A stretch of DNA of 64,000 bases, from positions 186,001 through 250,000 of the forward strand of contig OZ237765.1 in the NCBI GenBank assembly GCA_965178125.1, written 5' to 3'. This DNA comes from Bilabrum cf. latius (taxonomy: Eukaryota). The notes under the pieces are model-generated. The model worked only from the letters and a program-made list of their open reading frames with translations, was not told the origin of the DNA and did not search any database. Positions 1 through 64,000 of this stretch are shown piece by piece (position 1 is the stretch's first letter; every line of letters starts with the position of its first letter). The position numbers and the translations under genes were made by a program.

Positions 1-279
1 AACAGGCTTTTCAAATCGATCGCTAGGCGGACACAGCGTCTCTCCGCTGGCATCATCCAAATTCACTAGCCACGAGCAGATGGCGTCCGGCGTGCACGGC
101 TTGATCCACTGCGCCTGGTCTCCTTGCTTCTTCTTGCAGCCGTATGTCTCCCAGTACACCACATTCCGAAGCGCCCAAATAATACTTTCAAGTGATTTCA
201 CGCACTGCAGACTCGTTTGAAGAAAGGCAAACTTGTGGCAGAAGAAAATGGGAGGCATGACTGGCCGCTGTGAGGACAT
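1..279 (-). CDS. Possible partial coding exon running off the left window edge, unknown product
   Basis: Open minus frame (…LQCVKSLESIIWALRNVVYWETYGCKKKQGDQAQWIKPCTPDAICSWLVNLDD…) reaches position 1. No recognisable motif. It may begin at the ctgcag acceptor near 205 rather than at an ATG. Confidence 0.3.
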   Translation of the reverse strand, partial: MSSQRPVMPPIFFCHKFAFLQTSLQCVKSLESIIWALRNVVYWETYGCKKKQGDQAQWIKPCTPDAICSWLVNLDDASGETLCPPSDRFEKPV

Positions 280-888
280 TTGCACGGTTGCTGCTCACTG
301 CTCTCTATTGCTCGGGCGTTTTAAGTCCCCTGCACGTGTATGGTTGACCCTATTCATGGTTTGAAAGGACATACGTGCACACCGCGCACATGTCAGAGGC
401 CTATCCTAGCTAGGATTCTTCTGCCTCTCCCTCCTCCGGCTAGTTCAGCTGAATGAGGGACATCACATCGCTCTCGCCCCCTTCAAAGACTGCCTAACTC
501 GCATCCGTCACGTGCCGGGCGAGCGCCGTGGGTAGCTCAGCTTGCGCCCCCTCCCCGTCCGCGTTCGATCGAAGCGATGCTCGATTTGCTTGGTGCCTAT
601 TTCTCCGACCCTACGCCTAGTTGCTCGGGCGAAACCCAAACGAAACCCCAACACATAGGCAAATCACCAAAAGTACTGGTCCCATGGGCCAGAGGACCCA
701 GTTATTGGGAGCCTGAGCTGCGAAAGCCAGCACACATCCGATATACATAAAACCGCACGTTACCCCCAGAAAGTGCAACTTGCATAAACTTGATTATTTT
801 CCCACTGCATCACGCCGTGATAAGCTGCGATAGCGTAGTAACAGAGTGGCCGCAATCGAATCAAGCATACAAGTTTGGCCGTCAAGTG

Positions 889-3800
889 TCACTGGCCGCC
901 ACCACGCCCAAGCCGCTGTTGCTGCGCCCCTTGCAGTGCGTCCGTCAGCTGTCGGATGGTGTCGAGCATCTAACGACGGGGCACTTGCGCGGCGCCTCCA
1001 CCTCCGGAACCAGTTGCCTGTCCAGACTATGACCCAGCCTCACTTCTGATCGAAGTCCCCGTCGGACCGGGGTGACCCCCTCGTCTCCTCCCAGGGGAAA
1101 TCCCCCCCCTCAACCCCGCGGGGGTGGACTCCGCCCGTCGCAGCACGGAGCGACCCGCCGCCAGCGCCGCGGCGTGGGATGGCTTTAGGCCCCCCCTTGG
1201 CGCCGATCCGCGTGCCAGCTCTTTTGCGAGGGGGGTGATCGCGTCCTCCTCCTCCTCCTCCTCCTCTTGCTCTGCCCCTGCCCCTGCCCTTCCAACTCCC
1301 AGCCCGCTGCGGTTCCTCATCGACCCCCGGCTCCGGCTCCGGGTCATGCCCCCCCTCCCGAGCGCCAGACGACTCACATCGTCTTCATCTTCATCTTCAT
1401 TCTCACCGTCGCTGCCCCCAAGGTACCGAACGAAGGCCCCACCCCCCGCCGACTTGAACCGGCGCAACCCCCTGTCCCTGTCCCTGCCAGTACCCTCTTT
1501 GCCTGCGGAACCGGCGACGCGACCTAAGGACCGGGCCCCCGGCGATGCCCCTGCGCTTAGGTCCCGCCCCGCTGCGCGGCGCCCCTCGCTGCGACCTCTT
1601 TGCGGAACCTCACCACGGAACGACCGGTCCCTGTCCCCGTACCCCCTTGCCCTATCAGTTCCCTGTCCCTGCTTATGTCCCTGCTTCCCACGACCCCTGC
1701 CCCGGCCCCGGCCTCGACCAAGCCCAGCCCCCGCAGCGGCGCGACCTCCGGCCCCTGGCCTCATGGCCCCTGCAGCCGCTGTGGATGATCTCGTGAGAGT
1801 GCCCCGCCGGCCATACCTGTAGAACTCAAGCGCGGGGGGCCCGCCCGGAGTGCGCCCGCCCCGTTGTTCCCTGGACCTCCCCAAATCCTGCTCGCCCCCC
1901 TCCCCCTCCCCTTCCCCCATGGACGTGTCATCATCCCCATCCAGCCCAAGCCCGAGATCATCACCCTCACCCACTGCACGGACACCATCGTCGCTGGGAC
2001 TCCCGCCGTACTCATCTTGATCTTCATGATGTGTACCGTCATACTAATCACCGTCATGCTCATGCCTGCGATGCTGCTCCTCGCCGTCGTCCTCGTCCTC
2101 GTCCTCCTCCAGAAGCGCCTCTCGGATGGCTGGAGGCGTGCGGCGACCGCGATTGCCCGCGCCACCGTGCAGTGCACCGCGCTCCCGTCCCAGCTCCGAA
2201 TGTGCCCTGCGCATGCCCATCCCCCCATGCCCCCCAATTTGTTCCCTGGATGCCGCCCTGGGTCCCAGCGGCGGTGCCCTGGCTTCCAGCTCCTCCAGAA
2301 TCCCCTCGGCGAGCCGCTTTACCGCCGGGCTGCCGTCCTTCTCTTGCAGCAGCCGCTGCACGATGGACCTGACCGAGTCCCCCCTGTCGCCTGCCTCCAT
2401 TGGCGCCATCTGCAGCGGGGCGGGGGCACTGGCACTGGCAGTGGCTCGGGGCTCCTCACCATCGCCCAGATCCGGGGTGAATGGACCGGCGGCGGAAGCG
2501 TCGACTGGCTGGGAGGCTTGATTTGATCCCTGTCTCCCGCTTGTTCCCTGGGACCCCCTCGCCAGCGCCCGCTCGGCCTGGTCCATGGCCGCCTTGGCCC
2601 TGTGCCACTCGGCCGCCTTGGCCCTGTGCCACTCGGCCGCCTTGGCCCTGTGCCACTCGGCCGCCTTGGCCCTGTGCCACTCGGCCGCCGCCTCGGCCGC
2701 GAGGTTGCGATCCGTTGTTCCCTGGTGATCCGTTGTTCCCCGGGACTGTGGTTGCTCGTTCTCTCGAGTGGGGCTGGGGGATGCGGACGACTGCAGCGCA
2801 CTGCGAGGCTTGGGGGGCCGGTACGGCTCCGGCTCTAGCTCTGGCTACGATTCCGACGAGGAAGCGGGAGAGGCCTCCATTGCGGAACCAAAGGCGCCGC
2901 TCATGCCACCAGTTCCGTGGGCGCCGGCCGCCGCGCGCAATTCTGCGCCCCGGGAGTCCAGGAGTTCACTCGTCACACCGTCTGCCGAGCTCGATTGGGA
3001 GGGCACCCGACCGCGCCACCGTTGCTGGCGCGATGGCTCCTGCTGCCATTCGGGGACGGTTTCAGTGTGACGACTGGATGGCGTGCCCCGATCCTCGTCC
3101 TCCTCCCCCCACTGCGCCTGCGCCTGCGCCCGCCTCTCTCCTGCTCCGGAAGGGGGGGCCGAAGACGGGGATGGGGTGCGCGATGCGGGGCCGTGTGAGT
3201 GGGCATGCCCTCCCCCCGCGGTCACGACCCCCAGTGCCCTAGCCGCCAGAATGGCTCTCTGCATCCTCTCCCTCGCCCCCGCCCGCTGGAGGTTCACTCC
3301 GTCGTCGGGCCCCCGCAGCCGCACAGCGAGCTCCTGTGCCTTGGCCAGTCTTTCTTGCTCCGAGTCAGGGAGCACGCGGCTCAGTCGTTGTTCCCTGTGC
3401 ATGCGGGCCGTGAGCAGACCCCTGCGGCCAGCTGCCTGGACCCCAGCCAGGGCAGTGGCAGTGGAGTGGGAAGCAGGCGGCGGGGGGCCCTGGGAAACGG
3501 AGCGATGCGGGGGAATGCGGCCGGGGTGCACTGCACTGCCGCTGCGGGGGCCGCCCTCGGACTGCGAGCGGTCGTGAAGGTGTGACGAGTGGGGCCCCCT
3601 GTGCATCCCCGGGGGCGGCATCGTTACAGCGCGGTGCACGGGGCCGGCGATAGCGGCGCCGCGCAATGCAGGTTCCGCCTCCGGTGGCGCATCATCGTCG
3701 TCTGCTGCTCCATATCGCTCCGTATCATTTCGACTCGGGGTCCTGCTGCGGGTCGTCATCTCGATACCAGTCGTGTCGGCTGCCGGTGAGCTTTGATCGT

Positions 3801-6800
3801 CGCGCCGTCCGGGAGTGTTGGTCTGTTCCCCGGAGCCGGGGCCGGGCGGAGCGAATGGCCTGCGGCTGCCACTGGCTCGCTGCATCAAGTGCATTGGATT
3901 GCGGTGCTCAAAGCCCTCGTCACCCTCCTCCTCGGCTGCCTGCACTCCGGAATTGTGACCAGGCTGACCCTGCTGCACTCCTGCATAGCCGGAGGCAGCC
4001 GAAGACCCTGTGTCACCAGGCTGCTGGGAGGGAGCTGGCGCAGCTGTCACTGAGGAGGACTCTGGCAACGGGTGCTGTCCCTGCGCCTGCCCCTGCCCCT
4101 GCGCCTGCCCCTGCCCCTGCCCCTGGCGCTGCCCCTGCCCCTGGATCGCAATCGCTCTCGCCTGCCCCTGCACGGGCAGCAGCGGGTTGCCAACCATTTC
4201 CATTCCGAGTCCCTGAGCCGCAGCCACGGCGGCCTCGATCGACAGCCGGCGCCGGGTGGCGCGCCCCGCCTCCTTTTGCTTCTCCTACTCTTCTCCTTGC
4301 GCGTCGCTCTCGGCGACACGCTTGGCATCAGGATCAGAGCCCCCTGCGGCTGCCGCAGCCGCTGCACCACCATGCAATGCACTCCTCTGTTCCCTGGAAG
4401 CCTCCTCTGCCCGCATCACCGCCGCTGCCGTGTCCTTGCCCACCTGCGCGGCCAGCTCGGCCTCCTTGCGCCGGAGAACAACAGAGGTCCGACGCTCCAC
4501 CAGGTGCAGCGTATTGCGGTGCAGATCGCTGCCCCGGCTGACGCCCTCTACCGCCGCAGCAGCGCCCCCCGCGGGTGTTGCAGAGTCGGCTGGCCCCAAC
4601 TCGGCTCGTGCGGCCCCAGCTGAAGCCAACCCCCCCTTGCCCGAGGCACTCCCCCCCTCCTCTCCCTGCACCGACGACCCCTCGATGATAGCACCCTCCA
4701 CGATCCTGTAGGTCTTGAGTCCTTCCACCGACTGCACCATCCTTCCCCTAGGGCCAGAGAAGTCCCCCCTCTGGATTGCCACCAGCGGCTGCAGCACGGA
4801 ATCGACCTCAGTGTCGTTCATACCCGCTAGCACGCCGATGCCCATCTGCTGCATCTGGCGGAGGAACTGCGGCTCGACCAGGTTCCTCTTGAGCTTGAGT
4901 CCGAATCTCTCCAGCCTCTGAAGGCACTTTTTCCGGAGCCTGGCCCCGAACGTCAGGTGCTCCCCGATGACGTAGTTGATGTCCTTCCTGTCTATGATGT
5001 ACAGCTCGACGTCAGTGACCGCCTGCACAGTAAGCAGCCTCACGGAAGAGAAGAGGCAGTCTATCCCGCCCACGAATGAGCCCTCCCCCAGTGCCACGAT
5101 CTTCTCCATGCCCTGATACAGGTTCACCACGCCACGGGTCAGGAAAGCCATAGAGGTCGCGTAGGTTGCCTCCATGAACACGTACTCGCCCTTGTTGATG
5201 ATCTGCTTCCGCAGTCGCTCCAGGACTGACGCCTGCACGGCCTTGGGCTCGGCTCGGAGCAAGGGCACCTGCAGCAGCAGGGTCTGATTTGTCAGCAGCA
5301 CGACCTCTTCCCTCAGCGCCGGACTGAGCATCTCGAGCATCTCCTTTGTTCTCTGAGAAGCCCTGCCCTCGTCATACCTCGCACTCCGGTCGAAGTGTTC
5401 CAGGATCCGAGCTTTGAGAGCCCGTGGCAGGCGAGCATCCCGCATGAAATACTCGAGCTGCTGCTGCCTGCGGGTCAGGTCCGTCTGCGACCTGTCGATC
5501 GAGTACAGTACCTGGGTCATGGAGGCAACCAGGAAGCCAGACCACACGAGACCTGCGAGCATCACGAAGATGGCGAGAGCCACCTCGCCCTAGGAGAGGG
5601 GCACCACGTCGCCGTAGCCGACCGATGCCATGGTGGCCACCGCCCAGTCTGCGATGCAATCGGAGGCAGAAATCAGCAAGAAACGAGAGTCATGTGTGAC
5701 GACAAAAACACACCGGCAGGCGGAGCGAACACCGGGACAATGACAGCTACGGAGTACGGCAGCGAGGAGCATGAGCAACCAGTGCAACGGAGCACTTGCT
5801 CAGCCTGGGGCGAGCACGCTGCGCTCCTCTCACACAAGGCCCAGAGATACCGCACCAGCGGATCTCCCTCGGATATGTTGTTGTCCACCTCCGACATCCA
5901 GTTTGGATTGCCCCCATCAAACTCGAGCTGTCCCACGAACGCGAACAGGCCAGCTGTCCAGTGCAGGAACAGGATGGCCCAAAAAAAAGTCCCCGCGATA
6001 CGCCCGATCGCCGGGTGAGCGTCCGTTGCCGTTCCTATGTTGGACAGGTGCTTGCCCAGCCGAGCGACCCTCACGATCCGCAGCAGCCGCAGAAGCCGCA
6101 GAAGCCGGATCGCACGGGGCAGCTTTGCGAGCCTGCCCAGGTCGTTGATGTTGCTCGTCTGGTCCTGCGTGTCACCAAGGATCCAGTCGATTGGGATGCT
6201 CGCCACCAGATCGATGACGAACCACCCCGTGAAATAGTTCCAAGCGATCGATCCCGGCTGCACCACGATCTGATCCTTCTCCTCGTCCACGTAAGCCGAG
6301 CAAAAGTTCACGCAAATGTCGATCACGAACACGGCCCAGATCCCGATCTCAATCCCATCCCACACGGCAGTCTGCTCCACCTGCAGCAGGATCAGATATG
6401 GCGTGACGATTGCCACGTACAAAAGCGGAACCATGAGGAAGGGCTCCCAGAACTGCCTGAAGGGGTGCCACGGGAGCAAGATCCACCAGTTGAGCTTCCC
6501 CCGGAGGCGAGTGCGGAGCAGGTGCTCCTCGGCGTCCTCGATTGCCATGATACCGTCCACAGGATCCAGTCCCCAGTCCGCCACGTCATCCTTAAAACCC
6601 CTCAGGGTTGCGATCACCTTGACGAGGCGCTGCACCTTGCGCCATTTGCTGCCCGGCTTGAGCGTCCGCTAGGTGCGCCACTGCCCGTTGGGGCAGAATA
6701 CCTGACCCCTGTGCTGCTCGATGGCTTGCACCCGCTGCTTCAGAGGCGCGCTCGCTCGCACCATGCCCGAGGCTCGCGGGTGGATTCCGCCGTCGCGGTC

Positions 6801-7070
6801 GTCCATCGTGCTCGCATTCAAGTTGTCGTCGCGGCCCACTGGAGTAGAAGCGGGGCTCTGGCCGCTGTCTCCTGCGAGAAATGCGGCTCGCTGCTCTGGT
6901 GATATGTTGCCACTCACGCTAGCTACGGTTGGCATTGAGGTGCTGGTGAGTCGCTGCTGGCTGCTGGGAGGCGAACGGCTTCTGACGTCGATATCTCGTG
7001 CGGTCGCAGCCGCTTTGCTCTCATGTGACGGCGATGAAGCGCCGGCTGCCCCGGGTGAGCTCTGACTCAT
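889..7070 (-). CDS. Voltage-gated K+ channel with cyclic-nucleotide-binding domain (EAG/HCN/CNG-like) and long low-complexity C-tail, about 1998 aa
   Basis: ATG 7070, intron 5833..5649 (GT..AG), stop TGA 891-889. S4 motif RLAKLPRAIRLLRLLRLLRIVRVAR, pore YWAVATMASVGYGD, C-linker and CNBD (GEYVF…LGEGSFVG…VQAVTDVELYII). Requires read-through of 7 in-frame TAG (6669, 5590, 4285, 2845, 2044, 1027, 970), one of them between the pore and S6. Confidence 0.9.
2587..2688 (-). repeat. 24-bp coding tandem repeat x4 encoding (AAEWHRAK)n
   Basis: Unit ggccgccttggccctgtgccactc is repeated exactly four times within the channel C-tail. Confidence 0.95.
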
Positions 7071-7477
7071 GCTGAGTCTAAGTAGGTTCCGGTGCAAGTA
7101 CCCTCCAGTGCAGCGCTCTTTGCTCGGTAAACCTCAGCGAGACCTTTGGTAACCAGTGAGCGGGTCTGCTGTATCCGACACGGTTGGAATGGATGATTTC
7201 CAATGAAAGGCTTCCCAAGCTGATATTAGTCCAATACCTAGCGTCGTAGATCGGTGGAATAACCTTCGAGTCAATCGGCAGTGAGGATAATCAAGTTCAA
7301 GAAAACGGAAAGGACGTCGTGTCGCAACCTGTTGCCTGGTCGCAACCAGTTTGCAATATAGCACGTTACCATTAATCAAAGTAAGAATAAATAGCCAGCA
7401 TACAAACATCACGCCCGTACGCGCCTGGATTCGACGCTACAACCGCAGTATCTGTTCAATCTATTAAAATCTGTAGA

Positions 7478-10400
7478 ATGGAGCTTCGGAGAAGCTAGAA
7501 CCTTCCACGAAGACGTAGGTTTGGCAGAAATATGTGGCTGCGATGGACTGCTGCTGTTGGCATCATTGTGTCCTGCTCTATCAGTTCAAGTGAGTGTACG
7601 ATTCAACTTCCGAACAACAGTCTGAATATTTGTATCCGTCGCTATATGCTTGTGTACTCGCTGATGCGTAGCATCGCGTTCCAGTGAGTTTGGCAGCTTC
7701 TCAACCCCACACCGCAGGCATGGCGGCTTGCTAGAATGGCGGAACTCGTATCGAAGCTGGCAACGGCCTCGAATCTCGTTGCAAATGCCCCACGGGATTT
7801 GCTGGGCGGAGCTGCGAGGTTCGATTGGGATCTATGTCGGCGGCTCACTCGGTCGAGCGCTCTGATGCTAGCCCACCGCTCGAAGCGATGCTCTCCGGCG
7901 GGCCCATCGTAGACCTGAGCTTTGGTGCATTTCCCCAGGCCTTGCCCCGTTTTCGATCGAAGCGATCCAGCGGGTTTCAGCCGATCGAACCGGACCCGCT
8001 GCCGCAACCTGCCATACCTCCTGCCCCGGCTGCTGCCGAGCCAGTAGGCCAGGACAGTCCTGCATCGGAAAGCGAGGTAGGTAGTGAGCTGGTGGACAGG
8101 AAGTCCACCGGAATCCAGCAGCAAGTGCTGTCCCCAAGAGGCACGGGGGCGGAGGCGGTGGCTGTGGGCGAGCAGGAGAGGCAAGGGCAGGAGAGCCTGG
8201 GACAGGACTAGGATAGCATCGAGCAGCAGCAGGACCATGACCAGGACCAGGAGCAGGAGTAGGACGCCATCGCTGGCGTGTCATCCAACCTTGTTTCCGT
8301 TGGATCCGACCCAGCTAACACTGATGCAGTGGGAAGCAGTCTAGAGGCTGGCCTTGCGGAGCCCAGTGGCGGCGTGGGTGCGGCAGCTGGGGAGGGACAG
8401 CAGCCTGGCGACCAGGGTGCATCGCACGATGGTGACTGCATGGGGCGGGCAGAGCCTCCGACCGGGTGCCCTGGCAGTCAATCGTGGGACCCGGCAGGGT
8501 GCCAGTGCACGTGCCCGCTGGCCTAGATGGAGAGCGGAGGAGCGGCGGATGCTGCCGATGGAGTCGTTGGTGGATCAGGATCAGGACCTGCCTGCCTGCA
8601 CGGCGGTACCCTAGACCCCATCAACTGTGAGTGCCAGTGTCCACCAGGGCGGACTGGCCCTCGGTGTGACGAGTGTCCGCGGCAGGACTGCGCCCACGGC
8701 GGTACCTGGGACTCGGAGTAGTGCCGCTGCAGCTGCCCTGTTCCCTGGAGGTGGGAGGACCACTGCGCCACGTGCCCCGTCCGCCGCTGCCAGAACGGGG
8801 GCACTTTTGATTCCGAGTCGTGTAGGTGCGCGTGTTCCGGTTTGTGGGAGGGTGAGGACTGCGGCACTTGCCAGCCCCTCGAGGCCCTGGCCCTCAGGGG
8901 GGGGCTTGCGGGTGCAGCGCAATGCGGCGCAAAGGGGTTCGACCGCCTGCTGTGCGCGTGCAGGGAACAGTGTCCCCCGCGAGACTGCCAGCACGGGGGG
9001 GTGCAGGACCCGGAGTCGTGCGAGTGCGTGTGCAACGCCGGGCAGCGGGGCCACTGGGGGCACGCGGCTGGTGCGGTGAGCACGGTGAAGGCCGGCGCGG
9101 ACATGAACGTACACATCGGAGGCGTAGCAGTGCCAGAAAAGGACCAGAGTGTGCTCTCCGATCAGTCATCCACAGGGAACAACGCGGCCGGGAGCCTGCT
9201 GCTGCAGCAGGCGCCGTCCGAAGCTAGCATCCGTGGCGCTGGCGCTGGTGCTGGTGCTGGTGGTGCCAGTGCAGGCGCGTCCGATTCTCAGCTTGCGCTG
9301 CTGCTGGCCTCCCTGGGTGCAGGCCCAGGGAACAAGGGGTCCGAGGGCCGTGGGCACGTCCTGCTGTAGTCTGCTTCTCGTGACCCCAGCGTGGGGTCCA
9401 GGGGGATCGCCCTCCCCGAGAGGGTCATGCCATCGGTGGCGGTGTCCATCGGCGCTGCTCCTCAGGGAACACGCACAGGGAACAAGGATGGGCTAGTGCG
9501 GACGTTCTGGTCAGGAGACCGCTGCGAGCTGTGTGAGGCGCCCTCGGACGTCGTGCCAGCTGGTGCAGCCGCTCTGAAGGTGCTGGGGGCTGCAGGGAAC
9601 AGTGAGCTTGCAACCAGCTCGGGCGCCCACGGGGATGCCCTGTCCTCTCCTTCGTAGCTGTTGCTCTCGCTGTGGGGCGCCCGCGGCGGATCATCCGTTG
9701 GATCGGGCCGCGTCATGGGCCAGGGGCAGGCATTCGTGGCCCCCCGCAGCTGCCCCCCCTTTCACGTGTTTGACCACCAGGCGTGCGGCTGCAGGCCTGC
9801 ATGCCCAACGGACATGTGCAAGAATGGCGGTGAGCCGGTCATGCTGGTCGGCAAGGGGGCAACGGGGGCATCGCAGGGTGCCTTTGGTGCCGCAGTCGCT
9901 GGTGCCGGCGCTTCTTCTTCTTCTTTCTCAGGGAACAAGCAGCAGCCGCAGTGCGGGTGCAGGTGCCCTGTTCCCTGGTCCGGGTCCACGTGCGAGGTGC
10001 GCGGAAGCGGCTCCAACCCAGCCTCCTCGGCCAGGTCCTGCCTCGCCGTCAAGCGGCTGCGGCCGGAAGCCCCCAGCGGCCTCTACTGGGTGAATCCCTC
10101 CGGTGTGGACCCCTTGCGGAACGCCATCGAGGTGCACTGCGACATGGAGGGAGACGGCGGCGGGTGGCTCAGGCTGGCCAATGTGGGCCCAGCCCTGGCC
10201 GCACGCATGCTGGACGGCAACACGTACACCCAGGGTACGCTGGCCCGCCGGGGAACAGAGTGGGTGTTGCCGTGCACCCGGCTGGCGGGCATGGACGGGG
10301 CATCGGCCGCACTGTCGGTGCGGGATGCCGAGGTTGCAACCACCCCGGAGGATGCCCAGCCGGCCTCCCCCCGCCGATTCGTGCTGCGGGTCACCATGGG

Positions 10401-12554
10401 AGAGGCTGTTGACTACTTTAGGCCCCTAGGGTGGCGGCGCGAGGGAAACGGAACCGAGCTGTTGGACCAGACGCACTCGTCACACCCAACTCTGTGTGAG
10501 GTGCTGCGCAGCCACGGTCTTCACGAGTGGGCTGGGCGGTTCCGCCGAGACATGGTGGGCGGGCACCTGACCAAGCAGGATGCGGCCGCGCTGGGGCATC
10601 AGGGAACAGCGGAATAGCGAGCAAGCGATGCAGATGAATCGACGGGCGAGGACGGCCAATCGCAAGACGAGTAGGAGAAGGAGGAGGAGGAGGAGAAGGG
10701 TACCAGCGACACCAGTGAGAGTGAGAATGAGAGTGAGAGCGAGGGCGAGCAAGGGGGGGGTGACGAGGAGGAGGAAGGCAGCGCCGACGCAACCATGGCC
10801 ACCACCGCTGCCACAAGCGGCCAGTCCAGTCAAGAGGGGGGGGCAGAGGCTGCTGAGATGGAAGCAACCGACGGCGGGCCGTCACGAGAGGAAGACCAGA
10901 ACAGTGGAGAGTAGCAAGCCGAAGGTGCCGGGACCGAGGCCCGCTTCGCGTCCCGTAGGTCCGTACTCGATTCCCAGCAGTACTAGCAGCAGCAGCAGCA
11001 GCAGTACTAGCAGCAAGCGCCCACTATGGGTGTGGACGGGCAAGCCACCCAGGCGGACAACATCGCGTGGGGCTAGCCATAGACCCAGGCGTACCAGCAG
11101 CAGCTGCAGGCCTTGTAGCTTCAGTAGATGCAGCAGCAGTAGTTGTAGCAGCAGCAACAGGGGCAGCAGTTCCCGATCCAGACCGGGTGGTATGCGGGCG
11201 GTGACATGCGGTTCGCGGGGGCAGGAGAAGGGGCGGGGGCAGGGGCAGCGCCTGGCGCGGCATCGCCGACTGACCCTACAGAAGCACAGGCGCAGGCACA
11301 GGCGCAGGCGTACATGCAGATGCAGATGCAGCAGCAGCTGGCCATGATGGCGGCCTCATAGCCCGGACAACAACAGCAGCAGATGCAGCAGCAGCAGGCT
11401 GCCGATCAGGCCAGGTTCATGCAGGCACCGCAGGGCAATGCACCCGGCATAGCGCCCGGCATGCTGCCCCCCATCGCTGGCATGGTCGCTATCCCCCAGC
11501 AAGCCCAAAGGCAGCAGCAGCAGCAGCAGCAGCAGTTGCCTGCTATCCAGGACATGCAGCGCTTCAGGGAGGTCAGCCCACCCATCGGGGCACCGCCCGC
11601 GCCTGCCGTACCAGTGCCCCCACACATGGGTCAAGCGCAGAGACATGCGCAGGGGCAGGGGCAGGGGCAGGGGCAGGGTAGGGCTGTGCAGGCGCTGCTG
11701 CAGTCATCATCGTCGTCTACTTCCTCGTCGTCTGTGGACGCCGCCGAGGCCGCGGGTCACTCGTCACACGGTCGCCGGCTCAAGTCGATCAAGTGGTCAG
11801 GTCTGGTGGGCTCAGGCGGTGTTCAGGGAACAATGCAACCGGGGGCGGCTGGGCCCGTGTCCACCCAATCGCAAGCAGCGACCGCCTCCGTGCGGAGAAG
11901 TGGCCGCGACATGCGGCTGATGCGCGCCGAGGACGGTGTGGCAAGCGAACATCTCGCCGAAGGTTCGTCGGGATTCGAATCAGATACCGAGTCGGAGTCG
12001 GAATCGAAGTTCGGGCCCGGCGGCAGCGCGGGCTCCACCATCCGCCCGCGCACCATCTCTGCGGCCAAGGCTGCCCTGGGCGTCAGGGTGCCAGAGGAGG
12101 GCAAGAAGGACACCAACAGCACTCGTCACACCGATGACAGCAAGAAGCAGGCGAGCGCGGGGCAGCTGCCCCGGTTCGCCAGCGCGAGGGGTCCATCCCT
12201 GGGCCCGATCGTGCCGCTCTCGTGGCCGGCTTTAGAAAGCGATGGCAGCGAGCAGGACCAGGAGCAGGAGTGGGAGCAGGAGCAGGAGCATCCATCATAG
12301 GGAGGGGGTGATTCAGGGGAGGAGGACGAGTCAGAGCAGCTGCTCGGCGCCACGATCGCCATTGACACCCCGGACTCGCCCATGCCGGGGCTAGCACCAA
12401 GCAGCGCAAGCGCAAGCACCAGCACCAGCGGAGGACAGGGGGGGCGATCGGTGGGCGCCGCTCCGCTAGCGCTTGCCCCGCCCAATGTGCCGATGGACAC
12501 ACCCGCAGAGGCGAGAGCGGCAGAATCGGCCGCCCAGGCCTCCATCCTGGCCCT

Positions 12555-12587
<33 letters not shown>

Positions 12588-13074
12588 TCACCAGGTGGGT
12601 GAAACAGGTGGTGCAGCCGAGGCAGGCGGGCATGAGGCGGGCGCGGCGCTGCTGCTGCAGTCCTCGGCAGACTCTCCCAATCGCCTGGAGGATCCCAATA
12701 GTGCGTGGACAGCGCCTGCCTACGTCGACACGGTCCTGAATCCGCAACTGTCGGGCGTGCTGGGCGGGTCTAGGAAGAACTGGCCCCTGGGTGTGGATGG
12801 GAGGATGTACCTGCCCTTCTGGGGAGGGAACAGGGGGGGCTGCTGCCACCAGAAAAAGGGCGGAAGCATTGCCAGGTAGGCCCAGGATGGGGAGGGCGGT
12901 AGTGTGCAGGCTGACGAAGGCAAGTGGGGCCTGCAGTTTGCCGTTGACGTGATCGAGGTCGACGCCGAGCTGTACGAGAGCGGCGAGGACTTCGCGTTCG
13001 GCGAGCATCTGCACGGGCAGCAGGCTCATCGCGAGCAAGAATCGAATGAAAACGACCCTATGAACAGGGTTTGA
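7478..13074 (+). CDS. Large secreted or membrane-anchored protein with EGF-like Cys repeats, a fibrinogen-related-like domain and poly-Q regions
   Basis: ATG 7478, N-terminal hydrophobic stretch, intron 7590..7717 (GTGAGT..GCAG), stop TGA 13072-13074. EGF repeats C*NGGT…CKCPTGFAGRSCE, CLHGGT, CAHGGT, CQNGGT, CQHGG, CKNGG. SCLAVKRLRPEAPSGLYWVNP…EVHCDMEGDGGGW is the typical start of a FReD-like domain. 22 in-frame TAG and no in-frame TAA or TGA. Confidence 0.85.
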
Positions 13075-13216
13075 TATAATTGTATTCCATTTCGGTCCCG
13101 CCTTAATTGCGAATTGTTGACGAATCGTAGTGATCGGATTAAGCCCGGTTGCAACCTCCAGAAAGCAAAGTCCCGGCTCGACTCGGTCGCACCGCATCGC
13201 AGCACACTTACGGGCG

Positions 13217-16200
13217 ATGCAGGTCATGGAGAAAGGGTCTACCCTTGATATACTCGGACCAAACTTTGGCGCAAAACCCATTGTGCCAAAGAGGAGGGAG
13301 AATGCCTCGTCGCGCTTCCGTGGCGTGTCTTCGTAGGGCAGGTGAGCACATGGTTGCTCGTACAGTCGCAAGCGCCTTTTCGCTGCGACCTTCGAACCGA
13401 AACGCGAGTAATTGATGGGATGATTCTGGTATGTATACTTCGCTCATTCGTGTAAGCTTCCGATGGTCTTGTTTTGCGCAGCTTGCGATGGAGGGCACGT
13501 CTTTGCATGTCGAAAATCGAGTTCACGGTCGGGGACTTCGACACGGAAGAAGAAGCCGCGAAAGCGTACGATGTTGAAGCCATTAAGCGTGGCAAGACTA
13601 CCGCGCTCAACTTCATCTATCGAGGCCTAAACGACAAGCCAAAGTCGCTGATCATGCTGTGAGATCGCTGCGGGCTTGCCATCGAGAGAAGTCGCGTTCG
13701 TTGCGCTTTATTGATGGTCATGTCCATCTTGTGCGTGCGCATTTATCAATGTATTTAAAGTGTTAGTAGCCCTTCGTCCCACTTCCTTGCAGGAAGGCCC
13801 TTGCGGAGGAGTTCCAGGACATCCCAGTCACCAGCAGCGAGGAGGACCTCTCGACGGGGCAAGGTGGTAGGCCACCCTTGCTCCCCAAGGACGCCAGCAA
13901 GGCAGGCGAGGAGATAACAGGAAATTTGCTGATTCCTGTTGAAGACCGCCCCATGCGCACGCGTGTCAAAGTGCGCCGGTCGAACGCGAAAGGCAAGGCA
14001 GGCGGCCCGGGGGCGGCGGCTGCCGCAGCGGCAGCCGCCGCTGCAGCTGCCTCGTCGACCACTTCCACCCCTAGCCTGGTTGGGACCAAGCGGAAACGAG
14101 GACAAGTGACCGGCAGAAGCCCCGAAGACGCCGCAGCGGCAGCCGCCGCAGCCGCGATGGCAGCTGCCAGGCAGGTCTCTGGCTCGAACGACCCCGCCAG
14201 CCTGGGGGCCTTGGCCTCCGGGTCATCCTCCTCCAAGTCGATGTTTGGAGGTAGCAGCAGCAGCTCGCTCGCCACCAGATCGAGGTCCTCTTCCTCCTCC
14301 TACGCCCTGGGAATGTCCTCCATCTCCGGAAGCTCCGGCTCCCACGGGTCCAGCCCCAGCCCCAGCGGTCTCAGCGTGGACTCTGTGTACCCTGGGCGGG
14401 TCTTGCCGCCCCCGCTCGTACCCTGTGACCCCATCTCGGGGACGGGTGGACCCCTCTCTGCCAGCCTCATCCCCCAGGCTGTTCCCCGGGCCCTGTCCAC
14501 CGCCGGGGTGCACGTCACTCCCATGCCCGACCAGGAGAGGGTCATCCGAACCGCCGTGCCGCTCGCGGAGGCAGCCAGGAACCGCAACCTCGTGCACCAG
14601 CTGGTCAACAGGACCACATACGTGCAGCGTGATGTGGCGAGCCACGCGCCGCAGTCCGTCGGCGACGCCATCATCCGCAAGCGGGCTGCAGAGCAGGCCA
14701 AGAAGGACCGGGCGGCAGCAGCAGCAGCGGCTGCAGCGCAGGACGGCGGGCCAGCAGCAGCAGCAGCAGCAGCGACGGTGGCAGCCGGTGCCTCGCCTGA
14801 GGCCGAGGCAGACGCGTCCCCGCAGGCTCCCGTGAGCAAGCACATGCTGTCCCTGCAGGCAGCGAGGAAGCGGAAGGCCGAGCAGGACGCTGTGCGCAAG
14901 AGGGAGAGGGAGGAGACGAGGCTTAGGATGCAGATGGCTCACAGGCAGGCAGAGGAGAAGATCAAGAGGCTCGAGGAGGAGTACGCCATCAAGGAGGCCA
15001 GGGAGAAACAGGCCAGGGCACAGGCAGCCGCGGAGGAGAAGCGCAAGAGGATGGAAGAGATACAGAGGAAGCTGGCCGCGGAGCAGGCCGCGGCCACGCC
15101 GCCCACCACGCGGAGCAAGACCGGTGCATCCTCGTCGAGCTCGAGAACCACGCGCAGCAAGACGGGACGCGGGCGGGGACGCGGTCGTGGCAGGGGCAGG
15201 GGCAGCGGCAGGGGCCGGGCCTCCACTCGCCGGTCCAGCGCACGCTCCCGCTCCCCCCTGGGCAGCCTTGCCGATGCAGCGGCCTCCCAGGGCCAGGAGG
15301 AGGCCATCATGACCCTGGCTTCCTTTTCCACGCAGTCTCACGTGCACAGCGTGAGTCCTGCGCAGCTGCAGGCGGCCCGCGAGGTGGCCGACTCGAGGAC
15401 GGCCTCGATCTCCAGGGAGGACAGGAGGGATCTCTTCAGCGCCATGTCCTGCCCCGAGCTAGACGATGTGCTGCACCACCACATCAGGCACAAGATCACC
15501 GTGATGATGGTGACAGGCGGGCAACAGACGCTCAGCACCCTTTTGGCTGCCTTCGACATCTTCAGCTCCTCCAAGGATAGCGACCTCGAGTCAGCCACCT
15601 CGGAGCTCGTGGACTCCCTGGAGAAGATTTACGTGGCTTTCGTGCGCGGTGGGGAGCTGCTCGGGACCTTTAGGGTGCCCCCACGCCGCTCTAGCCCGTC
15701 CATCCCCGCCGCTCCGGAGCTCTCCAGCCAGGAGATCCCCGAGCCCACTGGGCTGCCGCTGCCTTCCCTGCCCTCGGATGCAGGCTCTGCGGGGGGATCG
15801 CTGGGCACCCTCATGGGGGCAGCGGTGGCGGCCGACAGCCAGGGGTCCTCACGAGGTGGTGCTCACCATGCTGCACATCACCACCACCACCACCACCTTC
15901 AGCAGCAGCAGCAGCAGCAGGGAGGCGGCGGAGGAGCAGGAGCAGGCTACCTCGGGATGGCCTCCATGCCTCCGCAGATGAGCGCATCTCACGCTTACTC
16001 TGGAGACATGCCGCACTCGTCACCAGCAGCTGCTGGTGCCGCATCCACAGGGATGGGGGCCGCAGGCGGCGTCGGGTATCCAAGCTTTGAGGGCTCCTCG
16101 GGCGGTTCCGGTTCCGGAGGGGTCACCCAGAGCATGGGCGCCGCGCAGTACCGGTACCATCCCAGCCTCGCTGCAGGGTCCGGTGCCTCGGCGCACTCTC

Positions 16201-16742
16201 ACTCTCACTTTGGGCATGGGCATGGGGTGGCAGGGGGCAAGGCACCGGAGGGTCCTCCGCGGTACCAGCACCAAGTGCATGTTCAGATGCCGGTGCAGAT
16301 GCAGATGCAGCAGGTACCGGCGAGGGGAGTGATGTCTGCCGGGGTGGCTTCCTCTGGCGTGGAGTCTAGCAGCAGCAGCAGCAGCAGCAGCAGCAGTGTC
16401 GCGTATGGACCGGGCAGTCAGGCAGCAGGCGCAGCCGGGGCGTACTCGCAGCCGCACGGGCAAATGTACGTCGCTGGCGGTGGAATGGCCCCGGGAGTAG
16501 GTCCAGGACAGCAGGGGTACGTGGTCATGTACAACAGCCACCCGCAGATCCAGGCAGTGCACCCGACGCAGGGGCAGGGGCAGGGCGGTGCTCCCGCCGG
16601 TATGGTCTAGTACGGGAGCCCCCGTGCGGGAGGGCAGCCGATGCAGCTCTCTGGGGCGCCACAGTGGCAGGCCGCCCTGTCGTCTCCCGGCGCACAGTCC
16701 GCTGCTTCCGGTCTGACGCAGCTGCAGCATAGGGGGCAGTGA
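13217..16742 (+). CDS. AP2/ERF-domain transcription factor
   Basis: Exons 13217-13341, 13482-13658, 13793-16742. Spliced AP2 domain SSRFRGVSS*GSLRWRARLCMSKIEFTVGDFDTEEEAAKAYDVEAIKRGKTTALNF. TAG at 13334 and 16608; stop TGA 16740-16742. Confidence 0.85.
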
Positions 16743-16985
16743 GCTTGGGCGTGAATGGGGCGCTGTCCATGAGAGCATGAGTGGTGTTTATTGTGTCGGC
16801 CACCTTGCCGGGTGGACATATTGAGTTGCATTCTGAATAGACTGTTTAAGTGTGACTGTTCCCCCACGTTCACCAAGGCGTGCGGCATGAATCGGATCGA
16901 GGTAGTGCATCGCGCTGCAAATCGCCCTCAAGGACTCCTTCCCTTCAATATTCCCCGCCAATTGTCCTGGACGCTCATAAAACTA

Positions 16986-19535
16986 TCACTCCAGAGCGTC
17001 CTCCCCTTTCCCATCCTTTCCCTCCGCCTCTTCCTGCCTCACCCTCCTCACGTGCTTCTCAGAGGCCCTCTTGACTGCCGACCGGTCCTCGGGCTCCTCC
17101 TGCTCCCCCCCCTGGTCCCCGTGCAGCAGCTCCTCCGTCACCCTGTGCCCGCTCTGGGACACGGCAGAGGCCAGCAGCCGAGTGGCGTCCTGTGCTCGGT
17201 AGATCTTCACTCTCCGGCCCGTGCCGTCGTCCCCCGCGGCGCCGTTTCCGCCCGCGATGGGCGAGTCCATGGCCTTGGACAGCCGTGACGACGACCGCAT
17301 GATCTGGCCCATTGCAGTTGATGCAGTAGCCGTGCCCCGCCTTGACGTGCCTGGTGTGTTCCTTCCTCCCGACCCCGCCCCTCCCTCTGCCCCCGACCCC
17401 TGGGGCCGCGGCGTCCCTGCAGAGGGGTAGGACCTTGCCACTCTGGATTGGGCCGCGGCGAACTGCTGTGCAGCCGCCGTCAGATCGGCGAGGCTGAAGT
17501 CCTCCTCCTCCTCCTGCCGCATCCCACCCCCTCGTGACCCCCGAGTGGGGGACCCCGCGGGCCCGGGACCCCCGGGGGACCCCTCCCTCCGTATCCGGAT
17601 GCTGTACTGGTTGGAGACCACGAGGCTCTCCACGGTCGCGGCCAGCACCTGTGAGCCCTCCTCCAACACACCCGCGCCGGGCAGGTCTGCAGACCCGTCC
17701 TCCATGCGGGCACGGACCTTGCGCACCGCACGGAGCACGCGCCGAAGTTTCCGGGAAACGTCTTCTTCCCAAGGAAGCTGGCGCTTCCTCCTCTTTCCCG
17801 TCGCCCTCCTCGTCCTCGCCGCTTCAGACGCTGGCTCCACCGCCAGCCCCTCGCCCGCATCCTCTGCGTCGCCACTCGACTGGTCCCCGGGAACCCCTTT
17901 ACCGCTGGGCATGCCACTGCTCCCCCCCCCGGTGGATCGACCCCCTCCGCCATCCATGCTCTGCTCGCCCCTGCTGCCCACTGCCAGCTCCTGCTCCTGC
18001 TCCTCCCTGTTCCCATTTGCCCCCCCCTCCGCCCCCCCCTCCTCGTCCCCGTCTCCGTCTTCATGCCAGTGGCTATCGCCCTGCCCCGGGCCTTCGCGGA
18101 AATTGCCATCATCTTCCTCCTCGCTGTCATCACCCAGCCCCAGTCTCGCAGTCAGCAACTCCAGCGAGGCGGCGGACTGCTCCAGCTGGATCCTGAGCCT
18201 GGCAAGTCTTTGTATCTCGGCCGACTCCGTCTCGAGGCGCCTCCTCAGATCCCTAACCATATCGGCGTGCTGCGTCCTGGCCTCTCGAGTGATGGTCACC
18301 TCGTCCATGCCGTCCATCGCGCGAGGGGCCATCTTGTCCTTGAGCTCGCCCTTCACCAGCTGAAGGTGCAGGAGCCTCCGGCCCAGGTCCTGCAGCCGGT
18401 CCTCCACGTGGGTCCTGTCACCCTTCATTTGCTTGAACCGCTGCACCACGGCCATGGCATCGGGCTCCATGTAGAGGCTCTCGCCCTCGTCGTTCAAAAC
18501 GGGCGCCCCGTTGGGCACCCCGGCAGCCACTCTGAGCCTGGCGAACTTTCGCTCGTGCAAGTCGGACTGCTGCTGTGCGAAGCGGAACCGCTTGGCCATC
18601 GTGATCACCTACTCGCGGACGCTCGCGGCTTTTTCCAGGAGTGCCTGCTCTTCTAGCGCGGTTGCGTCGCCGTCCACCTTCATTTGAAGGGCGTGCTCCT
18701 CGCGCGCTCGCTGCTCCCGCTCTTGCTTTCGCTGCAGGTGCACCTGTGCGTCGTGCATCCTCGCCTCTACCTTCTTGTCCAAATCAGCCTTGTGCTCCTT
18801 TTCGCGCTTCTCTAGCTCCTTCACCTTTTCCATCTCGGCGCTTGCGGCCTTGTTAGCTTGCCGGTGGTGCTTCTTTTGCAGCCGCAGTTCCTGCCGGTGG
18901 GTCGCCAGGGCTCGCTCCAGTGCCTCGATCACGGCCCGCCGGCTGGTCCCCTCGTCCTTGGTTCTCTTGAGCATGTGCTTGAGCACGCGGGAGTAGTACG
19001 TTCCGTGCTCCATCCTGTCTCTCATTTCGTCCAGCCTTCGCTTTAGCTCGCTCAGCTCTTTTTCGGCTTGTCTCCTCTGCAGCGCGATGTCATCCTCAAC
19101 GAGCAGCTGCTTGTAGTCGGTCTGCAACCGCTCGTATTCCTCGCTCTAGCGCATGACGCCCAGCCTGACCTTGCTGACCTGCTCCCTTAAATCCATGATT
19201 TCCTTGTACATGGCCTCTTTCTCCGCCTCATGGGCTTGCTTTGGGTCATAGTCGTCGATGCTGCTGCGGCCCGCTTGCCGCGCACCGTGCGCCGTGCCGC
19301 GAGCCCCCATCGGGTCGGGTCCTTCCGCGTGGCCATGTGGGCTTCCGGCTTCTTTTCCCTCGCCGCCGCCTTCTTCAGAGAGCATTTCGCCCACAAAAGG
19401 CAGCTCGTCGAACCGGGAGCGTTCTTTGGCCACGGCCTCCCGCGCGATGCTCTACTTGTGCAGCTCTTCGTCTATCGCAAGCACGGGGTCATCAATAAAG
19501 CTTTGCACCGGCGGTTTTGCTGCGATGAATAGCAT
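16986..19535 (-). CDS. Coiled-coil protein, possibly an outer dynein arm docking complex (CCDC151/ODA-DC-like) subunit
   Basis: One continuous frame from ATG 19535 through TAG at 19452, 19146 and 18609 to TGA 16988-16986. Long heptad-rich helices and an NQYSIRI motif resembling ODA-DC C-termini. The family assignment is tentative. Confidence 0.6.
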
Positions 19536-20185
19536 ATGGTCGCAATGATTTGCCGCAGGTGCCTCCACGCGAAATTCCGCCCGAGTTGATTTCGAGAAGC
19601 AAGACTCACTCGCTGGATCTTCGCGGTAATCATACCGTTGCAGCTTCTTCTACTTTTTCTTCAAGATCTGCATGGACTAGTACTGGCCAATGAGCACGTT
19701 GATGCAGCATGAATCCCGACGCTCGCCCAATCCTGCAGTAGGCATCCGGCGACAACCTTACCTCTGTTTCTACAGCGAATCCCTTCACAATCGACAGCAT
19801 CTGCGCAGGTATTATTAACATGTAACAAACTATTGGGACAATGGTGATATCATAACCCCGATACTGCGGCACATCGTGGCAGACTCCAGCGCTGTCCGTT
19901 GGAGCGAAGCTCACCCGGTCCCGCTTGAGCTACATGATGGAATCCTGCTTATCTCTATCCATCTGCATGATTGAGGGTATGCAGATTCAATGCCGTACTC
20001 GGGTAATCAATTCAAGCCAGAAAATGAGCGAAAGGAGGCGAGCACGATACCGAGCTGTGCGACATTTCATTTTGATCTTCTTCTTGAACGATTGGTTACA
20101 ACCGGGACTGCAAAAAGTGCAACCGGTCAGCCGAGAAGACCCTGCATATACAGCACGGGCTGCGAGCACAGCAACACGCGCCGCA

Positions 20186-21112
20186 ATGAAGAGTAGAATG
20201 TCCCCGCGCCCAGGCTTGTTGCCGCGATAGCGGACCCGCCCGGGAAGGCGAGGGAAATCCAAAGCATCTTCCAAGCGATCGTTTATTGCGACTTGCATCG
20301 CGGGTGGCCTGGTTTGCTTGGGTGTATTGCTTGTCATGATTATCGGCATGATGGTACTTATGCCATCAAGTGTGGCATCAAAAAACGTCCCAGCGGGGAG
20401 CAGGGGCGTTCGTGGGCAGGACGGCGGTAATCCTCCGGGTGGTGGTGCTCAGCCATCCTACGCACCGCTTGCAAATGCCGGTAACATCGAGGGGACGATC
20501 GGGGGAACCGAGAAATCGGGGGGTACTGATTCAGCTAGAAAATCTCCAGTTGCGGCCGCTGGCGAGCAGACGAACTTGCCCGGCTCGAGGCCAAGCGACG
20601 TTGCAGCCGAGGCAGCCGATAGCACACGCAAGCTGGGCCAGGACGGCCACGGCGTCCAGAATCTCCCTACAGAAGCCGCGCCTGGCTCCTTGGCGCAAGA
20701 GAGTGCGTTGCAAAAGACTGGGCACCCGCACTCTGGACTCCGCCACCACGGCGAGGAGGAGAACCAAGCGAGCACGGATCCGGAGCCGCACGAGCCCGAG
20801 GACCCTTGGGCAGAAGGCCCTCCCCCCGCTACTGGCAATCCGGGGAACAAGGATCTGGCCGAGGCGGGGAGCGCTGGCGGCGCGGGTGGGCAGCAACCGG
20901 CTTCTCACGCTGGGCAGTGGCAGGGGCAGGGGCAGGGGCAGGGGCAGGGGCAGGGGCAGGGGCAGGGGCAGGGGCAGGGGCAGGGGCAGGGGCAGGGGCA
21001 GGGGCAGGGGCAGTGGCAGGGACAGGGGCAGGGGCAGGGGCAGGACCACCCACACTTGCGGCACGCAGCTACCGGTGATGGGGACCATCTGCACCAAGAA
21101 GAGCAGCATGAT

Positions 21113-21143
<31 letters not shown>

Positions 21144-23125
21144 CGGAACATGAAAAGGACACGAAGGCCCAATCGACGATTCCAAGGGGCCCAGGTGGCC
21201 CAGGTGGCACCACCAGCAGCACCACCACCACCACCGCTGGTGACAAGAGCCACATCCCGCCCGTGCCACCATCCTCCTCTCGACTCGGAGCCGACGGCCA
21301 CGGGCGGGCACCCTCTGTTCCCCAGCAACTCCCCGACCATTTCCACCCGGGCATCCCCCTTGACGCACTGGACGCCGAGGGGGGGCTTAAGCCTTGGAGC
21401 GCCCCCGCCCGTCCCCCGCTTCAGGTGCCCGGCCTGAAGGCAGACCCCGCCAGACAGGCGGCAGTCAAAGAGATGTTCCAACACTCCTGGAAGGGGTACT
21501 GCGACAGCGCCTGGGGGAAGGACACCCTCAAGCCGGTGAGCAGGAGGGGGGACGACAATTTCCTGGGCATGGGCATCACGATCCTCGACGCTCTCGACAC
21601 GATGTGGATCATGGGCATGCATGAAGAATTCGATAAGGGTGCCGAGTGGGTGCTTCGGTCCCTGCACTTCAACGAGCAGGAGAATATCAACCTTTTTGAG
21701 ACTACCATCCGCGTGCTGGGGGGTCTCCTCTCCGCCTTTGACTTGTCGGGCAGACCCGCCTTCTTGGACAAAGCTAGAGAACTGGCAGACGCGCTTTCCT
21801 TTGGGTTCGATTCCCCCTCCGGTGTTCCCTACGGCACCCTGGGCCTGAGGACCAAAAAGAAATTCAACCCCTCGTGGGTAGGGTCCCAGTCCACCATGGC
21901 GGAGGCTGCCACGTTGCAGCTGGAGTGGGAGTACCTGGCTGCCGCTACGGGGCAGCGCAAGTACGCTGACATGGTGCGGCGGGTCATGAGGGTGCTTCGG
22001 AAGGATCAACCACAGGACGGGCTGTTCCCCATCTTCATCAACCCTTCTACAGGCCGCATGTCCGGCAGGATCACCCTGGGGGCGCGGGGAGACAGCACCT
22101 TCGAGTATCTGGTCAAGCAATGGGTCCTGGCGGGGGGACTCAGGGCCGCCGGGGCGCTGCACCAGGTGGCTCCCGCTGGGGAACAAGATCAAACCGGAAC
22201 TGGTGTTGGTGCTGGTGCTGGTGCTGGTGAAAGTCAGGGAACAAGCGCCTCGCCCGGGATGGAGGCAGTGCTGGCAAGGGACGGTGCCAGCCGAGACTCG
22301 ATGCCGTACGAGCAGATCGTGGCTGCCGCGGGGGAACAGAGGGTGGGGAATCCGGCCTTTCTAGTGGGTGGTCAAAGTGGCGACCCCCCGCAGGGCGATG
22401 GAAATGTGAAAGAGAACGAATCGGAGCCGGAGTACTTTGCTAGCCTGCGACGGGCCTACGACCGCTCGGCGGACGGGATCCATACCCACCTCCTGCGGCG
22501 AACCAAGGAGACCAACCTCTTGTACATCGCCGAGAAGACCGGCTCTCGCCTCGAGGACAAGATGGACCACCTGGCATGCTTTGCCGGGGGCATGTACGCA
22601 CTAGGGGCGCAGGGCAGAAGGCGCAGCCAGGACGTGCGAGATGCAGACGGCATTACAGAGACTTGCCACGAGATGTACAAGCGGTTTCCCACGGGCCTCG
22701 CACCGGAAATCGTGCGGTTTCCGGGCCAGAAGGACCTGCAGATCGACGCGGGCGCAAAGCACTCGTTGCTCAGGCCGGAGACAGCCGAGTCTTACTTTTA
22801 CATGTGGCGACTCACGGGCGAGCAGAAGTGGAGGGACTATGGGTGGGAGCTCGTGGAGGCACTGAACAAGCACGCTAGGGTGTCGACCGGTGGATTCTCC
22901 TCCCTGGTTGACGTGTCGCAGGCCCAGCCCAGAAAGAAGGACCACATGGAGTCTTTCTTTCTGGCAGAAACACTCAAGTACCTCTACTTGCTCTTCTCGG
23001 ATGGAGACCTGGTTCCGCTGGACAGGTGCGTGTTCAACACCGAGGCCCATCCGCTGTCGATCTTCGGGCAAGGAGGATGCATGGGGGTGGGCGAGCAGGC
23101 CGAGGCGATGAGGAACAAGGAGTGA
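20186..23125 (+). CDS. Class I alpha-1,2-mannosidase (GH47), type II membrane protein
   Basis: GH47 motifs: HSWKGY…AWGKDTLKP, DALDTMWIMG, NLFETTIRVLGGLLSA, LGARGDSTFEYLVKQW, MDHLACFAGG, LRPETAES, MESFFLAETLKYLYLLFS. The ATG (20186 or 20198) and cytoplasmic tail lie upstream of an in-frame TAG at 20228; TM anchor follows. Stop TGA. Confidence 0.95.
20911..21043 (+). repeat. (GGGCAG)n hexamer microsatellite encoding poly-GQ
   Basis: About 20 near-perfect ggg cag units in the mannosidase stem region. Shorter tracts of the same unit occur at about 4080-4140, 11650-11680 and 16570. Confidence 0.9.
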
Positions 23126-23188
23126 AGGGGCTGCATTACTGACTGATTTTTCCATAGTTCAGGTTTGTCTGATCAAACGACCGGATCA

Positions 23189-24016
23189 TCACTCTTCCAT
23201 CTTGGGTGCCTGCACGCCCACCCGCCTGTGCAGCACGAACAGCGTCATCGGTCGGATCGTGGGCTGCAGGAACTGGCGGCTCGAGAACCGAGGCGCACTC
23301 GTCACACTATCGCCCACTTCACTCGCCACACCGACGGAACCAGTCTCGTCTAGATCGCTTGCCACGCTGCTGCTGCCGCTGCTCATCCTCCTGCCCTCGC
23401 TGCTCGCCCCATCGTGCTCGTTGGCGAGCAGCTGCTCCAGGACCCACACAAGCGCCAACCGAACCTTCACGAACCTCTCCGCCAGTGCGCACTCCGGCGA
23501 GACCCAGGCGCCCCTCCTCGTCCACGCGCCCTGCAGCTCTTCCTCCACGGTCTCGAGGCACACGGCGGCGGACTCGGAGCCAACCGGCCCCCCAGCGTCG
23601 CCGTCGCCGTCGCTTCCGGTGCCCCGGCCATTGTACCCTTCGCACGACTTGCCCTCGTCACACTCGTCATTCTCCCGGTCAACCCTCCCCAATGCACGCC
23701 TTGCCTGGCCCACCACACCGCCCAGTATCCCACCACTCGTCACACTTGCACCACTCATCACACCACCACCTCCCACAGCCCTCTCCTGCAGCCGCCTCCA
23801 GAGCTCCTCCCTGGCTTGGAGCAGCCGGCCGAGGTCGTCATAGTCCGCCATGTCGGGCCCCCGGAGTGCAGCCACGTGAAACAGGCGGGAGGCCTGCCGT
23901 CCGAAATTCCTCGTTTCCTTGAAGCGGCGGGCGTACGCCAGCACAACAGGAGGTCCGTGCGTGCTGAGGGGACGGCTCGATTCGCTACCCTCACCCGCAC
24001 CAGCCTTTGCTGTTGC

Positions 24017-24061
<45 letters not shown>

Positions 24062-25237
24062 GCCTGTACCCACCGCGGCTCCTGTCGCTGCGCACTCGTC
24101 ACACAGGGTAGCTAGGGTAGACAGGAGACAGGGAACAAGCTCCTTGTAGTAGACCACGTCAGCGGCTAGCACGACGTCCGGAGCCGGAAATACCCCACCA
24201 GAGCGCGCTTGGGCCGAGGCAGCGCGCGCCCCATCCCCGCGCCCGCCACTCGCAGCATGCCTTGATGCAGACTGAGATGCAGCTGTGGATGCGGCTGCAG
24301 GCAAGGGCGCACGTCCTGACTCTTGTTCTAGTTCTGGCTCGGGTGCCGTCGGGGTCGGGGTCGCGCCACCTCTCTCGGCATCCAGTTCAGCGAGGGACGT
24401 GGCGTCGCTGGCACGCCCGGGTCTTTCTTGATCCGGATCCGATCCCAGGGCAGTTGCAACCTCGGTGTGAGTGGCGGTCCTTACATCCGGTCCCTCAGAA
24501 GCGCTTTCGATTCCGGATCCATCGGGGCCGGCTCGGCTCTCATCAGCGCAACCACCACCACCACCCTTGCTCCCGACCGCGCCTCCCTCCTCTCTAGGGG
24601 TAGTTGCCCCCATCGAGGGGGCAGGGGTCCTCCACAGGACCCTGAGGGCAGCCCCCAGATCGGACAGGGAGCTCCGGCTGCCCCACCACAGCGGAACCGC
24701 GTCCAATCGCGCGGCGCCCCGCGTGGCCGCCAGCCTCGCCCGCACGTTCTGCACGAGCATGTCACACACATCGTCCGTGTCCGTGGCGACGCACTGAGCA
24801 GGTGCTCCGCGGGAGGCGAGCACGAGGCTCGGCAGCCCGCAGGCACCGGCACCGATCTCCAGCGTGCGGAGTGGAGCGCCGACTGCACCACGCCCTGCCC
24901 AGCTGGGCAGTGCGAGCTTCGCGGCCTCTGTAATGCTTTCAAATTCCAAGGGGGGCTCGAAGGTTGGCTTGCCAAGTGCGCTGCTTCCGGTAGGCATCAA
25001 GTTCCCATTGCCGATGCCCCAGTCGGCGCCGCCGTCCCTGGCGACCGCCTTGGCTTCATCCAAGAGCCCGAGTTCCAGCATACGGCTAAGCATCAGTGCT
25101 GCAGGGTAGATCTTCATGCCGATTTCACCGGATGGCCACTGCAGAACCTCGAAATTCGCCTCGGCCACAGACTTCACTTCAGAGGGAGAGTGGCTGCAGA
25201 ACGTAAACCGAGATGGTTTTGATGGCACTGACGACAT
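23189..25237 (-). CDS. SAM-dependent protein lysine methyltransferase, family 16 (METTL21-like)
   Basis: IGMKIYPAALML, LEIGAGACGLPSL, VATD, PLWWG, DVVLAADVVY motifs. Likely ATG 25237 (MSSVPS); the ORF-track extension to 25498 overlaps the uL23 gene. Stop TGA. Confidence 0.8.
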
Positions 25238-25438
25238 CGATGTGTGGGCTGTAAAACTTTGATAGATTCTGTGATCATTTATTCCAAGGAAACCCGCGGA
25301 TCTCTTTGCACTGAGCCGGTCATCCCGACGCCGTCGGCTTCGAGTTGATTGCTTCATCTTCATCATGACCGAAAGTTGGTTGCAACCGCCACGGCCAGCC
25401 TCCAGTTCAGCTACTTTCCGCCAATAGGAGCAGCCAAG

Positions 25439-25938
25439 ATGGCCACGCGCACGCGAATAATGTTTCCAAACATGCAAATGACCATGGTGCGGCGGCACTC
25501 CATGAGACTTCCCAAGAATACGTTCGTGTTTAGGTGTACGCCGAAGTATGGCAAGACTGAGATTAAGGAATACCTTTAGAAGGTGTACGGTGTCACCGTT
25601 CTCCGAGTGGCTACAATTAACTACTTAGGTGTGTTTCTGCTTTTTTTCGAACAGCCCCTCAAGCACAGCAACCCGCTTTAGTGTAATGGCCCACGAGAGC
25701 ACTACTCCTCCCCACCGCAGGCAAAATTAGGCGGTTTGGAGCCCGAAGGATATACAAGCTGAAGGATTTCAAGAAAGTGTATGTTACTATTGCCGAGGAC
25801 TCATTTGATGCCGCGCCAAAGGAGGACATCTATCGACCAAAGCTGAGTGAGGCCGGCGAGGAGGTCATGGCAGAGGTTGAGAAGAAGCGAAGAGAAGCTG
25901 CGCAATATGAGGCGAAGCACGGAGATGGGAGGGTTTGA
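25439..25938 (+). CDS. MRPL23: Mitochondrial ribosomal protein uL23m
   Basis: Exons 25439-25628 and 25721-25938. Sequence FRCTPKYGKTEIKEYL*KVYGVTVLRVATINYLGKIRR…DFKKVYVTI. In-frame TAG 25577-25579 in the conserved core. Ends with tandem TGA TAA. Confidence 0.9.
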
Positions 25939-25992
25939 TAAGTACGTCTGCAAAGCCAAGTTTCTGTTTAGCATGATAGTGTGATTGAGGTA

Positions 25993-27618
25993 TCAGAGCA
26001 AGAATCGCCTAGGGATGCAGGCTGCAGCCATCGCCTGCACTTGGCTGTAAAGCACCGCCCCATACAGACCCGCGAGGGTCCGACGACCAAACACCACGTG
26101 CATGGGATGCGCCACAAATGAATCGGGCAGGCAGTGCCTCGGGTGAGCACGGCGCTGCGCATGCATGCCCATCGCTGAAGCAGCGACAAACACGGGCATG
26201 GAGGCACCACCGTGCGATGCACCCAGTTCCGGAAACTTCGAGAGAGCTGTGTGCGATGGCCCTCCCATCCATGGTCAGGCGAAGGCCGCTTTCGAGTCGG
26301 ATCCGGGCTAGGTGGTTGCAACCGCCCCCGTGTCCGTCTTGCTTCCGCCCTGCGCGTTTGCCACAAACCCTGCCGTGCCATGCGAATGCGAACCTTCCTT
26401 GGCCCCTGCGGTTCCTGCGTGCAGCGGGTTGGACGCCGAAATCTTGCCCTCGCCGTCGGAGTCATCCCCCTTGGCCCCGCCCTCGCCCTCCTCCTGGCCG
26501 GCCTTCCACTGCTTGTAGAAGTGACGGACCGCGAGGCCGACCAGCACCCCCCCGAGAATCATCGCAACGGTAGAGCTCCAGAACACGGCGGGCGTCTCGC
26601 CCATGATTTCGGGCTCCTCTGCGCTTTCCTCCTCGGCTGCTCCCTCGAACTCTGCCAGCTCGGCGCTAGGCAGGCGGCCGAGGGGCATCTCCTCTTCTTC
26701 CTCTTCTTCCTCTTCCTCCTCTGCTTCCTCTTCCTGCTCCTCCTCCTGCTGCTCGGCCTCTTCCTGCTCCGGTTCGGTCTCCTGCGAGGCATTCACGATG
26801 GGAGAGCACGATGCGGGCGGTGGCAAGCACACTCGATGAAAAGATCTGCAGACAAATCGCTGCGACTGCACGCATTCGCTCTCGAACCGAAATAGACCTA
26901 TGCTTGTTATGCTGGATCCAAGCTCGGTGCAACCATTTGCAACTAACTGCGTTCACGTCGTAGCGGTGGGTGCGCCAGTGCCCACCCTCAACCACGTAAT
27001 TTGGGTCCTCCGGTTCCTCCTCCTGCTCTTCTTCTTGCTCCTCTTCCTCTTCCTCTTCTTCTTCCTCCTCTTCCTCTTCCTCCGACTCCGCCTCCCCCTC
27101 CTCCTCAGATTCCGGAGCTTGTAGGGATCTGGACCCACGAGGGGCAGCGTCTTCGAGCATGGCCTGGAGCAGCCCTTGCTCCCCCGACTCAATCAGCGAG
27201 GCAACGCGAGCCTCAAATGAATCAGCTGCTTAAAAGAAACTTGGAGAAGCATATGGAGGCGGGAGCGCACGTATAACTAGCACCCGGGCCATATGTGCGG
27301 TGCAGTAGCTCAGTGGAAATCGAGAACGAGCCGGCAGACTACACCACCGAAACTCAATACGTCAGGCACGGACGAATACTGGCACGCCAAAAACTGTGAT
27401 ATAAACTTTAATTAATCAAAACATCTACCATCAACAATCAGAACTGCCAAGGGTAAGAGACCAACGCTTGAAACGTGCTTCCCTTCAGCACAGGCATGTG
27501 TTCCTGTCGTGCGTGCAGCTAAGCACTCACCCTCCTAGCCTCGCAGCTGGCCTGCGTGTGCGAAAAATAGGGATGATGCCGCTGCTGCCAAGCAAAGCAC
27601 CACTGTAACCCCCTTCAT
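25993..27618 (-). CDS. Acidic type I single-pass membrane protein of unknown function
   Basis: Exon 27618-27531 encodes signal peptide MKGVTVVLCLAAAASSLFFAHA then GQLRG*E, with a GTGAGT donor. Probable exons 27225-26957 and 26781-25993. Poly-E tracts and TM VFWSSTVAMILGGVLVGLAV. TAG at 27535 and 26308. Exon structure is tentative. Confidence 0.55.
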
Positions 27619-27717
27619 GGAGTATTCCGCTCAAGTTTACTTGGCTCTGGCGACATCACACCGCTGACCCAGCCGGGTTGCAACCGGCTGTTGGTCGCAA
27701 CGCGTCAGGCTCTGTCA

Positions 27718-29251
27718 TCAGGACCCGCCACAGCCGCACCCCCGAGCATCCTCCGATGGCGGCTCCACGAGCACGCCTGTGTTCCCCGTGGCCCACGCCA
27801 CGAACCTCGCCATCCTCGGCACGACCTCCCTGCCGGCCCTGGAGCCCTCCGTGTCGTGCCCCATCGACTCGGTGATGTGCCCCAGGCCGTCCACCTGAAT
27901 GACCCGGAGCCACCCGGGAGCAGGCGCGAAAGATGTGCGTGTTGAATCGTCCGTTGGGCGCTTGTGAGGCACAATGGCCCCGGCAGCTGATGATGCTGCT
28001 GCGTCTCCTCTGTCACTGCCTGCCCTGGCACCAGAGCCAGCCCCAGACCCGTCCATGCTTCCGTACTTCATGCCTGCGCCCGTATGTGCATCTACTCTAG
28101 CCTACACTGGTTCACCTTGGAGAGCCGCGGCGCCGGTTGCGGAACCTTGCTGCGCGGCGACCAGGCCATCCACATCCTCAGGCGCATCCGGACCGTCCGG
28201 AATGCGCGGCGCCGCCACCCCGGAACCTTCCGAGTGCATCATACCGGAACCTTGCTTGGCTTGAGCCCCATCCAGCCCCGCCAGAAATCGCGCGGCGCCA
28301 TGCCACCTGCGGAACCTGTACGCGTGCTCCTCCAAGCCGAGGTCCCATGGCGGCTCAGCGTGTGCGAGCAGCATGGGGGGCAGGGCAAGGGCCCGGGGAA
28401 CAGTGCCGCCGCCCCCGGGCACATCGTCAGGGTCCGCCTCGTGCACCGCACCGGCATCATCATCCCTCCAAGACGGCAGCTGCTCAACGGATACATCCAG
28501 GCAGCCGGGGCAGCAGTTCCACAGGCAGCATCCGCACAAGCACGCGCAGCATCGCCAACCACAACCCTGCCGCACAACTCCGCCGTGGGTGCGCGGCTGC
28601 AGGGGATCGAACCGAGGAACTCCGCAGCATGACCCGCGCTGGGCCACATCATGACCCTCCCCATCCCGGCCTCGTGCCAAGTGGCTGGCGGCGGCGGGAC
28701 CCGTCCGGTATTCGGAATCAAAAATACTATCGTGTGACGATTGCGCGCCTCTGCCACCGCTGGTGCCGCCGCCGCATCCGCATTCCGAGGAGCGCCCGCA
28801 CCACAGGTTCCGCTCCTGCTCGTCCGTGCTCTCATCGCACTCATCACACGCCATCAGGTAGGCGGGGCCTGCGGAACCCCCTGCCGGGATGCGCGGCGGC
28901 GCTCCTGCCGACAAGGCGCCGTGGCCCCGTTGTTCCCTCAGCCTGGCCCCCGGAGGCACCACGCGCCTCACGAACACGTGGGCTGCCCCAGGCATCCTCG
29001 CCAGCGAATGTTCCGAACGCACGGGTGGGCCTGATCCTGGCCCTGTACCTGCGCTTTCCTCTGTGCTATCATGCTGAGGGGACGAGTCCGACGATTGCGG
29101 GCTCCTCTGCGATCGAGGAAGCGCTACCACGACGTCACTGTGTGCGATCGCGACACCATTCGATGACGTGTTCTTCAGCTCTGCCGTCCTTCCGTTCGGC
29201 CGTGCCGGCGAACCACCGCCCTGCTACACGACGGGGGAGAGTGCTGCAGAC

Positions 29252-29321
<70 letters not shown>

Positions 29322-30432
29322 GCAATCCCGCAGCCGCCGACCCTCTGGCCCTGAGCTCGCCCGACACCCCGTCCCTAACGGAAGCAGGGCCGCTGTTTCC
29401 GTTGTTCCCTGGGTGCCGATGTCCCGTGCTCTCCTCGTCATCACTAACCCCGCTTCTGTTGTTCCCTGGCTTGCCCCCTCCCCCCTCCGGACTGTTCCCC
29501 AGCAGCCAGCCTTCCCTGCCGATGGCCTCCCCCACCCACCGCCGCAGCTGCCCCGCAGGAAACGACAGGTCCCACCGCGCGGGGTCGGGTCCGAACACCG
29601 TCCACATGAAGAGCTTGCGGCTCAAGACGGACGACCTGAGGGGCTCTCCCGTCAGCGGGCCACTCAGCGACAGAACCCCCCGGATTGTGCCCGCGGGTGA
29701 CGACGACGACGACGACGATGACGAGGCGGTTGCAACCTCTTCGCTAGTCACACGGCCGTCATGCCTCCCTGGGTGCCCCACTTTCCCCACGACGCGGACA
29801 CCCCTGGACTCTAGCGTCTCGGGCCATAGGCCCAGCGTGACGGCCATGTGGGCCCCTGCCGACTGCCCCGCCAGGACGATGGAGTGAGGGTCGCCGCCGT
29901 ACTCGCCCGCGTGAGCAGCTGCCCACGACACGGCATCCGCGGCGTCTAGCAGGTGCGTGGGCCAGCGCTGAGGCGGCGATCGCATGCATGCCTGCAGGGC
30001 GAGCAAGAGGGCCCAGATGCCCGCCAGCCAGGCGGGAGCCAGGGGCCAAGAGACCCAGTCGCGGGCCAGGGCGGCGGACGCGGGGGCGCCTTGAACTGCG
30101 GCGAGGAGGACAGCCCATACAATCAGTGCGATCAAAAACTGCATCGCGGCAAGATCTCTCCACCGGAGACTGGAGGTTCGGTACGATATGACGAAAGTGA
30201 GGATGCCACGTCGTGCTAAAGCACGGCCCGTTTCGACGTTTGTCTTGCTCCATCCGCGCCTGTCGAAGCGCTTCCAACCACCTCCATGCATCCACACAAC
30301 GATGGGAAACGGCAATTGGTTGCTATCAGTGCTTCGTTCGGGAATGTAGGCATCTAGCTGGTGTTTGTACTTGCCAGTGTTGCGATAGGGAAGGTCAAGA
30401 ACTTCATGGATTCCAAAGCCTCGTGGAGGCAT
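27718..30432 (-). CDS. Alpha/beta hydrolase (carboxylesterase/prenylcysteine methylesterase-like)
   Basis: VVWMHGGGW oxyanion motif and LAGQSAGAH nucleophile. The putative Asp (LLAHAEPPWDLGL) and His (VDGLGHI) lie in downstream ORF pieces joined only via TAG 29224 and 28102. Ends with tandem TGA TGA. Confidence 0.85.
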
Positions 30433-30640
30433 CTCAGGTAAAATTAATCAACACATGCTTGATTCGGATAGGTGAAAGTACGAGCAAGTACGCTGGTGCA
30501 TCACGCATGATGATGCATGAGCCGCATTACAGTGCAATGATATTACATTGTACAGAGCACTTTCACTTATATCGCATTTTAGTGCCACGCGGCGAGCAGG
30601 AAATTCGGCCGCTCATTCTTTCGCATCTTTCACCGCAAAC

Positions 30641-33364
30641 ATGGCCGGAGTTGCTGAAGCTGTCCCCGCACCTGCTGCCGGAGAGGCCGGAGAGGGAGCC
30701 GAGAAGTGGTCATTCGGCGCTGATATCAACCAGCTGCTGTCCCTGATCATCAACACGTGAGGAACCAGGCGTGTGGCGCCATTTGCCCAAACCCAAGCCT
30801 CACGAGCCATAGACTAGGTCCAACAATCCGCAAGATTTGACGTTTATCAATACTTTATTCTATTGCAGTGTCTACTCGAACAAGGAGGTCTTCCTTCGCG
30901 AGCTGATCTCGAACGCATCGGATGTGAGATGGTTGGATCGTCCCACGTTTCGTCCGAAAGTTGGCTGTTTGCGTCGCACAGCGAACGAGCAGTGCCCATG
31001 TCTGATCTTGTTTAAGTTTTATGGTGTAATTTTCCTCTCGTTGCTCGGCCAGCCGCTCAGCGGCAGGCCCACTTGCGGTTCGCCCACTGTGCACCCATGC
31101 CGCGTGGCAGTCCGTTCTTGGGCCGCTCATCCGCCTGGGTGGAAAGGCAGGGGGGCCCGGACTGCGATGCGCAGTGTATAATGCATCAAAGATCGCATTG
31201 ATGCCCCCGCTAGGCAAGCCGTGGACCACAGTGTTGTACAACTGCGTTGTCCAGCCGGGGAGTGTTGGCCTGTGGCGTGGTGATACGCCGCTGGTCGTCT
31301 CAGATGCTTCGCTCGCCTTGTTTGACTCGTTTCATCTTACAACACTCCAATGTACGTTGCCCGCAGGCCCTCGACAAGATCCGCTACCAGGCCATCAAGG
31401 ATTCCAAGGTCCTCGAGAGCGCCCCCGACCTCAAGATCGAGCTCATCCCCAACAAGGAGGACGGCACCCTGACCATCCGCGACACCGGGATCGGCATGAT
31501 CAAGGCCGACCTCAAGAAGCGCCTCGGAACCATCGCCAACTCTGGCACCAAGGCGTTCATGGAGGCCATCAAGGCCGGAGCCGACATCTCCATGATCGGC
31601 CAGTTCGGCGTGGGCTTCTACTCTGCCTTCCTCGTGGCCGACGAGGTGGTCGTGCACTCGAAGAACAACGACGACGACCAGTGGTGCTGGCGCTCCTCGG
31701 GCGGCGGCTCCTTCACCATCGAGCCCAGCGACTACCCCGACCTGGGCCGCGGGTCCGCCATCATCCTCAAGCTCAAGAAGGGCCAGACCGAGTACATGGA
31801 GGAGCGCCGCCTCAGGGACCTCGTGAAGAAGCACTCCGAGTTCATCCAGTTCCCCATCAACCTCCAGGTGACCAAGGAGGAGGAGAAGGAGATCGAGGAC
31901 GACGACGAGGAGGAGGACGACGAGGAGGACGATGACAAGCCCAAGGTGGAGGACGGCGAGGACAAGAAGGAGAAGAAGACCAAGAAGGTCAAGGAGGTCA
32001 CCAAGGAGTGGGACCAGGTCAACAAGACCAAGCCCCTGTGGACCCGCGCTCCCGAGGAGGTCACCACCGACGAGTACGCCGCCTTCTACAAGAGCATGGC
32101 CAACGATTACTCGGACCACCTGGCCGTCAAGCACTTCAAGCTCGAGGGGCAGCTGGACTTCACCGCGCTGCTCTTCGTGCCCAGGCAGGCCCCCTTCGAC
32201 ATGTTCGAGGGCGGCAAGAAGAAGAGGAACAACCTCAAGCTGTACGTGCGCAGGGTGTTCATCATGGACGACTGCGAGGAGCTCATGCCAGAGTACCTCA
32301 GCTTCGTCAGGGGCATCGTGGATTCCGAGGACCTTCCCCTCAACCTGTCCCGCGAGTCGCTGCAGCAGACCAAGGTGCTGTCCGTGATGAAGAAGCAGAT
32401 CGTCAAGAACTGCATCGCCCTCTTCAGGGAGCTCGCGGAGGACGAGGACAAGTACAAGACTTTCTACGAGCAGTTCGCCAAGAACCTCAAGCTGGGCATC
32501 CACGAGGACGCCGCCAACCGCTCCAAGCTGGCCGACCTCCTGAGGTACAAGTCCACCAAGTCCGGCGGCGAGTACACGTCCCTGTCCGACTACGTGGACC
32601 GGATGAAGGAGGGCCAGCCCGGCATCTACTACATCTCGGGTGAGAGCGAGGCCGCCGTGATGGACGCTCCCTTCTTGGAGCAGCTGAGGAAGAGGGACTA
32701 CGAGGTGCTGTTCATGACGGACCCCATCGACGAGTACGCCGTGCAGCAGCTGCGCGAGTACAAGAAGAGCAAGCTCATCTGCGTGACCAAGGAGGGCATG
32801 CAGCTGGACGAGACGGACGACGAGAAGAAGGCTTTCGAGGAGGCGAAGAAGGCCACCGAGGGCCTCTGCGCCGTCATCAAGGACACCCTCGGCGACAAGG
32901 TCGAGAAGGTGACCGTGTCCAACCGGCTGGACAAGTCCCCCTGCGTGCTGGTGACCGGCGAGTTCGGCTGGTCCGCCCGCATGGAGCAGATCATGAAGGC
33001 GCAGGCCCTGCGGGACCCCTCCATGTCGACCATGATGGGATCCAGGAAGAGCCTCGAGATCAACCCCATGCACCCCATCGTGCAGGCCCTGCGCGCCAAA
33101 GCGGACGAGGACAAGTCCGAGGCGTCGCTCAAGGACATCATCTTTTTGCTGTACGAGACCTCGCTGCTCACCTCTGGTTTCTCCCTGGACAAGCCCGCGA
33201 CCTTTGCCTCCCGCATCCACTCCCTCATCTCCCTGGGGCTGGAGATCGACGCCGAGGACGAGGACGAGGAGGAGGCTGCACCCGCAGCCAAGGCCGAGGG
33301 CGAGGCTGCCGCCGGCGGCGCCGACACCTCCGGCGCAGCCAGCTCCATGGAGGACATCGACTGA
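30641..33364 (+). CDS. HSP90: Cytosolic heat shock protein 90 (722 aa)
   Basis: Exons 30641-30756, 30869-30923, 31367-33364. Motifs [62 protein letters not shown] and C-terminal MEDID (MEEVD-like). No TAG; stop TGA. Confidence 0.98.
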
Positions 33365-33545
33365 AAAGTCTTTGAGGTTTGAAGCGGGCGTGAGCTCTCG
33401 CTCCTGATATCATCGGGATCGGCTGTCTTGATTGAGTGACAGGAAGATCTGTGTTTGACCGGTTTGTGCAGCCCAATAGACACTAAACAAAATCAGGTTT
33501 TCCGAGTGTGGCGGGATCCCGTCGCACGCGAGTATTCCCCGCGAA

Positions 33546-35561
33546 ATGCTGGCTATATTATCCTCAGTTCTCGCTATTGCTGGCTTAGCGAATGCAAGAG
33601 CACCGCTGAACCCCGCTGCACCTGTGTGGCCGTTGCCGGAGAGCATGGAGGTAGAAGCTGGTGCAAGACCCTTGGCTGCCAACTTTCAGATATCCACCGA
33701 TGCCAAGTCTACTAGGCTCAGCAAGGCGATCGCGCGGTACATGGCGATTATTGCACCGAATGCTGCTGGCTCAAAGTTGGACGCATCTGCGATCTCTGAG
33801 CTCAAACTGAGCGTTGCCGCCGCATCCGACGGCCTGCCAACGAGCGACACCTCTTATGCGTACAACCTAACGGTACATGCGTCGTCTTCGGTGGCTATCG
33901 TGGAGGCCGATACTATTTTTGGTGCAATGTACGGCATGGAGACGTTCAGCCAGCTGGCTTTGCCCGACGTTGGCAGGCTTACCGTGGAGTCAGCCACAAT
34001 CGAGGACAGGCCCGCGTACGTTCACCGCGGCTTCATGATCGACACGGGGCGCCGTTTCTGGCCAGTCTCCACGGTACAAAAGACGATCGACGCACTTTCG
34101 TACGTCAAGAGCAACGTGCTGCACTTCCACATGTCCGATTTCTGCCGATTCTCCGTGGAGAGCAAGCTGTACCCAAATCTGACAGACGCCCTGGTGGGCC
34201 AGCTCGCGGGACACTATTCCCAGGAAGACCTGCAGGGCCTTGTGCAGTACGCGGGAGACCGCGGGGTCCGCCTGATGCTGGAGATGGACATCCCCGGGCA
34301 CTCCAAGGGGTTTGACCCCATCATGGGGGAGTAGGAGATGCAGTTCTGCGACCCCGCCCCCAAGGGGTACGGCACCCAGCTGTATGACGACCCGCAGGGC
34401 CGCACCGTAAGCATCCTCCGCAACATCACCAAGGAGATGGCTGGCCTTGTTCCGGAGCAGCTCATGCACCTGGGATGCGACGAGACGAAGGTCACGGGCC
34501 CCTGCACCTTGGACAACACCGCACAACTGGAGAAGGACGTGTTCCGCCACGTCACCGCCGACCTCGGGCGCACCCCCGTGGCGTGGGAGGAGGCTCTCTT
34601 CGAGACGAACTCGGCTCCTCCGAACGCAGTCATCAACGCGTGGTCCCGTCACACGGCGGCCGAGGTCATCGCCAGGGGCCACCGGGCCATCGAGTCGCAC
34701 TCGGGGTGGTTCTACCTCAACCACGCGACCATCCCATGGACCTCCCTCTGGCGGGACATTGCTACCGGAGTGGCACCAGAGAACATCACCATGCTGCTGG
34801 GAGGCGAGACCTCCATGTGGACTGACGATTTCTGCTACATCGAGCAGTGCGGTGCCTTTGGGCCCGGCCACAGCCCTCCCCCCGGATCCCCCCTGTTCGG
34901 GCCCGAGCAGGACGCTGCCTTCGAGGAGGTGGTGCTGAGCATTGTGTTCCCCAGGGCACTCATCGGTGCGGGGGCCTTTTACGGCTACGATCCATCCGTC
35001 AACATCTCTTCCCCCGAGTTCGACATCGTCTTCCGGTCGGCCCAGGAGAGGCAGGCGGCGAGGGGGGTGCCCACCTGCCCCCCGGGCTGCACGTGCGACT
35101 ACGAGCAGGTCTGCGGGCACTACCTCATCCCCTGCGACACGCCCGCCCCGGGGACGAACGTGAAGCTGTTCACCTGCGCCGCCCAGGACGACACCCGGTC
35201 CGAGGCACAGGACTTCGTGCTGGACTCCGCCGGCAACCGGATCCGCCCGGCCTCCAACAGCTCGCTTTGCTTCGGCCTTGACGGAAAGGACCCGAGCAGC
35301 GGACAGCCTAACGTTGCTCTGGTGGCGTGCGACCCCAGCGACGACTCGCAGGCGTTCAAGTTCGACAGCAGCAGCGGGAATCTTGTGCACGTCCAGGACG
35401 GCAAGTGCGTGGACCTCACGGGAGGCGGCTCGACCCCTGGGACGAACGCCGAGATTTACCAGTGCGGCGACAAGCAAGACAACCAGGTATTCTCTGTGGA
35501 TCCCAAGACTGGTCACATCTCGAACAGGGGTATGTGCCTGGACACGTGCGTGTACGCGTGA
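33546..35561 (+). CDS. Secreted beta-N-acetylhexosaminidase (GH20) with C-terminal ricin B-type lectin domain
   Basis: Signal peptide, HRGFMIDTGRRF, NVLHFHMSD, EMDIPGHS, then TAG 34332-34334, then the catalytic HLGCDE and LLGGETSMW. Ricin-like QxF repeats (QDF, QAF, NQVF). Stop TGA. Confidence 0.95.
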
Positions 35562-36167
35562 GGACCGATGGATGAGCAAAGCTTCAGTAAGAGAAAGACG
35601 AGCAAACGCTCGGGAGGGAGCGCGTAGGGACCTATCCGGCCCATGCTAGCAATTACTAGCGTAATTTCCATTGATCTGCGGCATTGGTGCGGTTTGCACA
35701 TGATGAAATTTGCTTGTTTTTGGTCCATGATGTCCATTCGGTTGATAGAGTTCTGGATGGCCCAGGCGTGCCGACTCGGCAATAGAACGCCGTATCACCA
35801 TAGGAAATGTTGTTAAACATGATGTCCGGATATGCTGGCATACTGGCGATTTTGATTGTCTCGTCATGGAATTGGATCAGAAATTGGATGCCCGCTACCT
35901 AAACTCCACCTCTGCATGCAGCGTCTGGGGCAGCCGCAACGCTCGACTGTACCGAAGATTAAGCGGGAAAGCGTCAGTTTAAGCATCACTGGCGAGCAAT
36001 GAAACCCACCACGCGGACACCAAGCACGTGCCTGCTACCCTAGAGTCCGACGGGAATGACGACGACAGCCTCTGGAGCAACACTGAATCGTGCATTGAGA
36101 GTGCCACGACAGAGTGACCACCCGACTCGCTTTACACATATTTACGTCACAAAGTCAGAATCGTACC

Positions 36168-37739
36168 ATGGCAAACCAGATCCCAGTGGCACCCGTGAAG
36201 CAGGACAAGAGCTCCTTGGCAGATCTAGCAGGATTGGGAATAGATGTGGATCGCATCAAGGAGGAGACTCTTGGCAAGTCGAACCCGCTAGCGGGTGCGT
36301 ATAGAGAGCAGTTGTTGGCTGGAAGGGTGAAGTGGAGGGGTGGTACAATCTGGACGGCTCTTTGGCACTATATCAGAACCAACCACTAGCTTTTGTCCGT
36401 TTGTTTCGGGCATAGGGAGCACCCACTTGGACGCGGCGAACGATTTTTCGTTCTCCTTGTGGATATCATGTTTCGTATTTTCTCTTCATGGATCTCGGCC
36501 ATTGTAACAAATCGATGCGAAGATGAGGAATTCGCAGACGACGAGGCGGAAGACGACGCGAGCACGAATCTTTTCATCGCCGCGCTGCTCGTGTCCGTGA
36601 TGACATCGATATTTGGCTTCATCATGAATTATTCTGCGACTGCCGACGACCGATGCTGCGGCAGCCAGCAGGGCGGGCTCCTCAAGAACTGCTGCACATA
36701 CACCGGCCGACTTGTTATGTGTATGGTGGGCTGCCTGGCATGGATACTCGGCATACTTGGGGGCGTTTCACTCAGTGAATGCCCGCAGTACGACGCGGCC
36801 GAAGGCGTGCAGGTGTTCTTCTACTCTGTGCTGCAGGGCTGGTCCGTCACGTTCATCGGGTTGGGCGTGCTCATGTTCAGCTACCAGTACTACTGCGCTG
36901 ATCCCGGGGCCGACGCGAAGCACGCTGACAAGCCGGAAGGCGATGGGAACTTGTTCTACCAGCACATGAACTGGCAGGAACTCGAGGCGTGGCGAGAGGA
37001 CGAGAAGGTCGTGGACGAGCCGTGCCAGCGAATCATGGCCCAGATGGCGCGCGCAGCAGCAGAAACAGCAGCTGCCGCTGGACAGAGCCGAGCGGCGGCC
37101 GTGTAGGGAGCCATGAGCGGAATCAAAGAAATGTTCGGATTCGGCGGTGGGACGGGAGGCCAGGGCCAGGGTGGGACGGGAGGCCAGGGTACATCGACCG
37201 TGCCGCAGGCCCAGCCAGCCAGCGGGGGTGCCGGGGCACCGGTTGCAACCGCCAACCCCGCTATCAGCCCATCCTCCTCCGCCGCCGCAGTGGCGGCAGG
37301 ATACCCCGGCGCCCAGCCCATGCCGCCGCAGCACCAACAACAACACCAACCACAGTCCCAGCAGCAGCAGCAGCAGTCGTAGTCTCTGGTGACAGGAGCA
37401 CAGGGCTAGGGAAATGCGTCCCCACCTGGGGGCTACCCCGGAGCACCCCCCGCAGGGTACCCCGGAGCGCCAGGGGGTGGTGCACCAGTGGCTGGTGCCC
37501 AGGGGCAGGGGCATGGGCAGCCCCAGGTAGCCCCAGCACCAGCCCCAGCCCCAGCACCAGCTGCTGCTTCCACCGGTGGCGGGCTGGGAGCCATGTTCGG
37601 AAACGCGATACAGGATGCGCAGAGCGCGGTTGCGGGCCTTGGTCTATTCGGGACACAAGGGCAGCAGCAAGCAGGGCAGCAGAGCGGCGGGGCAGGGGCC
37701 CCGGGGGCAGCTGGAGGCAGCACTGCAGCTGGATTCTGA
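36168..37739 (+). CDS. Multipass membrane protein with Gly/Pro/Gln-rich tail, unknown function
   Basis: ATG 36168 and one frame through TAG 36387, 37104, 37380, 37407 to TGA 37739. About 4 hydrophobic segments following NH*LLSVCFGHREHPLGRGERFFV. Confidence 0.75.
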
Positions 37740-37899
37740 ATTTCTGATTGTGATGTATGGTCGACGGCGGCATGGTTGCCGAGTGTGCCTTGGCCGAGTG
37801 GGTCGCAACAGGCAGGAGACCACCGAAGAGGATCATGTCAGCTGTTCCGTGGTAGTACAATGTTCCGGGCGGTCTGGTATTTGTGTAATCAACTCAAAA

Positions 37900-39036
37900 G
37901 CGCGCGCTGCCAGAGTGGTTGCACATGTGTCTTTACCCTACAAAATGTTCTGGTCTTCTGGTATTCTTGTGGAACGAAAGCCCGGCCTCTACTGGGCTTC
38001 ATGCTTCAGCTGCAATGGCCTAAGCCACCTGAACTCCACCCTGAAGACCCATTTCCCCTCAGCATTCACGTTCCCTCCGGCGCCCGATGCCGGCACCCCG
38101 TCCTGCTGCCCATTCTGGCCCAACCCTGCCTTGATGTTGGCAACTGCCACGGCGAGGTTGTTGTTTCCGGTTGCCCCTGCAGCCAGGCTGACAAAGTCCT
38201 CCCGGACCGCCCTGACGAGAGCCCATTTGGCCTAGGCTGCAGCCCTCTTCGATCCCTCCGACACAAAACCGAGGATCCTTGAGTGGTCCTGCGTGACCCG
38301 TGAGTACATTGTGCGGTACGCACGATATTTACCGCTCACGTGCCGGTGCTTGGCGGCGAGAGGTGAGCCTTAGCAACAGAAGACCAAGAGGGGCGCGCAT
38401 TGACCGGACGAGTCGAAATCCGCCGCCCCTTGTCCTCCTACCGCTTCTTCCGCAACTTGTCGAGCATCCATCATGATCTACAGGAACTCGACCGACTTCT
38501 CCCCGATCTCATCCCCCAACACGTCCACCACAAAGGGTACGACCCGCACGCCACTGCGCACCGCCCCTTTCTGTGTCTTCACAGTCCCTGGACACCACTT
38601 GTCTTCTCCTCCGATCCGGACGCCTAGAGCTCCGAGGTCGACGGGCCTGCCGTAGAGTCTAGCTGGCCAGCTTCGTGGCATGCGCGGCCCGCAAAGCAGA
38701 CCCCTCTTGCCAGTCGCTGCCAATCCTCCACGACGAGCGGTCCCACTGGTAAGTTGCCGCAGTGGAATCAACCACCGTGAAGTCGATGAGAATTGCCGTA
38801 CCTTCGTGCTCAAAGAACAGGTCGCCTCGTGGCACGAGCGGACCGCGCCGACCCGGCAGGCGGACTACTTGGCCCTCTGGCTCCCGGATTGGGCGTCTGC
38901 CCGTGGCCTCGCGGACCACCTGCTCGAGCACGTTGAGCACTCGGAAGTGCCTGGCCTGCAAGTAGACACGCGTGTCTTGCACGTGGCACCGTGGCGAACT
39001 GCCAGTTTGAAACGTACCGAAGTATCTCGAAACCAA
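37900..39036 (-). mobile_element. Decayed non-LTR retrotransposon fragment, restriction-like endonuclease (RLE) domain
   Basis: ARHFRVLNVL…REP…GDLFF…LIDFTVVD…AAHATKL…Y…VVPFVVDVLG…FL matches the RH/REP/PD-D/K..KY/PF pattern of RLE-type LINE C-termini. A 7-bp insertion at 38656 causes a frameshift. No reverse transcriptase is visible and the boundaries are approximate. Confidence 0.65.
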
Positions 39037-40083
39037 TAGCGCAGCAACTCTGAAAACCTGGTACGAAAATGCGGGTAGCGTCTTTTTGGATTGATCAACT
39101 TGTTGTATGCGGGCTATAGACTAAAATTCGGCCATCGCACCACAACAGGGGAGAATAATAATAAGTCCTGCGTTCTTGGTGATGAGAAGGAGAACCATTA
39201 CGATGAGAAGGAGAACCACTTCTGTCAATGGACCCACGCATGAGGACCTGTTCGAGCACTTGCTACAACAAAAGAGGTCATTCAAGAATGTAATTTTTCT
39301 ACTAGTGCCTTATGCACCACCTCAGCCTTGGGTCCCTTTGCGATGATTGGCTTGGATGGTGCACTTCTTGCAGCCTCTGCTGCTATAAGCGCGGCTTCCA
39401 GCATTCGTGGTGCTTCCACCATGCTTGCCCCGCCTGATGCAGTAGCGGGCCTAGCCCTCCGTACAACAGCATCAACTAGTCTATGACCAGCAGTCACGGC
39501 AGGACATCTATGCCGTGGGAACAAGAGGTTCAGCCTATCCCTCATTCCTGCCTTCGATGACCAATCACCAGCACCGTGACGGCCAATTTCCCCACCTTTG
39601 GCGCAAGCCCCCAGGGCCAGCCGCAGTCGCACCATCCTTCTCCAGTAGAACACCAGCTGATAGCAGCACCTGCCACTGCCTGGCCATGGCAGGTGGCATC
39701 GCCGACACACACACCCAGCTCTGGGGACGCAGTGACGGCCGCCTGGGCCCCGCCAGAAGATACAGAATTGGACCGGCTCTTTGAGGCCGCCCTACGTTCA
39801 GCGCGCTCAGTGCGCTTCTATGATGCTTTACTTGAATCCATGGTAGAGCAAGAGGTTATTAAAGCGAAAACTGGCGAGCGCTGCCCCTCAGCGCCCGAAT
39901 AGCACGCGGCTTGATCGCCGCTCGAGTCTAATTGTGACCTCTCAACTTCCACATCCGCACGTGGTCGGGTGATCCGATCCCCCCTGATCCGAGTCACTCG
40001 TCCCCCACATGCCCAAACCCCCACCTACCCGGCCTGTGCCTCCCCCCTTTCTATCCGCCGTATCAACCCGATGACCCCACCAC

Positions 40084-40446
40084 TCATCTTCTCCTCCACT
40101 TCTTCCTCCCCACTTGGTGAACCGCCGCCCCCCCCCTCCTCCCTGCTTTGCCCCCCCCCGCCCATCTATCGCCTTCTCGCTCTACCCCCCCCCCCTCCCC
40201 CATCCCTCGCCCTCTCTCTCTGCTCTGCCCCCACCCCGCCCCCCCCCCACCACCCCACCCCTCGCCCTCTCCTTCTGCTCCGCCCCCCCCCCCCCCCATC
40301 CCTCGCCCTCTCCTTCTGCTCCACCCCCCCATCCCTCGCCCTCTCCTTCTGCTCCACCCACACCACTCCCCTCTCCATCCGTCGCCCACCCCGCGTCGCC
40401 GCCGCTCCTAGTCTGCATCCCTAGCCGCTTTCTCTCTCTCTCTCTC
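40084..40446. repeat. Polypyrimidine/polypurine low-complexity tract with CCATCCCTCGCCCTCTCCTTCTGCTCC-like repeats
   Basis: Strongly C/T-dominated on the + strand. About four copies of ccctcgccctctc(c)t…tgctc are separated by C-runs. Confidence 0.85.
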
Positions 40447-40536
40447 ACTCCGTTCGACCTGCCCAGTGCGATTGCCTCTTGGGGTGGTCGTTGTAGTTGG
40501 GTAGTGTGTGCTTTGACTCAGACATATTATATTCTC

Positions 40537-40631
40537 TCTCACTCCTCCGCATCGCTACGTCGCATCTTTCTCACTCCTCCGCATCGCTACGTCGCATCTT
40601 TCTCACTCCTCCGCATCGCTACGTCGCATCT
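40537..40631. repeat. 32-bp tandem repeat x3
   Basis: tctcactcctccgcatcgctacgtcgcatctt starts at 40537, 40569 and 40601 with no spacers. Confidence 0.95.
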
Positions 40632-41243
40632 GCTCCTGCACCTCGAGCGGGTCCTGCGCCCATCGCGCGACCTCAATCTCAGAGACCTTGCTGGCCTCAC
40701 CAACACACAGCTCTTGTGGCCCCCCTCCGCGACGGCGTTAGGATCAGAATGTAATGATACGAATGTAATGATACGACTAGTCGCATGAATTTATCGTTTC
40801 TCTCTTGTTTTTTATGATAACAATCGTTTCTCTCTAATTGGATTGCTCTCGCCGCCTGTTCGGTGGCCGGTGTACATATGGCGCTTCAGCACTTCATCGA
40901 CGTCAAGACGTGGAGCAAATTAAAAGGCGCAGTTTTCGAATTCGCTTCGAGGCCGCCGTAGTCTAGAATTTCCTGCACGCTGCTCTGTTTACTGCCTCTG
41001 CCCTTCTTGAGCCCGTCGGAATAGATGCAGCAGGTTAATTGGTGTGACTCCCTAGGATAGCGCGTGTGCTCCAGATTGAAAGCGGTGACTCTCGCTATTA
41101 TTACAATTCGCGCCGTTCGGTGCGAAAGCATTACGCACGCATCTGCCCAGAAGGCGAGAGCGGGCTTCCGTCATAATGCCGGCTTGGCATCGTTGGTATC
41201 GCACGCCACCCGTGCTTTCACGACCGCCAAACGAAGACCCACC

Positions 41244-42896
41244 TTACTTTTCATGTGATTCGCTCAAATAAGCGAACGCCTTCTCGTAGCCAACTCCAAG
41301 CTCTACCTCATGGAAGGGCACCTTCCAGACCTCCGCAAACGTAACCGGCTGGTTCAGAAACAAGCCTCCGTCGTGAGATAGCCACATCACCCCTGCCGTG
41401 GGACGCATGAAGGACGTGTCGACGGACCACAGGTACGCCCCGGTGTCCATGTTTACGATGGCAAGATCTCCCGCGCGGTCGCACTCCTCCCCCGTGATGA
41501 CGAGTGCGCAATTCGTGGCATTGACCCAGGTAGCCGTCTCCCACACCACGTGGTCGGGGCTATCGACCTTTTCCAGGTTGCAGCTGTCCTGTAACTCCAG
41601 AGAGTAATCACCTTTGGACAATAGCGAATGCCCCTTGGCCAGCACCTCGGAGTCCCACAGAGTGTCCCCCTTGGCGGCAGGTCGCTTCGCAAGCGCCTGG
41701 GGGTCGCAGCGACTCGGAGGCGCCCCTTCGATGGCTGCTTGCAGGGCCTTCATCTTGCGACCATTGCCGAAGGTCGTGTCCTCGTCAGGACTATCCAGGT
41801 CCGCCGACCCCGCCGACCACGCGATTGCACCTCCCTGCTGGTGCAGGACGGCATTCCCGTCCCCCTGCAGACGAAGGGTGTCTGCACCCGGATCCATCAG
41901 CGAGGTAGGCACCCGCCAGATGTACTGCCCGGAGGCGCTGTCCACGATGGCCAGGTCCCCCTGGGTGTCGCACCCGTCCCCCGTGATGACGAGTGCGCAC
42001 TTCCCCTCGGTACCCTTGCCCGCCGTGTGGGTCGCGAATACCGCCTTGCCCTCTCGGTACACCACCAGGTTGCAGTCTCCCTGCATGCGCAGCTCGACCC
42101 CATCGTCCGCCTTCAGGGCGGCCCCGGCTCTCAGCACCTGCCTCGGAGACAGCACGTCTCCGTCGGTCATTTCGTGGTATGACGATTGCAGGGCCTTTGC
42201 ATCGCACTGCAGACTGTGCACGTCCTCTTGCACCTCCAGATCGATGTGGAAGTACCCGGTTTTACTCGGGTTGTTCGGATCTTGTTTGGTGCTCCACAGC
42301 AGCTGTGCGCCTTGCTGGAGGAGAACGGCATTGCCGTCCCCCTGGAGCAGAAACGTGTCCACCTCGGGTGTGAAGAATGAGGATTGCACCCGCCAGAGAT
42401 ACTTGCCTGTTCTCGTGTCGATGAGGGCCAGGTCTCCCTGCGTGCTGCACGATGCATCCGTCAAGAGCAGCGCGCAGTGGTCGGCATGCTCCTCTTGTTT
42501 GGCCGAGATCTCCAGACGCTTACTGTCGTTGTCAATAACGAGCAGTCTGCAGTCATTCTTGACCGTAACCATCGCTGAATCCTTTACTAAGGAGTTCCAG
42601 CGCGAGCTGGTTTCGGTGGAATGCAGGATTTCGCCTCTCTGGAGCCTGTCGCCCTCTGCCGGCGTCTTCCTCGCTGCCAAGGCGCTCGCGTTGCAGGACA
42701 ACGAATCAAGTTTGTCAATGTAGAAGTGGCCTGCCTGCCATATGCTGTCGCTCCGGTGCCTGCTGTTGGCGTGGACCGAGGCCGACGACGTAGAGCCAGC
42801 GTGGCGAAGGTGCTGCTGGCCTGTTGCTCGCCTCCCGTGCACACTGAGTACCGAACAAGCGGCGAGAGCTACCAAAATGGATACGATTGATCGCAT
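41244..42896 (-). CDS. Secreted protein with three bulb-type (B-type/GNA-like) lectin repeats
   Basis: Signal peptide MRSIVSILVALAACSVLSVHG and three repeats with MQGDCNLVVY / LQGDGNAVL…W motifs. Apparent stop TAA, although AA|GTAAGG could instead be a splice donor. Confidence 0.85.
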   Translation of the reverse strand: MRSIVSILVALAACSVLSVHGRRATGQQHLRHAGSTSSASVHANSRHRSDSIWQAGHFYIDKLDSLSCNASALAARKTPAEGDRLQRGEILHSTETSSRWNSLVKDSAMVTVKNDCRLLVIDNDSKRLEISAKQEEHADHCALLLTDASCSTQGDLALIDTRTGKYLWRVQSSFFTPEVDTFLLQGDGNAVLLQQGAQLLWSTKQDPNNPSKTGYFHIDLEVQEDVHSLQCDAKALQSSYHEMTDGDVLSPRQVLRAGAALKADDGVELRMQGDCNLVVYREGKAVFATHTAGKGTEGKCALVITGDGCDTQGDLAIVDSASGQYIWRVPTSLMDPGADTLRLQGDGNAVLHQQGGAIAWSAGSADLDSPDEDTTFGNGRKMKALQAAIEGAPPSRCDPQALAKRPAAKGDTLWDSEVLAKGHSLLSKGDYSLELQDSCNLEKVDSPDHVVWETATWVNATNCALVITGEECDRAGDLAIVNMDTGAYLWSVDTSFMRPTAGVMWLSHDGGLFLNQPVTFAEVWKVPFHEVELGVGYEKAFAYLSESHEK

Positions 42897-43195
42897 TCCA
42901 GCAGATCTAAGGTTGATTCAACCGTTGTATCGCTCCCGCAAGGAGACTTGTGTGAGTCTGCGAGGCATGCGCATTGCGCAGGAGCTCTAAGCCCCCCCCC
43001 CCCCCCCTCAGATCCGCTACGTAGCCGCTACCCGGGGGCAGACCCCTCATCAGAGGGCCCCTCATCAGAGGGGGGAGAACGATATACGATAAATTTATGG
43101 GATTCAAACTACACGCTACCCAGGCTAAGAAGTCAAGATTGAATCCAAGCCTATGCAATTTGGGGACCGTCCCCAAATGATCCCCAAATAAGCTT

Positions 43196-45997
43196 ATGGG
43201 GTTCATCCACATTCTCCTGCTGGAGCTCAGGTTGATGCCTTTTCAGAAAGAAACAGTCTCCCCGGGTGACCTGCATGAGGCAGTCGATGTGGTGGGACAG
43301 GCCAACGTGGACGCGCTGCGAGTTTGCTGCACGCTTGGCGATGATGTACAGGCGGTAATGACAGCAGTTTGAGCTGCGAGAAATAATGCAGGACGCGAGA
43401 TTCGCGGGAAGCCCGGAGTTTCTGCTGCTCTGGGGCGTTTGCATTAGCAAGGTTTGCTAGGAGCTTTGCAGAGTGAGGTTCCAGTCGACTACTTTCGCAG
43501 CTAGAAGGCAGTGGAAGATAACGCTATGATGATTTCATTCCTGGAGTCGGAGGCAAAAGCTGCGAAGCTGGCTCCGGCAAAAGCGAAGCTGGCTTCAAGT
43601 TGGGAAAAAGCGGAATCTGCGAGGCTGTCCAGGACTGGGATCCCGACGCTTTCCTAGCTGGAACAAACACTACTGTCAGGTGTCACGCACACGCGGTAAG
43701 ATGTGGAGCGCTGCTGCTCTGAGTGGGAGGAGCGAGGGCTCGCGCTCGGGGAGCCTGTCCCGCACTTTCTTCCGAGCTGGAGATCTTTACGCTCCTTTTT
43801 TCAGGAGTCCTGCTCGATTGAGGGCATCGAGGATATCGTGGGGAATATGCAGGCAGTAATTGACGACGTGATAGAGGCGCTTGTGGTGTACAACCAAGCA
43901 ATGGAGCTAGTCGATATTTTATCAGCGGACGTCGTGTTCATAGCTACCGGGGAGGGCTCCTCGAGGAAACTAGTACTGCGGGACGCGATACAAGTCTTGC
44001 TCTCGCGAATGACCGGCTTGCGCATCGATTTTTCCTTACCGAACAGGATTCTATCGGGCCCGAAAGGAATGGGGAAGACATGCATTGTGAAAGCCATAGC
44101 CCAGGCCGGCGCTCTGCTCGAATTTTCCAACCCAAGGTGGACTGTGTGTAGCGTATATGTCCCGACCCCCAAACCTAGTGTACCAGTTGGTCCGATGGGG
44201 TATATTTCCAAAGCACTGCATGATCGGGGCCTGCTGTGCGATGCCGACGGGAAGCCGGCAACGTGGGAAGTCGAGCCGGCAGTAGATCGGGCGGCGCGCA
44301 TGTACAAGTGGTGTCGGGATAGGAACGTCATTCCCGTGCTGTTGCTAGACGAAGCAGCGCGTGTCCAGAACAGGACTGACTCCGAGCTGGAGGTATTCAA
44401 GACTGAGCTTGAAGAAATGTGCGAGGTGAAGAAGTCTCATGGCATGCTCAGGCTGACCGGGACGTGGTCGCAGCTGCCCCGGCTCATGTACTCTTCAACA
44501 TTTGGCAAGATCGGGATGAACCACCAAAAGCTGGTTGAGGAGTCGCTCAGGAACGGGCTGATGCCAGCGGAGAGTGCAATGATGGGGCTGTACAACGCGC
44601 CGTTGCCACTATAGGACCGGCTCGCCCTCCGCGCTCTTCTGGCGAACCACATGCTGCAGGGTCAACCCCGGACTCTGTCGAGGACCGGGTTCCTGGATGA
44701 CGATGGAACCGAGCCCACGGGGAGGAGTGTGCAATTTTCCTTCCGCAACGCCGAGGAGCTGCGGTCCACTAGCGGTGACGTATGGGATGAGCAGCTGAAG
44801 CGCGCCACGGCGACCGTATTGAGATTGCAATACTCTTCAGGTGGCATATCGCGACACTACAGTCACGCGAGCCACCCCACTGCATTACTGAGTATGATCC
44901 TGGAGGTGCTGCGGCATAACCGCGGGATTCGACATTTGGCGGACTGGCTAGTCGATACGACTGTCAAGCTCTTTCCCAACGTACTGGCACTGCCGTTCGA
45001 CGAGTTCGTCACTAAAGTAGTCACGATGGACGCTAACGTGCTAGACGAGGCCGTCGCATTAGTTAATCCTGGTTTCGATAGATATGGATTCACCCCGGAG
45101 ATGCGAGAGGTGGCCGCCAGCGAGCTGCTCGACCACGCGGTGACGATTAGCCTGATCCACACGGAGTCGGTGGGAGTGAAGCTGTAGGATTATGCTGCCG
45201 GCGTTCGGTTCAGCGCGCCTCTCTTTCTATCAGTAACCAGGCAGGTACTGCTAAACGTGGATACGGCGCTTCCCTGGCTCGAGCAGATGGCCCTGACGTG
45301 GCCAGACGGAAGGTTTGGCAAGGACTTGGCGGAGGGGCTAATCGCGGAGGGACTGGCCTTGAATGGCCTCAAGCTGCTGCCAGACCGGGAGAAGCTGGTC
45401 GGAGGCCATTCCTTCCGCAGGGTGGATGCAGATGCGTGGTACAGGTATCACACGGCTGAGCAAAAAGACAAGGACGGAGCGCGTGCCAGGCTGCAGCCGC
45501 TACATTTGCGAAAGATTTCAGGCGACATCGAGGTGCCTCTCAACACGCTGCTGAAGGAGATGCCTGACGGGCACAAGGCGGACCTGATCGCAGTATGTCA
45601 CGCCGCCGGGAGCAAGCGCGCCTACGTGCTAAGGGTGCAGGTGAAGCTGGGCGAGTCAAAGTCCGCGTGGATGCACGACGCGACGGCTCTAAAGGAATGG
45701 TCGGACGTGCGGGGGTCGCTGCGCAAGGCAATGAACCTGCAAGATATCGAGCTCGTCCATGTGCCGGTGTTGATGGCTCCCCGTACGACAGACAACCACG
45801 CCAAGCAGATCGAGAGCGAAGGAGTGCGCGTGGTGCGAGGGCAGGACTTCTGGGACATGCAGATCCCTCATGTCCAAGCGATTGCGTGGCTAATTCCGCA
45901 AACGGAATCAACCCAGCCCGAGGAGGAGGAGATGCACACGTTTGTCCGTGTAAAGCGACCCAAGGATCAGTATTTGGAGTCTGTCAGCCAGGCCTGA
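43196..45997 (+). pseudogene. Crinkler/RHS-effector-like P-loop NTPase plus PD-(D/E)xK nuclease, 5' part disrupted
   Basis: Walker A ILSGPKGMGKT, Walker B VLLLDEA, C-terminal KADLIAV…LRVQVKLG nuclease-like motif. Intact from 43700 through TAG 44612 and 45185 to TGA 45997. The same frame upstream to ATG 43196 carries TGA 43370 and TAA 43697, so it is either a pseudogene or starts at ATG 43847. Confidence 0.6.
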
Positions 45998-46163
45998 CCC
46001 AGGTCGTACGGCGGGGGAGCTCAGCTAGTCCATCAGGTGCCCGGGGGCCACAGGAGGCGTGATGCCATGTCGCTGGCGGTGGGGACGGCCATATTTGCTT
46101 CTACCGTTGTGCCGTAACAAGATGTATCTAGCTTCAGGTTGCACTTGTGTTGCAATCACCACC

Positions 46164-46444
46164 TTCTCCTCGACCTCATCCCCCAAGCACGTCCACCACA
46201 AAGGGTGCGACCCGCACGCCACTGCGCACCGCCCCTTTCTGTGTCCTCACAGTCCCTGGACACCACTTGTCTTCTCCTCCGATCCGGAGTCCGGACGCCG
46301 AGCGCTCCGAGGTCGACGGGCCTGCCGTAGCTGGCCAGCTTCGTGGCACGAGCGGACCGCGCCGACCCGGCAGCCGGGCCACTTGGCCCTCTGGCTCCCG
46401 GATTGGGCGTCTGCCCGTGGCCTCGCGGACCACCTGCCTCGAGC
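46164..46444 (-). mobile_element. Second, internally deleted copy of the RLE retrotransposon fragment
   Basis: Near-identical to 38497-38929 in the same orientation but lacks 154 bp (38681-38834). Confidence 0.8.
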
Positions 46445-46672
46445 GCCACCTGCACTGGCAGGGCATAGCCGTGTGTCTGCACGAGAATAGCTGCCATGTC
46501 CCTGAGGGGGTACATGGGAGACTAGTTCCCTGGATTTCATTCAGTTTCACCATCTTTCAAAGTGCGTACTTGGTGAGGGCAAAGGAATTGCGCCGGGTGG
46601 TGGTTGGCTGCGTCGGAGGGTGCACCGCACTGTACGGCCTCGGCAGCACGGAAGCACAGTCGCTAAATTGAA

Positions 46673-48490
46673 ATGGCGGGCGTCCACGACTCTCCAAAAT
46701 CGGTTGCGGGTCCAGGAGGCTTCGCACCAGGTGATTTACCTCTGCCCTTCTCGCTGGAGGAGGCGCACAAGGAAATAATGGAGCTTCGATTCGAAGTAGA
46801 AAGCCTCCGAGCACAGGTGTTGGCATCGCCAAAGCGCAAGAGAGCTACTAGCGAGCTTGCCGACGGCACCAAGCTTGATGACATTGCCATTGACGAAATG
46901 GTTGCCATGCGTAGGATCTTTGACGTCATTGACACGAATAACAATGGATGTGTAACAGCAACAGACATTGGCAAGCTTCATGCCAGCCTCGGCGAGCCCC
47001 TTGAAGGTAAGAAGCTATGCACTGCATATTTACTATGCGCAAAGTACTTGTCATTACTGGCAGGTTGACCCGTAGTAGTTGTGTGTGTTTCCATTGCATG
47101 CGGTGCATCTTCGGACATCCAAGAACGGCATGCTGCACTACCGAATCTTCGCCCCCTGAATAGATCTTGCGACATGCATTGCTTTGCACAGTCTAGCCGT
47201 AATTACATCCTGCAGAGGGCGAGGAAGCCAAAGCGCTCGAGGCCATGGGCGGCTCGGACGGCGAGATTGACTTCCCTACCTTCATGCGATTCTGGCACGA
47301 CACTCGCATGATGCGGTACAAGGAGGTCGTACGCGGCTCCAAGGACGCCAAGGCGAAGTGGAGGGAGCAGTACCAGCAGCGCTTCAAGTTCGTGCAGGCG
47401 AAGGTCACGCCGGAACTCGCGCACCTCACCGTGGACACGGAGGGAGTGGCCGGCTCACTCGACTACCGCGTCAAGTTCTATTCCACCGCGGGAGCTGGCA
47501 AGCACCAGATCTCCCCTTGGCACGACATCCCGCTCAAGAACGATGACGGGACCTACAATCTCGTCGTGGAGATCCCCAAGTGGACCAGGAACAAGTACGA
47601 GATTTGCACCACGGAGCCGTTCAACCCGATCAAACAGGACGTAAAGAACGGCAAGCCAAGAGTGTACGCGTGGGGGGATGTGAGTGATGTGCCAAACATT
47701 GATCCGGTGATGTATTGGGCGCGTGTGCCGCTCCTGTGTAGGTTGAGCACATGCATGTGCGGCGTGTTCCGCGTCCATGAAACGCTGTGCTCCGTTCCGG
47801 CCGGACCTGCTGCCTCTGTTTGCCTCTTGTTTTGCCTTCGCAGATGCCTTTCAACTACGGTGCCTTTCCTCAGACTTGGGAGGATCCCAGCCATCGGAGC
47901 GAGGCAACTGGCTGCATCGGGGACAACGACCCGATCGACGTGGTGGACATTGGAAGCAAGCAGTGGGCCGTGGGGTCCGTGGTGCGCGTCAAGATCCTGG
48001 GCGTGATTGCCTTGATCGACGACGGCGAGACGGACTGGAAAGTCATCACGATCTCGGCAGAGGTGAGCTTGAGAGCGCGGAAAAGCTTGAGGCGAGCAGC
48101 TGAACAGGTGCTCGATTCCGAGCCAGTGACCGAGCATGAACTGTGTGCCAGCACATGGAGAAGCCAGCAATTCGCGATTGTTTCGCCTCTCGTTCATGGA
48201 CCCATGTATCTGAATTGGGGATCTGTTTCACCCTGTCACTTCCCTCGCAGGACAAGCTGGCCGAGGATTTAGACGACATCGATGACGTCCGAAAGATCAT
48301 CCCCGGGGCCTCGGAATGCCTCATCCACTGGCTCAAGATGTACAAGTCAACGTACGACCCGCCCATTATAAACAAGATCGCGTTCGAGAAGCCTCAGGGG
48401 AAGGAATTCGCCACTGGTGTCGTGGAGGAGACTCATGACGCATGGAAGCGGCTGATTGCCATGAAAGGGTCCAAGGCGCTGCTCGGTTGA
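46673..48490 (+). CDS. EF-hand plus family I soluble inorganic pyrophosphatase (VSP1/acidocalcisomal-type architecture), paralog A
   Basis: Exons 46673-47006, 47216-47679, 47844-48062, 48251-48490. EF loop [12 protein letters not shown], then [53 protein letters not shown]. Stop TGA. Confidence 0.93.
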
Positions 48491-48697
48491 AGGAGCCCGG
48501 CAGGTGCTCCCGTTAACGTGTTGAATGGCTGCTCACTGACAGTGGCGATGGCCTAGTGGTGTGCTGCTTGCACGCAAGCGGCCGCATGTGTCTGCAGGGA
48601 GAATATTTTTTGGTGCAAAATGAGATTTCGAAGGATGAAGATCAATTGATGGCATCATGGCGCGAGCAGGATCTTTCATACCACGATACAGTTTCGA

Positions 48698-50501
48698 ATG
48701 GCAGCAGTTGGTGGCGCTTCAAGTTCTGTGGTTGGTCCTGCTGGGGCCACACCTGGCGAGTTGCCGCTCCCTTCGGACCTCGAAGAGGCACACAGTATCA
48801 TCCGAGAATAGCGCGCCCAACTCGAGTCCCTTCAGGCACAAATCTTCAGCGCACCAAAAATCAAGCGCGAGACTAGCGAACTTGAGGATGGGACTTAGTT
48901 AGAAGGTATCACCACGGACGAGATGGTGGCGATGCGTAAGATTTTCGACTCCGTCGACAAGGACGACAGCGGCACAATTACGGCAGCGGATGTGGGAGAG
49001 CTTCACACGCGTCTTGGGGAACCGTTGCAAGGTGAGAAACCATGTTAATTTTAGATTACGCGGCGCGAAACACCAAGCAGATTCGTTGGGCCCACTTTAT
49101 GTTAGGGCGTGCACATTTGGTGTTCTGCAGTGTGATCCACAAATTTAGCATGCTGAAGCGATGGCTCAGCTATAATGTACAATGCGTTACGAGTGTATTT
49201 ATATATGACTGCACAGCCATCTGATGCTGCTGCTGGAACGAATACATCGTCGCCGGCATTCTGCCCGTACTTGTCGCAGAAGGAGAAGAAGCCCAGGCTG
49301 TCGAGGCCATGGGCGGCTCGGATGGAATGGTAGACTTCCCTACCTTCATGAAATTCTGGCACGCTACCAAGGCCAAGCTCCGCCACGACGTGGCGAAGGG
49401 CTCCAAGGACGCCAAGGCGAAGTGGAGGGAGCAGTACCAGCAGCGCTTCAAGTTCGTGCAGGCGAAGGTCACGCCGGAACTCGCGCACATCTCGGTCGAG
49501 AGCGAAGGCATCGTGGGCTCACTCGACTACCGCGTCAAGTTCTTCTCCTCTGCGGCGGGAGGCAAGCACCAGATCTCCCCCTGGCACGACATCCCGCTCA
49601 AGAACGATGACGGGACGTACAATGTCATCGTGGAGATCCCCAAGTGGACGCGGGCCAAATATGAGACGTGCACCACGGAGCCATTCAACCCGATCAAGCA
49701 GGACGTGAAGAACGGCAAGCCGAGGAGCTACGTATGGGGCGACGTGAGTTTCTGCAGTTGAAGGGCTCGATCCACAGCTGACTTCCTCCCCATCCTGCAG
49801 TGCAGTGCAGTGCAGTGCTCGCCCCCTCATGCAATGGAGTAGTGGATGTCATGAGAATCAATTGCACCGGCTTAATTTCAAGTCCTGCCTCTGGTGTTCT
49901 TGCCTTTGATCGTCCGCAGATGCCTTTCAACTACGGTGCCTTTCCTCAGACTTGGGAGGATCCCAGCCATCGGAGCGAGGCGACCAGCTGCATCGGGGAC
50001 AACGACCCGATCGACGTGGTGGACATTGGAAGCAAGCAGTGGGCCGTGGGATCCGTGGTGCGCGTCAAGATCCTGGGCATCATTGCCATGATCGACGACG
50101 GCGAGACGGACTGGAAAGTCATCACCATCTCGGCAGAAGTGAGCATGCTCGCTCTGAGCGATTAATTGGTCGCCGACGCTGCGCCGCTTGGTTTCATTTC
50201 GTTACTTGTTTTATACTAGTTCAAATTCGCGATCTACGCTCCTCCGAACTCCCCGCAGGACAAGCTGGCCGAGGATCTGGACGACATAGATGACGTCCGA
50301 AAGATCGTGCCTGGAGCAGCCGAGAGTCTCATCCGCTGGCTGAAAATGTACAAGTCTACGCGTGATCCGCCCATCATTAACACGATCGCTTTCGACGGCA
50401 AGCCACAGGGGAAGGAATTCGCAGTGAAGATAATTGAAGAGACCCACGAAGCGTGGAAGCGCCTCATTGCACGGAAAGGGTCAAAGGCGGTACTGGGCTG
50501 A
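48698..50501 (+). CDS. EF-hand plus inorganic pyrophosphatase, tandem paralog B
   Basis: Exons 48698-49031, 49280-49743, 49920-50138, 50259-50501, with the first three exon lengths (334/464/219) identical to paralog A. Exon 1 aligns colinearly with paralog A only if TAG 48809 and 48896 are read through. Stop TGA. Confidence 0.93.
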
Positions 50502-52893
50502 GTCGTAGGTGGTAAATTAGGACTCCATATGAATGTAGCACACGTTGATCTTGGTACAGTGCGTATGGCAGTAAAGTGCAGTGAAGCGCGCTTTGAGGTT
50601 CCGTCAGGTGCCTCATGGTGCCACTCAGTGAGACTAGACCGGAGGCAGGCACCATGGCGAGACTCTCTCCATACTCGTGTTCAAGCTATTGAATGATGTA
50701 AATTATGGTAGCTGTGTATATAATTGTAGTATATTAATCTATGTGGTGATTTGAGATGCTATTGGCTCCATGTAACACGAGATATTAATGCCGTTCGCAA
50801 GTTGCAGTTGGACTCTCAAAGATTTGATATCTAGTTCAGCATGACTGTAGGGGTTACGCAGGATCTGCGCATCGCAGTTCAGTATTAGTACCAAAATATA
50901 TTACTTTAGCAGCCGTCCGCTGCTGTACATCGCTGCAACTTAGCAGTCCGCCAGTTGGCCAGAAAAACATGTTCAGACTAGCGCTTTAATAAAACAGTGA
51001 TGCGATATGTACGACCCAAATATAATTTTCATATATATAAATAATTGTTTCCAGCGGGAGTCAGGCTTGATATCCGTCACGTTCCACATCTTTACAAGGT
51101 CAACCAAATCGTCATGTAATATCTTCGACCGTCATTTATGCGACTAATGGAGGGTTAGTGGCAAGCAAAGTGCTGCTAAGTGGTTGATGGGTAGAAAATA
51201 TGGCAGCAAGGGGAGTGTGATATCGTACAACGCAAGGTATGGTTGGGCTGTCTCTGGCTTGCCTGCCAGCCCGTGCACCAATGCCCTACTTGCTTTGTCG
51301 CGCAGTCGAAGAGGAGCCGACCTGTGCGCATAGAGACTGCTAAATGACATCATACTTGGTTGTGAATAAAAGGGCGGAACCTGGTACAGACTAGCCCTTT
51401 GGAGGCCGTATCGCACTTGCCTGCGCAGGGCCCCCCTGCGCTCGGACTGCTCGGCTCCCATTCTGGGGCTCCGAAACCCGTGCACACACGCCCACTGAGA
51501 ATCCACGCAAAATCCACGGGGAAAGCTTTCCGCTCGCAAATAGCACAAATACATGGTAAACAAACTTGGTTATAGAGATTGATTTGTGTAGCTCACAAAT
51601 AAGGTAGCGAGGGGCTTGCCAGCAGGAGCCCCGTGGCTCTCCCCCCATCCAGGACGACCACGAGACCTGGCCCTGGGAGCTCTGCTAAACTCGACTCAGT
51701 AGTCGTGACGTTGCCTCTTGATAACTGCAGTCGGGGTCATGTGCAATCAAGGCGCTAACATGAGCTTGTATGCCACTGCAACTCCATCTTGTCGGTCAGC
51801 GACCCCAAGTCTGCAAGGCGATCAGCAAGTGCTCACCGCCTCGACAGATGAGGCAGGGTCGTCCATACGACCGTAGAACCCAGTCCCACGCTGCATTCCT
51901 TACAGAAATTGGTTAAAGTGTCATTCTTTACCATGCAAAAGGCTTGGCTCCGAGCAGTCTTGCCTGACTGGGAGCGTACCATAGCCTACCTGAGTCTGCA
52001 GCAAGCAGCTCATCAACCACCCGCTCCATGATTGCCCGATACATCTGGGCACCAATCCGACAAACCCAGTGCTAGCCGCCACCGGAACTTCATATTCATA
52101 CCATATGCAGTTCCCTGCATGACTGCCAAGGCATATCCTCGCAGGGAAGGTGTGGAGCTTGCTTGTGCAAGTCAGGTGAAGCACATGAGCTCTAAGCAGT
52201 TCGAGACGTCATCATACCTTGATATTTTGGTCTACCTTCATCCGTGATAGATACGATCGACGCATACATGGTGATTACTGATACAGTGAAACCGCTGCAT
52301 CCAAAATGAGTACAGGAGAGTGCCTTGTTCAGCAGCCCCCACTTTTGGGATGCCACAGAAAGCCACCGCAAGGCGTCAATTGTCGCTTCAGCTGAGCATC
52401 AACACCCTTCACTACACTACAGTTCCATAACGTGTTGTATATGTTCAGTAAAGCTGCAATTGTCTGCATCAGCTTCCCGATCAGAAGTCGAGACATCCTG
52501 GTCAGCATTGCTCCAAACAATCTTGACGTTGACGAATTATTGGGGGGGGGGGGATGTAGGTTCAGTGGATACATTTAAGCACATTAAACTATCTGGGCAG
52601 GAAAAACAACCGCATGCTACCACGCCCTGGCTGTACTGTATGATTTTAGGAAGTCTCACCATGCTTCCTGCCAACTCCAGCATGTGACGATTTCGGCCGC
52701 CGGGGAGCGGTAAGCAGCCTTCTTTAACCCCCGGTATCTCAGGCTGTAGAAGCCTTTGGGACATCAAACTCCACAAATTGATTGAAAACTGTAGTATATA
52801 TCCATAAATATAACAAATAATTCAATTTAATCGCAATTTAATGACAAACGAGTCACCGTCTCAGGCGGCGATTTGCTCCGATCTAGTCTCACC

Positions 52894-55089
52894 ATGAAGG
52901 CACCTGACGGTTCGTTCGTCACAGCCAATATTCAACAATGATCTAGATATGCTACTGAATGTCAAACAGAGCCAAAATCACGAGTGAAAAGCGACGTACA
53001 ACGCGACAAATGGCGTCATTTGCGTCTTCACTTGTCGCAGACGTCCAACGGCGCGCCAAGTAGTCCTGGCTTGGGAACTCACAGGTGTACGATTACTTGC
53101 ACCATGCTGAGGAAGCTAGTATCCCTATTCTGTCGTCGCCGCCAAGTCTACCTGCTTGTAAGTTGATTAGTTGTATGTGTACGCCCGTTACTTTAGCCTG
53201 TTGTACTTTGCACCGACCATCTTGCCTCATCAGTGACTTGGTTGAAAACTGCATTTTTTCGCAGCTGGAACACTCTGCGTGTATCAGCGACTCACAAAGT
53301 ATAGGACTGATGGTCACACATGGAAGACAAAAAGCAGAGCCGGCAGCCGGGGAAGCTCAACACAGAGCCTCGTGGAGAGCCATATGCAGCTATAGGTTCC
53401 AACCGGGCGTGGGCGAGCACGCTTGTAGTGCTACTACGGCCAGGGTGCCGGCGATAATCCACTGCATAGGCGAATCTATTGGGTTGCAAAAGAACCTGCT
53501 GGCAGAATGCCTCCAATCGCGCGCTCCGCGGCACCAGCTCTGGAGGCGGCGATTCAGGCCAGAGACCGAGCTTAGGTCAAGTCTGGGGCAGCGGCAGACA
53601 ATGGCTCCAAAGGAGCAAAGCCTTCCAAATCCTCTACCGGTGGAGACGGTGGATTGCTTTTGAATTCAGTGCTCCGCAGGCACGCCCTAGTTCTCGTGCA
53701 CTACCTGCACCCTGACGTGGCCGCCGGTAAACTGTCCGGCCTCGAGGCGAGCACTACCGGCGGAGCAGTTGCTCGGGCTAGCGAACCGGCGCCCTCCGCA
53801 CCCCCACAAGTGTCCGTGTCTACATCTTCATCAATGGCAGTGCAGTCTGGCGATGCCAGCTCATAGGCACAGGCATAGGCATAGGGATAGGGATAGGGAT
53901 ATGGATAGCATGCCGGGAGCAGCAGCTCGATCGTGCCGCCCAGGCTGCCGCCTTCGAGCTTTAAATCCTCCTCCATCACGCCTGGGGCGGAGAGTGTCGG
54001 TCGTTCCCAACTTCAAGTCAGCTAGCTTTTTCCGTCCGGCCACCAGCGGTACGGCGGTCCGGAGCCGAATATGCCCGGAAGCCACAGCTTCGGAGTCCAT
54101 GCGGCCTCCTTGCCTGCCGTGCACGGTATCACCCACATCTCTCAGCCGAGAGGCACGGGCTTGGGTGTGACGAGTGGGATGGGCAGACCCCGCAGCATGA
54201 GCATCGGGAGCGTGCCATCGGAGCACTCGTCACACCCAGGTAGACTGTCGCCGTCTGGGTCGGACTGGGACGGACAGGACGTCGACACCCTGACCGGCGC
54301 CGCGCATTCCTCGTAGGTTCCGCATGACGGCCTCCAGGGGGTGTCACCCATGCAGCCTGCAGGGTCTGCCTTGGTTCCGGCGAATGCTAGCGAAGGTTCT
54401 CTGGGGTTCTCTCGCGACCACCCCTACCTGTCAGATTCGGACCGTCGCCAGCCCATGCTCGCACAGCCATCAGTCGGGCACGTAGGGCGAGGAGGAGACA
54501 GGGCGCAGCCTAGCATGGGGACTGGACTGGGGATGGGGCCATTGCAGGAGCCTGGGTTGCGGTCGAGCGTTGACTCCGGCATCAGCAATCATGATGGGAT
54601 GGGCATGGGCATCAGCAATGGCATGGGCATGGGCATGGGCATGGGCATGGGAATGGGCATGGGAATGGGCATGAGGACTGCAGGCAGCCACCGGAGCAGC
54701 GAAATGACAACGGGGCCCGGCATAGCGACGGCCGTTCCAGCTGGTGTGACGAGTGGATCGGGGCCTCCGCTGGCTGTAGACACGAGGTAGGCAAGTGGTG
54801 ACGAGAGCAAGCTCGGCGTGTCCCCGGCGAGCACTCCCGGGGTCGATTCTCGCCGAAGGAGATCCAGGAAGCGAAACAGACATGAGGCAACACCAGTACC
54901 AGTGCAAGTGCCAGGAAGTCGCGCCGTGGATCGCGCGCTCGTCACACCTTTCCCAACGCAAAGGAGACGGAGCACTGGGCAGGTGCCTTCTAGTACGCTG
55001 GTAGGGGTTCGCGATGGGTCGGCGATGGGGCTGCCCCCGCAGCTGCCGCAAGCATCCAGCAGCGCTGGGGAAACGGCGATCGACCCAAG

Positions 55090-55121
<32 letters not shown>

Positions 55122-57652
55122 CGTCACACTACCTCCGCACCATGGTACGCCATATGATCGCCTTGGCCCGCAGCAGCCCCGGCATGCAGGGCGAGATGGC
55201 GGTGAACGACTCGGAATCGGGCCTGTCCCTGCTGCACGTGGCCGTCATCTGCGGCGACCACGACGTGCTTTAGGCCCTGCTGCAGTTCGGGGTGTCCCCC
55301 AACGATGTGACGAGTGAGGGACAGCTCCCGCTGGGGCTGGCCGCCGCCCGTGGAAACGGGCCCATGTGCGCTGCTCTTCTGCGAGCGGGTGCAGACCCTG
55401 GCGCGCACTCACGGCGGGGCCTCACCGCCGAAGTCGAGGCCCAGAGGGGGGGCTTCAGGGAACTAGCAGAGGCGCTACTGGTGTGCACGGAGAGGCACGC
55501 ATCCAGGGAACAAGCGATGGGAGGGCTTGGAACAGGCGGAGGCGGCGGAGGCGCGGGCGAAGGCGATTGCGAGGCCAGCAGCCTGGCAGTCTTGCAGGAG
55601 CTGCGACGCGTGTACGGCGAGTGGAGGGCCGCAGTGGATGCTGTGGAGCAGACTGGGTCCCCAGCAGATCACGGGGACGATGCAATTCCAGGGAACAGTG
55701 GCACCACAGAGGCTCCGAGTCGGTAGGGGCAGGCACCCATGGAGGATGTGGACTCGGCTTTGCCTGCCCTGCCAGCACCTGCACTCCCACTTGGCGCCAG
55801 CGTAGGCAGTGGCACGGATGTGGTGGGGACAATAAACGGTGTCATGACTCGCAGAAAGAGTAGCGGCAGCAGCAGCAGCAGCAGCGGCCAAGGGGTGGGA
55901 AAAATCGATGGAAAGTCAGTGGGCAGTGAGCACAAGTCGAGCCCGTCCGTTAGAATCGAACCCGGTACGTCGCCGTTGGCAAACGGAACCGCGCTTGCAG
56001 CGCCTGACAGAGACTCTGATGGTGGCAGCAGGAGCAGGATGGGAATGCCAGACCCAATGGCTGCTGCAGAGATACGTGAGCAGGACAGGCGGCTGCTCCT
56101 GCACGCGCTGCAGACGCTACCCACAGAGGACAAGGAAGCGATGAGGCTCGCAGCGGCCCAGGGAACAATGCATTCCCAGGGAGCAAGTGCTAGGCAGCTC
56201 GATGGATCGGTGCAGGGTTCAATCGGATTGGATAGCGTGGGCGCGCTGGGCGGGGCTGACGAAGCAGTGGTACTGGGCGCAGCAGTGGGCGCAGGAGTGG
56301 GGGAGCAACTTCTTGGAGCCCAAGCAGACGGGGCCTCATCCATTATTTCCGACACGGGCAGCCGGCGGTCATCTGCGTCTCGGCGCCCCGTGCGCGGGGT
56401 GCACATGTCCGTTGAGCCGCCATCCCCCGCGGCACTGGCGGCCGCCGCTCGTGCCCAAGGCGGCTCTATGTCCGATGTCGAGGGCGCGCGTTCCGTGTCT
56501 GCAAGCAGCACCGCGGGCAGCGGGATCTTCGGCGGGCTCGGGGTCGGTATCGAGGACATTGACGTGGTGTCTGTGCTCAGCGAATCGCTGGATGCGGTTC
56601 AGCAGCAGCACCAGGGAACAACAAGCGGTGGCGCCGGTGAGGCCTCTTCAGGTGCGCTCTCGGCTGCACTGGCCGGGATGCGCGGCCGCGGTCCTGGGCC
56701 GGAGAGGGGGGACTCTCGAGGAGCAGAGAGCGACGGATCCTCCCAGGGAACAACTGGGATCGAGAAGGAGGCCCGCAGGATCCAGAGCAACGTGAGGGCC
56801 TGGCTGCGCAGGAAGTCCTTCCTCAGCGTCAGGCGGGCGGCACGCACCATGCAGCGGTTCGTGCGGCGGGCCAGGACGCAGCGCGGCAGGCAGGGGGTCA
56901 TGCTCGGGATCGACATAAGATCGGAGAGTGGCCAAACCGGTGGCGACTCCTCCCCTCTCCCAAGAGGCAGGGTTGACGTCCTGGGAAGCATCGCTGAAGT
57001 CGGCGCGGGAGCGGCTCAGGAGAACGTGGCCGGTCCTCGGGATAGAAACGCGGCCAGGTCGAGCACATCATCCTCTTCCTCGTCAACTCCTTCGAATTCG
57101 AATGCGGGGCGTCAGTCTGCCGGGAGTGGGTCGGCTTCCCCGCCGGACCGGCAGGCCGCCAGCGCTGCGACCATGCTGCAGGCTCGGATTAGGGGCATCA
57201 TCGCCCGGAGGGAGCTGCAGGAGCTGAGGAGGCAGGCTGCAGCTGCCATGGTGATCCAGCGAAACATGAAGAAATGGGCTGTGACCGAGCAGGACGGATC
57301 AGCGGGGAGCCAGAGCAGCGCGGAAGACGAGGAGAGGTAGGGAGACGATGACAGCAGCGATGAGGACGGTAATCTACCGCCTGGCGGTGGCATGCGGGGT
57401 GCTGCTAGAGGAAGGGTTGTCGGGAATTTGAGGAGGTCCCTATCCGGGTCGTCATTGTCGATTTCGATGCAGGGAGCAGGCGATGTGCGGGGCCGCGGCA
57501 GGGACAGAGACAGTGACGGGGCTGGCACAGAGTCACCCCCAATGCGAGAGGCAGGGTCCGAGATATCCTCCCTTCTGGGCACTGGCTCGTCACCACACCC
57601 TGAAACTGGTGAGTCCGCTGCGAAAAGGATGCGGGTGGAGAAAGGATCATGA
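52894..57652 (+). CDS. CAMTA-like transcription factor (CG-1 DNA-binding domain, ankyrin repeats, IQ motifs)
   Basis: Probable exons 52894-52909 (tentative), 53041-53157, 53265-57652. CG-1 domain AK*SWL…PASGTLCVY…YRTDGHTWKTK…ESHMQL*V…L*CYY…LHRRIYW…LVLVHYL. Ankyrins GLSLLHVAV…DVL*ALL and GQLPLGLAA. IQ motifs IQSNVRAWLRRK and LQARIRGIIARR. 15 in-frame TAG; stop TGA. Confidence 0.88.
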
Positions 57653-57934
57653 GAGAATCGGAAAGACTGGAACTGGTGCGGCCCGGGGGTGCTGCAATCT
57701 CCGGGTCCGTGGGTGAGGCTTTTCTTGCGTCTATCCAGTTTTGGAAGCGCACTTTGTGAACAGATTATGGGTTTATGTCACACTGGATCCGGGGCTAGAA
57801 TTCGGATGAGATGAGTAGATAATAGACGATGATATTTGCTCCAAAACCCCCCTAGCTAGGATAGAGCTCGGTTCCGTCGCGAGCACACCGCAAACCAAGC
57901 CATTCGACAATTTTTCGGGAGCAACGACTTGCTG

Positions 57935-60900
57935 TTACTGAAACAAGGTGAACCGCTGCACGCAAGAGGTCATCTGGACCGTCCTCGCCGCCCTGCGCAG
58001 AAGCGCTTCCGTCTCACCCTCTCCGACCGAAGCATCGAAGAGACCCACGAGGCATAGACCAGGACCAGCGTGCCCGCTGCTGCTGCCGGCCCAGAAGCCC
58101 CCGTCTGGCCCTGCCGTGCCGCTCCCCGCCCCGCTCGACGGCTTTCCAGCACCATCACTCCCCACCAGCACCTTGCCCGCCTTTCCGTCCCCTGCCCCGG
58201 CATCCGCATCCTCTGCCCCGAATCCTGAGGGCCTGGCCTCGCTCTTCCACAGCCCTGCCACCACGCCGTCCGAGCATCGCTGGGCCACGAACTCTCGTTG
58301 CACTCGAGACCCGGCCCCGCCCATGAGCGTGCTGACGATGTGCTGGTACCTTCGGAAGAGCCTCTTGCGCGGCTTGTACCCAAACATACCGGGAGGCAGC
58401 CTGCTGCATACCACCTGGGGCGGCGAGGCTCCCAAGTACGCCACCACTAGATGCGCAAGTCCCGGCGCCTGGAACTGCGCCGGGTCGGGACCCCCAGATC
58501 GCACCGAACCGGTCATGGGCCGGAGAGAGGCTGCTTGCCTCAGCTGCGACAGCACGCTACCACCGACCTTTGGCATGCTTGGAATCGAGTCGCCGTCGTT
58601 GGTGATCAGCACAAGGTACACGTCGTCCATGTCGGTGTCCTGCGTTTCGCGGGGCAGGGGCTTTCCCCTTTGCACGTCGTACATGTCCGCAAGCACGCCG
58701 GGCGTCAGCCGAGCGCCCCCACCGAGCCACTGCTGGCCCAGCTTCAGCGCGGCGCCCTGGTTCCGCTCGTGTTCCCCGACAGGATCGGCACGCTTCCCAG
58801 GGGCACCGTCACCGGCGCCCGACTCGCCTGACGATGGCGACGGGCTTCGCGCACGGTCCGTGGCTAGGGACGGACCCGCGAGTGTACCGGGCCTCTAGTA
58901 AATACTGGCGGCGTTCTGATGTTCCCTGCCGTCCGCGAAAGAAGAAGAAGAGGAAGACGAAGCAGCAGCAGCTGACGCTGCCAGGGAGCCTCTCCCGTTG
59001 GCTCCCATGTAAGATGACCCACCGGCCCCAGCGCCTACCCACCTGCTCTAGTTCTCCAAAAGATCTGCAGCCGCCACTGCCCGCTCAGCCCCCTGTATGG
59101 TCTGGTCAGCCCACCTGAGGTGAGCGTCCAGCTGCCTCTCGTTGGCCACTGTGGTGAGTGGGTCATAGCTGGGCCTCGGGCCAGACCTCAGTGTTCCTTC
59201 CTCCAGTCCTGTCCTGGCCCATGCAGCAGGGAGAGAGGGGCGGGGGAGCTCCGGGGGATGAGCACCTTCGTGCAATGCGCTTTGACCCGGGGGGTTCGCC
59301 GGATCCATGGAAGGTTCCCCCTCCCCTCTCGCCCTCTTGCGCACCAGCCGCCGGTCGGATTTGGCCCTGTCGTGCGCTTTCCTCGTCACACCCTGCAGCA
59401 TCCGCCGGAGGCGACGGGCGGAGGAGGCACCCGGCACTGTCGACAGGAATGCCTGCTCCCCGGAGCGGAACCGGCGCCGCGCTTCGTCCGCCTCGGATGC
59501 CACTTCCCTTGTCTCGTCGGTACCCGAGGCTGCACCCGCTCCAGCCCCGGGGCCGGGGCCGCCGCCATCATGACTGACGCCTGCATCACCGTGCGATGCA
59601 TCCAATCCAACCGCCGGGTTGCTCGCGATGGCACGCAGCACGTCCTGTCCCGCACCACCGTGCGATGCATCCATGCCACCGTCCCTGTCCCTGTCCCTGT
59701 CCCTGGGGCTGGAATGCGCGGACCGCGACGACCCCCGGGACCTGGAAGTGAATCTACCCGCTCCTTGGATCTCTTGTTCCCCAGAGCCTTGTTCCTCGGC
59801 GGTCAGGCCCTCTAAGGGCAGCTGGGGAGGAGCGACGAATGAGCCGTCCGTGCGGCGCTGCTGCGGCGGAACCGACGGCGCCGCGCGATGGCGGACGGTG
59901 GGCGCGCTGTGGGCCCCAACTGAGGAAGACGTGTCGCCGCCCCTTCGCTCGTCGCTGTTCCATGAATCCCCCTCCCGCCCACCAACCCCGCCCGCAGCAT
60001 CCCGGGCGGCCAGGGCAGCAGACTCCGCCGCGAGCGCGACCGCGTCCGTACTCAGCTCCTCTTGCCTGTGTTCCCTGCGCTCCTGGATGCCGGTTGCAAC
60101 CTCCTCGGCGGGAGCCCTCACATCCGCCTCCATCTGGGTGGCCAAAGTGAGGGCCCTCCGCGACGATTGGGAGGTCCCGTATGCGGGGGCGCGCGATTGG
60201 CCCCCTTCTCTTGCAGCACTGGCATCGGCTGCTGCTCCCACGGCTGCCTGAGTTCCGGTCTGCGGTGGTTCCTTCCGGTCCGAATGCGCGGCGCCGCTCG
60301 CTTGCGGAACGTATTCCTCGATTTCTGCCACTGTTTCGGAGAGCGCAGGCGCGACCCTCGACGGTCCCCTCGTGATGGAGCCCAGGTAGCTCACGTGGGC
60401 GTAGAGGTACCCAGTGGAGGAGATGGAGGGGAGGCAGATGGGCAGGATGGCGGGGGCCAGCCGCATCTGGGGGTTGCTGTGGATTTGGGCTCCGAGTAGG
60501 ACGAGGTCCCGCGGCCTCAGCTGCAGGTGGGGCCTGCTCGGCTGCACCAGAGCAGCGATTTCGGCGCCCGCAAACACGCAGGCGTAGTGGGCATGCGGCC
60601 TGGCGGATTCAAGCACCTTGCGCATCGTGTTGCGGTGCCTGAGCTCCAGTGGCAAAACCGGAACTGCGTCGAAGAGCAGCAGCGGCGCTCGGTTGCAGAA
60701 GCGGAGCAGGGTTCGGAAGACCCCTTCGTTGGCCCGAACAAGCTTTCTGAGGTCTTGTCGCGGGGCCTCGACCGTTCGCAGCGTGGCTCCGAATACAAGG
60801 GCGTCGTGCAGCGCGCCTAACTGCGCCCTGAGGTGTTCCTCACTCTCCCCAGTGCGCGAGGCGGCGAGCATGCGGAGCCTGCCTCGGCGCTCCACGACCA

Positions 60901-61461
60901 CCATTAGATCTCCCATGCTGATCGTGCTGCGAGCGAGCAACTTGCGAATGAGAGTACATTTGTAGTGTTATAGGTTATTGGGCAGGGTTGGCAGCTGTCA
61001 CAGGTAATAGACCTCTGGATCGCTGGGGACATCGTGTAAATACCGATCAACAGCAGCTACTACCAAGGGCAAGAGCTCACCGGAGAGGATCACCAGAGTC
61101 ATCAAATCGATCGATTAGCATCGAAATGAGCGCGCATTGATTGCTGGCCTCGCGCTCTGTGCCGTACCTGCGGTACGTGCCCAAATCCACACAATCGAAA
61201 AGTCCAGTAGATATGTGCAAAATGCGTAATCCAAGCAAACCACTAATAGATGTAAACATTATATAGCTGCATACCTCCAGAACACCGGCCTCCCGCCGGC
61301 ATCAATCATAAATATGTGTTTATTTCGTTTCTTCCAAACTGCGCCAAAGTCAATTGAGTACGTACTCGCGAACAGTGCACGGGTACAAGTGGTAAGTCAT
61401 CATAAGCGAGCATAGGTTGCTTACCAGAAAGCCTAGGCGGGCCATCGGCGGCCAGTTCCAT
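57935..61461 (-). CDS. MON1: Vacuolar fusion protein Mon1 (Rab7 GEF subunit)
   Basis: Exons 61461-61425, 61338-61275, 61167-61081, 60926-57935, all GT-AG and phase-consistent. WKKRNKHIFMIDAGGRPVFWRYGTE, SRTGESEEHLRAQL, DLRKL, PICLP…GYLYAHVSYL. TAG 59048 and 58895; stop TAA. Confidence 0.88.
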
Positions 61462-61970
61462 TCGCTACTGTGGCTGGACCCCGTCGTCTCGAGGATGCAG
61501 TGCTGCCAAGCCGGAAGCGTCTCGCCGGCGGGGCCCCGGCTTGCGAGCTGGGCCGAACCATGCACTATAGCTGTGCTGATGCCGTGGCAGGCAGCGAGAA
61601 ACTGTGGTGCCCTATACGGCACCCCGTGTATTGTATGGCACGGCCTTATCGTGAAGGGATACTGTAGTAGGCAAGTGAATCTAGAGTCTGTCTGCCACTC
61701 GCTGTTGCGAACACACTCTGCACAGACGTTAAAAGCGCTTCGACATCAATGTCATAAGTAGACACACGGCCGCGACAGGATTTACCCGCGCGACCGAAGG
61801 CAACAGAGTGCCGCCCAATCCCCCCTCTCGCTTCCTCATTGCACGGGGACAAGGGCACTCCACTGTCCTCTGAATCAGCATCACCGCCCTCACGACCGTA
61901 GCACCACTCACATCTGAAGCGAGTCCAGCGCGCGGCCCAGCCCGACCCGATCCAACCAACAACCCATTCA

Positions 61971-64000
61971 TCACATCTGTCCATGCCCGTACATGGCGTT
62001 GTCCTGCACCTGCATCGACTGCACCGGCACGTGTCCCCCAGGGCCGTGCATGCCAAGCCCCCCCGCCCCTCCACCGTAGGCTCCGCCCGGCATCGAGCCG
62101 TTCCCGCCTCCACCGTAGTACTGATCGCCAGCCGCACCCGGCATTCCCATCCCGTCCACCGGCCCCGCGCTCGCCATGGGCACACTCCCGGCCTGAGGGA
62201 AAGACGACTGGTGCGTGTGGGGGTTGGCCATGTCTCCGTTCACGTCCTGCAACAAAAGGGTCAATGAAATGGCGCGACATGTACAGGGATGCAAAGCGGC
62301 ACCAACGCGCGAGACATGACAGACAGACAGGCGGGTGCACGGCACTAGGGTGCGCCTCCTATCGGCGTACTGCAGCACAGTGCAGTACGCACGATCTACG
62401 CGCAGCAGAGGGGAGCTGGCCAGGCGGCCCTCCGGCAGGGGGAGGTGGGGGGAGGCGGGGCATCCGTGGGGCCTCACTCGTCACACGCAACACCACCCAG
62501 CTGCATTGGCCACGTCACTGAGCGGGCGCCACCTGGGATGCCCTGACGGCCTGTGCCGAGCTGTCTTGCTCCGTACCGTACACCGCGTCCGATGAAGGCG
62601 TGTTACCGTACTCCGCTTCACCGGCCTGGGCGAACTCCCCTCCTGCCCCTGCCGTGGCCATGTCATTGCCATCATCGTAAAGATCACCCGTTCCACTCAC
62701 CGGAGGCGCGGCCGAATACCCGTTGGTGTCGACGTTGAAGTCCTGGTCCAGCGCTGCATCGATGTCCTTGCCAGAGGCAGGGGCACTGGGCTGTCCATCC
62801 ATGTCAGAAGGGACCTGCGAGATTCAAAAAAGGGAGAGGGGGCAGGAGGAAGAGGAAGAAGGGTATGGAATGCAGCAATAGCAATAGCAGCAGCAGCAGC
62901 AATAGCATTAGCCATGCAAGGCAAGGTAAGGCAAGCACACGCACGAGAGAAGGCGTCTCAGCGAGAGGCAACACAATGCAGTTGTTGAAGCTCACCACGC
63001 TCGCCTAGGGATCGGGTCCGCTGGTACCACCACCACCACCACCTCCCCCGCAGCACCCCTTGTTGCTCTCGTACTCGAGGTACTTCTCGTTGTCGGCGCG
63101 CTGCAGATAGTAGGGACCCCACAGCTCGTTGGGGAACCGCTTGTACCCCAGCACCATGGAGGGCCACCCGCACACGCACACGGCGAGGCCGATCATGTAC
63201 CACGATGCAACCATCCAATACACCCCGTTCATGAGTTCGCCGCAGAAGCCGTCCAGCAGGGGCTGCACCACCTCGTCTGCCAGCTTCTGGCAGCCCAAAT
63301 CCTCGGGAAGGTCGTCGTTCAAAAGCGGCAGCACCGCTGCCGTCATGTTGTCGAAGGTACCCCGGAGAAGCCTCGCTGCGGCGGGGCCGATGGTGTCCGT
63401 GTCGTTGAGGAAATCGTCGATGAATTCGTCCATGGTCTCGTTGATCTGGCTGGAGAAGGACCTGTACACGGAGGCGATGGCATGAGCCCCCGAGCCGTCA
63501 GTGTCCACGTCACCGCACGCGCCGAAGATGCCGGCTACCATGGCAGCTGGCCTGAACCGCACCGTAGTGTCACCCTGCTCCACCTCGCACAGGCCAAAGT
63601 CGTCGGCGGTGTCGGTGACCACGGTGCCGGAGAAAACCGACTCGCACAGCTGGGGCGCCGATCCAGCGGCGTACTATACGGCGACCGCGGGCATGGCACG
63701 GCACACGTCACTGCCCACCATGACCTGGGCGAAGAAAATACCAGCAAAGAAGAGGGATGGCACCATCAGCACGCACAGACACACCTGGTTGCAAGCCGTG
63801 CAGCACGCGTGCCACGAACCGCCGCACATCACCAGTGCAGGGATCAAAGCCATCACCGCGGCGAGCAGGGGGAAGGCATAGAGCGCAAGCCACAGACCCT
63901 CATACCCCGTGCTTACGGGGACACTGCCCCCTGAGGCCGTCTCGATGCTGTCCTCAGCCGCCTCCCGGATGGTGGCCTCGATGCAAGCGTTCGTCAGGCA
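61971..64000 (-). CDS. 5'-truncated multipass membrane protein, prominin/tweety-like C-terminus
   Basis: Frame open from 64000. TM segments and CQKL…FCGELMNGVYW…LGYKRF near the end. TAG 63674 and 63005. Probable introns 62995..62815 and 62532..62247; stop TGA 61973-61971. Confidence 0.6.

What the first reader, a model, noticed from the sequence alone, without database searches (positions are those of the whole stretch)
889..64000. Nuclear genetic code variant: UAG encodes glutamine
Seen: about 65-70 in-frame TAG codons across 15 genes, with the frame always continuing into the expected next part of the protein. Examples are between pore and S6 of the channel (5590), between EMDIPGH and the catalytic HLGCDE of GH20 (34332), in the uL23 core EYL*KVY (25577), and in the AP2 (13334), CG-1 (53393, 53426) and ankyrin (55271) domains. 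Gln identity is supported by C-TAG-NGGT at 7732 versus CQNGGT at 8788 in the same protein, by TAG interleaved in poly-CAG (cag cag tac TAG cag cag, 10975-11016; 11101-11160), and by dipeptide repeats gca cag gca TAG gca TAG gga TAG (53867-53908) mirroring the AQ/GQ repeats elsewhere. No gene ends in TAG. Known: UAG=Gln alone (NCBI table 15) is rare and reported in the fornicate Iotanema spirale. Inference: HSP90 and gene content suggest a stramenopile-like protist, in which case this may be an undescribed independent reassignment.
Basis: partly seen in the sequence, partly recalled or inferred. Interest (0 to 1): 0.97.

Follow-up and report, generated by a model that had tools for sequence, protein, structure and literature searches.

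The report
UAG read as amino acid
This GC-rich protist genome uses the stop codon UAG inside most of its genes as an amino-acid codon, most likely glutamine, while UAA and UGA still end genes, which is a rare kind of genetic-code change.

Summary
The 16 long reading frames hold 68 in-frame TAG codons, and smaller exons hold 5 more. TAGs lie inside Pfam domains: GH20, K+ channel pore, CG-1, ankyrin and uL23. Transcript-like contigs from two further studies carry the same GT..AG splices. They show the 10 TAG sites that were laid as unchanged, unspliced TAG. No coding frame continues across TAA. Frames end in TGA (17) or TAA (2), and third-position GC drops after those stops. So UAG is a sense codon, and UAA and UGA are stops.

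Glutamine is the best reading but is not proven. A relative about 93% identical has Gln at one window TAG, within 85 otherwise identical residues. Its own frame breaks at another window TAG. TAG also sits in Q-rich tracts where Lys never occurs. Against this, homologue columns tie Lys with Gln, and the context signal comes from three genes. No tRNA or eRF1 gene is in the window.

The lineage is unresolved. HSP90 hits are stramenopile, at only 62-69% identity. Seven literature searches found no report for such an organism. This is a new member of a known kind.

The parts
889..7133 (-). Cyclic-nucleotide-binding K+ channel gene in two overlapping frames (5673-7133 and 889-5799, with an intron or frame change between them). 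TAG codons start (- strand, highest base) at 6671, 5592, 4287, 2847, 2046, 1029 and 972. Ends in TGA.
   Evidence: Pfam Ion_trans, Ion_trans_2 and cNMP_binding. HCN and SthK alignments run across the TAG at aa70. TAG list.
7594..13074 (+). Long secreted-type protein with EGF-like Cys repeats, poly-Q tracts and a weak fibrinogen/collagen-C-like stretch. It holds 22 in-frame TAG (7669 to 12877), 9 of them in the Q-rich tract at 10984-11146. Ends in TGA.
   Evidence: CqNGGT at 7729 against CQNGGT at 8788. Q-rich context.
13121..13659 (+). AP2-like exons, with a TAG at 13334 in the first exon.
   Evidence: Pfam AP2 matches the second exon only, at E=1e-4, below the cut-off.
13587..16742 (+). Low-complexity protein of no known family. 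TAG at 16608, plus 13764 and 13767 in a probable leader. Ends in TGA.
16986..19757 (-). Coiled-coil protein of no known family. TAG at 19679, 19652, 19454, 19148 and 18611. Ends in TGA.
   Evidence: No PDB relative.
19856..23125 (+). GH47 alpha-mannosidase. TAG at 20228 in the N-terminal tail. Ends in TGA.
   Evidence: Pfam Glyco_hydro_47, E=4e-154..
25433..25938 (+). Mitochondrial-type ribosomal protein uL23 in two exons, with a GT..AG intron at 25627-25718. TAG at 25577. Ends in TGA.
   Evidence: Pfam Ribosomal_L23 covers the TAG. PDB uL23m alignments. Spliced contigs of runs X5, X6 and X7 carry the TAG with 0 other letters.
27718..30447 (-). BD-FAE / alpha-beta hydrolase protein. TAG at 29226 and 28104. 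Ends in TGA.
   Evidence: Pfam. X5 contig 27531-29241, joined across 27226-27530 (CT..AC on the + strand), has 0 other letters.
30620..33364 (+). Cytosolic HSP90 in three exons (about 30620-30756, 30869-30924 and 31367-33364). No TAG in the coding part. GC3 is 0.96 and it has the highest transcript depth. Ends in TGA.
33459..35561 (+). GH20 beta-hexosaminidase fused to a ricin-B lectin. TAG at 34332 inside the catalytic domain. Ends in TGA.
   Evidence: Pfam. HexB alignment across the TAG. Contigs X5 33535-35747, X6 33547-35716 and X7 33558-34519 have 0 other letters.
36099..37739 (+). Membrane / low-complexity protein. TAG at 36387, 37104, 37380 and 37407. Ends in TGA.
   Evidence: X5 contig 36107-37493 has 0 other letters.
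41244..42917 (-). B-lectin repeat protein, highly expressed, with no TAG. Ends in TAA (41244-41246).
   Evidence: Pfam. GC3 is 0.74 before the TAA and 0.50-0.51 after it.
43700..45997 (+). AAA-type ATPase-like protein. TAG at 44612 and 45185. Ends in TGA.
   Evidence: X7 contig 43172-45300 has 0 other letters.
46667..50504 (+). Two tandem multi-exon genes for an EF-hand plus inorganic pyrophosphatase fusion (46667-48493 and 48650-50504). Copy 2 has TAG at 48809 and 48896. Both end in TGA.
52959..57652 (+). CAMTA-like protein (CG-1, ankyrin, IQ-like). One TAG in the upstream exon (about 53060) and 15 in the main exon (53393 to 57338), including the (A/G)-TAG run at 53864-53906. Ends in TGA.
   Evidence: Relative fragments P0125, P0127, P0126 and P0171.
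57935..60967 (-). MON1 longin-domain protein. TAG at 59050 and 58897. Ends in TAA (57935-57937).
   Evidence: Pfam Fuz_longin_1 and Fuz_longin_2..
62804..64000 (-). Membrane protein, cut off by the window end. TAG at 63676 and 63007. The tail after 63007 looks non-coding.

Best explanation
The window is nuclear DNA of a GC-rich, intron-poor protist. Its cytoplasmic translation reads UAG as a sense codon, most likely glutamine, while UAA and UGA remain the only terminators. This is the pattern described for Iotanema spirale and sometimes listed as table 15.

Shown here:
- TAG lies in frame in most genes and inside conserved domains.
- TAG is present unedited and unspliced in transcripts.
- Frames end at TGA or TAA, with a drop in coding signal after them.
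- A related organism shares the trait.

Inferred:
- The residue is Gln.
- From the case laid out in PMC5304391 (section 9), decoding would be by a tRNA with anticodon CUA, one change away from tRNA-Gln(CUG). Such a tRNA cannot pair with UAA. An eRF1 with weakened recognition of UAG would go with it.
- UAG is a rare, probably slowly read Gln codon: 64 TAG against 640 CAG and 146 CAA. It is absent from the two most highly expressed genes.
For: 1. Sense use.
- 68 in-frame TAG in 16 frames.
- Frames of 1,826, 1,636 and 1,468 codons exist only when TAG is read through.
- Six TAGs lie inside Pfam domain envelopes.
- PDB homologues align on both sides of the TAGs in GH20, uL23m and the channel.

2. 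Transcripts.
- Runs X5 and X6 (one study) and X7 (another study) show GT..AG joints at 25626>25719 and 30756>30869. DNA run X2 lacks them.
- Their depth follows genes: HSP90 about 1,200 against 20-100 for its neighbours in X5.
- Their contigs cover TAGs 25577, 28104, 29226, 34332, 36387, 37104, 37380, 37407, 44612 and 45185 with 0 other letters and no joint at these sites. Three of these sites are on spliced contigs.

3. Stops.
- 17 frames end in TGA and 2 in TAA.
- No real coding frame has coding-like sequence on both sides of a TAA.
- If TAA were used like TAG, about 15 in-frame TAA would be expected (64 x 146/640, my arithmetic).
- GC3 after the last TAG is 0.56-0.87. After the terminal stop it is 0.47-0.58, with one exception at 0.68.

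4. Gln.
- Relative fragment P0125 is 93% identical. It has Q at window TAG aa676, with 43 identical residues before and 42 after.
- The same fragment ends exactly before window TAG aa827, and P0127 resumes after it. All three fragments lie on one 3,093-base contig.
- TAG has a Q at +-2 in 17 of 64 sites, against 0.087 for non-Q codons (Fisher 2.5e-5). The figures for CAG and CAA are 0.308 and 0.192.
- At least 4 Q within +-5 residues: TAG 7 of 64, Q 127 of 786, K 0 of 418, E 6 of 904, L 11 of 1,129.
- TAG falls in the Q phase of (A/G)Q and (D/E)Q dipeptide repeats.
- The spread of TAG over genes and segments fits Q best at three of the four scales tested.
Against: The identity of the residue is not settled.
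- A substitution-matrix score over 12 TAG sites with homologues gives K 0.0 and Q -0.09 nats, then R -3.5, M -3.8, E -4.1 and L -4.7. This is a tie.
- The 49%-identical CG-1 homologue P0171 has Lys at both TAG sites, aa50 and aa61.
- HexB has Lys at the GH20 site.
- The PPase paralogue has AAG (Lys) and CTT (Leu) at the two TAGs.
- The close relative has Leu at window TAG aa1365. It also has a stop where the window has TTG (Leu) at aa995.
- The Q-context signal sits in the EGF-like, CAMTA and 36099 genes. Without EGF and CAMTA it is 3 of 27, not significant.
- My context and composition classifiers name only 5 to 10 of 27 rare sense codons correctly.

Other gaps.
- There is no tRNA gene and no Rfam match in the window. 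No genome is held, so tRNA(CUA) and eRF1 are unseen.
- The runs laid are contigs whose RNA label is a guess by the tool, and X5 may hold DNA too.
- TAG as an occasional terminator cannot be excluded for the 62804-64000 gene.
Confidence: 0.75

Rival explanations
1. UAG is a sense codon but encodes lysine. This assignment of UAG is unknown in nuclear codes. It would be read by a tRNA-Lys-derived CUA tRNA.
For: - Homologue columns score Lys level with Gln.
- P0171 has K at both CG-1 TAG sites.
- HexB has K at the GH20 site.
- PPase copy 1 has AAG opposite TAG 48896.
- Several TAGs lie in charged stretches such as EEqEKQKE.
Against: - Lys is found at 0 of 418 sites in Q-rich tracts, against 7 of 64 for TAG (Fisher 5e-7).
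- Lys fits the spread of TAG over genes poorly. HSP90 has 69 K and 0 TAG, and EGF has 28 K and 22 TAG.
- The relative has Q, not K, at aa676 in a fully conserved block.
- In Iotanema, where UAG=Gln is established, K and E were the next-best residues (PMC5304391, Table 1 in section 6). K-rich columns are therefore expected under Gln.
Confidence: 0.06
2. UAG encodes leucine, as in the rhizarian exLh.
For: - The relative has Leu at window TAG aa1365.
- The relative has a stop, one step from TAG, where the window has TTG Leu at aa995.
- PPase copy 1 has CTT opposite TAG 48809.
Against: - None of the TAG sites in conserved domains aligns to Leu: uL23m T,E,Q,E,Q; channel M,M,D; GH20 K; CG-1 K,K; ankyrin Q. 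In exLh, 82 of 86 hyperconserved UAG columns were Leu (PMC5304391, section 6).
- Leu scores -4.7 nats.
- Leu is rare in Q-rich tracts, 11 of 1,129.
- The hydrophobic surroundings of TAG resemble those of Q, not L (0.245 against 0.239 and 0.283; p=0.024 against L).
- Both Leu cases in the relative lie in variable stretches, and TTG is a single step from TAG whatever TAG means.
Confidence: 0.03
3. Both UAA and UAG encode Gln (the common table-6 type, as in hexamitins, some ciliates, ulvophytes and Amoeboaphelidium). UAA would simply be rare because the genome is GC-rich.
For: - TAA is the rarest stop trinucleotide (404 against 778 TAG and 1,568 TGA).
- Six of the long frames are bounded upstream by TAA.
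Against: - No coding frame continues with coding-like GC3 across a TAA. The two candidates, upstream of the AAA gene and downstream of the B-lectin gene, have GC3 of 0.54 and 0.51, against 0.70 and 0.74 in the genes.
- About 15 in-frame TAA would be expected from the CAA:CAG ratio, and none is needed to complete any domain architecture.
- The B-lectin and MON1 genes end in TAA.
Confidence: 0.05
4. UAG has a dual meaning: sense inside genes and stop near some 3' ends, as in the context-dependent codes of Condylostoma or Blastocrithidia.
For: The tail after TAG 63007 of the 62804-64000 gene is a Leu/Phe/Pro-rich stretch that looks non-coding, with GC3 of 0.65 against 0.79 for the gene.
Against: - All other frames run on past their last TAG with gene-like GC3.
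- The CAMTA tail after its last TAG is conserved to the same C-terminus in the relative.
- That tail could equally be an intron.
Confidence: 0.05
5. The TAGs are artefacts: assembly errors, pseudogenes, unannotated introns, RNA editing, or low-level read-through of true stops.
For: None found.
Against: - The same TAGs are in a DNA run and in three transcript-like runs from three studies in all, with 0 other letters and no joints at the sites.
- They occur in 16 genes, up to 22 per gene, and inside catalytic and DNA-binding domains.
- A related organism breaks its frame at the same site.
Confidence: 0.01

Closest known systems
Iotanema spirale (Fornicata): UAG=Gln, UAA and UGA stops (PMC5304391; abstract and sections 6, 7, 9 read)
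   Same: - Only UAG is reassigned.
- UAA is kept as a terminator.
- UAG is a minority codon.
- Homologue columns at UAG are polar, with Q, E and K as the leading candidates.
   Different: - Iotanema ends most genes in UAA (104 of 119). Here TGA dominates (17 of 19).
- Here the genome is GC-rich, and HSP90 hits are stramenopile-like, not metamonad.
- Gln was established there from 28 hyperconserved sites plus a likelihood test. Here only about 12 sites have homologues, and they tie K with Q.
Protocruzia tuzeti and two phyllopharyngean ciliate lineages: UAG (not UAA) to Gln (PMC11687900; discussion passages seen)
   Same: The same code variant, arisen independently several times.
   Different: Nothing here looks ciliate. 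GC is 53-67% by 4-kb window, contigs are long with ordinary introns, and none of the named HSP90 hits is a ciliate.
Rhizarian exLh: UAG=Leu, UAA and UGA stops (PMC5304391, section 6)
   Same: UAG is decoupled from UAA. UAG is rare in highly expressed genes.
   Different: UAG there sits on conserved Leu (82 of 86 hyperconserved sites). Here no TAG site in a conserved domain aligns to Leu.
UAR=Gln codes (table 6 type: hexamitin diplomonads, many ciliates, some ulvophytes, Amoeboaphelidium protococcarum; PMC5304391 background passage, PMC6299283 passage)
   Same: UAG is read as Gln, probably by a tRNA-Gln(CUA).
   Different: UAA is also sense there. Here UAA ends two genes and never interrupts a frame.
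Code 15 in crAss-like and Lak phages (PMC9523058 and others; search listings only)
   Same: TAG is read as Gln, with the other two stops kept.
   Different: Those are phage genomes read with a phage-borne suppressor tRNA in bacteria. This is a eukaryotic nuclear genome with spliceosomal introns.

Membership tests
Nuclear code with UAG=Gln and UAA/UGA stops (Iotanema type, 'table 15') | In-frame UAG in bona fide protein-coding genes, inside conserved domains | tested here: met
   68 TAG in 16 frames. Six lie inside Pfam envelopes.
Nuclear code with UAG=Gln and UAA/UGA stops (Iotanema type, 'table 15') | UAG present in mature mRNA (not edited, not spliced out) | tested here: met
   10 of the 10 TAG sites laid are covered by transcript-like contigs with 0 other letters. 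Three are on spliced contigs. These are contigs, not raw reads.
Nuclear code with UAG=Gln and UAA/UGA stops (Iotanema type, 'table 15') | UAA and UGA still terminate and never occur in frame | tested here: met
   17 frames end in TGA and 2 in TAA. GC3 drops after them. No coding frame continues over a TAA.
Nuclear code with UAG=Gln and UAA/UGA stops (Iotanema type, 'table 15') | UAG never marks a true gene end | tested here: inconclusive
   Tails after the last TAG look coding in 12 of 13 TAG-bearing frames. The tail of the 62804-64000 gene does not. No 3' ends could be read from contigs.
Nuclear code with UAG=Gln and UAA/UGA stops (Iotanema type, 'table 15') | The residue at UAG is glutamine | tested here: inconclusive
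   For: Q in the 93%-identical relative at aa676 and the Q-tract context. Undecided: homologue columns give K 0.0 against Q -0.09 nats.
Nuclear code with UAG=Gln and UAA/UGA stops (Iotanema type, 'table 15') | A tRNA-Gln with anticodon CUA | not testable with these tools
   No tRNA in the window and no genome held.
Nuclear code with UAG=Gln and UAA/UGA stops (Iotanema type, 'table 15') | eRF1 changes in the N-domain motifs | not testable with these tools
   eRF1 is not in the window.
UAR=Gln code (table 6 type) | In-frame UAA read as Gln | tested here: not met
   No in-frame TAA is needed in any gene, and about 15 would be expected. Two genes end in TAA.
UAG=Leu code (rhizarian exLh type) | UAG at conserved leucine columns | tested here: not met
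   Columns at the 7 conserved-domain sites are T/E/Q, K, K, K, Q and M/D, never L. Leu appears only at two variable sites of the relative and one paralogue site.

The most novel reading that the evidence does not exclude
UAG here does not mean Gln. It means lysine, or is read ambiguously as Gln, Lys or Leu. That would be a nuclear assignment of UAG without precedent, in a lineage outside ciliates and metamonads and possibly a deep stramenopile. The evidence does not exclude it. Homologue columns tie Lys with Gln, and three of the five closest comparisons show Leu.
Probability: 0.08. Interest if true: 0.92.

Novelty: new member of a known kind. Interest (0 to 1): 0.72.

Why it matters
UAG and UAA nearly always change meaning together. 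Only a handful of nuclear lineages are known to have split them: Iotanema, the rhizarian exLh, Scotinosphaera and a few ciliates (PMC5304391; PMC11687900 passages). A further independent case in a GC-rich protist, with DNA and transcript data already public, would add a data point on how eRF1 and a CUA tRNA can separate the two codons.

There is also a practical point. Standard-code gene callers cut this organism's proteins at every TAG. The relative's CAMTA gene sits in the protein database as three fragments. Annotation and phylogenomics of this lineage will be wrong until the code is set.

Tried and rejected
Searches and fetches that led nowhere:
- Whole genome: none is held, so no search for tRNA(CUA) or eRF1 was possible.
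- tRNA and Rfam scans of the window: nothing found.
- The look-up of sequencing runs: no RNA holder listed. RNA character was inferred only from the spliced joints.
- Metagenome scan with P0004 to fetch the relative's HSP90 contig: it returned 5 unrelated HSP90 loci, and the wanted contig was not among them.
- Word-index protein searches: the CG-1 region gave no hit, and the EGF-like protein against shorter proteins gave no hit because low-complexity words swamped the search.
- PDB searches: nothing usable for CG-1, the AP2 exon, the AAA protein or the coiled-coil protein.
With P0171 it only confirmed CG-1 clusters and gave no sequences.
- HSP90 tree: not built, because every named hit is a stramenopile and no outgroup sequence could be fetched.

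Analyses that proved weak or uninformative:
- Self-BLAST of the window's proteins for paralogue columns: low-complexity noise.
- Context-likelihood classifier: Q came first by 10 nats, but the result depends on the EGF gene (without EGF, M comes first). It names only 6 of 27 rare sense codons correctly, and CAA ranked 19th.
- Regional-composition classifier: Q first at gene, 300-codon and 100-codon scales, Y first at 50 codons. Only 5 to 10 of 27 rare codons were named correctly.
- Hydrophobic-surroundings test: weak (TAG against L p=0.024) and null without EGF and CAMTA.

Readings rejected:
- Aphelid identity (Amoeboaphelidium reads both TAG and TAA as Gln). HSP90 hits are not opisthokont, and TAA is a stop here.
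- Ciliate or fornicate origin, on GC content and HSP90 hits.

Limits of the literature check: supplementary tables of PMC5304391 and PMC11687900 were not seen. They may list further taxa.

Full report
WHAT THE WINDOW IS

The 64 kb window has 53-67% G+C by 4-kb window. It carries closely spaced eukaryotic genes with a few short GT..AG introns. Reading TAG as a residue gives frames with clear Pfam families:
- a cyclic-nucleotide-binding K+ channel
- an EGF-like / poly-Q protein
- GH47 mannosidase
- a Methyltransf_16 protein
- mitochondrial-type uL23
- a BD-FAE hydrolase
- cytosolic HSP90
- GH20 hexosaminidase fused to a ricin lectin
- a B-lectin protein
- an AAA-like protein
- two tandem EF-hand-pyrophosphatase genes
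- a CAMTA-like protein (CG-1, ankyrin)
- MON1

There is no tRNA gene and no Rfam match in the window. No whole genome is held.

Under the standard code the longest frames are 964, 946 and 811 codons. With TAG read through they are 1,826, 1,636 and 1,468. The 16 long frames hold 68 in-frame TAG. After trimming probable leaders this is 64 in 14,549 codons, beside 640 CAG and 146 CAA. Five more lie in small exons.

TAA plus TGA occupy 1,972 of 128,000 trinucleotide positions. By my arithmetic, a 1,826-codon frame free of both has a chance of about 6e-13. Six TAGs lie inside Pfam envelopes (GH20, Ion_trans_2, CG-1 twice, Ank, Ribosomal_L23). Solved-structure homologues align on both sides of the TAG in GH20, uL23m and the channel. 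The AP2 example is weaker. The exon with the TAG has no Pfam hit, and the next exon matches AP2 only at E=1e-4.

THE TAG IS IN THE MESSAGE

Seven public runs hold half or more of the sampled words of the 10-kb stretch searched (25301-35300). None is on record as RNA. I laid four runs on 25301-45300. Three of them, X5 and X6 from one study and X7 from another, show GT..AG joints at 25626>25719 (uL23) and 30756>30869 (HSP90). The DNA run X2 lacks these joints.

Depth in the three runs follows genes. In X5, HSP90 is at about 1,200 against 20-100 for its neighbours. Contig ends match gene ends, for example GH20 at 33535-35747, 33547-35716 and 33558-34519. I therefore read these contigs as transcript-derived. 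The tool labels them only as a guess and notes that X5 may hold DNA.

These contigs cover TAGs 25577, 28104, 29226, 34332, 36387, 37104, 37380, 37407, 44612 and 45185 with 0 other letters and no joint at any of these sites. Three of the sites (25577, 28104, 29226) are on contigs that are themselves spliced. Editing, splicing-out and assembly error are therefore excluded for these ten sites.

UAA AND UGA STILL STOP

Of 19 frame ends, 17 are TGA and 2 are TAA (the B-lectin and MON1 genes). Treating TAA as sense joins no real coding frame to another coding-like stretch. The two candidates have third-position GC of 0.54 and 0.51, against 0.70 and 0.74 in the adjoining genes.

If TAA were used in the proportion that TAG is to CAG, about 15 in-frame TAA would be expected in these genes (64 x 146/640). 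None is needed to complete any domain architecture. Third-position GC in the tails after each gene's last TAG is 0.56-0.87. After the terminal stop it falls to 0.47-0.58, with one exception at 0.68. The one doubtful tail is in the 62804-64000 gene, where the sequence after TAG 63007 looks non-coding. An intron, or termination at that TAG, cannot be told apart.

A RELATIVE SHARES THE TRAIT

An exhaustive HMMER search with the first 1,200 residues of the CAMTA-like protein found three short proteins at 93%, 79% and 95% identity: P0125, P0127 and P0126. All three lie on one 3,093-base contig. They are pieces of one gene that a standard-code gene caller cut apart.

P0125 ends exactly before window TAG aa827, and P0127 resumes at the next Met. 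P0127, and a second variant P0275 from another contig, both stop where the window has TTG (Leu, aa995). So at least two related strains or species also carry in-frame stops in this gene. A metagenome HSP90 fragment at 91% identity (P0004) shows the lineage occurs in environmental data.

WHICH AMINO ACID?

Evidence for Gln:
- P0125 has Q at window TAG aa676 (55271), with 43 identical residues before it and 42 after. A synonymous TAG<->CAR difference is the simplest reading.
- TAG has a CAG or CAA at +-2 in 17 of 64 sites. The rate is 0.087 for non-Q codons (Fisher 2.5e-5), 0.308 for CAG and 0.192 for CAA.
- With at least 4 Q in +-5 residues: TAG 7 of 64, Q 127 of 786, K 0 of 418, E 6 of 904, L 11 of 1,129.
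- TAG takes the Q phase of (A/G)Q and (D/E)Q dipeptide repeats that are common in other genes of the window.
- The internal EGF-like repeats have Q at the TAG column in two of five copies.

Evidence that does not favour Gln:
- P0171, a 49%-identical CG-1 homologue, has K at both TAG aa50 and aa61.
- HexB has K at the GH20 site.
- The PPase paralogue has CTT (Leu) and AAG (Lys) opposite the two TAGs.
- The relative has L at aa1365, in a variable stretch with an indel, and a stop opposite TTG at aa995.
- uL23m homologues have T, E, Q, E and Q. Channel homologues have M, M and D.

Scoring these 12 sites with substitution matrices gives K 0.0, Q -0.09, R -3.5, M -3.8, E -4.1 and L -4.7 nats. This is a tie between Lys and Gln, with the rest behind.

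The context evidence is also limited. It comes from the EGF-like, CAMTA and 36099 genes. Without EGF and CAMTA the +-2 signal is 3 of 27, not significant. My two classifiers, though they put Q first, name only 5 to 10 of 27 rare sense codons correctly.

Taken together, Gln is the only residue that fits both lines of evidence. Lys fits the columns but never occurs in Q tracts. Leu fits three close comparisons but none of the conserved-domain columns, unlike the rhizarian exLh, where 82 of 86 hyperconserved UAG columns are Leu (PMC5304391, section 6). In Iotanema, where Gln is established, E and K were the runners-up, and only about 44% of conserved columns at ordinary Gln codons are Gln-dominated (same paper, sections 6 and 7). 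A Lys-rich small sample is therefore not surprising under Gln. I put Gln at about 85%, Lys at about 6% and Leu at about 3%, with the rest for other residues or ambiguity.

MECHANISM (INFERRED, NOT SEEN)

As argued in PMC5304391 (section 9), a code that reads UAG but stops at UAA requires a tRNA with anticodon CUA. This is one change from tRNA-Gln(CUG), and it cannot pair with UAA. An eRF1 with weakened UAG recognition probably goes with it. Neither gene is in the window.

UAG is absent from HSP90 (GC3 0.96) and from the B-lectin gene, the two most deeply covered transcripts. This fits a rare, poorly read codon.

WHO IS IT?

All 20 named proteins among the best 120 HSP90 hits are stramenopiles: oomycetes, placidids, a bicosoecid, Chrysoparadoxa and Fibrocapsa. 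Identity is only 62-69%, and no outgroup could be brought in. 'Stramenopile-like' is a lead, not a placement. The transcript-like runs bear two organism labels other than that of the DNA run. I did not pursue this.

WHAT IS KNOWN

UAG-only to Gln is reported for Iotanema spirale, Protocruzia tuzeti and two phyllopharyngean ciliate lineages. [quoted passage not shown] Amoeboaphelidium reads both TAG and TAA as Gln (PMC6299283 passage).

Seven full-text searches found no report of this code in a stramenopile or in any GC-rich protist of this kind. The library does not hold most subscription journals, and supplements were closed.

VERDICT

The finding is real. It is a further, probably independent, case of a known rare code type, so I rate it a new member of a known kind. 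The residue and the lineage remain to be fixed from the full assembly.

Noticed in passing
window 37974-41308, and 46181-46437: A stretch with 15 to 40 times the single-copy depth in DNA run X2 (545-1,595 against about 38). It has many variant letters and joints, so it is a high-copy repeat. Two pieces (38513-38620 and 38824-38923) recur at 96% identity at 46181-46288 and 46338-46437. No protein family was found in its frames.
   Followed up: partly
window 46667-48493 and 48650-50504: Two tandem, multi-exon paralogous genes that fuse an N-terminal EF-hand region to a soluble inorganic pyrophosphatase. Only copy 2 has TAG codons (48809 and 48896).
   Followed up: partly
window 25301-45300 (runs X5, X6, X7): Transcript-like contigs identical to the window come from two studies whose organism labels differ from each other and from that of the DNA run. 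The organism may be a cobiont or contaminant of other cultures, or be filed under several names. Not pursued.
   Followed up: no
window 43236-44395: DNA run X2 holds a second contig set with about 25 single-letter differences over the 5' part of the AAA-like gene. This could be a divergent allele or a paralogue. No difference falls on a TAG.
   Followed up: no
window 62804-63007 (- strand): After TAG 63007 the frame runs on for 66 codons of Leu/Phe/Pro-rich sequence with lower GC3 (0.65 against 0.79). This could be an intron, or a place where TAG ends translation.
   Followed up: partly
window 27226-27530 (- strand): An intron (CT..AC on the + strand) is spliced out in X5 and X6 downstream of the BD-FAE stop codon at 27718. 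It therefore lies in the 3' UTR or belongs to a neighbouring transcript.
   Followed up: no
protein database fragments P0125, P0127, P0126: Standard-code gene calling has cut the relative's CAMTA gene into three database proteins. The same is likely for every TAG-bearing gene of this lineage in public protein sets.
   Followed up: partly

Follow-up and report, generated by a model that had tools for sequence, protein, structure and literature searches.

The window, the 64-kb stretch of DNA analysed here, is about 70% coding and carries 14 long reading frames. Its genes include a channel-like gene, a gene with Cys-rich EGF-like repeats, a lysine-methyltransferase-like gene, a hydrolase-like gene and a CAMTA-like gene with CG-1 and ankyrin matches, as well as genes for HSP90, GH20 and two pyrophosphatase paralogues. 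Dispersed through this DNA is an exact 12-mer, CACTCGTCACAC.

The 14 long frames contain 65 in-frame TAG codons and no internal TGA or TAA, and they end in TGA (12 frames) or TAA (two). Several of the TAG codons fall at conserved places. One lies between the GYGD filter and S6 of the channel-like protein, in a continuous alignment to the HCN, SthK and LliK structures (E=1e-24), two lie within the CG-1 match and one within the ankyrin match. Evidently this genome uses TAG as a sense codon, with UAG alone reassigned in the nuclear code. The coding status of the CACTCGTCACAC copies depends on this reading. Coding maps built with the three standard stops assigned only 3 of the 13 copies to coding-like DNA, with codon scores near zero, and were dropped after TAG proved to be sense. 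A Pfam scan of 100 of the 163 standard-code ORFs of the motif regions gave almost no matches, and a scan of the window for tRNA genes found none. An informal comparison of TAG contexts revealed no common neighbour that links the in-frame TAG codons to the word.

CACTCGTCACAC occurs in 13 exact copies, a density of about one per 5 kb in this window, and in nine further copies with one mismatch (Table 1). It is not identical to its reverse complement and is thus no palindrome. The split of the exact copies between strands (nine plus, four minus) is not significant (binomial P=0.27). A first-pass annotation of this DNA had listed the 13 exact copies, and an exact match count finds every one of them at the position and on the strand it gave. 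The five near matches that it named are likewise real, three of them with one mismatch (23652, 54936 and 55305) and two with two (16014 and 59380), while six one-mismatch copies had been overlooked (3065, 23320, 23752, 28732, 28838 and 55118). It had also seen no copy in the HSP90, GH20 and pyrophosphatase genes, and the count in HSP90, GH20 and both pyrophosphatase paralogues is indeed zero. The HSP90 has a counterpart with 91% identity, an anonymous protein of a related organism.

Table 1. Exact and one-mismatch copies of CACTCGTCACAC in the window, with the reading frame in which each lies and the peptide read there.
Copy	Position	Strand	Context	Reading
exact	2967..2978	+	antisense in channel-like frame 892-5799(-)	VTS
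one mismatch (position 3 C>G)	3065..3076	-	sense in channel-like frame 892-5799(-)	SRHT
exact	3580..3591	-	sense in frame 892-5799(-)	HSSH
exact	8664..8675	-	antisense in 7594-13071(+)	C-D-E-C of Cys-rich EGF-like repeat
exact	10474..10485	+	sense in frame 7594-13071(+)	HSSH
exact	11758..11769	+	sense in frame 7594-13071(+)	HSSH
exact	12120..12131	+	sense in frame 7594-13071(+)	TRHT
exact	23296..23307	+	antisense in tail of lysine-methyltransferase-like frame 23192-25624(-)	VTS
one mismatch (position 7 T>C)	23320..23331	+	antisense; 24 nt past 23296	
one mismatch (position 2 A>C)	23652..23663	+	antisense	
exact	23734..23745	+	antisense	VTS
one mismatch (position 6 G>A, CpG transition)	23752..23763	+	antisense; 18 nt past 23734	
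exact	24093..24104	+	antisense; CAGGGAACAA 24 nt later	CDEC
one mismatch (position 3 C>A)	28732..28743	-	sense in hydrolase-like frame 27721-30447(-)	
one mismatch (position 6 G>A)	28838..28849	+	antisense	CDEC
exact	54165..54176	-	antisense in CAMTA-like frame 53246-57649(+); left arm of inverted repeat	VTS
exact	54224..54235	+	sense in CAMTA-like frame; right arm of inverted repeat	HSSH
exact	54744..54755	-	antisense	VTS
one mismatch (position 2 A>G)	54936..54947	+	sense	LVT frame
one mismatch (position 3 C>G)	55118..55129	+	sense	QSSH ending a poly-Q run
one mismatch (position 12 C>T)	55305..55316	-	antisense; ankyrin-model-matched region	VTS
exact	62475..62486	+	outside long coding-like frames; ~330 nt beyond stop of 62807-64000(-)	

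The word is enriched over every null model that we applied. A uniform model expects 0.008 copies of a 12-mer on both strands (2 x 64000 / 4^12), in line with the earlier estimate of about 0.01, and all of 100 dinucleotide-preserving shuffles contained zero copies. The counts observed at zero, one, two and three mismatches were 13, 9, 12 and 47, against expectations of 0.01, 0.39, 4.9 and 48 from a 3rd-order Markov model and 0.18, 1.3, 9.3 and 59 from a 5th-order model. Exact copies thus stand more than 1000-fold above the 3rd-order expectation. Shuffling synonymous codons, which keeps all proteins and the codon usage of each gene, gave 1.18 exact copies on average and never more than 3 in 500 shuffles, a count that includes one non-genic copy left unshuffled, and shuffling codon order gave 1.01. 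At most 0.2 genic copies are expected under any of these models. The first-pass annotation had let its proposal stand or fall with genome-wide enrichment over a null that preserves codons and amino acids, and in the window such enrichment holds. The evidence covers 64 kb of one strain.

Long reading frames contain 12 of the 13 exact copies, the sole exception being the copy at 62475, which is non-coding. Relative to the genes, five are sense and seven antisense, or nine and 12 when near copies are added. The exact copies use four of the five stop-free frames of CACTCGTCACAC, and with near copies all five are used. Depending on the frame, the word is read as HSSH, TRHT, VTS or CDEC. The same translations (HSSH, VTS, CDEC and TRH) had been reported before and are confirmed, with the qualification that TAG has to be read through for their frames to be open. 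The effect on the proteins is large, with HSSH found four times against 0.08 expected in shuffles, an excess of about 50-fold, and CDEC three times against 0.01. All four HSSH tetrapeptides use the codons of CACTCGTCACAC, a choice of codons whose probability given the peptide is 0.0097. The codons that the word imposes include rare ones (TCA, 9% of Ser; AGT, 8% of Ser; TGT, 15% of Cys). When copies were mapped onto Pfam matches, 0 of the 12 genic exact copies fell within a matched stretch.

That selection on proteins cannot account for the word had been argued from the letters alone, and our analysis bears this out, since shuffles that keep proteins and codon usage fail to produce it and its frames and strands differ between copies. 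CACTCGTCACAC occupies several frames on both strands, is absent from protein-preserving shuffles and forces rare codons. It is therefore a signal at the level of DNA that lies within coding sequence. This was the core proposal of the first-pass annotation, which named several mechanisms and chose none of them.

These results also bear on whether the word could come about through low-complexity protein sequence, through codon bias or by chance, or be an artefact of sequencing or assembly such as an adapter. We give this almost no weight. The genes that host the copies are low-complexity and GC-rich, as a by-product would have it, yet within the window the null models and the variation of frame and strand from copy to copy refute it, as do independent sequencing runs. 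DNA contigs of run X1 cross the copies at 8664, 10474, 11758 and 12120 without differences. Three more runs, which come from two other studies, agree with them: contigs of X5, X6 and X7 span 8664 and 10474, and contigs of X6 and X7 span 11758 and 12120, all with zero differences. We call these contigs RNA-like, a status that is a guess for X5-X7, with X5 classed as 'probably DNA'. No variation was seen at CACTCGTCACAC sites across the four runs, and because contigs of independent runs agree at four copies, the word is not an assembly artefact. Joints of the form GT..AG or CT..AC number five in X5 and X7 and one in X6, and X1 is without them.

CACTCGTCACAC is a discrete 12-bp unit. Each of its 12 positions carries 1.7-2.4 bit of information, flanking positions do not exceed 0.7 bit, and information is at background on both edges. 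Around the copies there are no conserved flanks, and the flanking sequences are unrelated. We found no target-site duplications; matches of 3-4 nt between flanks, which occur by chance at 10 of the 13 copies and are lacking at three, do not abut the word. A repeat finder built no family on CACTCGTCACAC copies among the 20 families listed of at least 60 direct ones. The copies might have been parts of a longer dispersed repeat, as the first-pass annotation had considered, and with sharp edges and unrelated flanks no such repeat was found.

How a copy arose could be asked of one exact copy only, that at 8664. Its C-D-E-C aligns gap-free to CATC and CGTC in two sister repeats, and this copy thus originated at its site and not by insertion. 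Ankyrin models match the region around the near copy at 55305, whose repeat we take to be of normal length, judging by the ankyrin consensus. Homologue searches with the tail of the channel gene and with the CG-1 region (TAG as X) returned none, and a search with the variable CAMTA region recovered nothing but a fragment of the gene itself, 100% identical to it. The copies are very unlikely to be 12-nt mobile or templated insertions, or what is left (a conserved core, an end or a footprint) of a dispersed repeat or MITE that has decayed, an origin largely refuted by the unrelated flanks, the lack of target-site duplications and of a repeat family among those listed, and the two copies just described. 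What speaks for insertion is that 12 is a multiple of three, so that the reading frame would be kept, that some transposon ends start with CAC, as CACTCGTCACAC does, and that one inverted pair, 59 nt apart from start to start (54165/54224), resembles a miniature element.

The positions of the word appear unevenly tolerant of change, and its sites are clustered. In five of the nine one-mismatch copies the change falls at positions 2-3 (P=0.009, in a small sample of nine sites), and four of the nine variants are transversions. The core TCGTCACAC occurs 20 times, and the bases that precede it are C in 18 of 20, A in 16 of 20 and C in 16 of 20. Sites with at most one mismatch have a variance-to-mean ratio of 3.04 in 2-kb bins, and one cluster holds six of them in 1.2 kb (54165-55316). 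Nucleosome-like spacing was rejected: gaps of 182, 187 and 192 nt fit it, but others, among them 98, 332, 341, 515 and 520 nt, do not. The copies at 54165 and 54224 form a perfect 14-bp inverted repeat, which folds as DNA at -26.7 kcal/mol (z-score -4.06) and could form a 14-bp stem. A general preference for hairpins was rejected, neighbours less than 200 nt apart forming five inverted pairs and four direct ones.

CACTCGTCACAC might instead act in RNA, as the arm of a hairpin, for which the 54165/54224 stem would be suited, as a small-RNA target or as an RNA-binding-protein site. The RNA-like contigs run across four copies (8664, 10474, 11758 and 12120), and a companion word, CAGGGAACA, is strand-specific. 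CACTCGTCACAC itself has no gene-strand preference, neighbouring copies are inverted no more often than direct, and the window has no Rfam match. We consider an RNA-level role improbable.

We tentatively favour the reading that CACTCGTCACAC is the recognition site of a sequence-specific double-stranded-DNA-binding protein whose footprint is about 12 bp. The binding itself is one that we infer, and we hold this reading to be plausible, if somewhat short of probable. A pressure on DNA sequence would create and keep the sites in place, and they would overlie coding sequence where the protein tolerates HSSH, TRHT, VTS or CDEC, forming homotypic clusters in both orientations. That they lie mostly in long low-complexity parts of genes would follow from the high coding share of the window. 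Our guess is that the putative binding serves chromatin or chromosome organisation or recombination and not classical promoter control, which is disfavoured because the clusters are in gene bodies. The TGACG at the centre of the word is the half-site of ATF/CREB-type bZIP factors, and we treat it as a lead only.

Some features fit a binding site less well. The location of 12 of 13 copies in coding frames and not in promoters is unusual for transcription-factor sites. Exact copies also outnumber one-mismatch copies (13 to 9) despite 36 possible one-mismatch variants, so the word is sharper than most binding-site families, and an attractor of conversion or repair would fit as well.

Such an attractor is the main rival to a binding site. 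An enzyme that recognises near-cognate sequences would repair mismatches toward the canonical 12-mer where protein selection allows, by biased repair or very-short-patch conversion, and the word would spread by molecular drive without function. We regard this as possible but rather doubtful, and we know of no repair system specific for 12 bp. Besides the surplus of exact over one-mismatch copies, the disappearance of the excess at three mismatches (47 against 48) speaks for an attractor, as does the origin of at least one copy in place without a change of length. CACTCGTCACAC is moreover one of several over-represented words that co-localise in the same regions, all of which track GC content, and a regional process is therefore possible. 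Biased repair is among the neutral processes discussed for the HIP1 word of cyanobacteria (PMC5861425), although that study favoured selection over repair. For CACTCGTCACAC, the edges are exactly sharp, whereas conversion tracts from a donor should bring flanking bases with them, and the uneven distribution of mismatches over positions and the share of transversions also speak against repair.

Eukaryotic precedents for the favoured binding-site reading are partial. The sites of yeast general regulatory factors and the CRE-like M26 hotspot of fission yeast are 7-13 bp long and function whichever way they point. M26, a recombination hotspot found inside a coding region, has a TGACG core, which CACTCGTCACAC shares. 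The sites of such DNA-binding factors are degenerate and mostly located in promoters, and we know of none enriched hundreds of fold within coding DNA.

Some bacteria carry exact, hyper-abundant words that prevail over coding preferences, among them uptake sequences, HIP1 and Chi, a classic phenomenon that is still partly unexplained. Like the USS of Pasteurellaceae and the DUS of Neisseria, CACTCGTCACAC is short, exact and hyper-abundant on either strand, lies mostly within coding DNA and in several frames, and inflates the peptides that it encodes. Unlike them it resides in a eukaryotic nuclear genome, a setting for which we know of no counterpart of uptake-driven word accumulation. The frames used by USS and DUS correlate with preferred codons (PMC2817400), whereas CACTCGTCACAC imposes non-preferred codons. 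HIP1 (GCGATCGC) is hyper-abundant within and between reading frames, and the study on it reports no peptide, RNA or gene-regulation role, a debate between selection and biased repair, and a proposed role in chromosome structure (Xu, Lawrence and Durand 2018, PMC5861425). This bacterial word is palindromic, 8 bp long and 15- to 300-fold over-represented, and CACTCGTCACAC differs from it in being a non-palindromic 12-mer with a far larger excess over the 3rd-order Markov expectation. Chi of E. coli is another short word that occurs about once per 5 kb within coding DNA, a density matched by CACTCGTCACAC. The orientation of Chi follows replication, and its action depends on RecBCD, an enzyme absent from eukaryotes; the strand split of CACTCGTCACAC is not significant.

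A search of the literature accessible to us found no comparable word described in a eukaryotic nuclear genome, nor any description of this organism; the papers in which the words themselves were matched are unrelated by title and abstract, and we take those matches for primers or oligonucleotides. If the pattern holds genome-wide, it would amount to a eukaryotic DNA-level signal strong enough to impose HSSH and similar tetrapeptides on many proteins, and the 12-bp word could serve as bait, a tractable handle on the underlying factor or process.

CACTCGTCACAC is accompanied by other words. CAGGGAACA occurs 25 times in sense and three times in antisense orientation (n=28), evenly over all three phases, and GGTTGCAACC, a separate palindrome, occurs eight times in the window. 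A metagenome scan for the pattern CACTCGTCACAC, N24-54, CAGGGAACAA returned two loci with one identical, unrelated sequence, which carry single copies of both words and have no 31-mers in common with the window; we read them as chance. Conceivably, although we think it on the unlikely side, a small vocabulary of exact words is written across the genes independently of frame and together forms a genome-wide marking system, maintained by selection or by drive. At least one word (CACTCGTCACAC) would be read from double-stranded DNA, and at least one (CAGGGAACA) from the transcript or in an orientation set by transcription. Such a system might serve, for example, the distinction of self from non-self, chromosome organisation or the licensing of transcripts, and it would be a eukaryotic counterpart of uptake sequences and HIP1 that visibly reshapes proteins. 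The organism, which is without a close sequenced relative, combines the reading of TAG as sense with at least one further word of strong sense bias.

Chance, codon bias, peptide selection, artefact and a longer repeat are all excluded as the source of the 12-mer CACTCGTCACAC, the most frequent non-trivial 12-mer of the window. Its 13 exact copies claimed by the first-pass annotation are all present, nine on the forward and four on the reverse strand, and the five near matches reported with them are genuine; six further one-mismatch copies can be added. The word arose in none of 100 dinucleotide-preserving shuffles, while sites with at most one mismatch number 22 in the 64-kb window against 0.37 expected. 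The mismatch spectrum is unusually sharp, with 13, 9, 12 and 47 sites at 0, 1, 2 and 3 mismatches, where a third-order Markov model expects 0.01, 0.39, 4.9 and 48 and a fifth-order model 0.18, 1.3, 9.3 and 59.

The word is also sharply bounded. Information content is 1.7-2.4 bit throughout the word and no higher than 0.7 bit at any flanking position, the 60-base flanks on each side are unrelated between copies, and no target-site duplications were seen at them. The 20 listed of at least 60 direct repeat families were all either codon-repeat families or came from the duplicated pyrophosphatase genes. With flanks unrelated and edges sharp, the copies are not parts of a longer dispersed repeat, a possibility raised in the first-pass annotation. 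Nor is the word an artefact, since contigs of four sequencing runs agree with the window. Run X1 (DNA contigs) and runs X5, X6 and X7 (RNA-like contigs), the latter three from two studies other than the source of X1, show 0 differences over 8001-10662 (X7 from 8594), and X6 and X7 contigs also cover 11689-12543. Within the covered stretches lie the copies at 8664, 10474, 11758 and 12120, and the four runs show no variation at sites of the word. Contigs of X1, X5 and X7 also join 12136, just past the 12120 copy, to 23293, just before the 23296 copy, with a shorter side of 23 letters; this joint probably stems from another genomic locus carrying CACTCGTCACAC, which hints that the word is present beyond the window too. 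At 26561 and 27770, X7 alone has G for the window's A (one contig each, depths 13 and 3), which could be error, allele or editing.

TAG is a sense codon in the window, as established by frame and stop counts together with TAGs in poly-Q runs, domain matches and RNA-like contigs. Under standard stops 3 frames reach at least 800 codons, whereas with TAG read through 10 do, and the motif-rich regions turn into giant frames (Table); reading TAA through leaves the count of long frames unchanged. In frame 0, the 14 long frames contain 65 TAG, no internal TGA and no internal TAA, and terminate in 12 TGA and 2 TAA, and the five alternative frames of these regions mostly contain far more TGA (at most 42 each). 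In-frame TAGs lie inside poly-Q runs, in an ankyrin helix and in a (TAGGGA)n array, the counterpart of (CAGGGG)n Gln-Gly arrays in genes nearby. One stands immediately past the selectivity filter (GYGD) of a channel. This channel aligns to solved HCN, SthK and LliK structures (E=1e-24) in one continuous stretch, running from the filter across S6 and the C-linker and on into the cyclic-nucleotide-binding domain. A CAMTA-like gene has two TAGs within its CG-1 domain match and one within its ankyrin match, and RNA-like contigs cross seven in-frame TAGs colinearly. The encoded residue is most likely Gln, with TAG making up 8% of codons so read; the 64-kb window contains no tRNA genes. UAG-only reassignment is described from very few eukaryotes, to Gln in Iotanema and to Leu in a rhizarian (PMC5304391).

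Maps with three standard stops had given codon-usage scores near zero around CACTCGTCACAC and placed 3 of 13 copies in coding-like segments; the view of the word as mostly non-coding was dropped after the TAG read-through map, on which 12 of the 13 exact copies fall inside long frames. Five of these are sense and seven antisense relative to the frame, and none occupies the sole frame that would yield TGA. The translations previously assigned, HSSH, VTS, CDEC and TRH (here TRHT), were each found according to the frame of the copy.

Features located in the window
Feature	Positions	Strand	Details
Exact CACTCGTCACAC, sense	3580, 10474, 11758, 54224		HSSH
Exact CACTCGTCACAC, sense	12120		TRHT
Exact CACTCGTCACAC, antisense	2967, 23296, 23734, 54165, 54744		VTS
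Exact CACTCGTCACAC, antisense	8664, 24093		CDEC
Exact CACTCGTCACAC, non-genic	62475		
Long frame	7594-13074	+	1826 codons, 22 in-frame TAG
Long frame	53246-57652	+	1468 codons, 15 in-frame TAG
Long frame	889-5799	-	1636 codons, 6 in-frame TAG
CAGGGAACA	e.g. 1865-4388(-), 8961-11824(+), 55504-56744(+)		28 copies; synonymous-shuffle mean 1.5
Palindrome GGTTGCAACC	10332, 13147, 25378, 26314, 27676, 29728, 37241, 60092		8 sites
GCGCGGCGCC	e.g. 987, 1574, 16137, 24709, 28204, 28290, 58747, 60286		12 sites

The word dictates the peptides, not the reverse. HSSH occurs four times against 0.08 expected, in all four cases with the codons of CACTCGTCACAC (probability given the peptide 0.0097), and 6 of 8 VTS tripeptides are likewise encoded with them. 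The codons imposed include rare ones, namely TCA (9% of Ser), AGT (8% of Ser) and TGT (15% of Cys). Shuffling synonymous codons within each gene (n=500), which preserves all proteins and per-gene codon usage, left a mean of 1.18 and a maximum of 3 exact copies, including the untouched non-genic copy, and codon-order shuffling left 1.01. Within the window the 13 copies therefore lie well above a codon- and amino-acid-preserving null, and these shuffles and codon choices uphold the earlier view that selection on proteins cannot account for CACTCGTCACAC.

Two sites were compared for insertion versus origin in place. The 8664 copy encodes C-D-E-C within a Cys-rich EGF-like repeat array, and internal-repeat alignment matches it without gaps to C-A-T-C and C-G-T-C of two sister repeats. 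Judged from this gap-free alignment, the copy is not a 12-nt insertion; it came about at a constrained CxxC, either through substitutions or through a replacement that left the length unchanged. A second site, the one-mismatch copy at 55305, falls within a region matched by ankyrin models, in what we read as a repeat of normal length against the consensus. The evidence argues against insertion as the source of CACTCGTCACAC. The variable regions had no homologues in the protein collections searched.

The anatomy of the word is uneven. Positions 4-12 form its core, TCGTCACAC, which has 20 copies, preceded by C in 18, A in 16 and C in 16 of the 20 at the three 5' bases. Positions 2-3 hold the change in five of nine one-mismatch copies (P=0.009, small sample), and two carry a CpG transition at position 6. 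This tolerance, in a small sample, is more in line with a recognition matrix than with simple templated-copy decay. Sites are clustered (variance/mean 3.04 in 2-kb bins), with six within 1.2 kb in the CAMTA-like gene; neighbours are direct (18 and 24 nt apart) as well as inverted, and one pair forms a perfect 14-bp inverted repeat.

Our leading, still tentative, reading is that CACTCGTCACAC is a putative double-stranded DNA recognition site for a highly specific binding factor. Its sites would be maintained by DNA-level pressure and sited where proteins tolerate them. Orientation independence, sharp edges, uneven positional tolerance and homotypic clusters speak for this, whereas the position of the sites within gene bodies, not promoters, and the unusual dominance of exact copies speak against it. 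That dominance would be accounted for by the main rival, a neutral attractor in which repair or very-short-patch conversion is biased toward CACTCGTCACAC, but this process is a poorer fit to the edges and to the uneven tolerance, and we consider it rather unlikely. A role at the RNA level is highly improbable for CACTCGTCACAC, although it suits the companion word CAGGGAACA.

By pattern, the nearest known systems are bacterial. Uptake sequences lie in coding DNA, use several frames and inflate the encoded peptides (PMC2817400), as CACTCGTCACAC does. For HIP1, PMC5861425 settles the selection-versus-repair question for selection and proposes a role in chromosome structure. CACTCGTCACAC belongs to neither family: it is non-palindromic, imposes non-preferred codons and has a eukaryotic host. 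The literature searched, supplements aside, contained no description of it or of a comparable eukaryotic word, and the hit returned by the one metagenome scan was judged chance. The whole analysis covers 64 kb of one strain.

Companion-word excess and orientation indicate a vocabulary of words in this genome that do not depend on frame; one or more of them are strand-symmetric, and one or more are oriented with transcription. Each companion lies far above both Markov and synonymous-codon nulls. CAGGGAACA, about 20-fold over the latter, is sense in 25 copies and antisense in 3 (P=3e-5), and its sense copies are divided 9/8/8 among the codon phases; it thus fits an RNA-level or transcription-oriented word. 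Eighteen copies extend to CAGGGAACAA. Over 2-kb bins, CACTCGTCACAC and CAGGGAACA tend to occur together (Spearman 0.61, P=2e-4), and each follows GC content. GGTTGCAACC, often C-GGTTGCAACC-G, is about 115-fold over Markov-3 expectation, with a synonymous-shuffle mean of 3.15 that includes 3 untouched sites outside frames. GCGCGGCGCC has a shuffle mean of 0.83 and is antisense in 9 of 12.

No CACTCGTCACAC site with at most one mismatch lies at 30-53 kb (7.9 expected), and CAGGGAACA and GCGCGGCGCC have none at 30000-53000. GC content is lower in this 23-kb compartment (0.51-0.61), where HSP90, GH20-ricin, a lectin gene, an AAA-like gene and a pair of pyrophosphatase paralogues with introns are located, which bears out the earlier remark that HSP90, the pyrophosphatases and GH20 lack the word. 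HSP90 (31253-33361, +) shares 91% identity with a single anonymous metagenome protein and 58-69% with all other matches listed, among which the named ones are mostly stramenopiles (oomycetes, placidids, a bicosoecid); on these identities the organism has no close named relative and seems to belong to a poorly sampled lineage. The inorganic pyrophosphatases form a tandem duplicate with introns (47203-48487 and 49225-50498, +), sharing blocks of 300 nt at 88% and 233 nt at 96% identity, ~2.07 kb apart. A perfect 24-nt tandem repeat of 4.3 copies at 2587-2689 encodes AEWHRAKA repeats in the tail of a channel-like gene.

Follow-up and report, generated by a model that had tools for sequence, protein, structure and literature searches.

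Evidence that UAG is read as glutamine and UAA is retained as a stop codon in a GC-rich, mainly UGA-terminating nuclear window

Does a nuclear genome that reads UAG as an amino acid also give up UAA as a stop codon? An earlier note on the DNA studied here proposed that the two codons had come apart, with TAA still serving as a terminator. We examined this in a window of 64 kb, by which we mean the whole stretch of DNA that was analysed. It is a GC-rich piece (about 61% GC) of eukaryotic nuclear DNA, of conventional chromosomal type, with GT..AG introns and about 19 genes.

When TAG was treated as a sense codon, the three longest frames grew from 965, 947 and 812 to 1827, 1637 and 1469 codons. 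Treating TAA as sense brought almost no gain in the longest frames, and treating TGA as sense gave a longest frame of 1134 codons against 1827 with TAG and did not yield the long gene frames. The 17 long frames (15,162 codons) contained 68 TAG, 649 CAG and 155 CAA; TAG was present in 14 of the 17, and its share of the glutamine codons in the window was about 8%. Some of the counted TAGs belong to introns or leaders caught within the stop-to-stop frames, e.g. 31211, 33477 and 50217, the first two being 5′ of a likely start codon. The frames that bear on the meaning of TAG are as follows.

7594..13074, plus strand: EGF-like, Q-rich frame of 1,826-1,827 codons, TGA-bounded on both sides, with 22 TAG and 0 TAA
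889..5799, minus strand: C-terminal frame of a cyclic-nucleotide-gated channel (Pfam), 1,636-1,637 codons, with 6 TAG and 0 TAA
53246..57652, plus strand: CAMTA-like frame of 1,468-1,469 codons (Pfam CG-1 and ankyrin), with 15 TAG and 0 TAA, ending in TGA at 57650-57652
57938..60967, minus strand: main exon of Mon1, with longin domains 1-3 and long low-complexity inserts (Pfam Fuz_longin_1 and Fuz_longin_2; ortholog L001)
31364..33364, plus strand: main exon of HSP90 (Pfam HSP90), GC3 0.93, no TAG, TGA end

We found that TAG is located within polyQ and QA/QG repeats that are otherwise written with CAG. In the EGF-like gene, TAG occurs within stretches like QQYxQQQQQQYxQQ and LxLQxMQQQxLxQQQQ, and in the CAMTA-like frame it was found in AQAxAxGxGxGYGxH and within an ankyrin repeat. 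Pfam domains were identified downstream of in-frame TAGs, as with Ion_trans_2 and cNMP_binding downstream of TAG 5592 in the channel frame. The main exon of Mon1 carries two in-frame TAGs, at 59050 and 58897. Moreover, a metagenome scan yielded at least one locus of a relative, L001, which is the Mon1 ortholog locus and has 6 TAG and 0 TAA in 815 codons, on a contig that ends short of the Mon1 C-terminus. The L001 TAGs that lie in conserved Mon1 blocks align to CAG of the window in three cases of three, a small sample, and the database protein P0123 corresponds to the L001 ortholog truncated exactly ahead of its TAG. The TAG in the GH20 domain is the only one whose domain could be aligned with solved structures; it stands on a variable column, where human HexB has K, and does not help to identify the residue. 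Where contigs from the sequencing runs cover the TAG-rich parts of CAMTA and Mon1, they were identical to the DNA; in the CAMTA DNA, those of run X5 differed at no letter across 53265-54161 and 55130-57793, so no editing was seen. No gene among the 19 in the window needs TAG as a stop, and TGA closes HSP90 (Pfam E=5e-224, profile positions 1-509 of 518) and the two PPase copies alike, but a rare or context-dependent stop role of UAG could escape a sample of this size. Taken together, these results support that UAG acts as a glutamine codon within the window.

We then turn to TAA. Its absence from the 17 long frames is a consequence of how the frames were defined, and the fair test was made on nine frames for which TGA remains the boundary at either end after TAA, too, is counted as sense. 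These frames (8,689 codons) contained 55 TAG, 405 CAG and 78 CAA. If TAA and TAG had the same meaning, the CAA/CAG ratio (78/405) would predict 10.6 TAA; none was found (P about 6e-5), in agreement with the earlier note, which had contrasted dozens of in-frame TAGs with no TAA. That note had also cautioned that GC bias makes TAA rare anyway. A-ending codons are indeed disfavoured (CAA/CAG 0.19-0.24, AAA/AAG 0.14-0.20), but this bias is already built into the 10.6 expected. TAA occurs 21 times off-frame in the same nine frames. A conservative count, restricted to the 32 TAGs of annotated genes that stand in the sense frame between coding-like flanks, gave P = 0.0036.

We also scanned all six frames for TAA and TAG codons with no TGA among the 60 codons before and the 60 after; coding-like flanks were found at 4 of 81 TAA and 48 of 235 TAG. 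One of the four TAAs lies in an intron confirmed by run joints and one in an antisense frame; the other two are given here.

43697..43699, plus strand: in-frame TAA that precedes the AAA-ATPase frame, most likely in a 5′ leader
38370..38372, minus strand: in-frame TAA between two weakly coding-like frames that belong to an unsupported ORF, from the flank scan

The TAA at 43697 had been pointed out in the earlier note as lying in a gene that also has an in-frame TGA; the TAA is where it placed it, and a TGA stands in the same frame at 43370. The coding score around this TAA was -0.05 and -0.11 in two windows and jumped to 0.67 at 43844, the first ATG of the AAA-ATPase main frame, and the TAA most likely belongs to the 5′ leader. 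A search with the AAA protein including the stretch upstream of the TAA retained 0 of 8,000 candidates at E up to 0.001. At the second site, a candidate 153-nt phase-0 GT..AG intron (38289-38441) would take out the TAA. Neither around TAA 38372 nor upstream of 43697 did the ORFs give a Pfam family above threshold. The leader and intron explanations for these two coding-flanked TAAs are plausible. An ambiguous, context-dependent stop code of the Condylostoma or Blastocrithidia type was considered and rejected: TGA as sense does not give the long gene frames, and TAA is absent in frame.

Recounting the gene ends gave TGA for 17 of 19 genes and TAA for two, Mon1 and the lectin, as the earlier note had listed them. 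No more than these two TAA-terminated genes were found, in a single 64-kb window.

57935..57937, minus strand: TAA terminating Mon1 (homologue ends, coding-score fall, no splice joint)
41244..41246, minus strand: TAA terminating the three-repeat B-lectin gene (domain completeness, coding-score fall)
41247..42896, minus strand: B-lectin coding frame with a signal peptide and three repeats, no TAG (Pfam B_lectin, repeat alignment)
25936..25941, plus strand: TGA TAA tandem after the uL23-like last exon (25687-25938), from direct sequence reading

The coding score falls past both terminal TAAs, from +0.21 to -0.18 at Mon1 and from +0.23 to -0.14 at the lectin, as it does past 12 of 12 control TGA stops. 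Four full-length Mon1 homologues stop 13 residues ahead of the TAA, and a further 96 codons must be read to reach an in-frame TGA, which already lies in the 3′ end of CAMTA, the convergent gene. The C-terminal piece of Mon1 gave 0 matches to solved structures at E up to 1 and 0 Pfam families at E up to 10. In the lectin, the third repeat is complete and is followed by a 26-residue tail and then the TAA, while a run-on to the next TGA would add 234 codons with 4 further in-frame TAA. The lectin homologue search returned 31 proteins, all distant (21-35% identity), the named ones all bacterial, and the C-terminus is therefore not fixed by homology. Near the lectin gene we observed a DNA-run joint, 40704>43086; no direct repeats flank the gene beyond a 32-nt tandem repeat at 40533-40631.

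Both terminal TAAs sit in a GTAA context, and the earlier note had raised the possibility that they are splice donors. The contexts are real, and that of the lectin TAA is a good GTAAG donor context. However, no splice joint was seen at the Mon1 or the lectin TAA in four sequencing runs, and contigs of runs X6 and X7 pass the lectin TAA unspliced while the same runs carry spliced introns elsewhere, which weakens the objection. No run is on record as RNA, and X5-X7 were taken as cDNA-bearing solely since they contain GT..AG joints that are absent from X1; run X5, whose contigs cross the Mon1 TAA, was rated 'probably DNA' by the tool, yet it has six spliced joints. Contigs cannot show mRNA ends; the uncovered parts and the contig ends at 57793 and 57824 were left out as transcript-end evidence. 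The tandem at 25936-25941 was reported correctly, behind an exon whose likeness to uL23 is weak in Pfam (Ribosomal_L23, E=0.026, profile positions 55-82 of 86); its TAA (25939-25941) is uninformative on meaning because the TGA at 25936-25938 is the working stop. Together, these results support that UAA is absent from the frames far beyond the expectation from GC bias and that it closes two genes at their natural C-termini.

The most probable explanation, in which we have good confidence, is a nuclear code with UAG as a low-frequency glutamine codon and with UAA and UGA as terminators, UGA standing at about nine tenths of gene ends. By the published logic of such codes, we infer a mechanism with a UAG-only tRNA and an altered release factor. 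A tRNA-Gln(CUA), one base from tRNA-Gln(CUG), would read UAG, and a C:A clash at the wobble position would bar the CUA anticodon from UAA and leave that codon untouched. A single eRF1 may have lost or weakened its grip on G at the third stop position while keeping its recognition of UAA and UGA. No tRNA genes were found in the 64-kb window with ARAGORN and Rfam, Rfam gave no RNA families in it, and the eRF1 gene is absent from the same 64 kb.

We regard it as unlikely that UGA is the sole efficient stop and that UAA has in effect no assignment, or terminates only weakly or in some contexts, being shunned throughout and put up with at a few gene ends where a short run-on is harmless. TAA at 2 of 19 gene ends would fit such a state, and so would the lack of any other stop within 50 codons after the two TAAs, the next ones being at +54 and +85; how efficiently a stop works is not readable from sequence alone. 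However, both TAAs match natural protein ends, and a conserved trafficking protein would pay a price for run-ons of 54-96 non-coding-like residues. At about 61% GC, nothing is unusual in a share of about 10% for the AT-richest stop, and UAA is a true stop in every published UAG-only code, as far as two papers describe them (PMC5304391, PMC11687900).

Still less credence is due to an ordinary UAR=Gln code (NCBI table 6), under which TAA would be too rare in 64 kb of GC-rich DNA to be caught in frame, and Mon1 and the lectin would run on or splice further. The disfavoured A-ending codons, the GTAA contexts and the two in-frame TAAs with coding-like flanks (43697, 38372) could be read in this way, but the expectation of 10.6 already contains the codon bias, and the 21 off-frame TAAs indicate that the triplet is not rare in the DNA itself. 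Moreover, the run-ons past both TAAs score as non-coding, that of the lectin with its 4 more TAA in 234 codons, the Mon1 homologue ends agree with the TAA, and a Mon1 run-on would intrude into the convergent CAMTA gene. That the in-frame TAGs reflect introns, pseudogenes, RNA editing or assembly errors, with no code change and no split, is barely credible: it would suit the few in intron or leader parts (31211, 33477, 50217), but TAG occurs in most of the long frames, 32 times in a sense frame with coding-like sequence to either side, and inside otherwise-CAG repeats, it is unchanged in run contigs, the relative L001 has the same trait at positions that are CAG in the window, and TGA and TAA never show TAG-like behaviour.

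A code with UAG as glutamine and UAA as a stop is itself not new, and the novelty that the earlier note implied was overstated, decoupled codes having been in print since 2017 (PMC5304391, PMC11687900). In the fornicate Iotanema spirale (Panek et al. 2017, PMC5304391), UAG encodes glutamine in the nuclear code and UAA and UGA are stops; as in the window, neither UAA nor UGA occurs in frame, and UAA ends genes. A tRNA-Gln(CUA) and an eRF1 weakened for UAG were postulated there, the same as we propose here, and its eRF1 is reported to carry a T32G change in the GTS motif. However, its main stop is UAA (104 UAA vs 15 UGA in 119 transcripts with complete 3′ ends, out of 126 scrutinized), whereas that of the window is UGA, with UAA minor. 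The window is also about 61% GC, and the lineage is unrelated: the closest named relatives of its HSP90 are stramenopiles (63-67% identity).

Similarly, the phyllopharyngean ciliates Hartmannula sinica and Trochilia petrani, as well as Protocruzia tuzeti, changed UAG alone to glutamine and retained UAA as a stop, according to McGowan et al. 2024 (PMC11687900). The same source argues that the CUA anticodon does not read UAA, hence UAG is free to change alone. In these species, 86.9-98.3% of genes end in UAA and UGA is rare, the reverse of the window. As a further difference, the window is conventional intron-bearing chromosomal DNA. UAG is also decoupled from a UAA stop, as in the window, in the rhizarian exLh and the TARA phyllopharyngean MAGs, where it encodes leucine, and in Scotinosphaera, where it encodes serine (PMC5304391, PMC11687900); the repeats and the three of three CAG columns of the window point to glutamine instead. 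The UAR=Gln codes of NCBI table 6, listed for many ciliates, ulvophytes, hexamitin diplomonads and Streblomastix (PMC11687900), likewise read UAG as glutamine. They also read UAA as glutamine, a tRNA(UUA) wobble-reading both codons, whereas in the window TAA is missing in frame and ends genes. Full-text searches of the literature, supplements aside, found no such code described for a stramenopile-like or GC-rich protist.

The window probably represents a new lineage with this split, one that terminates mainly with UGA. We suggest more tentatively, and with some doubt, that it is an independent and unreported origin of UAG as glutamine with UAA as a stop in a GC-rich lineage that branches deeply and is probably related to stramenopiles, that at least one environmental relative (L001) has it too, and that it would be the first with UGA as the main stop. 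Standard-code gene callers truncate proteins here at each TAG, P0123 being such a fragment, and therefore this genome and its relatives should be annotated with TAG as glutamine and TAA as a stop rather than with table 6. Nuclear code changes are rare, and splits of UAG from UAA are rarer, with a handful of lineages since 2017. Every independent origin is a test of what ties the two codons together, tRNA wobble or eRF1, and a GC-rich, UGA-terminating case would broaden the known conditions for the split. It would also provide an eRF1 that tells UAG and UAA apart in nature, of relevance to amber-suppression engineering. If the reading is true, the rarest stop, UAA, was kept and the commoner UAG was captured, the opposite of what simple codon capture by mutational bias predicts, and UAA would resist reassignment without being locked in by heavy use.

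The window has a GC content of about 61% and carries about 19 protein genes on both strands, many of them single very long exons with low-complexity inserts. Of 20 long frames submitted to Pfam, 12 matched one or more families at an E value of 0.01 or lower, and among the identities are a cyclic-nucleotide-gated channel, GH47, a lysine methyltransferase, an esterase and HSP90, as well as GH20 with a ricin-type lectin module, a B-lectin, an AAA ATPase, a CAMTA-like factor and Mon1. Joints in the sequencing runs X5-X7, absent from the DNA run X1, confirmed six GT..AG introns (107-248 nt) whose donors read GTRAG and whose acceptors end in CAG.

With three standard stops, the longest frames were 965, 947 and 812 codons, and reading TAG as sense brought them to 1827, 1637 and 1469 codons. 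Reading TAA as sense lengthened frames almost not at all, while TGA as sense never yielded gene-length frames. We counted 68 in-frame TAGs in the 15,162 codons of 17 long frames, 14 of which contained the codon, and found Pfam domains downstream of in-frame TAGs in the channel, GH20, CAMTA and AAA genes. RNA editing is not the explanation, since run contigs were identical to the DNA, with no differing letters, across the CAMTA and Mon1 stretches rich in TAG. In the window TAG is a sense codon.

The codon is unevenly distributed. The HSP90 exon (31364-33364, +) has no TAG, strongly biased codons, a GC3 of 0.93 and 24 CAG with 1 CAA, and TAG clusters in regulatory or extracellular proteins that are Q-rich and of low complexity, with 22 in the EGF-like, Q-rich frame at 7594-13074 and 15 in the CAMTA-like frame at 53246-57652. 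Such a distribution is expected of a rare, poorly decoded glutamine codon. A pair of paralogues was also observed:

Tandem paralogous genes, each an EF-hand-like N-terminal part fused to an inorganic-pyrophosphatase-like body
46667-48490, + strand, copy A
48650-50501, + strand, copy B

Each copy has four exons, with introns confirmed by run joints, and they end in ...KGSKALLG and ...KGSKAVLG, followed by TGA. Exon 1 of copy B carries two in-frame TAGs, whose counterparts in copy A are Leu and Lys.

As to the residue, TAG was found within otherwise CAG/CAA repeats, such as QQYxQQQQQQYxQQ, LxLQxMQQQxLxQQQQ and AQAxAxGxGxGYGxH (x = TAG). A metagenome scan with Mon1 recovered one locus (L001, 3,068 bp) carrying the ortholog of a relative, with 6 in-frame TAGs and no TAA in 815 codons. 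In conserved blocks, defined as at least 7 of 11 surrounding residues identical, the window has CAG opposite each of the three TAGs that L001 carries there (PAQFQAPGL and RRYQHIVST). The only TAG within a domain that could be aligned to solved structures (GH20) fell in a variable column and was uninformative on the residue. In the window, TAG is read as glutamine. The public database protein P0123 matches the L001 ortholog exactly and ends just before its TAG, a truncation that a standard-code gene caller would produce; another such protein, P0122, begins with the first Met to follow the position of another L001 TAG. The public gene calls P0122 and P0123 from this lineage are TAG-truncated fragments. 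The window and L001 also share conserved sequence upstream of the Mon1 main exon:

Conserved upstream blocks
61050-61461, - strand (L001 182-578), three short blocks, 77-92% identity at the protein level by tblastx

These blocks are probably small 5′ exons that encode the first longin domain's missing beginning.

The earlier note had stated that intact gene models contain no in-frame TAA. This statement was partly circular where TAA itself defines the frames, and it stood in counts free of that circularity. Nine frames remained bounded by TGA on both sides when TAA was allowed as sense; their 8,689 codons held 55 TAG, 405 CAG and 78 CAA and not a single TAA, with 21 TAAs off frame. If TAA shared the meaning of TAG and the A/G bias of the other glutamine codons, 10.6 would be expected (probability of none, P = 6e-5; P = 0.0036 when the count was restricted to the 32 sense-frame TAGs that have coding-like flanks). 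In a six-frame scan we also collected every TAA bordered on either side by 60 codons without TGA, and coding-like scores on both flanks were found for 4 of 81 TAAs versus 48 of 235 TAGs.

TAAs with coding-like flanks
50163, within an intron that run joints confirm
15631, in an antisense frame of a known gene
43697, upstream of the AAA frame, read as 5′ leader
38372, in an ORF without Pfam support; it would be excised with a 153-nt phase-0 GT..AG candidate intron (38289-38441)

At 43697, the TAA precedes the AAA frame's first ATG (43844) by 147 nt and shares its reading frame with a TGA at 43370; the coding score is slightly negative around the TAA and jumps to 0.67 at 43844. We read it as part of a 5′ leader, possibly after an upstream ORF. 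The leader explanation for this TAA and the intron explanation for 38372 are plausible, unproven accounts. TAA is not a sense codon in the window.

Two of these places merit description. The AAA-ATPase gene is an orphan, with no homologues of its protein found, and its leader of about 670 nt (43172-43844, +) is covered by run contigs. Upstream, its main frame is mildly coding-like through both TAA 43697 and TGA 43370, and this stretch could represent same-frame upstream ORFs or a decayed N-terminal extension. At 37836-38660 (-), a possible unannotated small gene is convergent with the gene ending at 37739; two blocks of one frame look coding there, with the 153-nt candidate GT..AG intron that holds the TAA between them, and a Pfam search with this putative gene gave no match.

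Two genes supply the evidence that TAA terminates. For Mon1 (TAA 57935-57937), a search with the last 261 residues against 1.84 billion representative proteins returned 7 matches. The alignment of the four full-length Mon1-like homologues (29-32% identity) extends through the third longin domain, and all four stop 13 residues short of the window TAA; P0122, a 95%-identical fragment, ends at the same position as the window Mon1. Readthrough would add 96 codons with a non-coding score (-0.18 after the TAA, against +0.21 before it) and would run into the convergent CAMTA gene at its 3′ end, the CAMTA TGA being 282 bp away. In the lectin (TAA 41244-41246), the three B-lectin repeats are mutually alignable; the last of them is complete, and a tail of 26 residues separates it from the TAA. 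Its run-on of 234 codons scores as non-coding and contains 4 further in-frame TAAs, and the fall in coding score resembles that after 12 of 12 control TGA stops. These comparisons argue that TAA works as a terminator in both genes.

As the earlier note had pointed out, both TAAs do sit in GTAA contexts that could be splice donors, and the lectin GTAAGG resembles the confirmed donors. No joint was found at either TAA in any of the four runs, and contigs from X6 (41050-41490) and X7 (41005-41415) span the lectin TAA unspliced. The contig spanning the Mon1 TAA comes from X5, a run rated 'probably DNA' despite six spliced joints, which makes this contig weak evidence.

The stop counts of the earlier note, 17 of 19 gene ends in TGA and 2 in TAA, agree with the sequence. 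The TGA TAA tandem that follows the uL23-like exon is likewise present, and it is silent on the meaning of TAA because TGA already stops the frame. A second stop-type codon directly follows TGA in 5 of 19 genes (three TGA-TGA, one TGA-TAA and one TGA-TAG; gene ends at 23189, 27718, 61971, 25938 and 16986). The three TGA-TGA tandems, seemingly above chance in this small sample, may hint at leaky UGA termination.

The B-lectin itself (41247-42896, -) gave 31 matches, all distant (21-35% identity) and with no close relatives among them; the named ones are all bacterial, for example from Rathayibacter and other actinobacteria, and the gene may have been acquired horizontally. Downstream of it lies a 32-nt tandem repeat in three copies (40533-40631, +). 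One contig of the DNA run X1 joins 40704 to 43086 and omits the entire lectin gene, which could reflect presence/absence variation or be an artefact of the assembly.

According to published reasoning, two things are needed for UAG to change alone: a tRNA whose anticodon is CUA, a single mutation from tRNA-Gln(CUG) and unable to pair with UAA, and an eRF1 of poorer UAG recognition; the eRF1 GTS motif of Iotanema spirale carries a T32G change (PMC5304391). Since tRNA(UUA) reads both codons by wobble, a change starting at UAA is described as dragging UAG along, and not the reverse (PMC11687900). On this reasoning, Bilabrum would possess a UAG-specific tRNA-Gln(CUA) and a UAG-weakened eRF1.

Our evidence comprises the 64 kb window and one related metagenome contig. 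Within the limits of one window, we consider it quite likely that UAG encodes glutamine while UAA is not a sense codon and is used as a stop; the main doubt concerns the efficiency and generality of UAA termination and the presumed tRNA/eRF1 basis. Glutamine at UAG with UAA and UGA as stops was first shown in Iotanema spirale (PMC5304391), and later in Hartmannula sinica as well as Trochilia petrani, with Protocruzia tuzeti also cited (PMC11687900). The old NCBI table 15 holds these assignments, wrongly attributed to Blepharisma (PMC5304391). UAG is also reported as Leu in a rhizarian and some ciliates and as Ser in Scotinosphaera (PMC11687900). A full-text search of one literature library, covering main texts, turned up no account of this code for an organism of this kind. 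Among named HSP90 sequences the nearest are from stramenopiles, at only 63-67% identity, with one metagenome protein at 91%, and the lineage appears unrelated to fornicates or ciliates. Unlike the known organisms with this code, Bilabrum presents a GC-rich setting, and its main terminator is UGA, whereas Iotanema has 104 UAA versus 15 UGA (PMC5304391) and UAA ends 86.9-98.3% of genes in the ciliates with UAG as glutamine (PMC11687900). The split between UAG and UAA is an already known kind of variant code, not a new kind.
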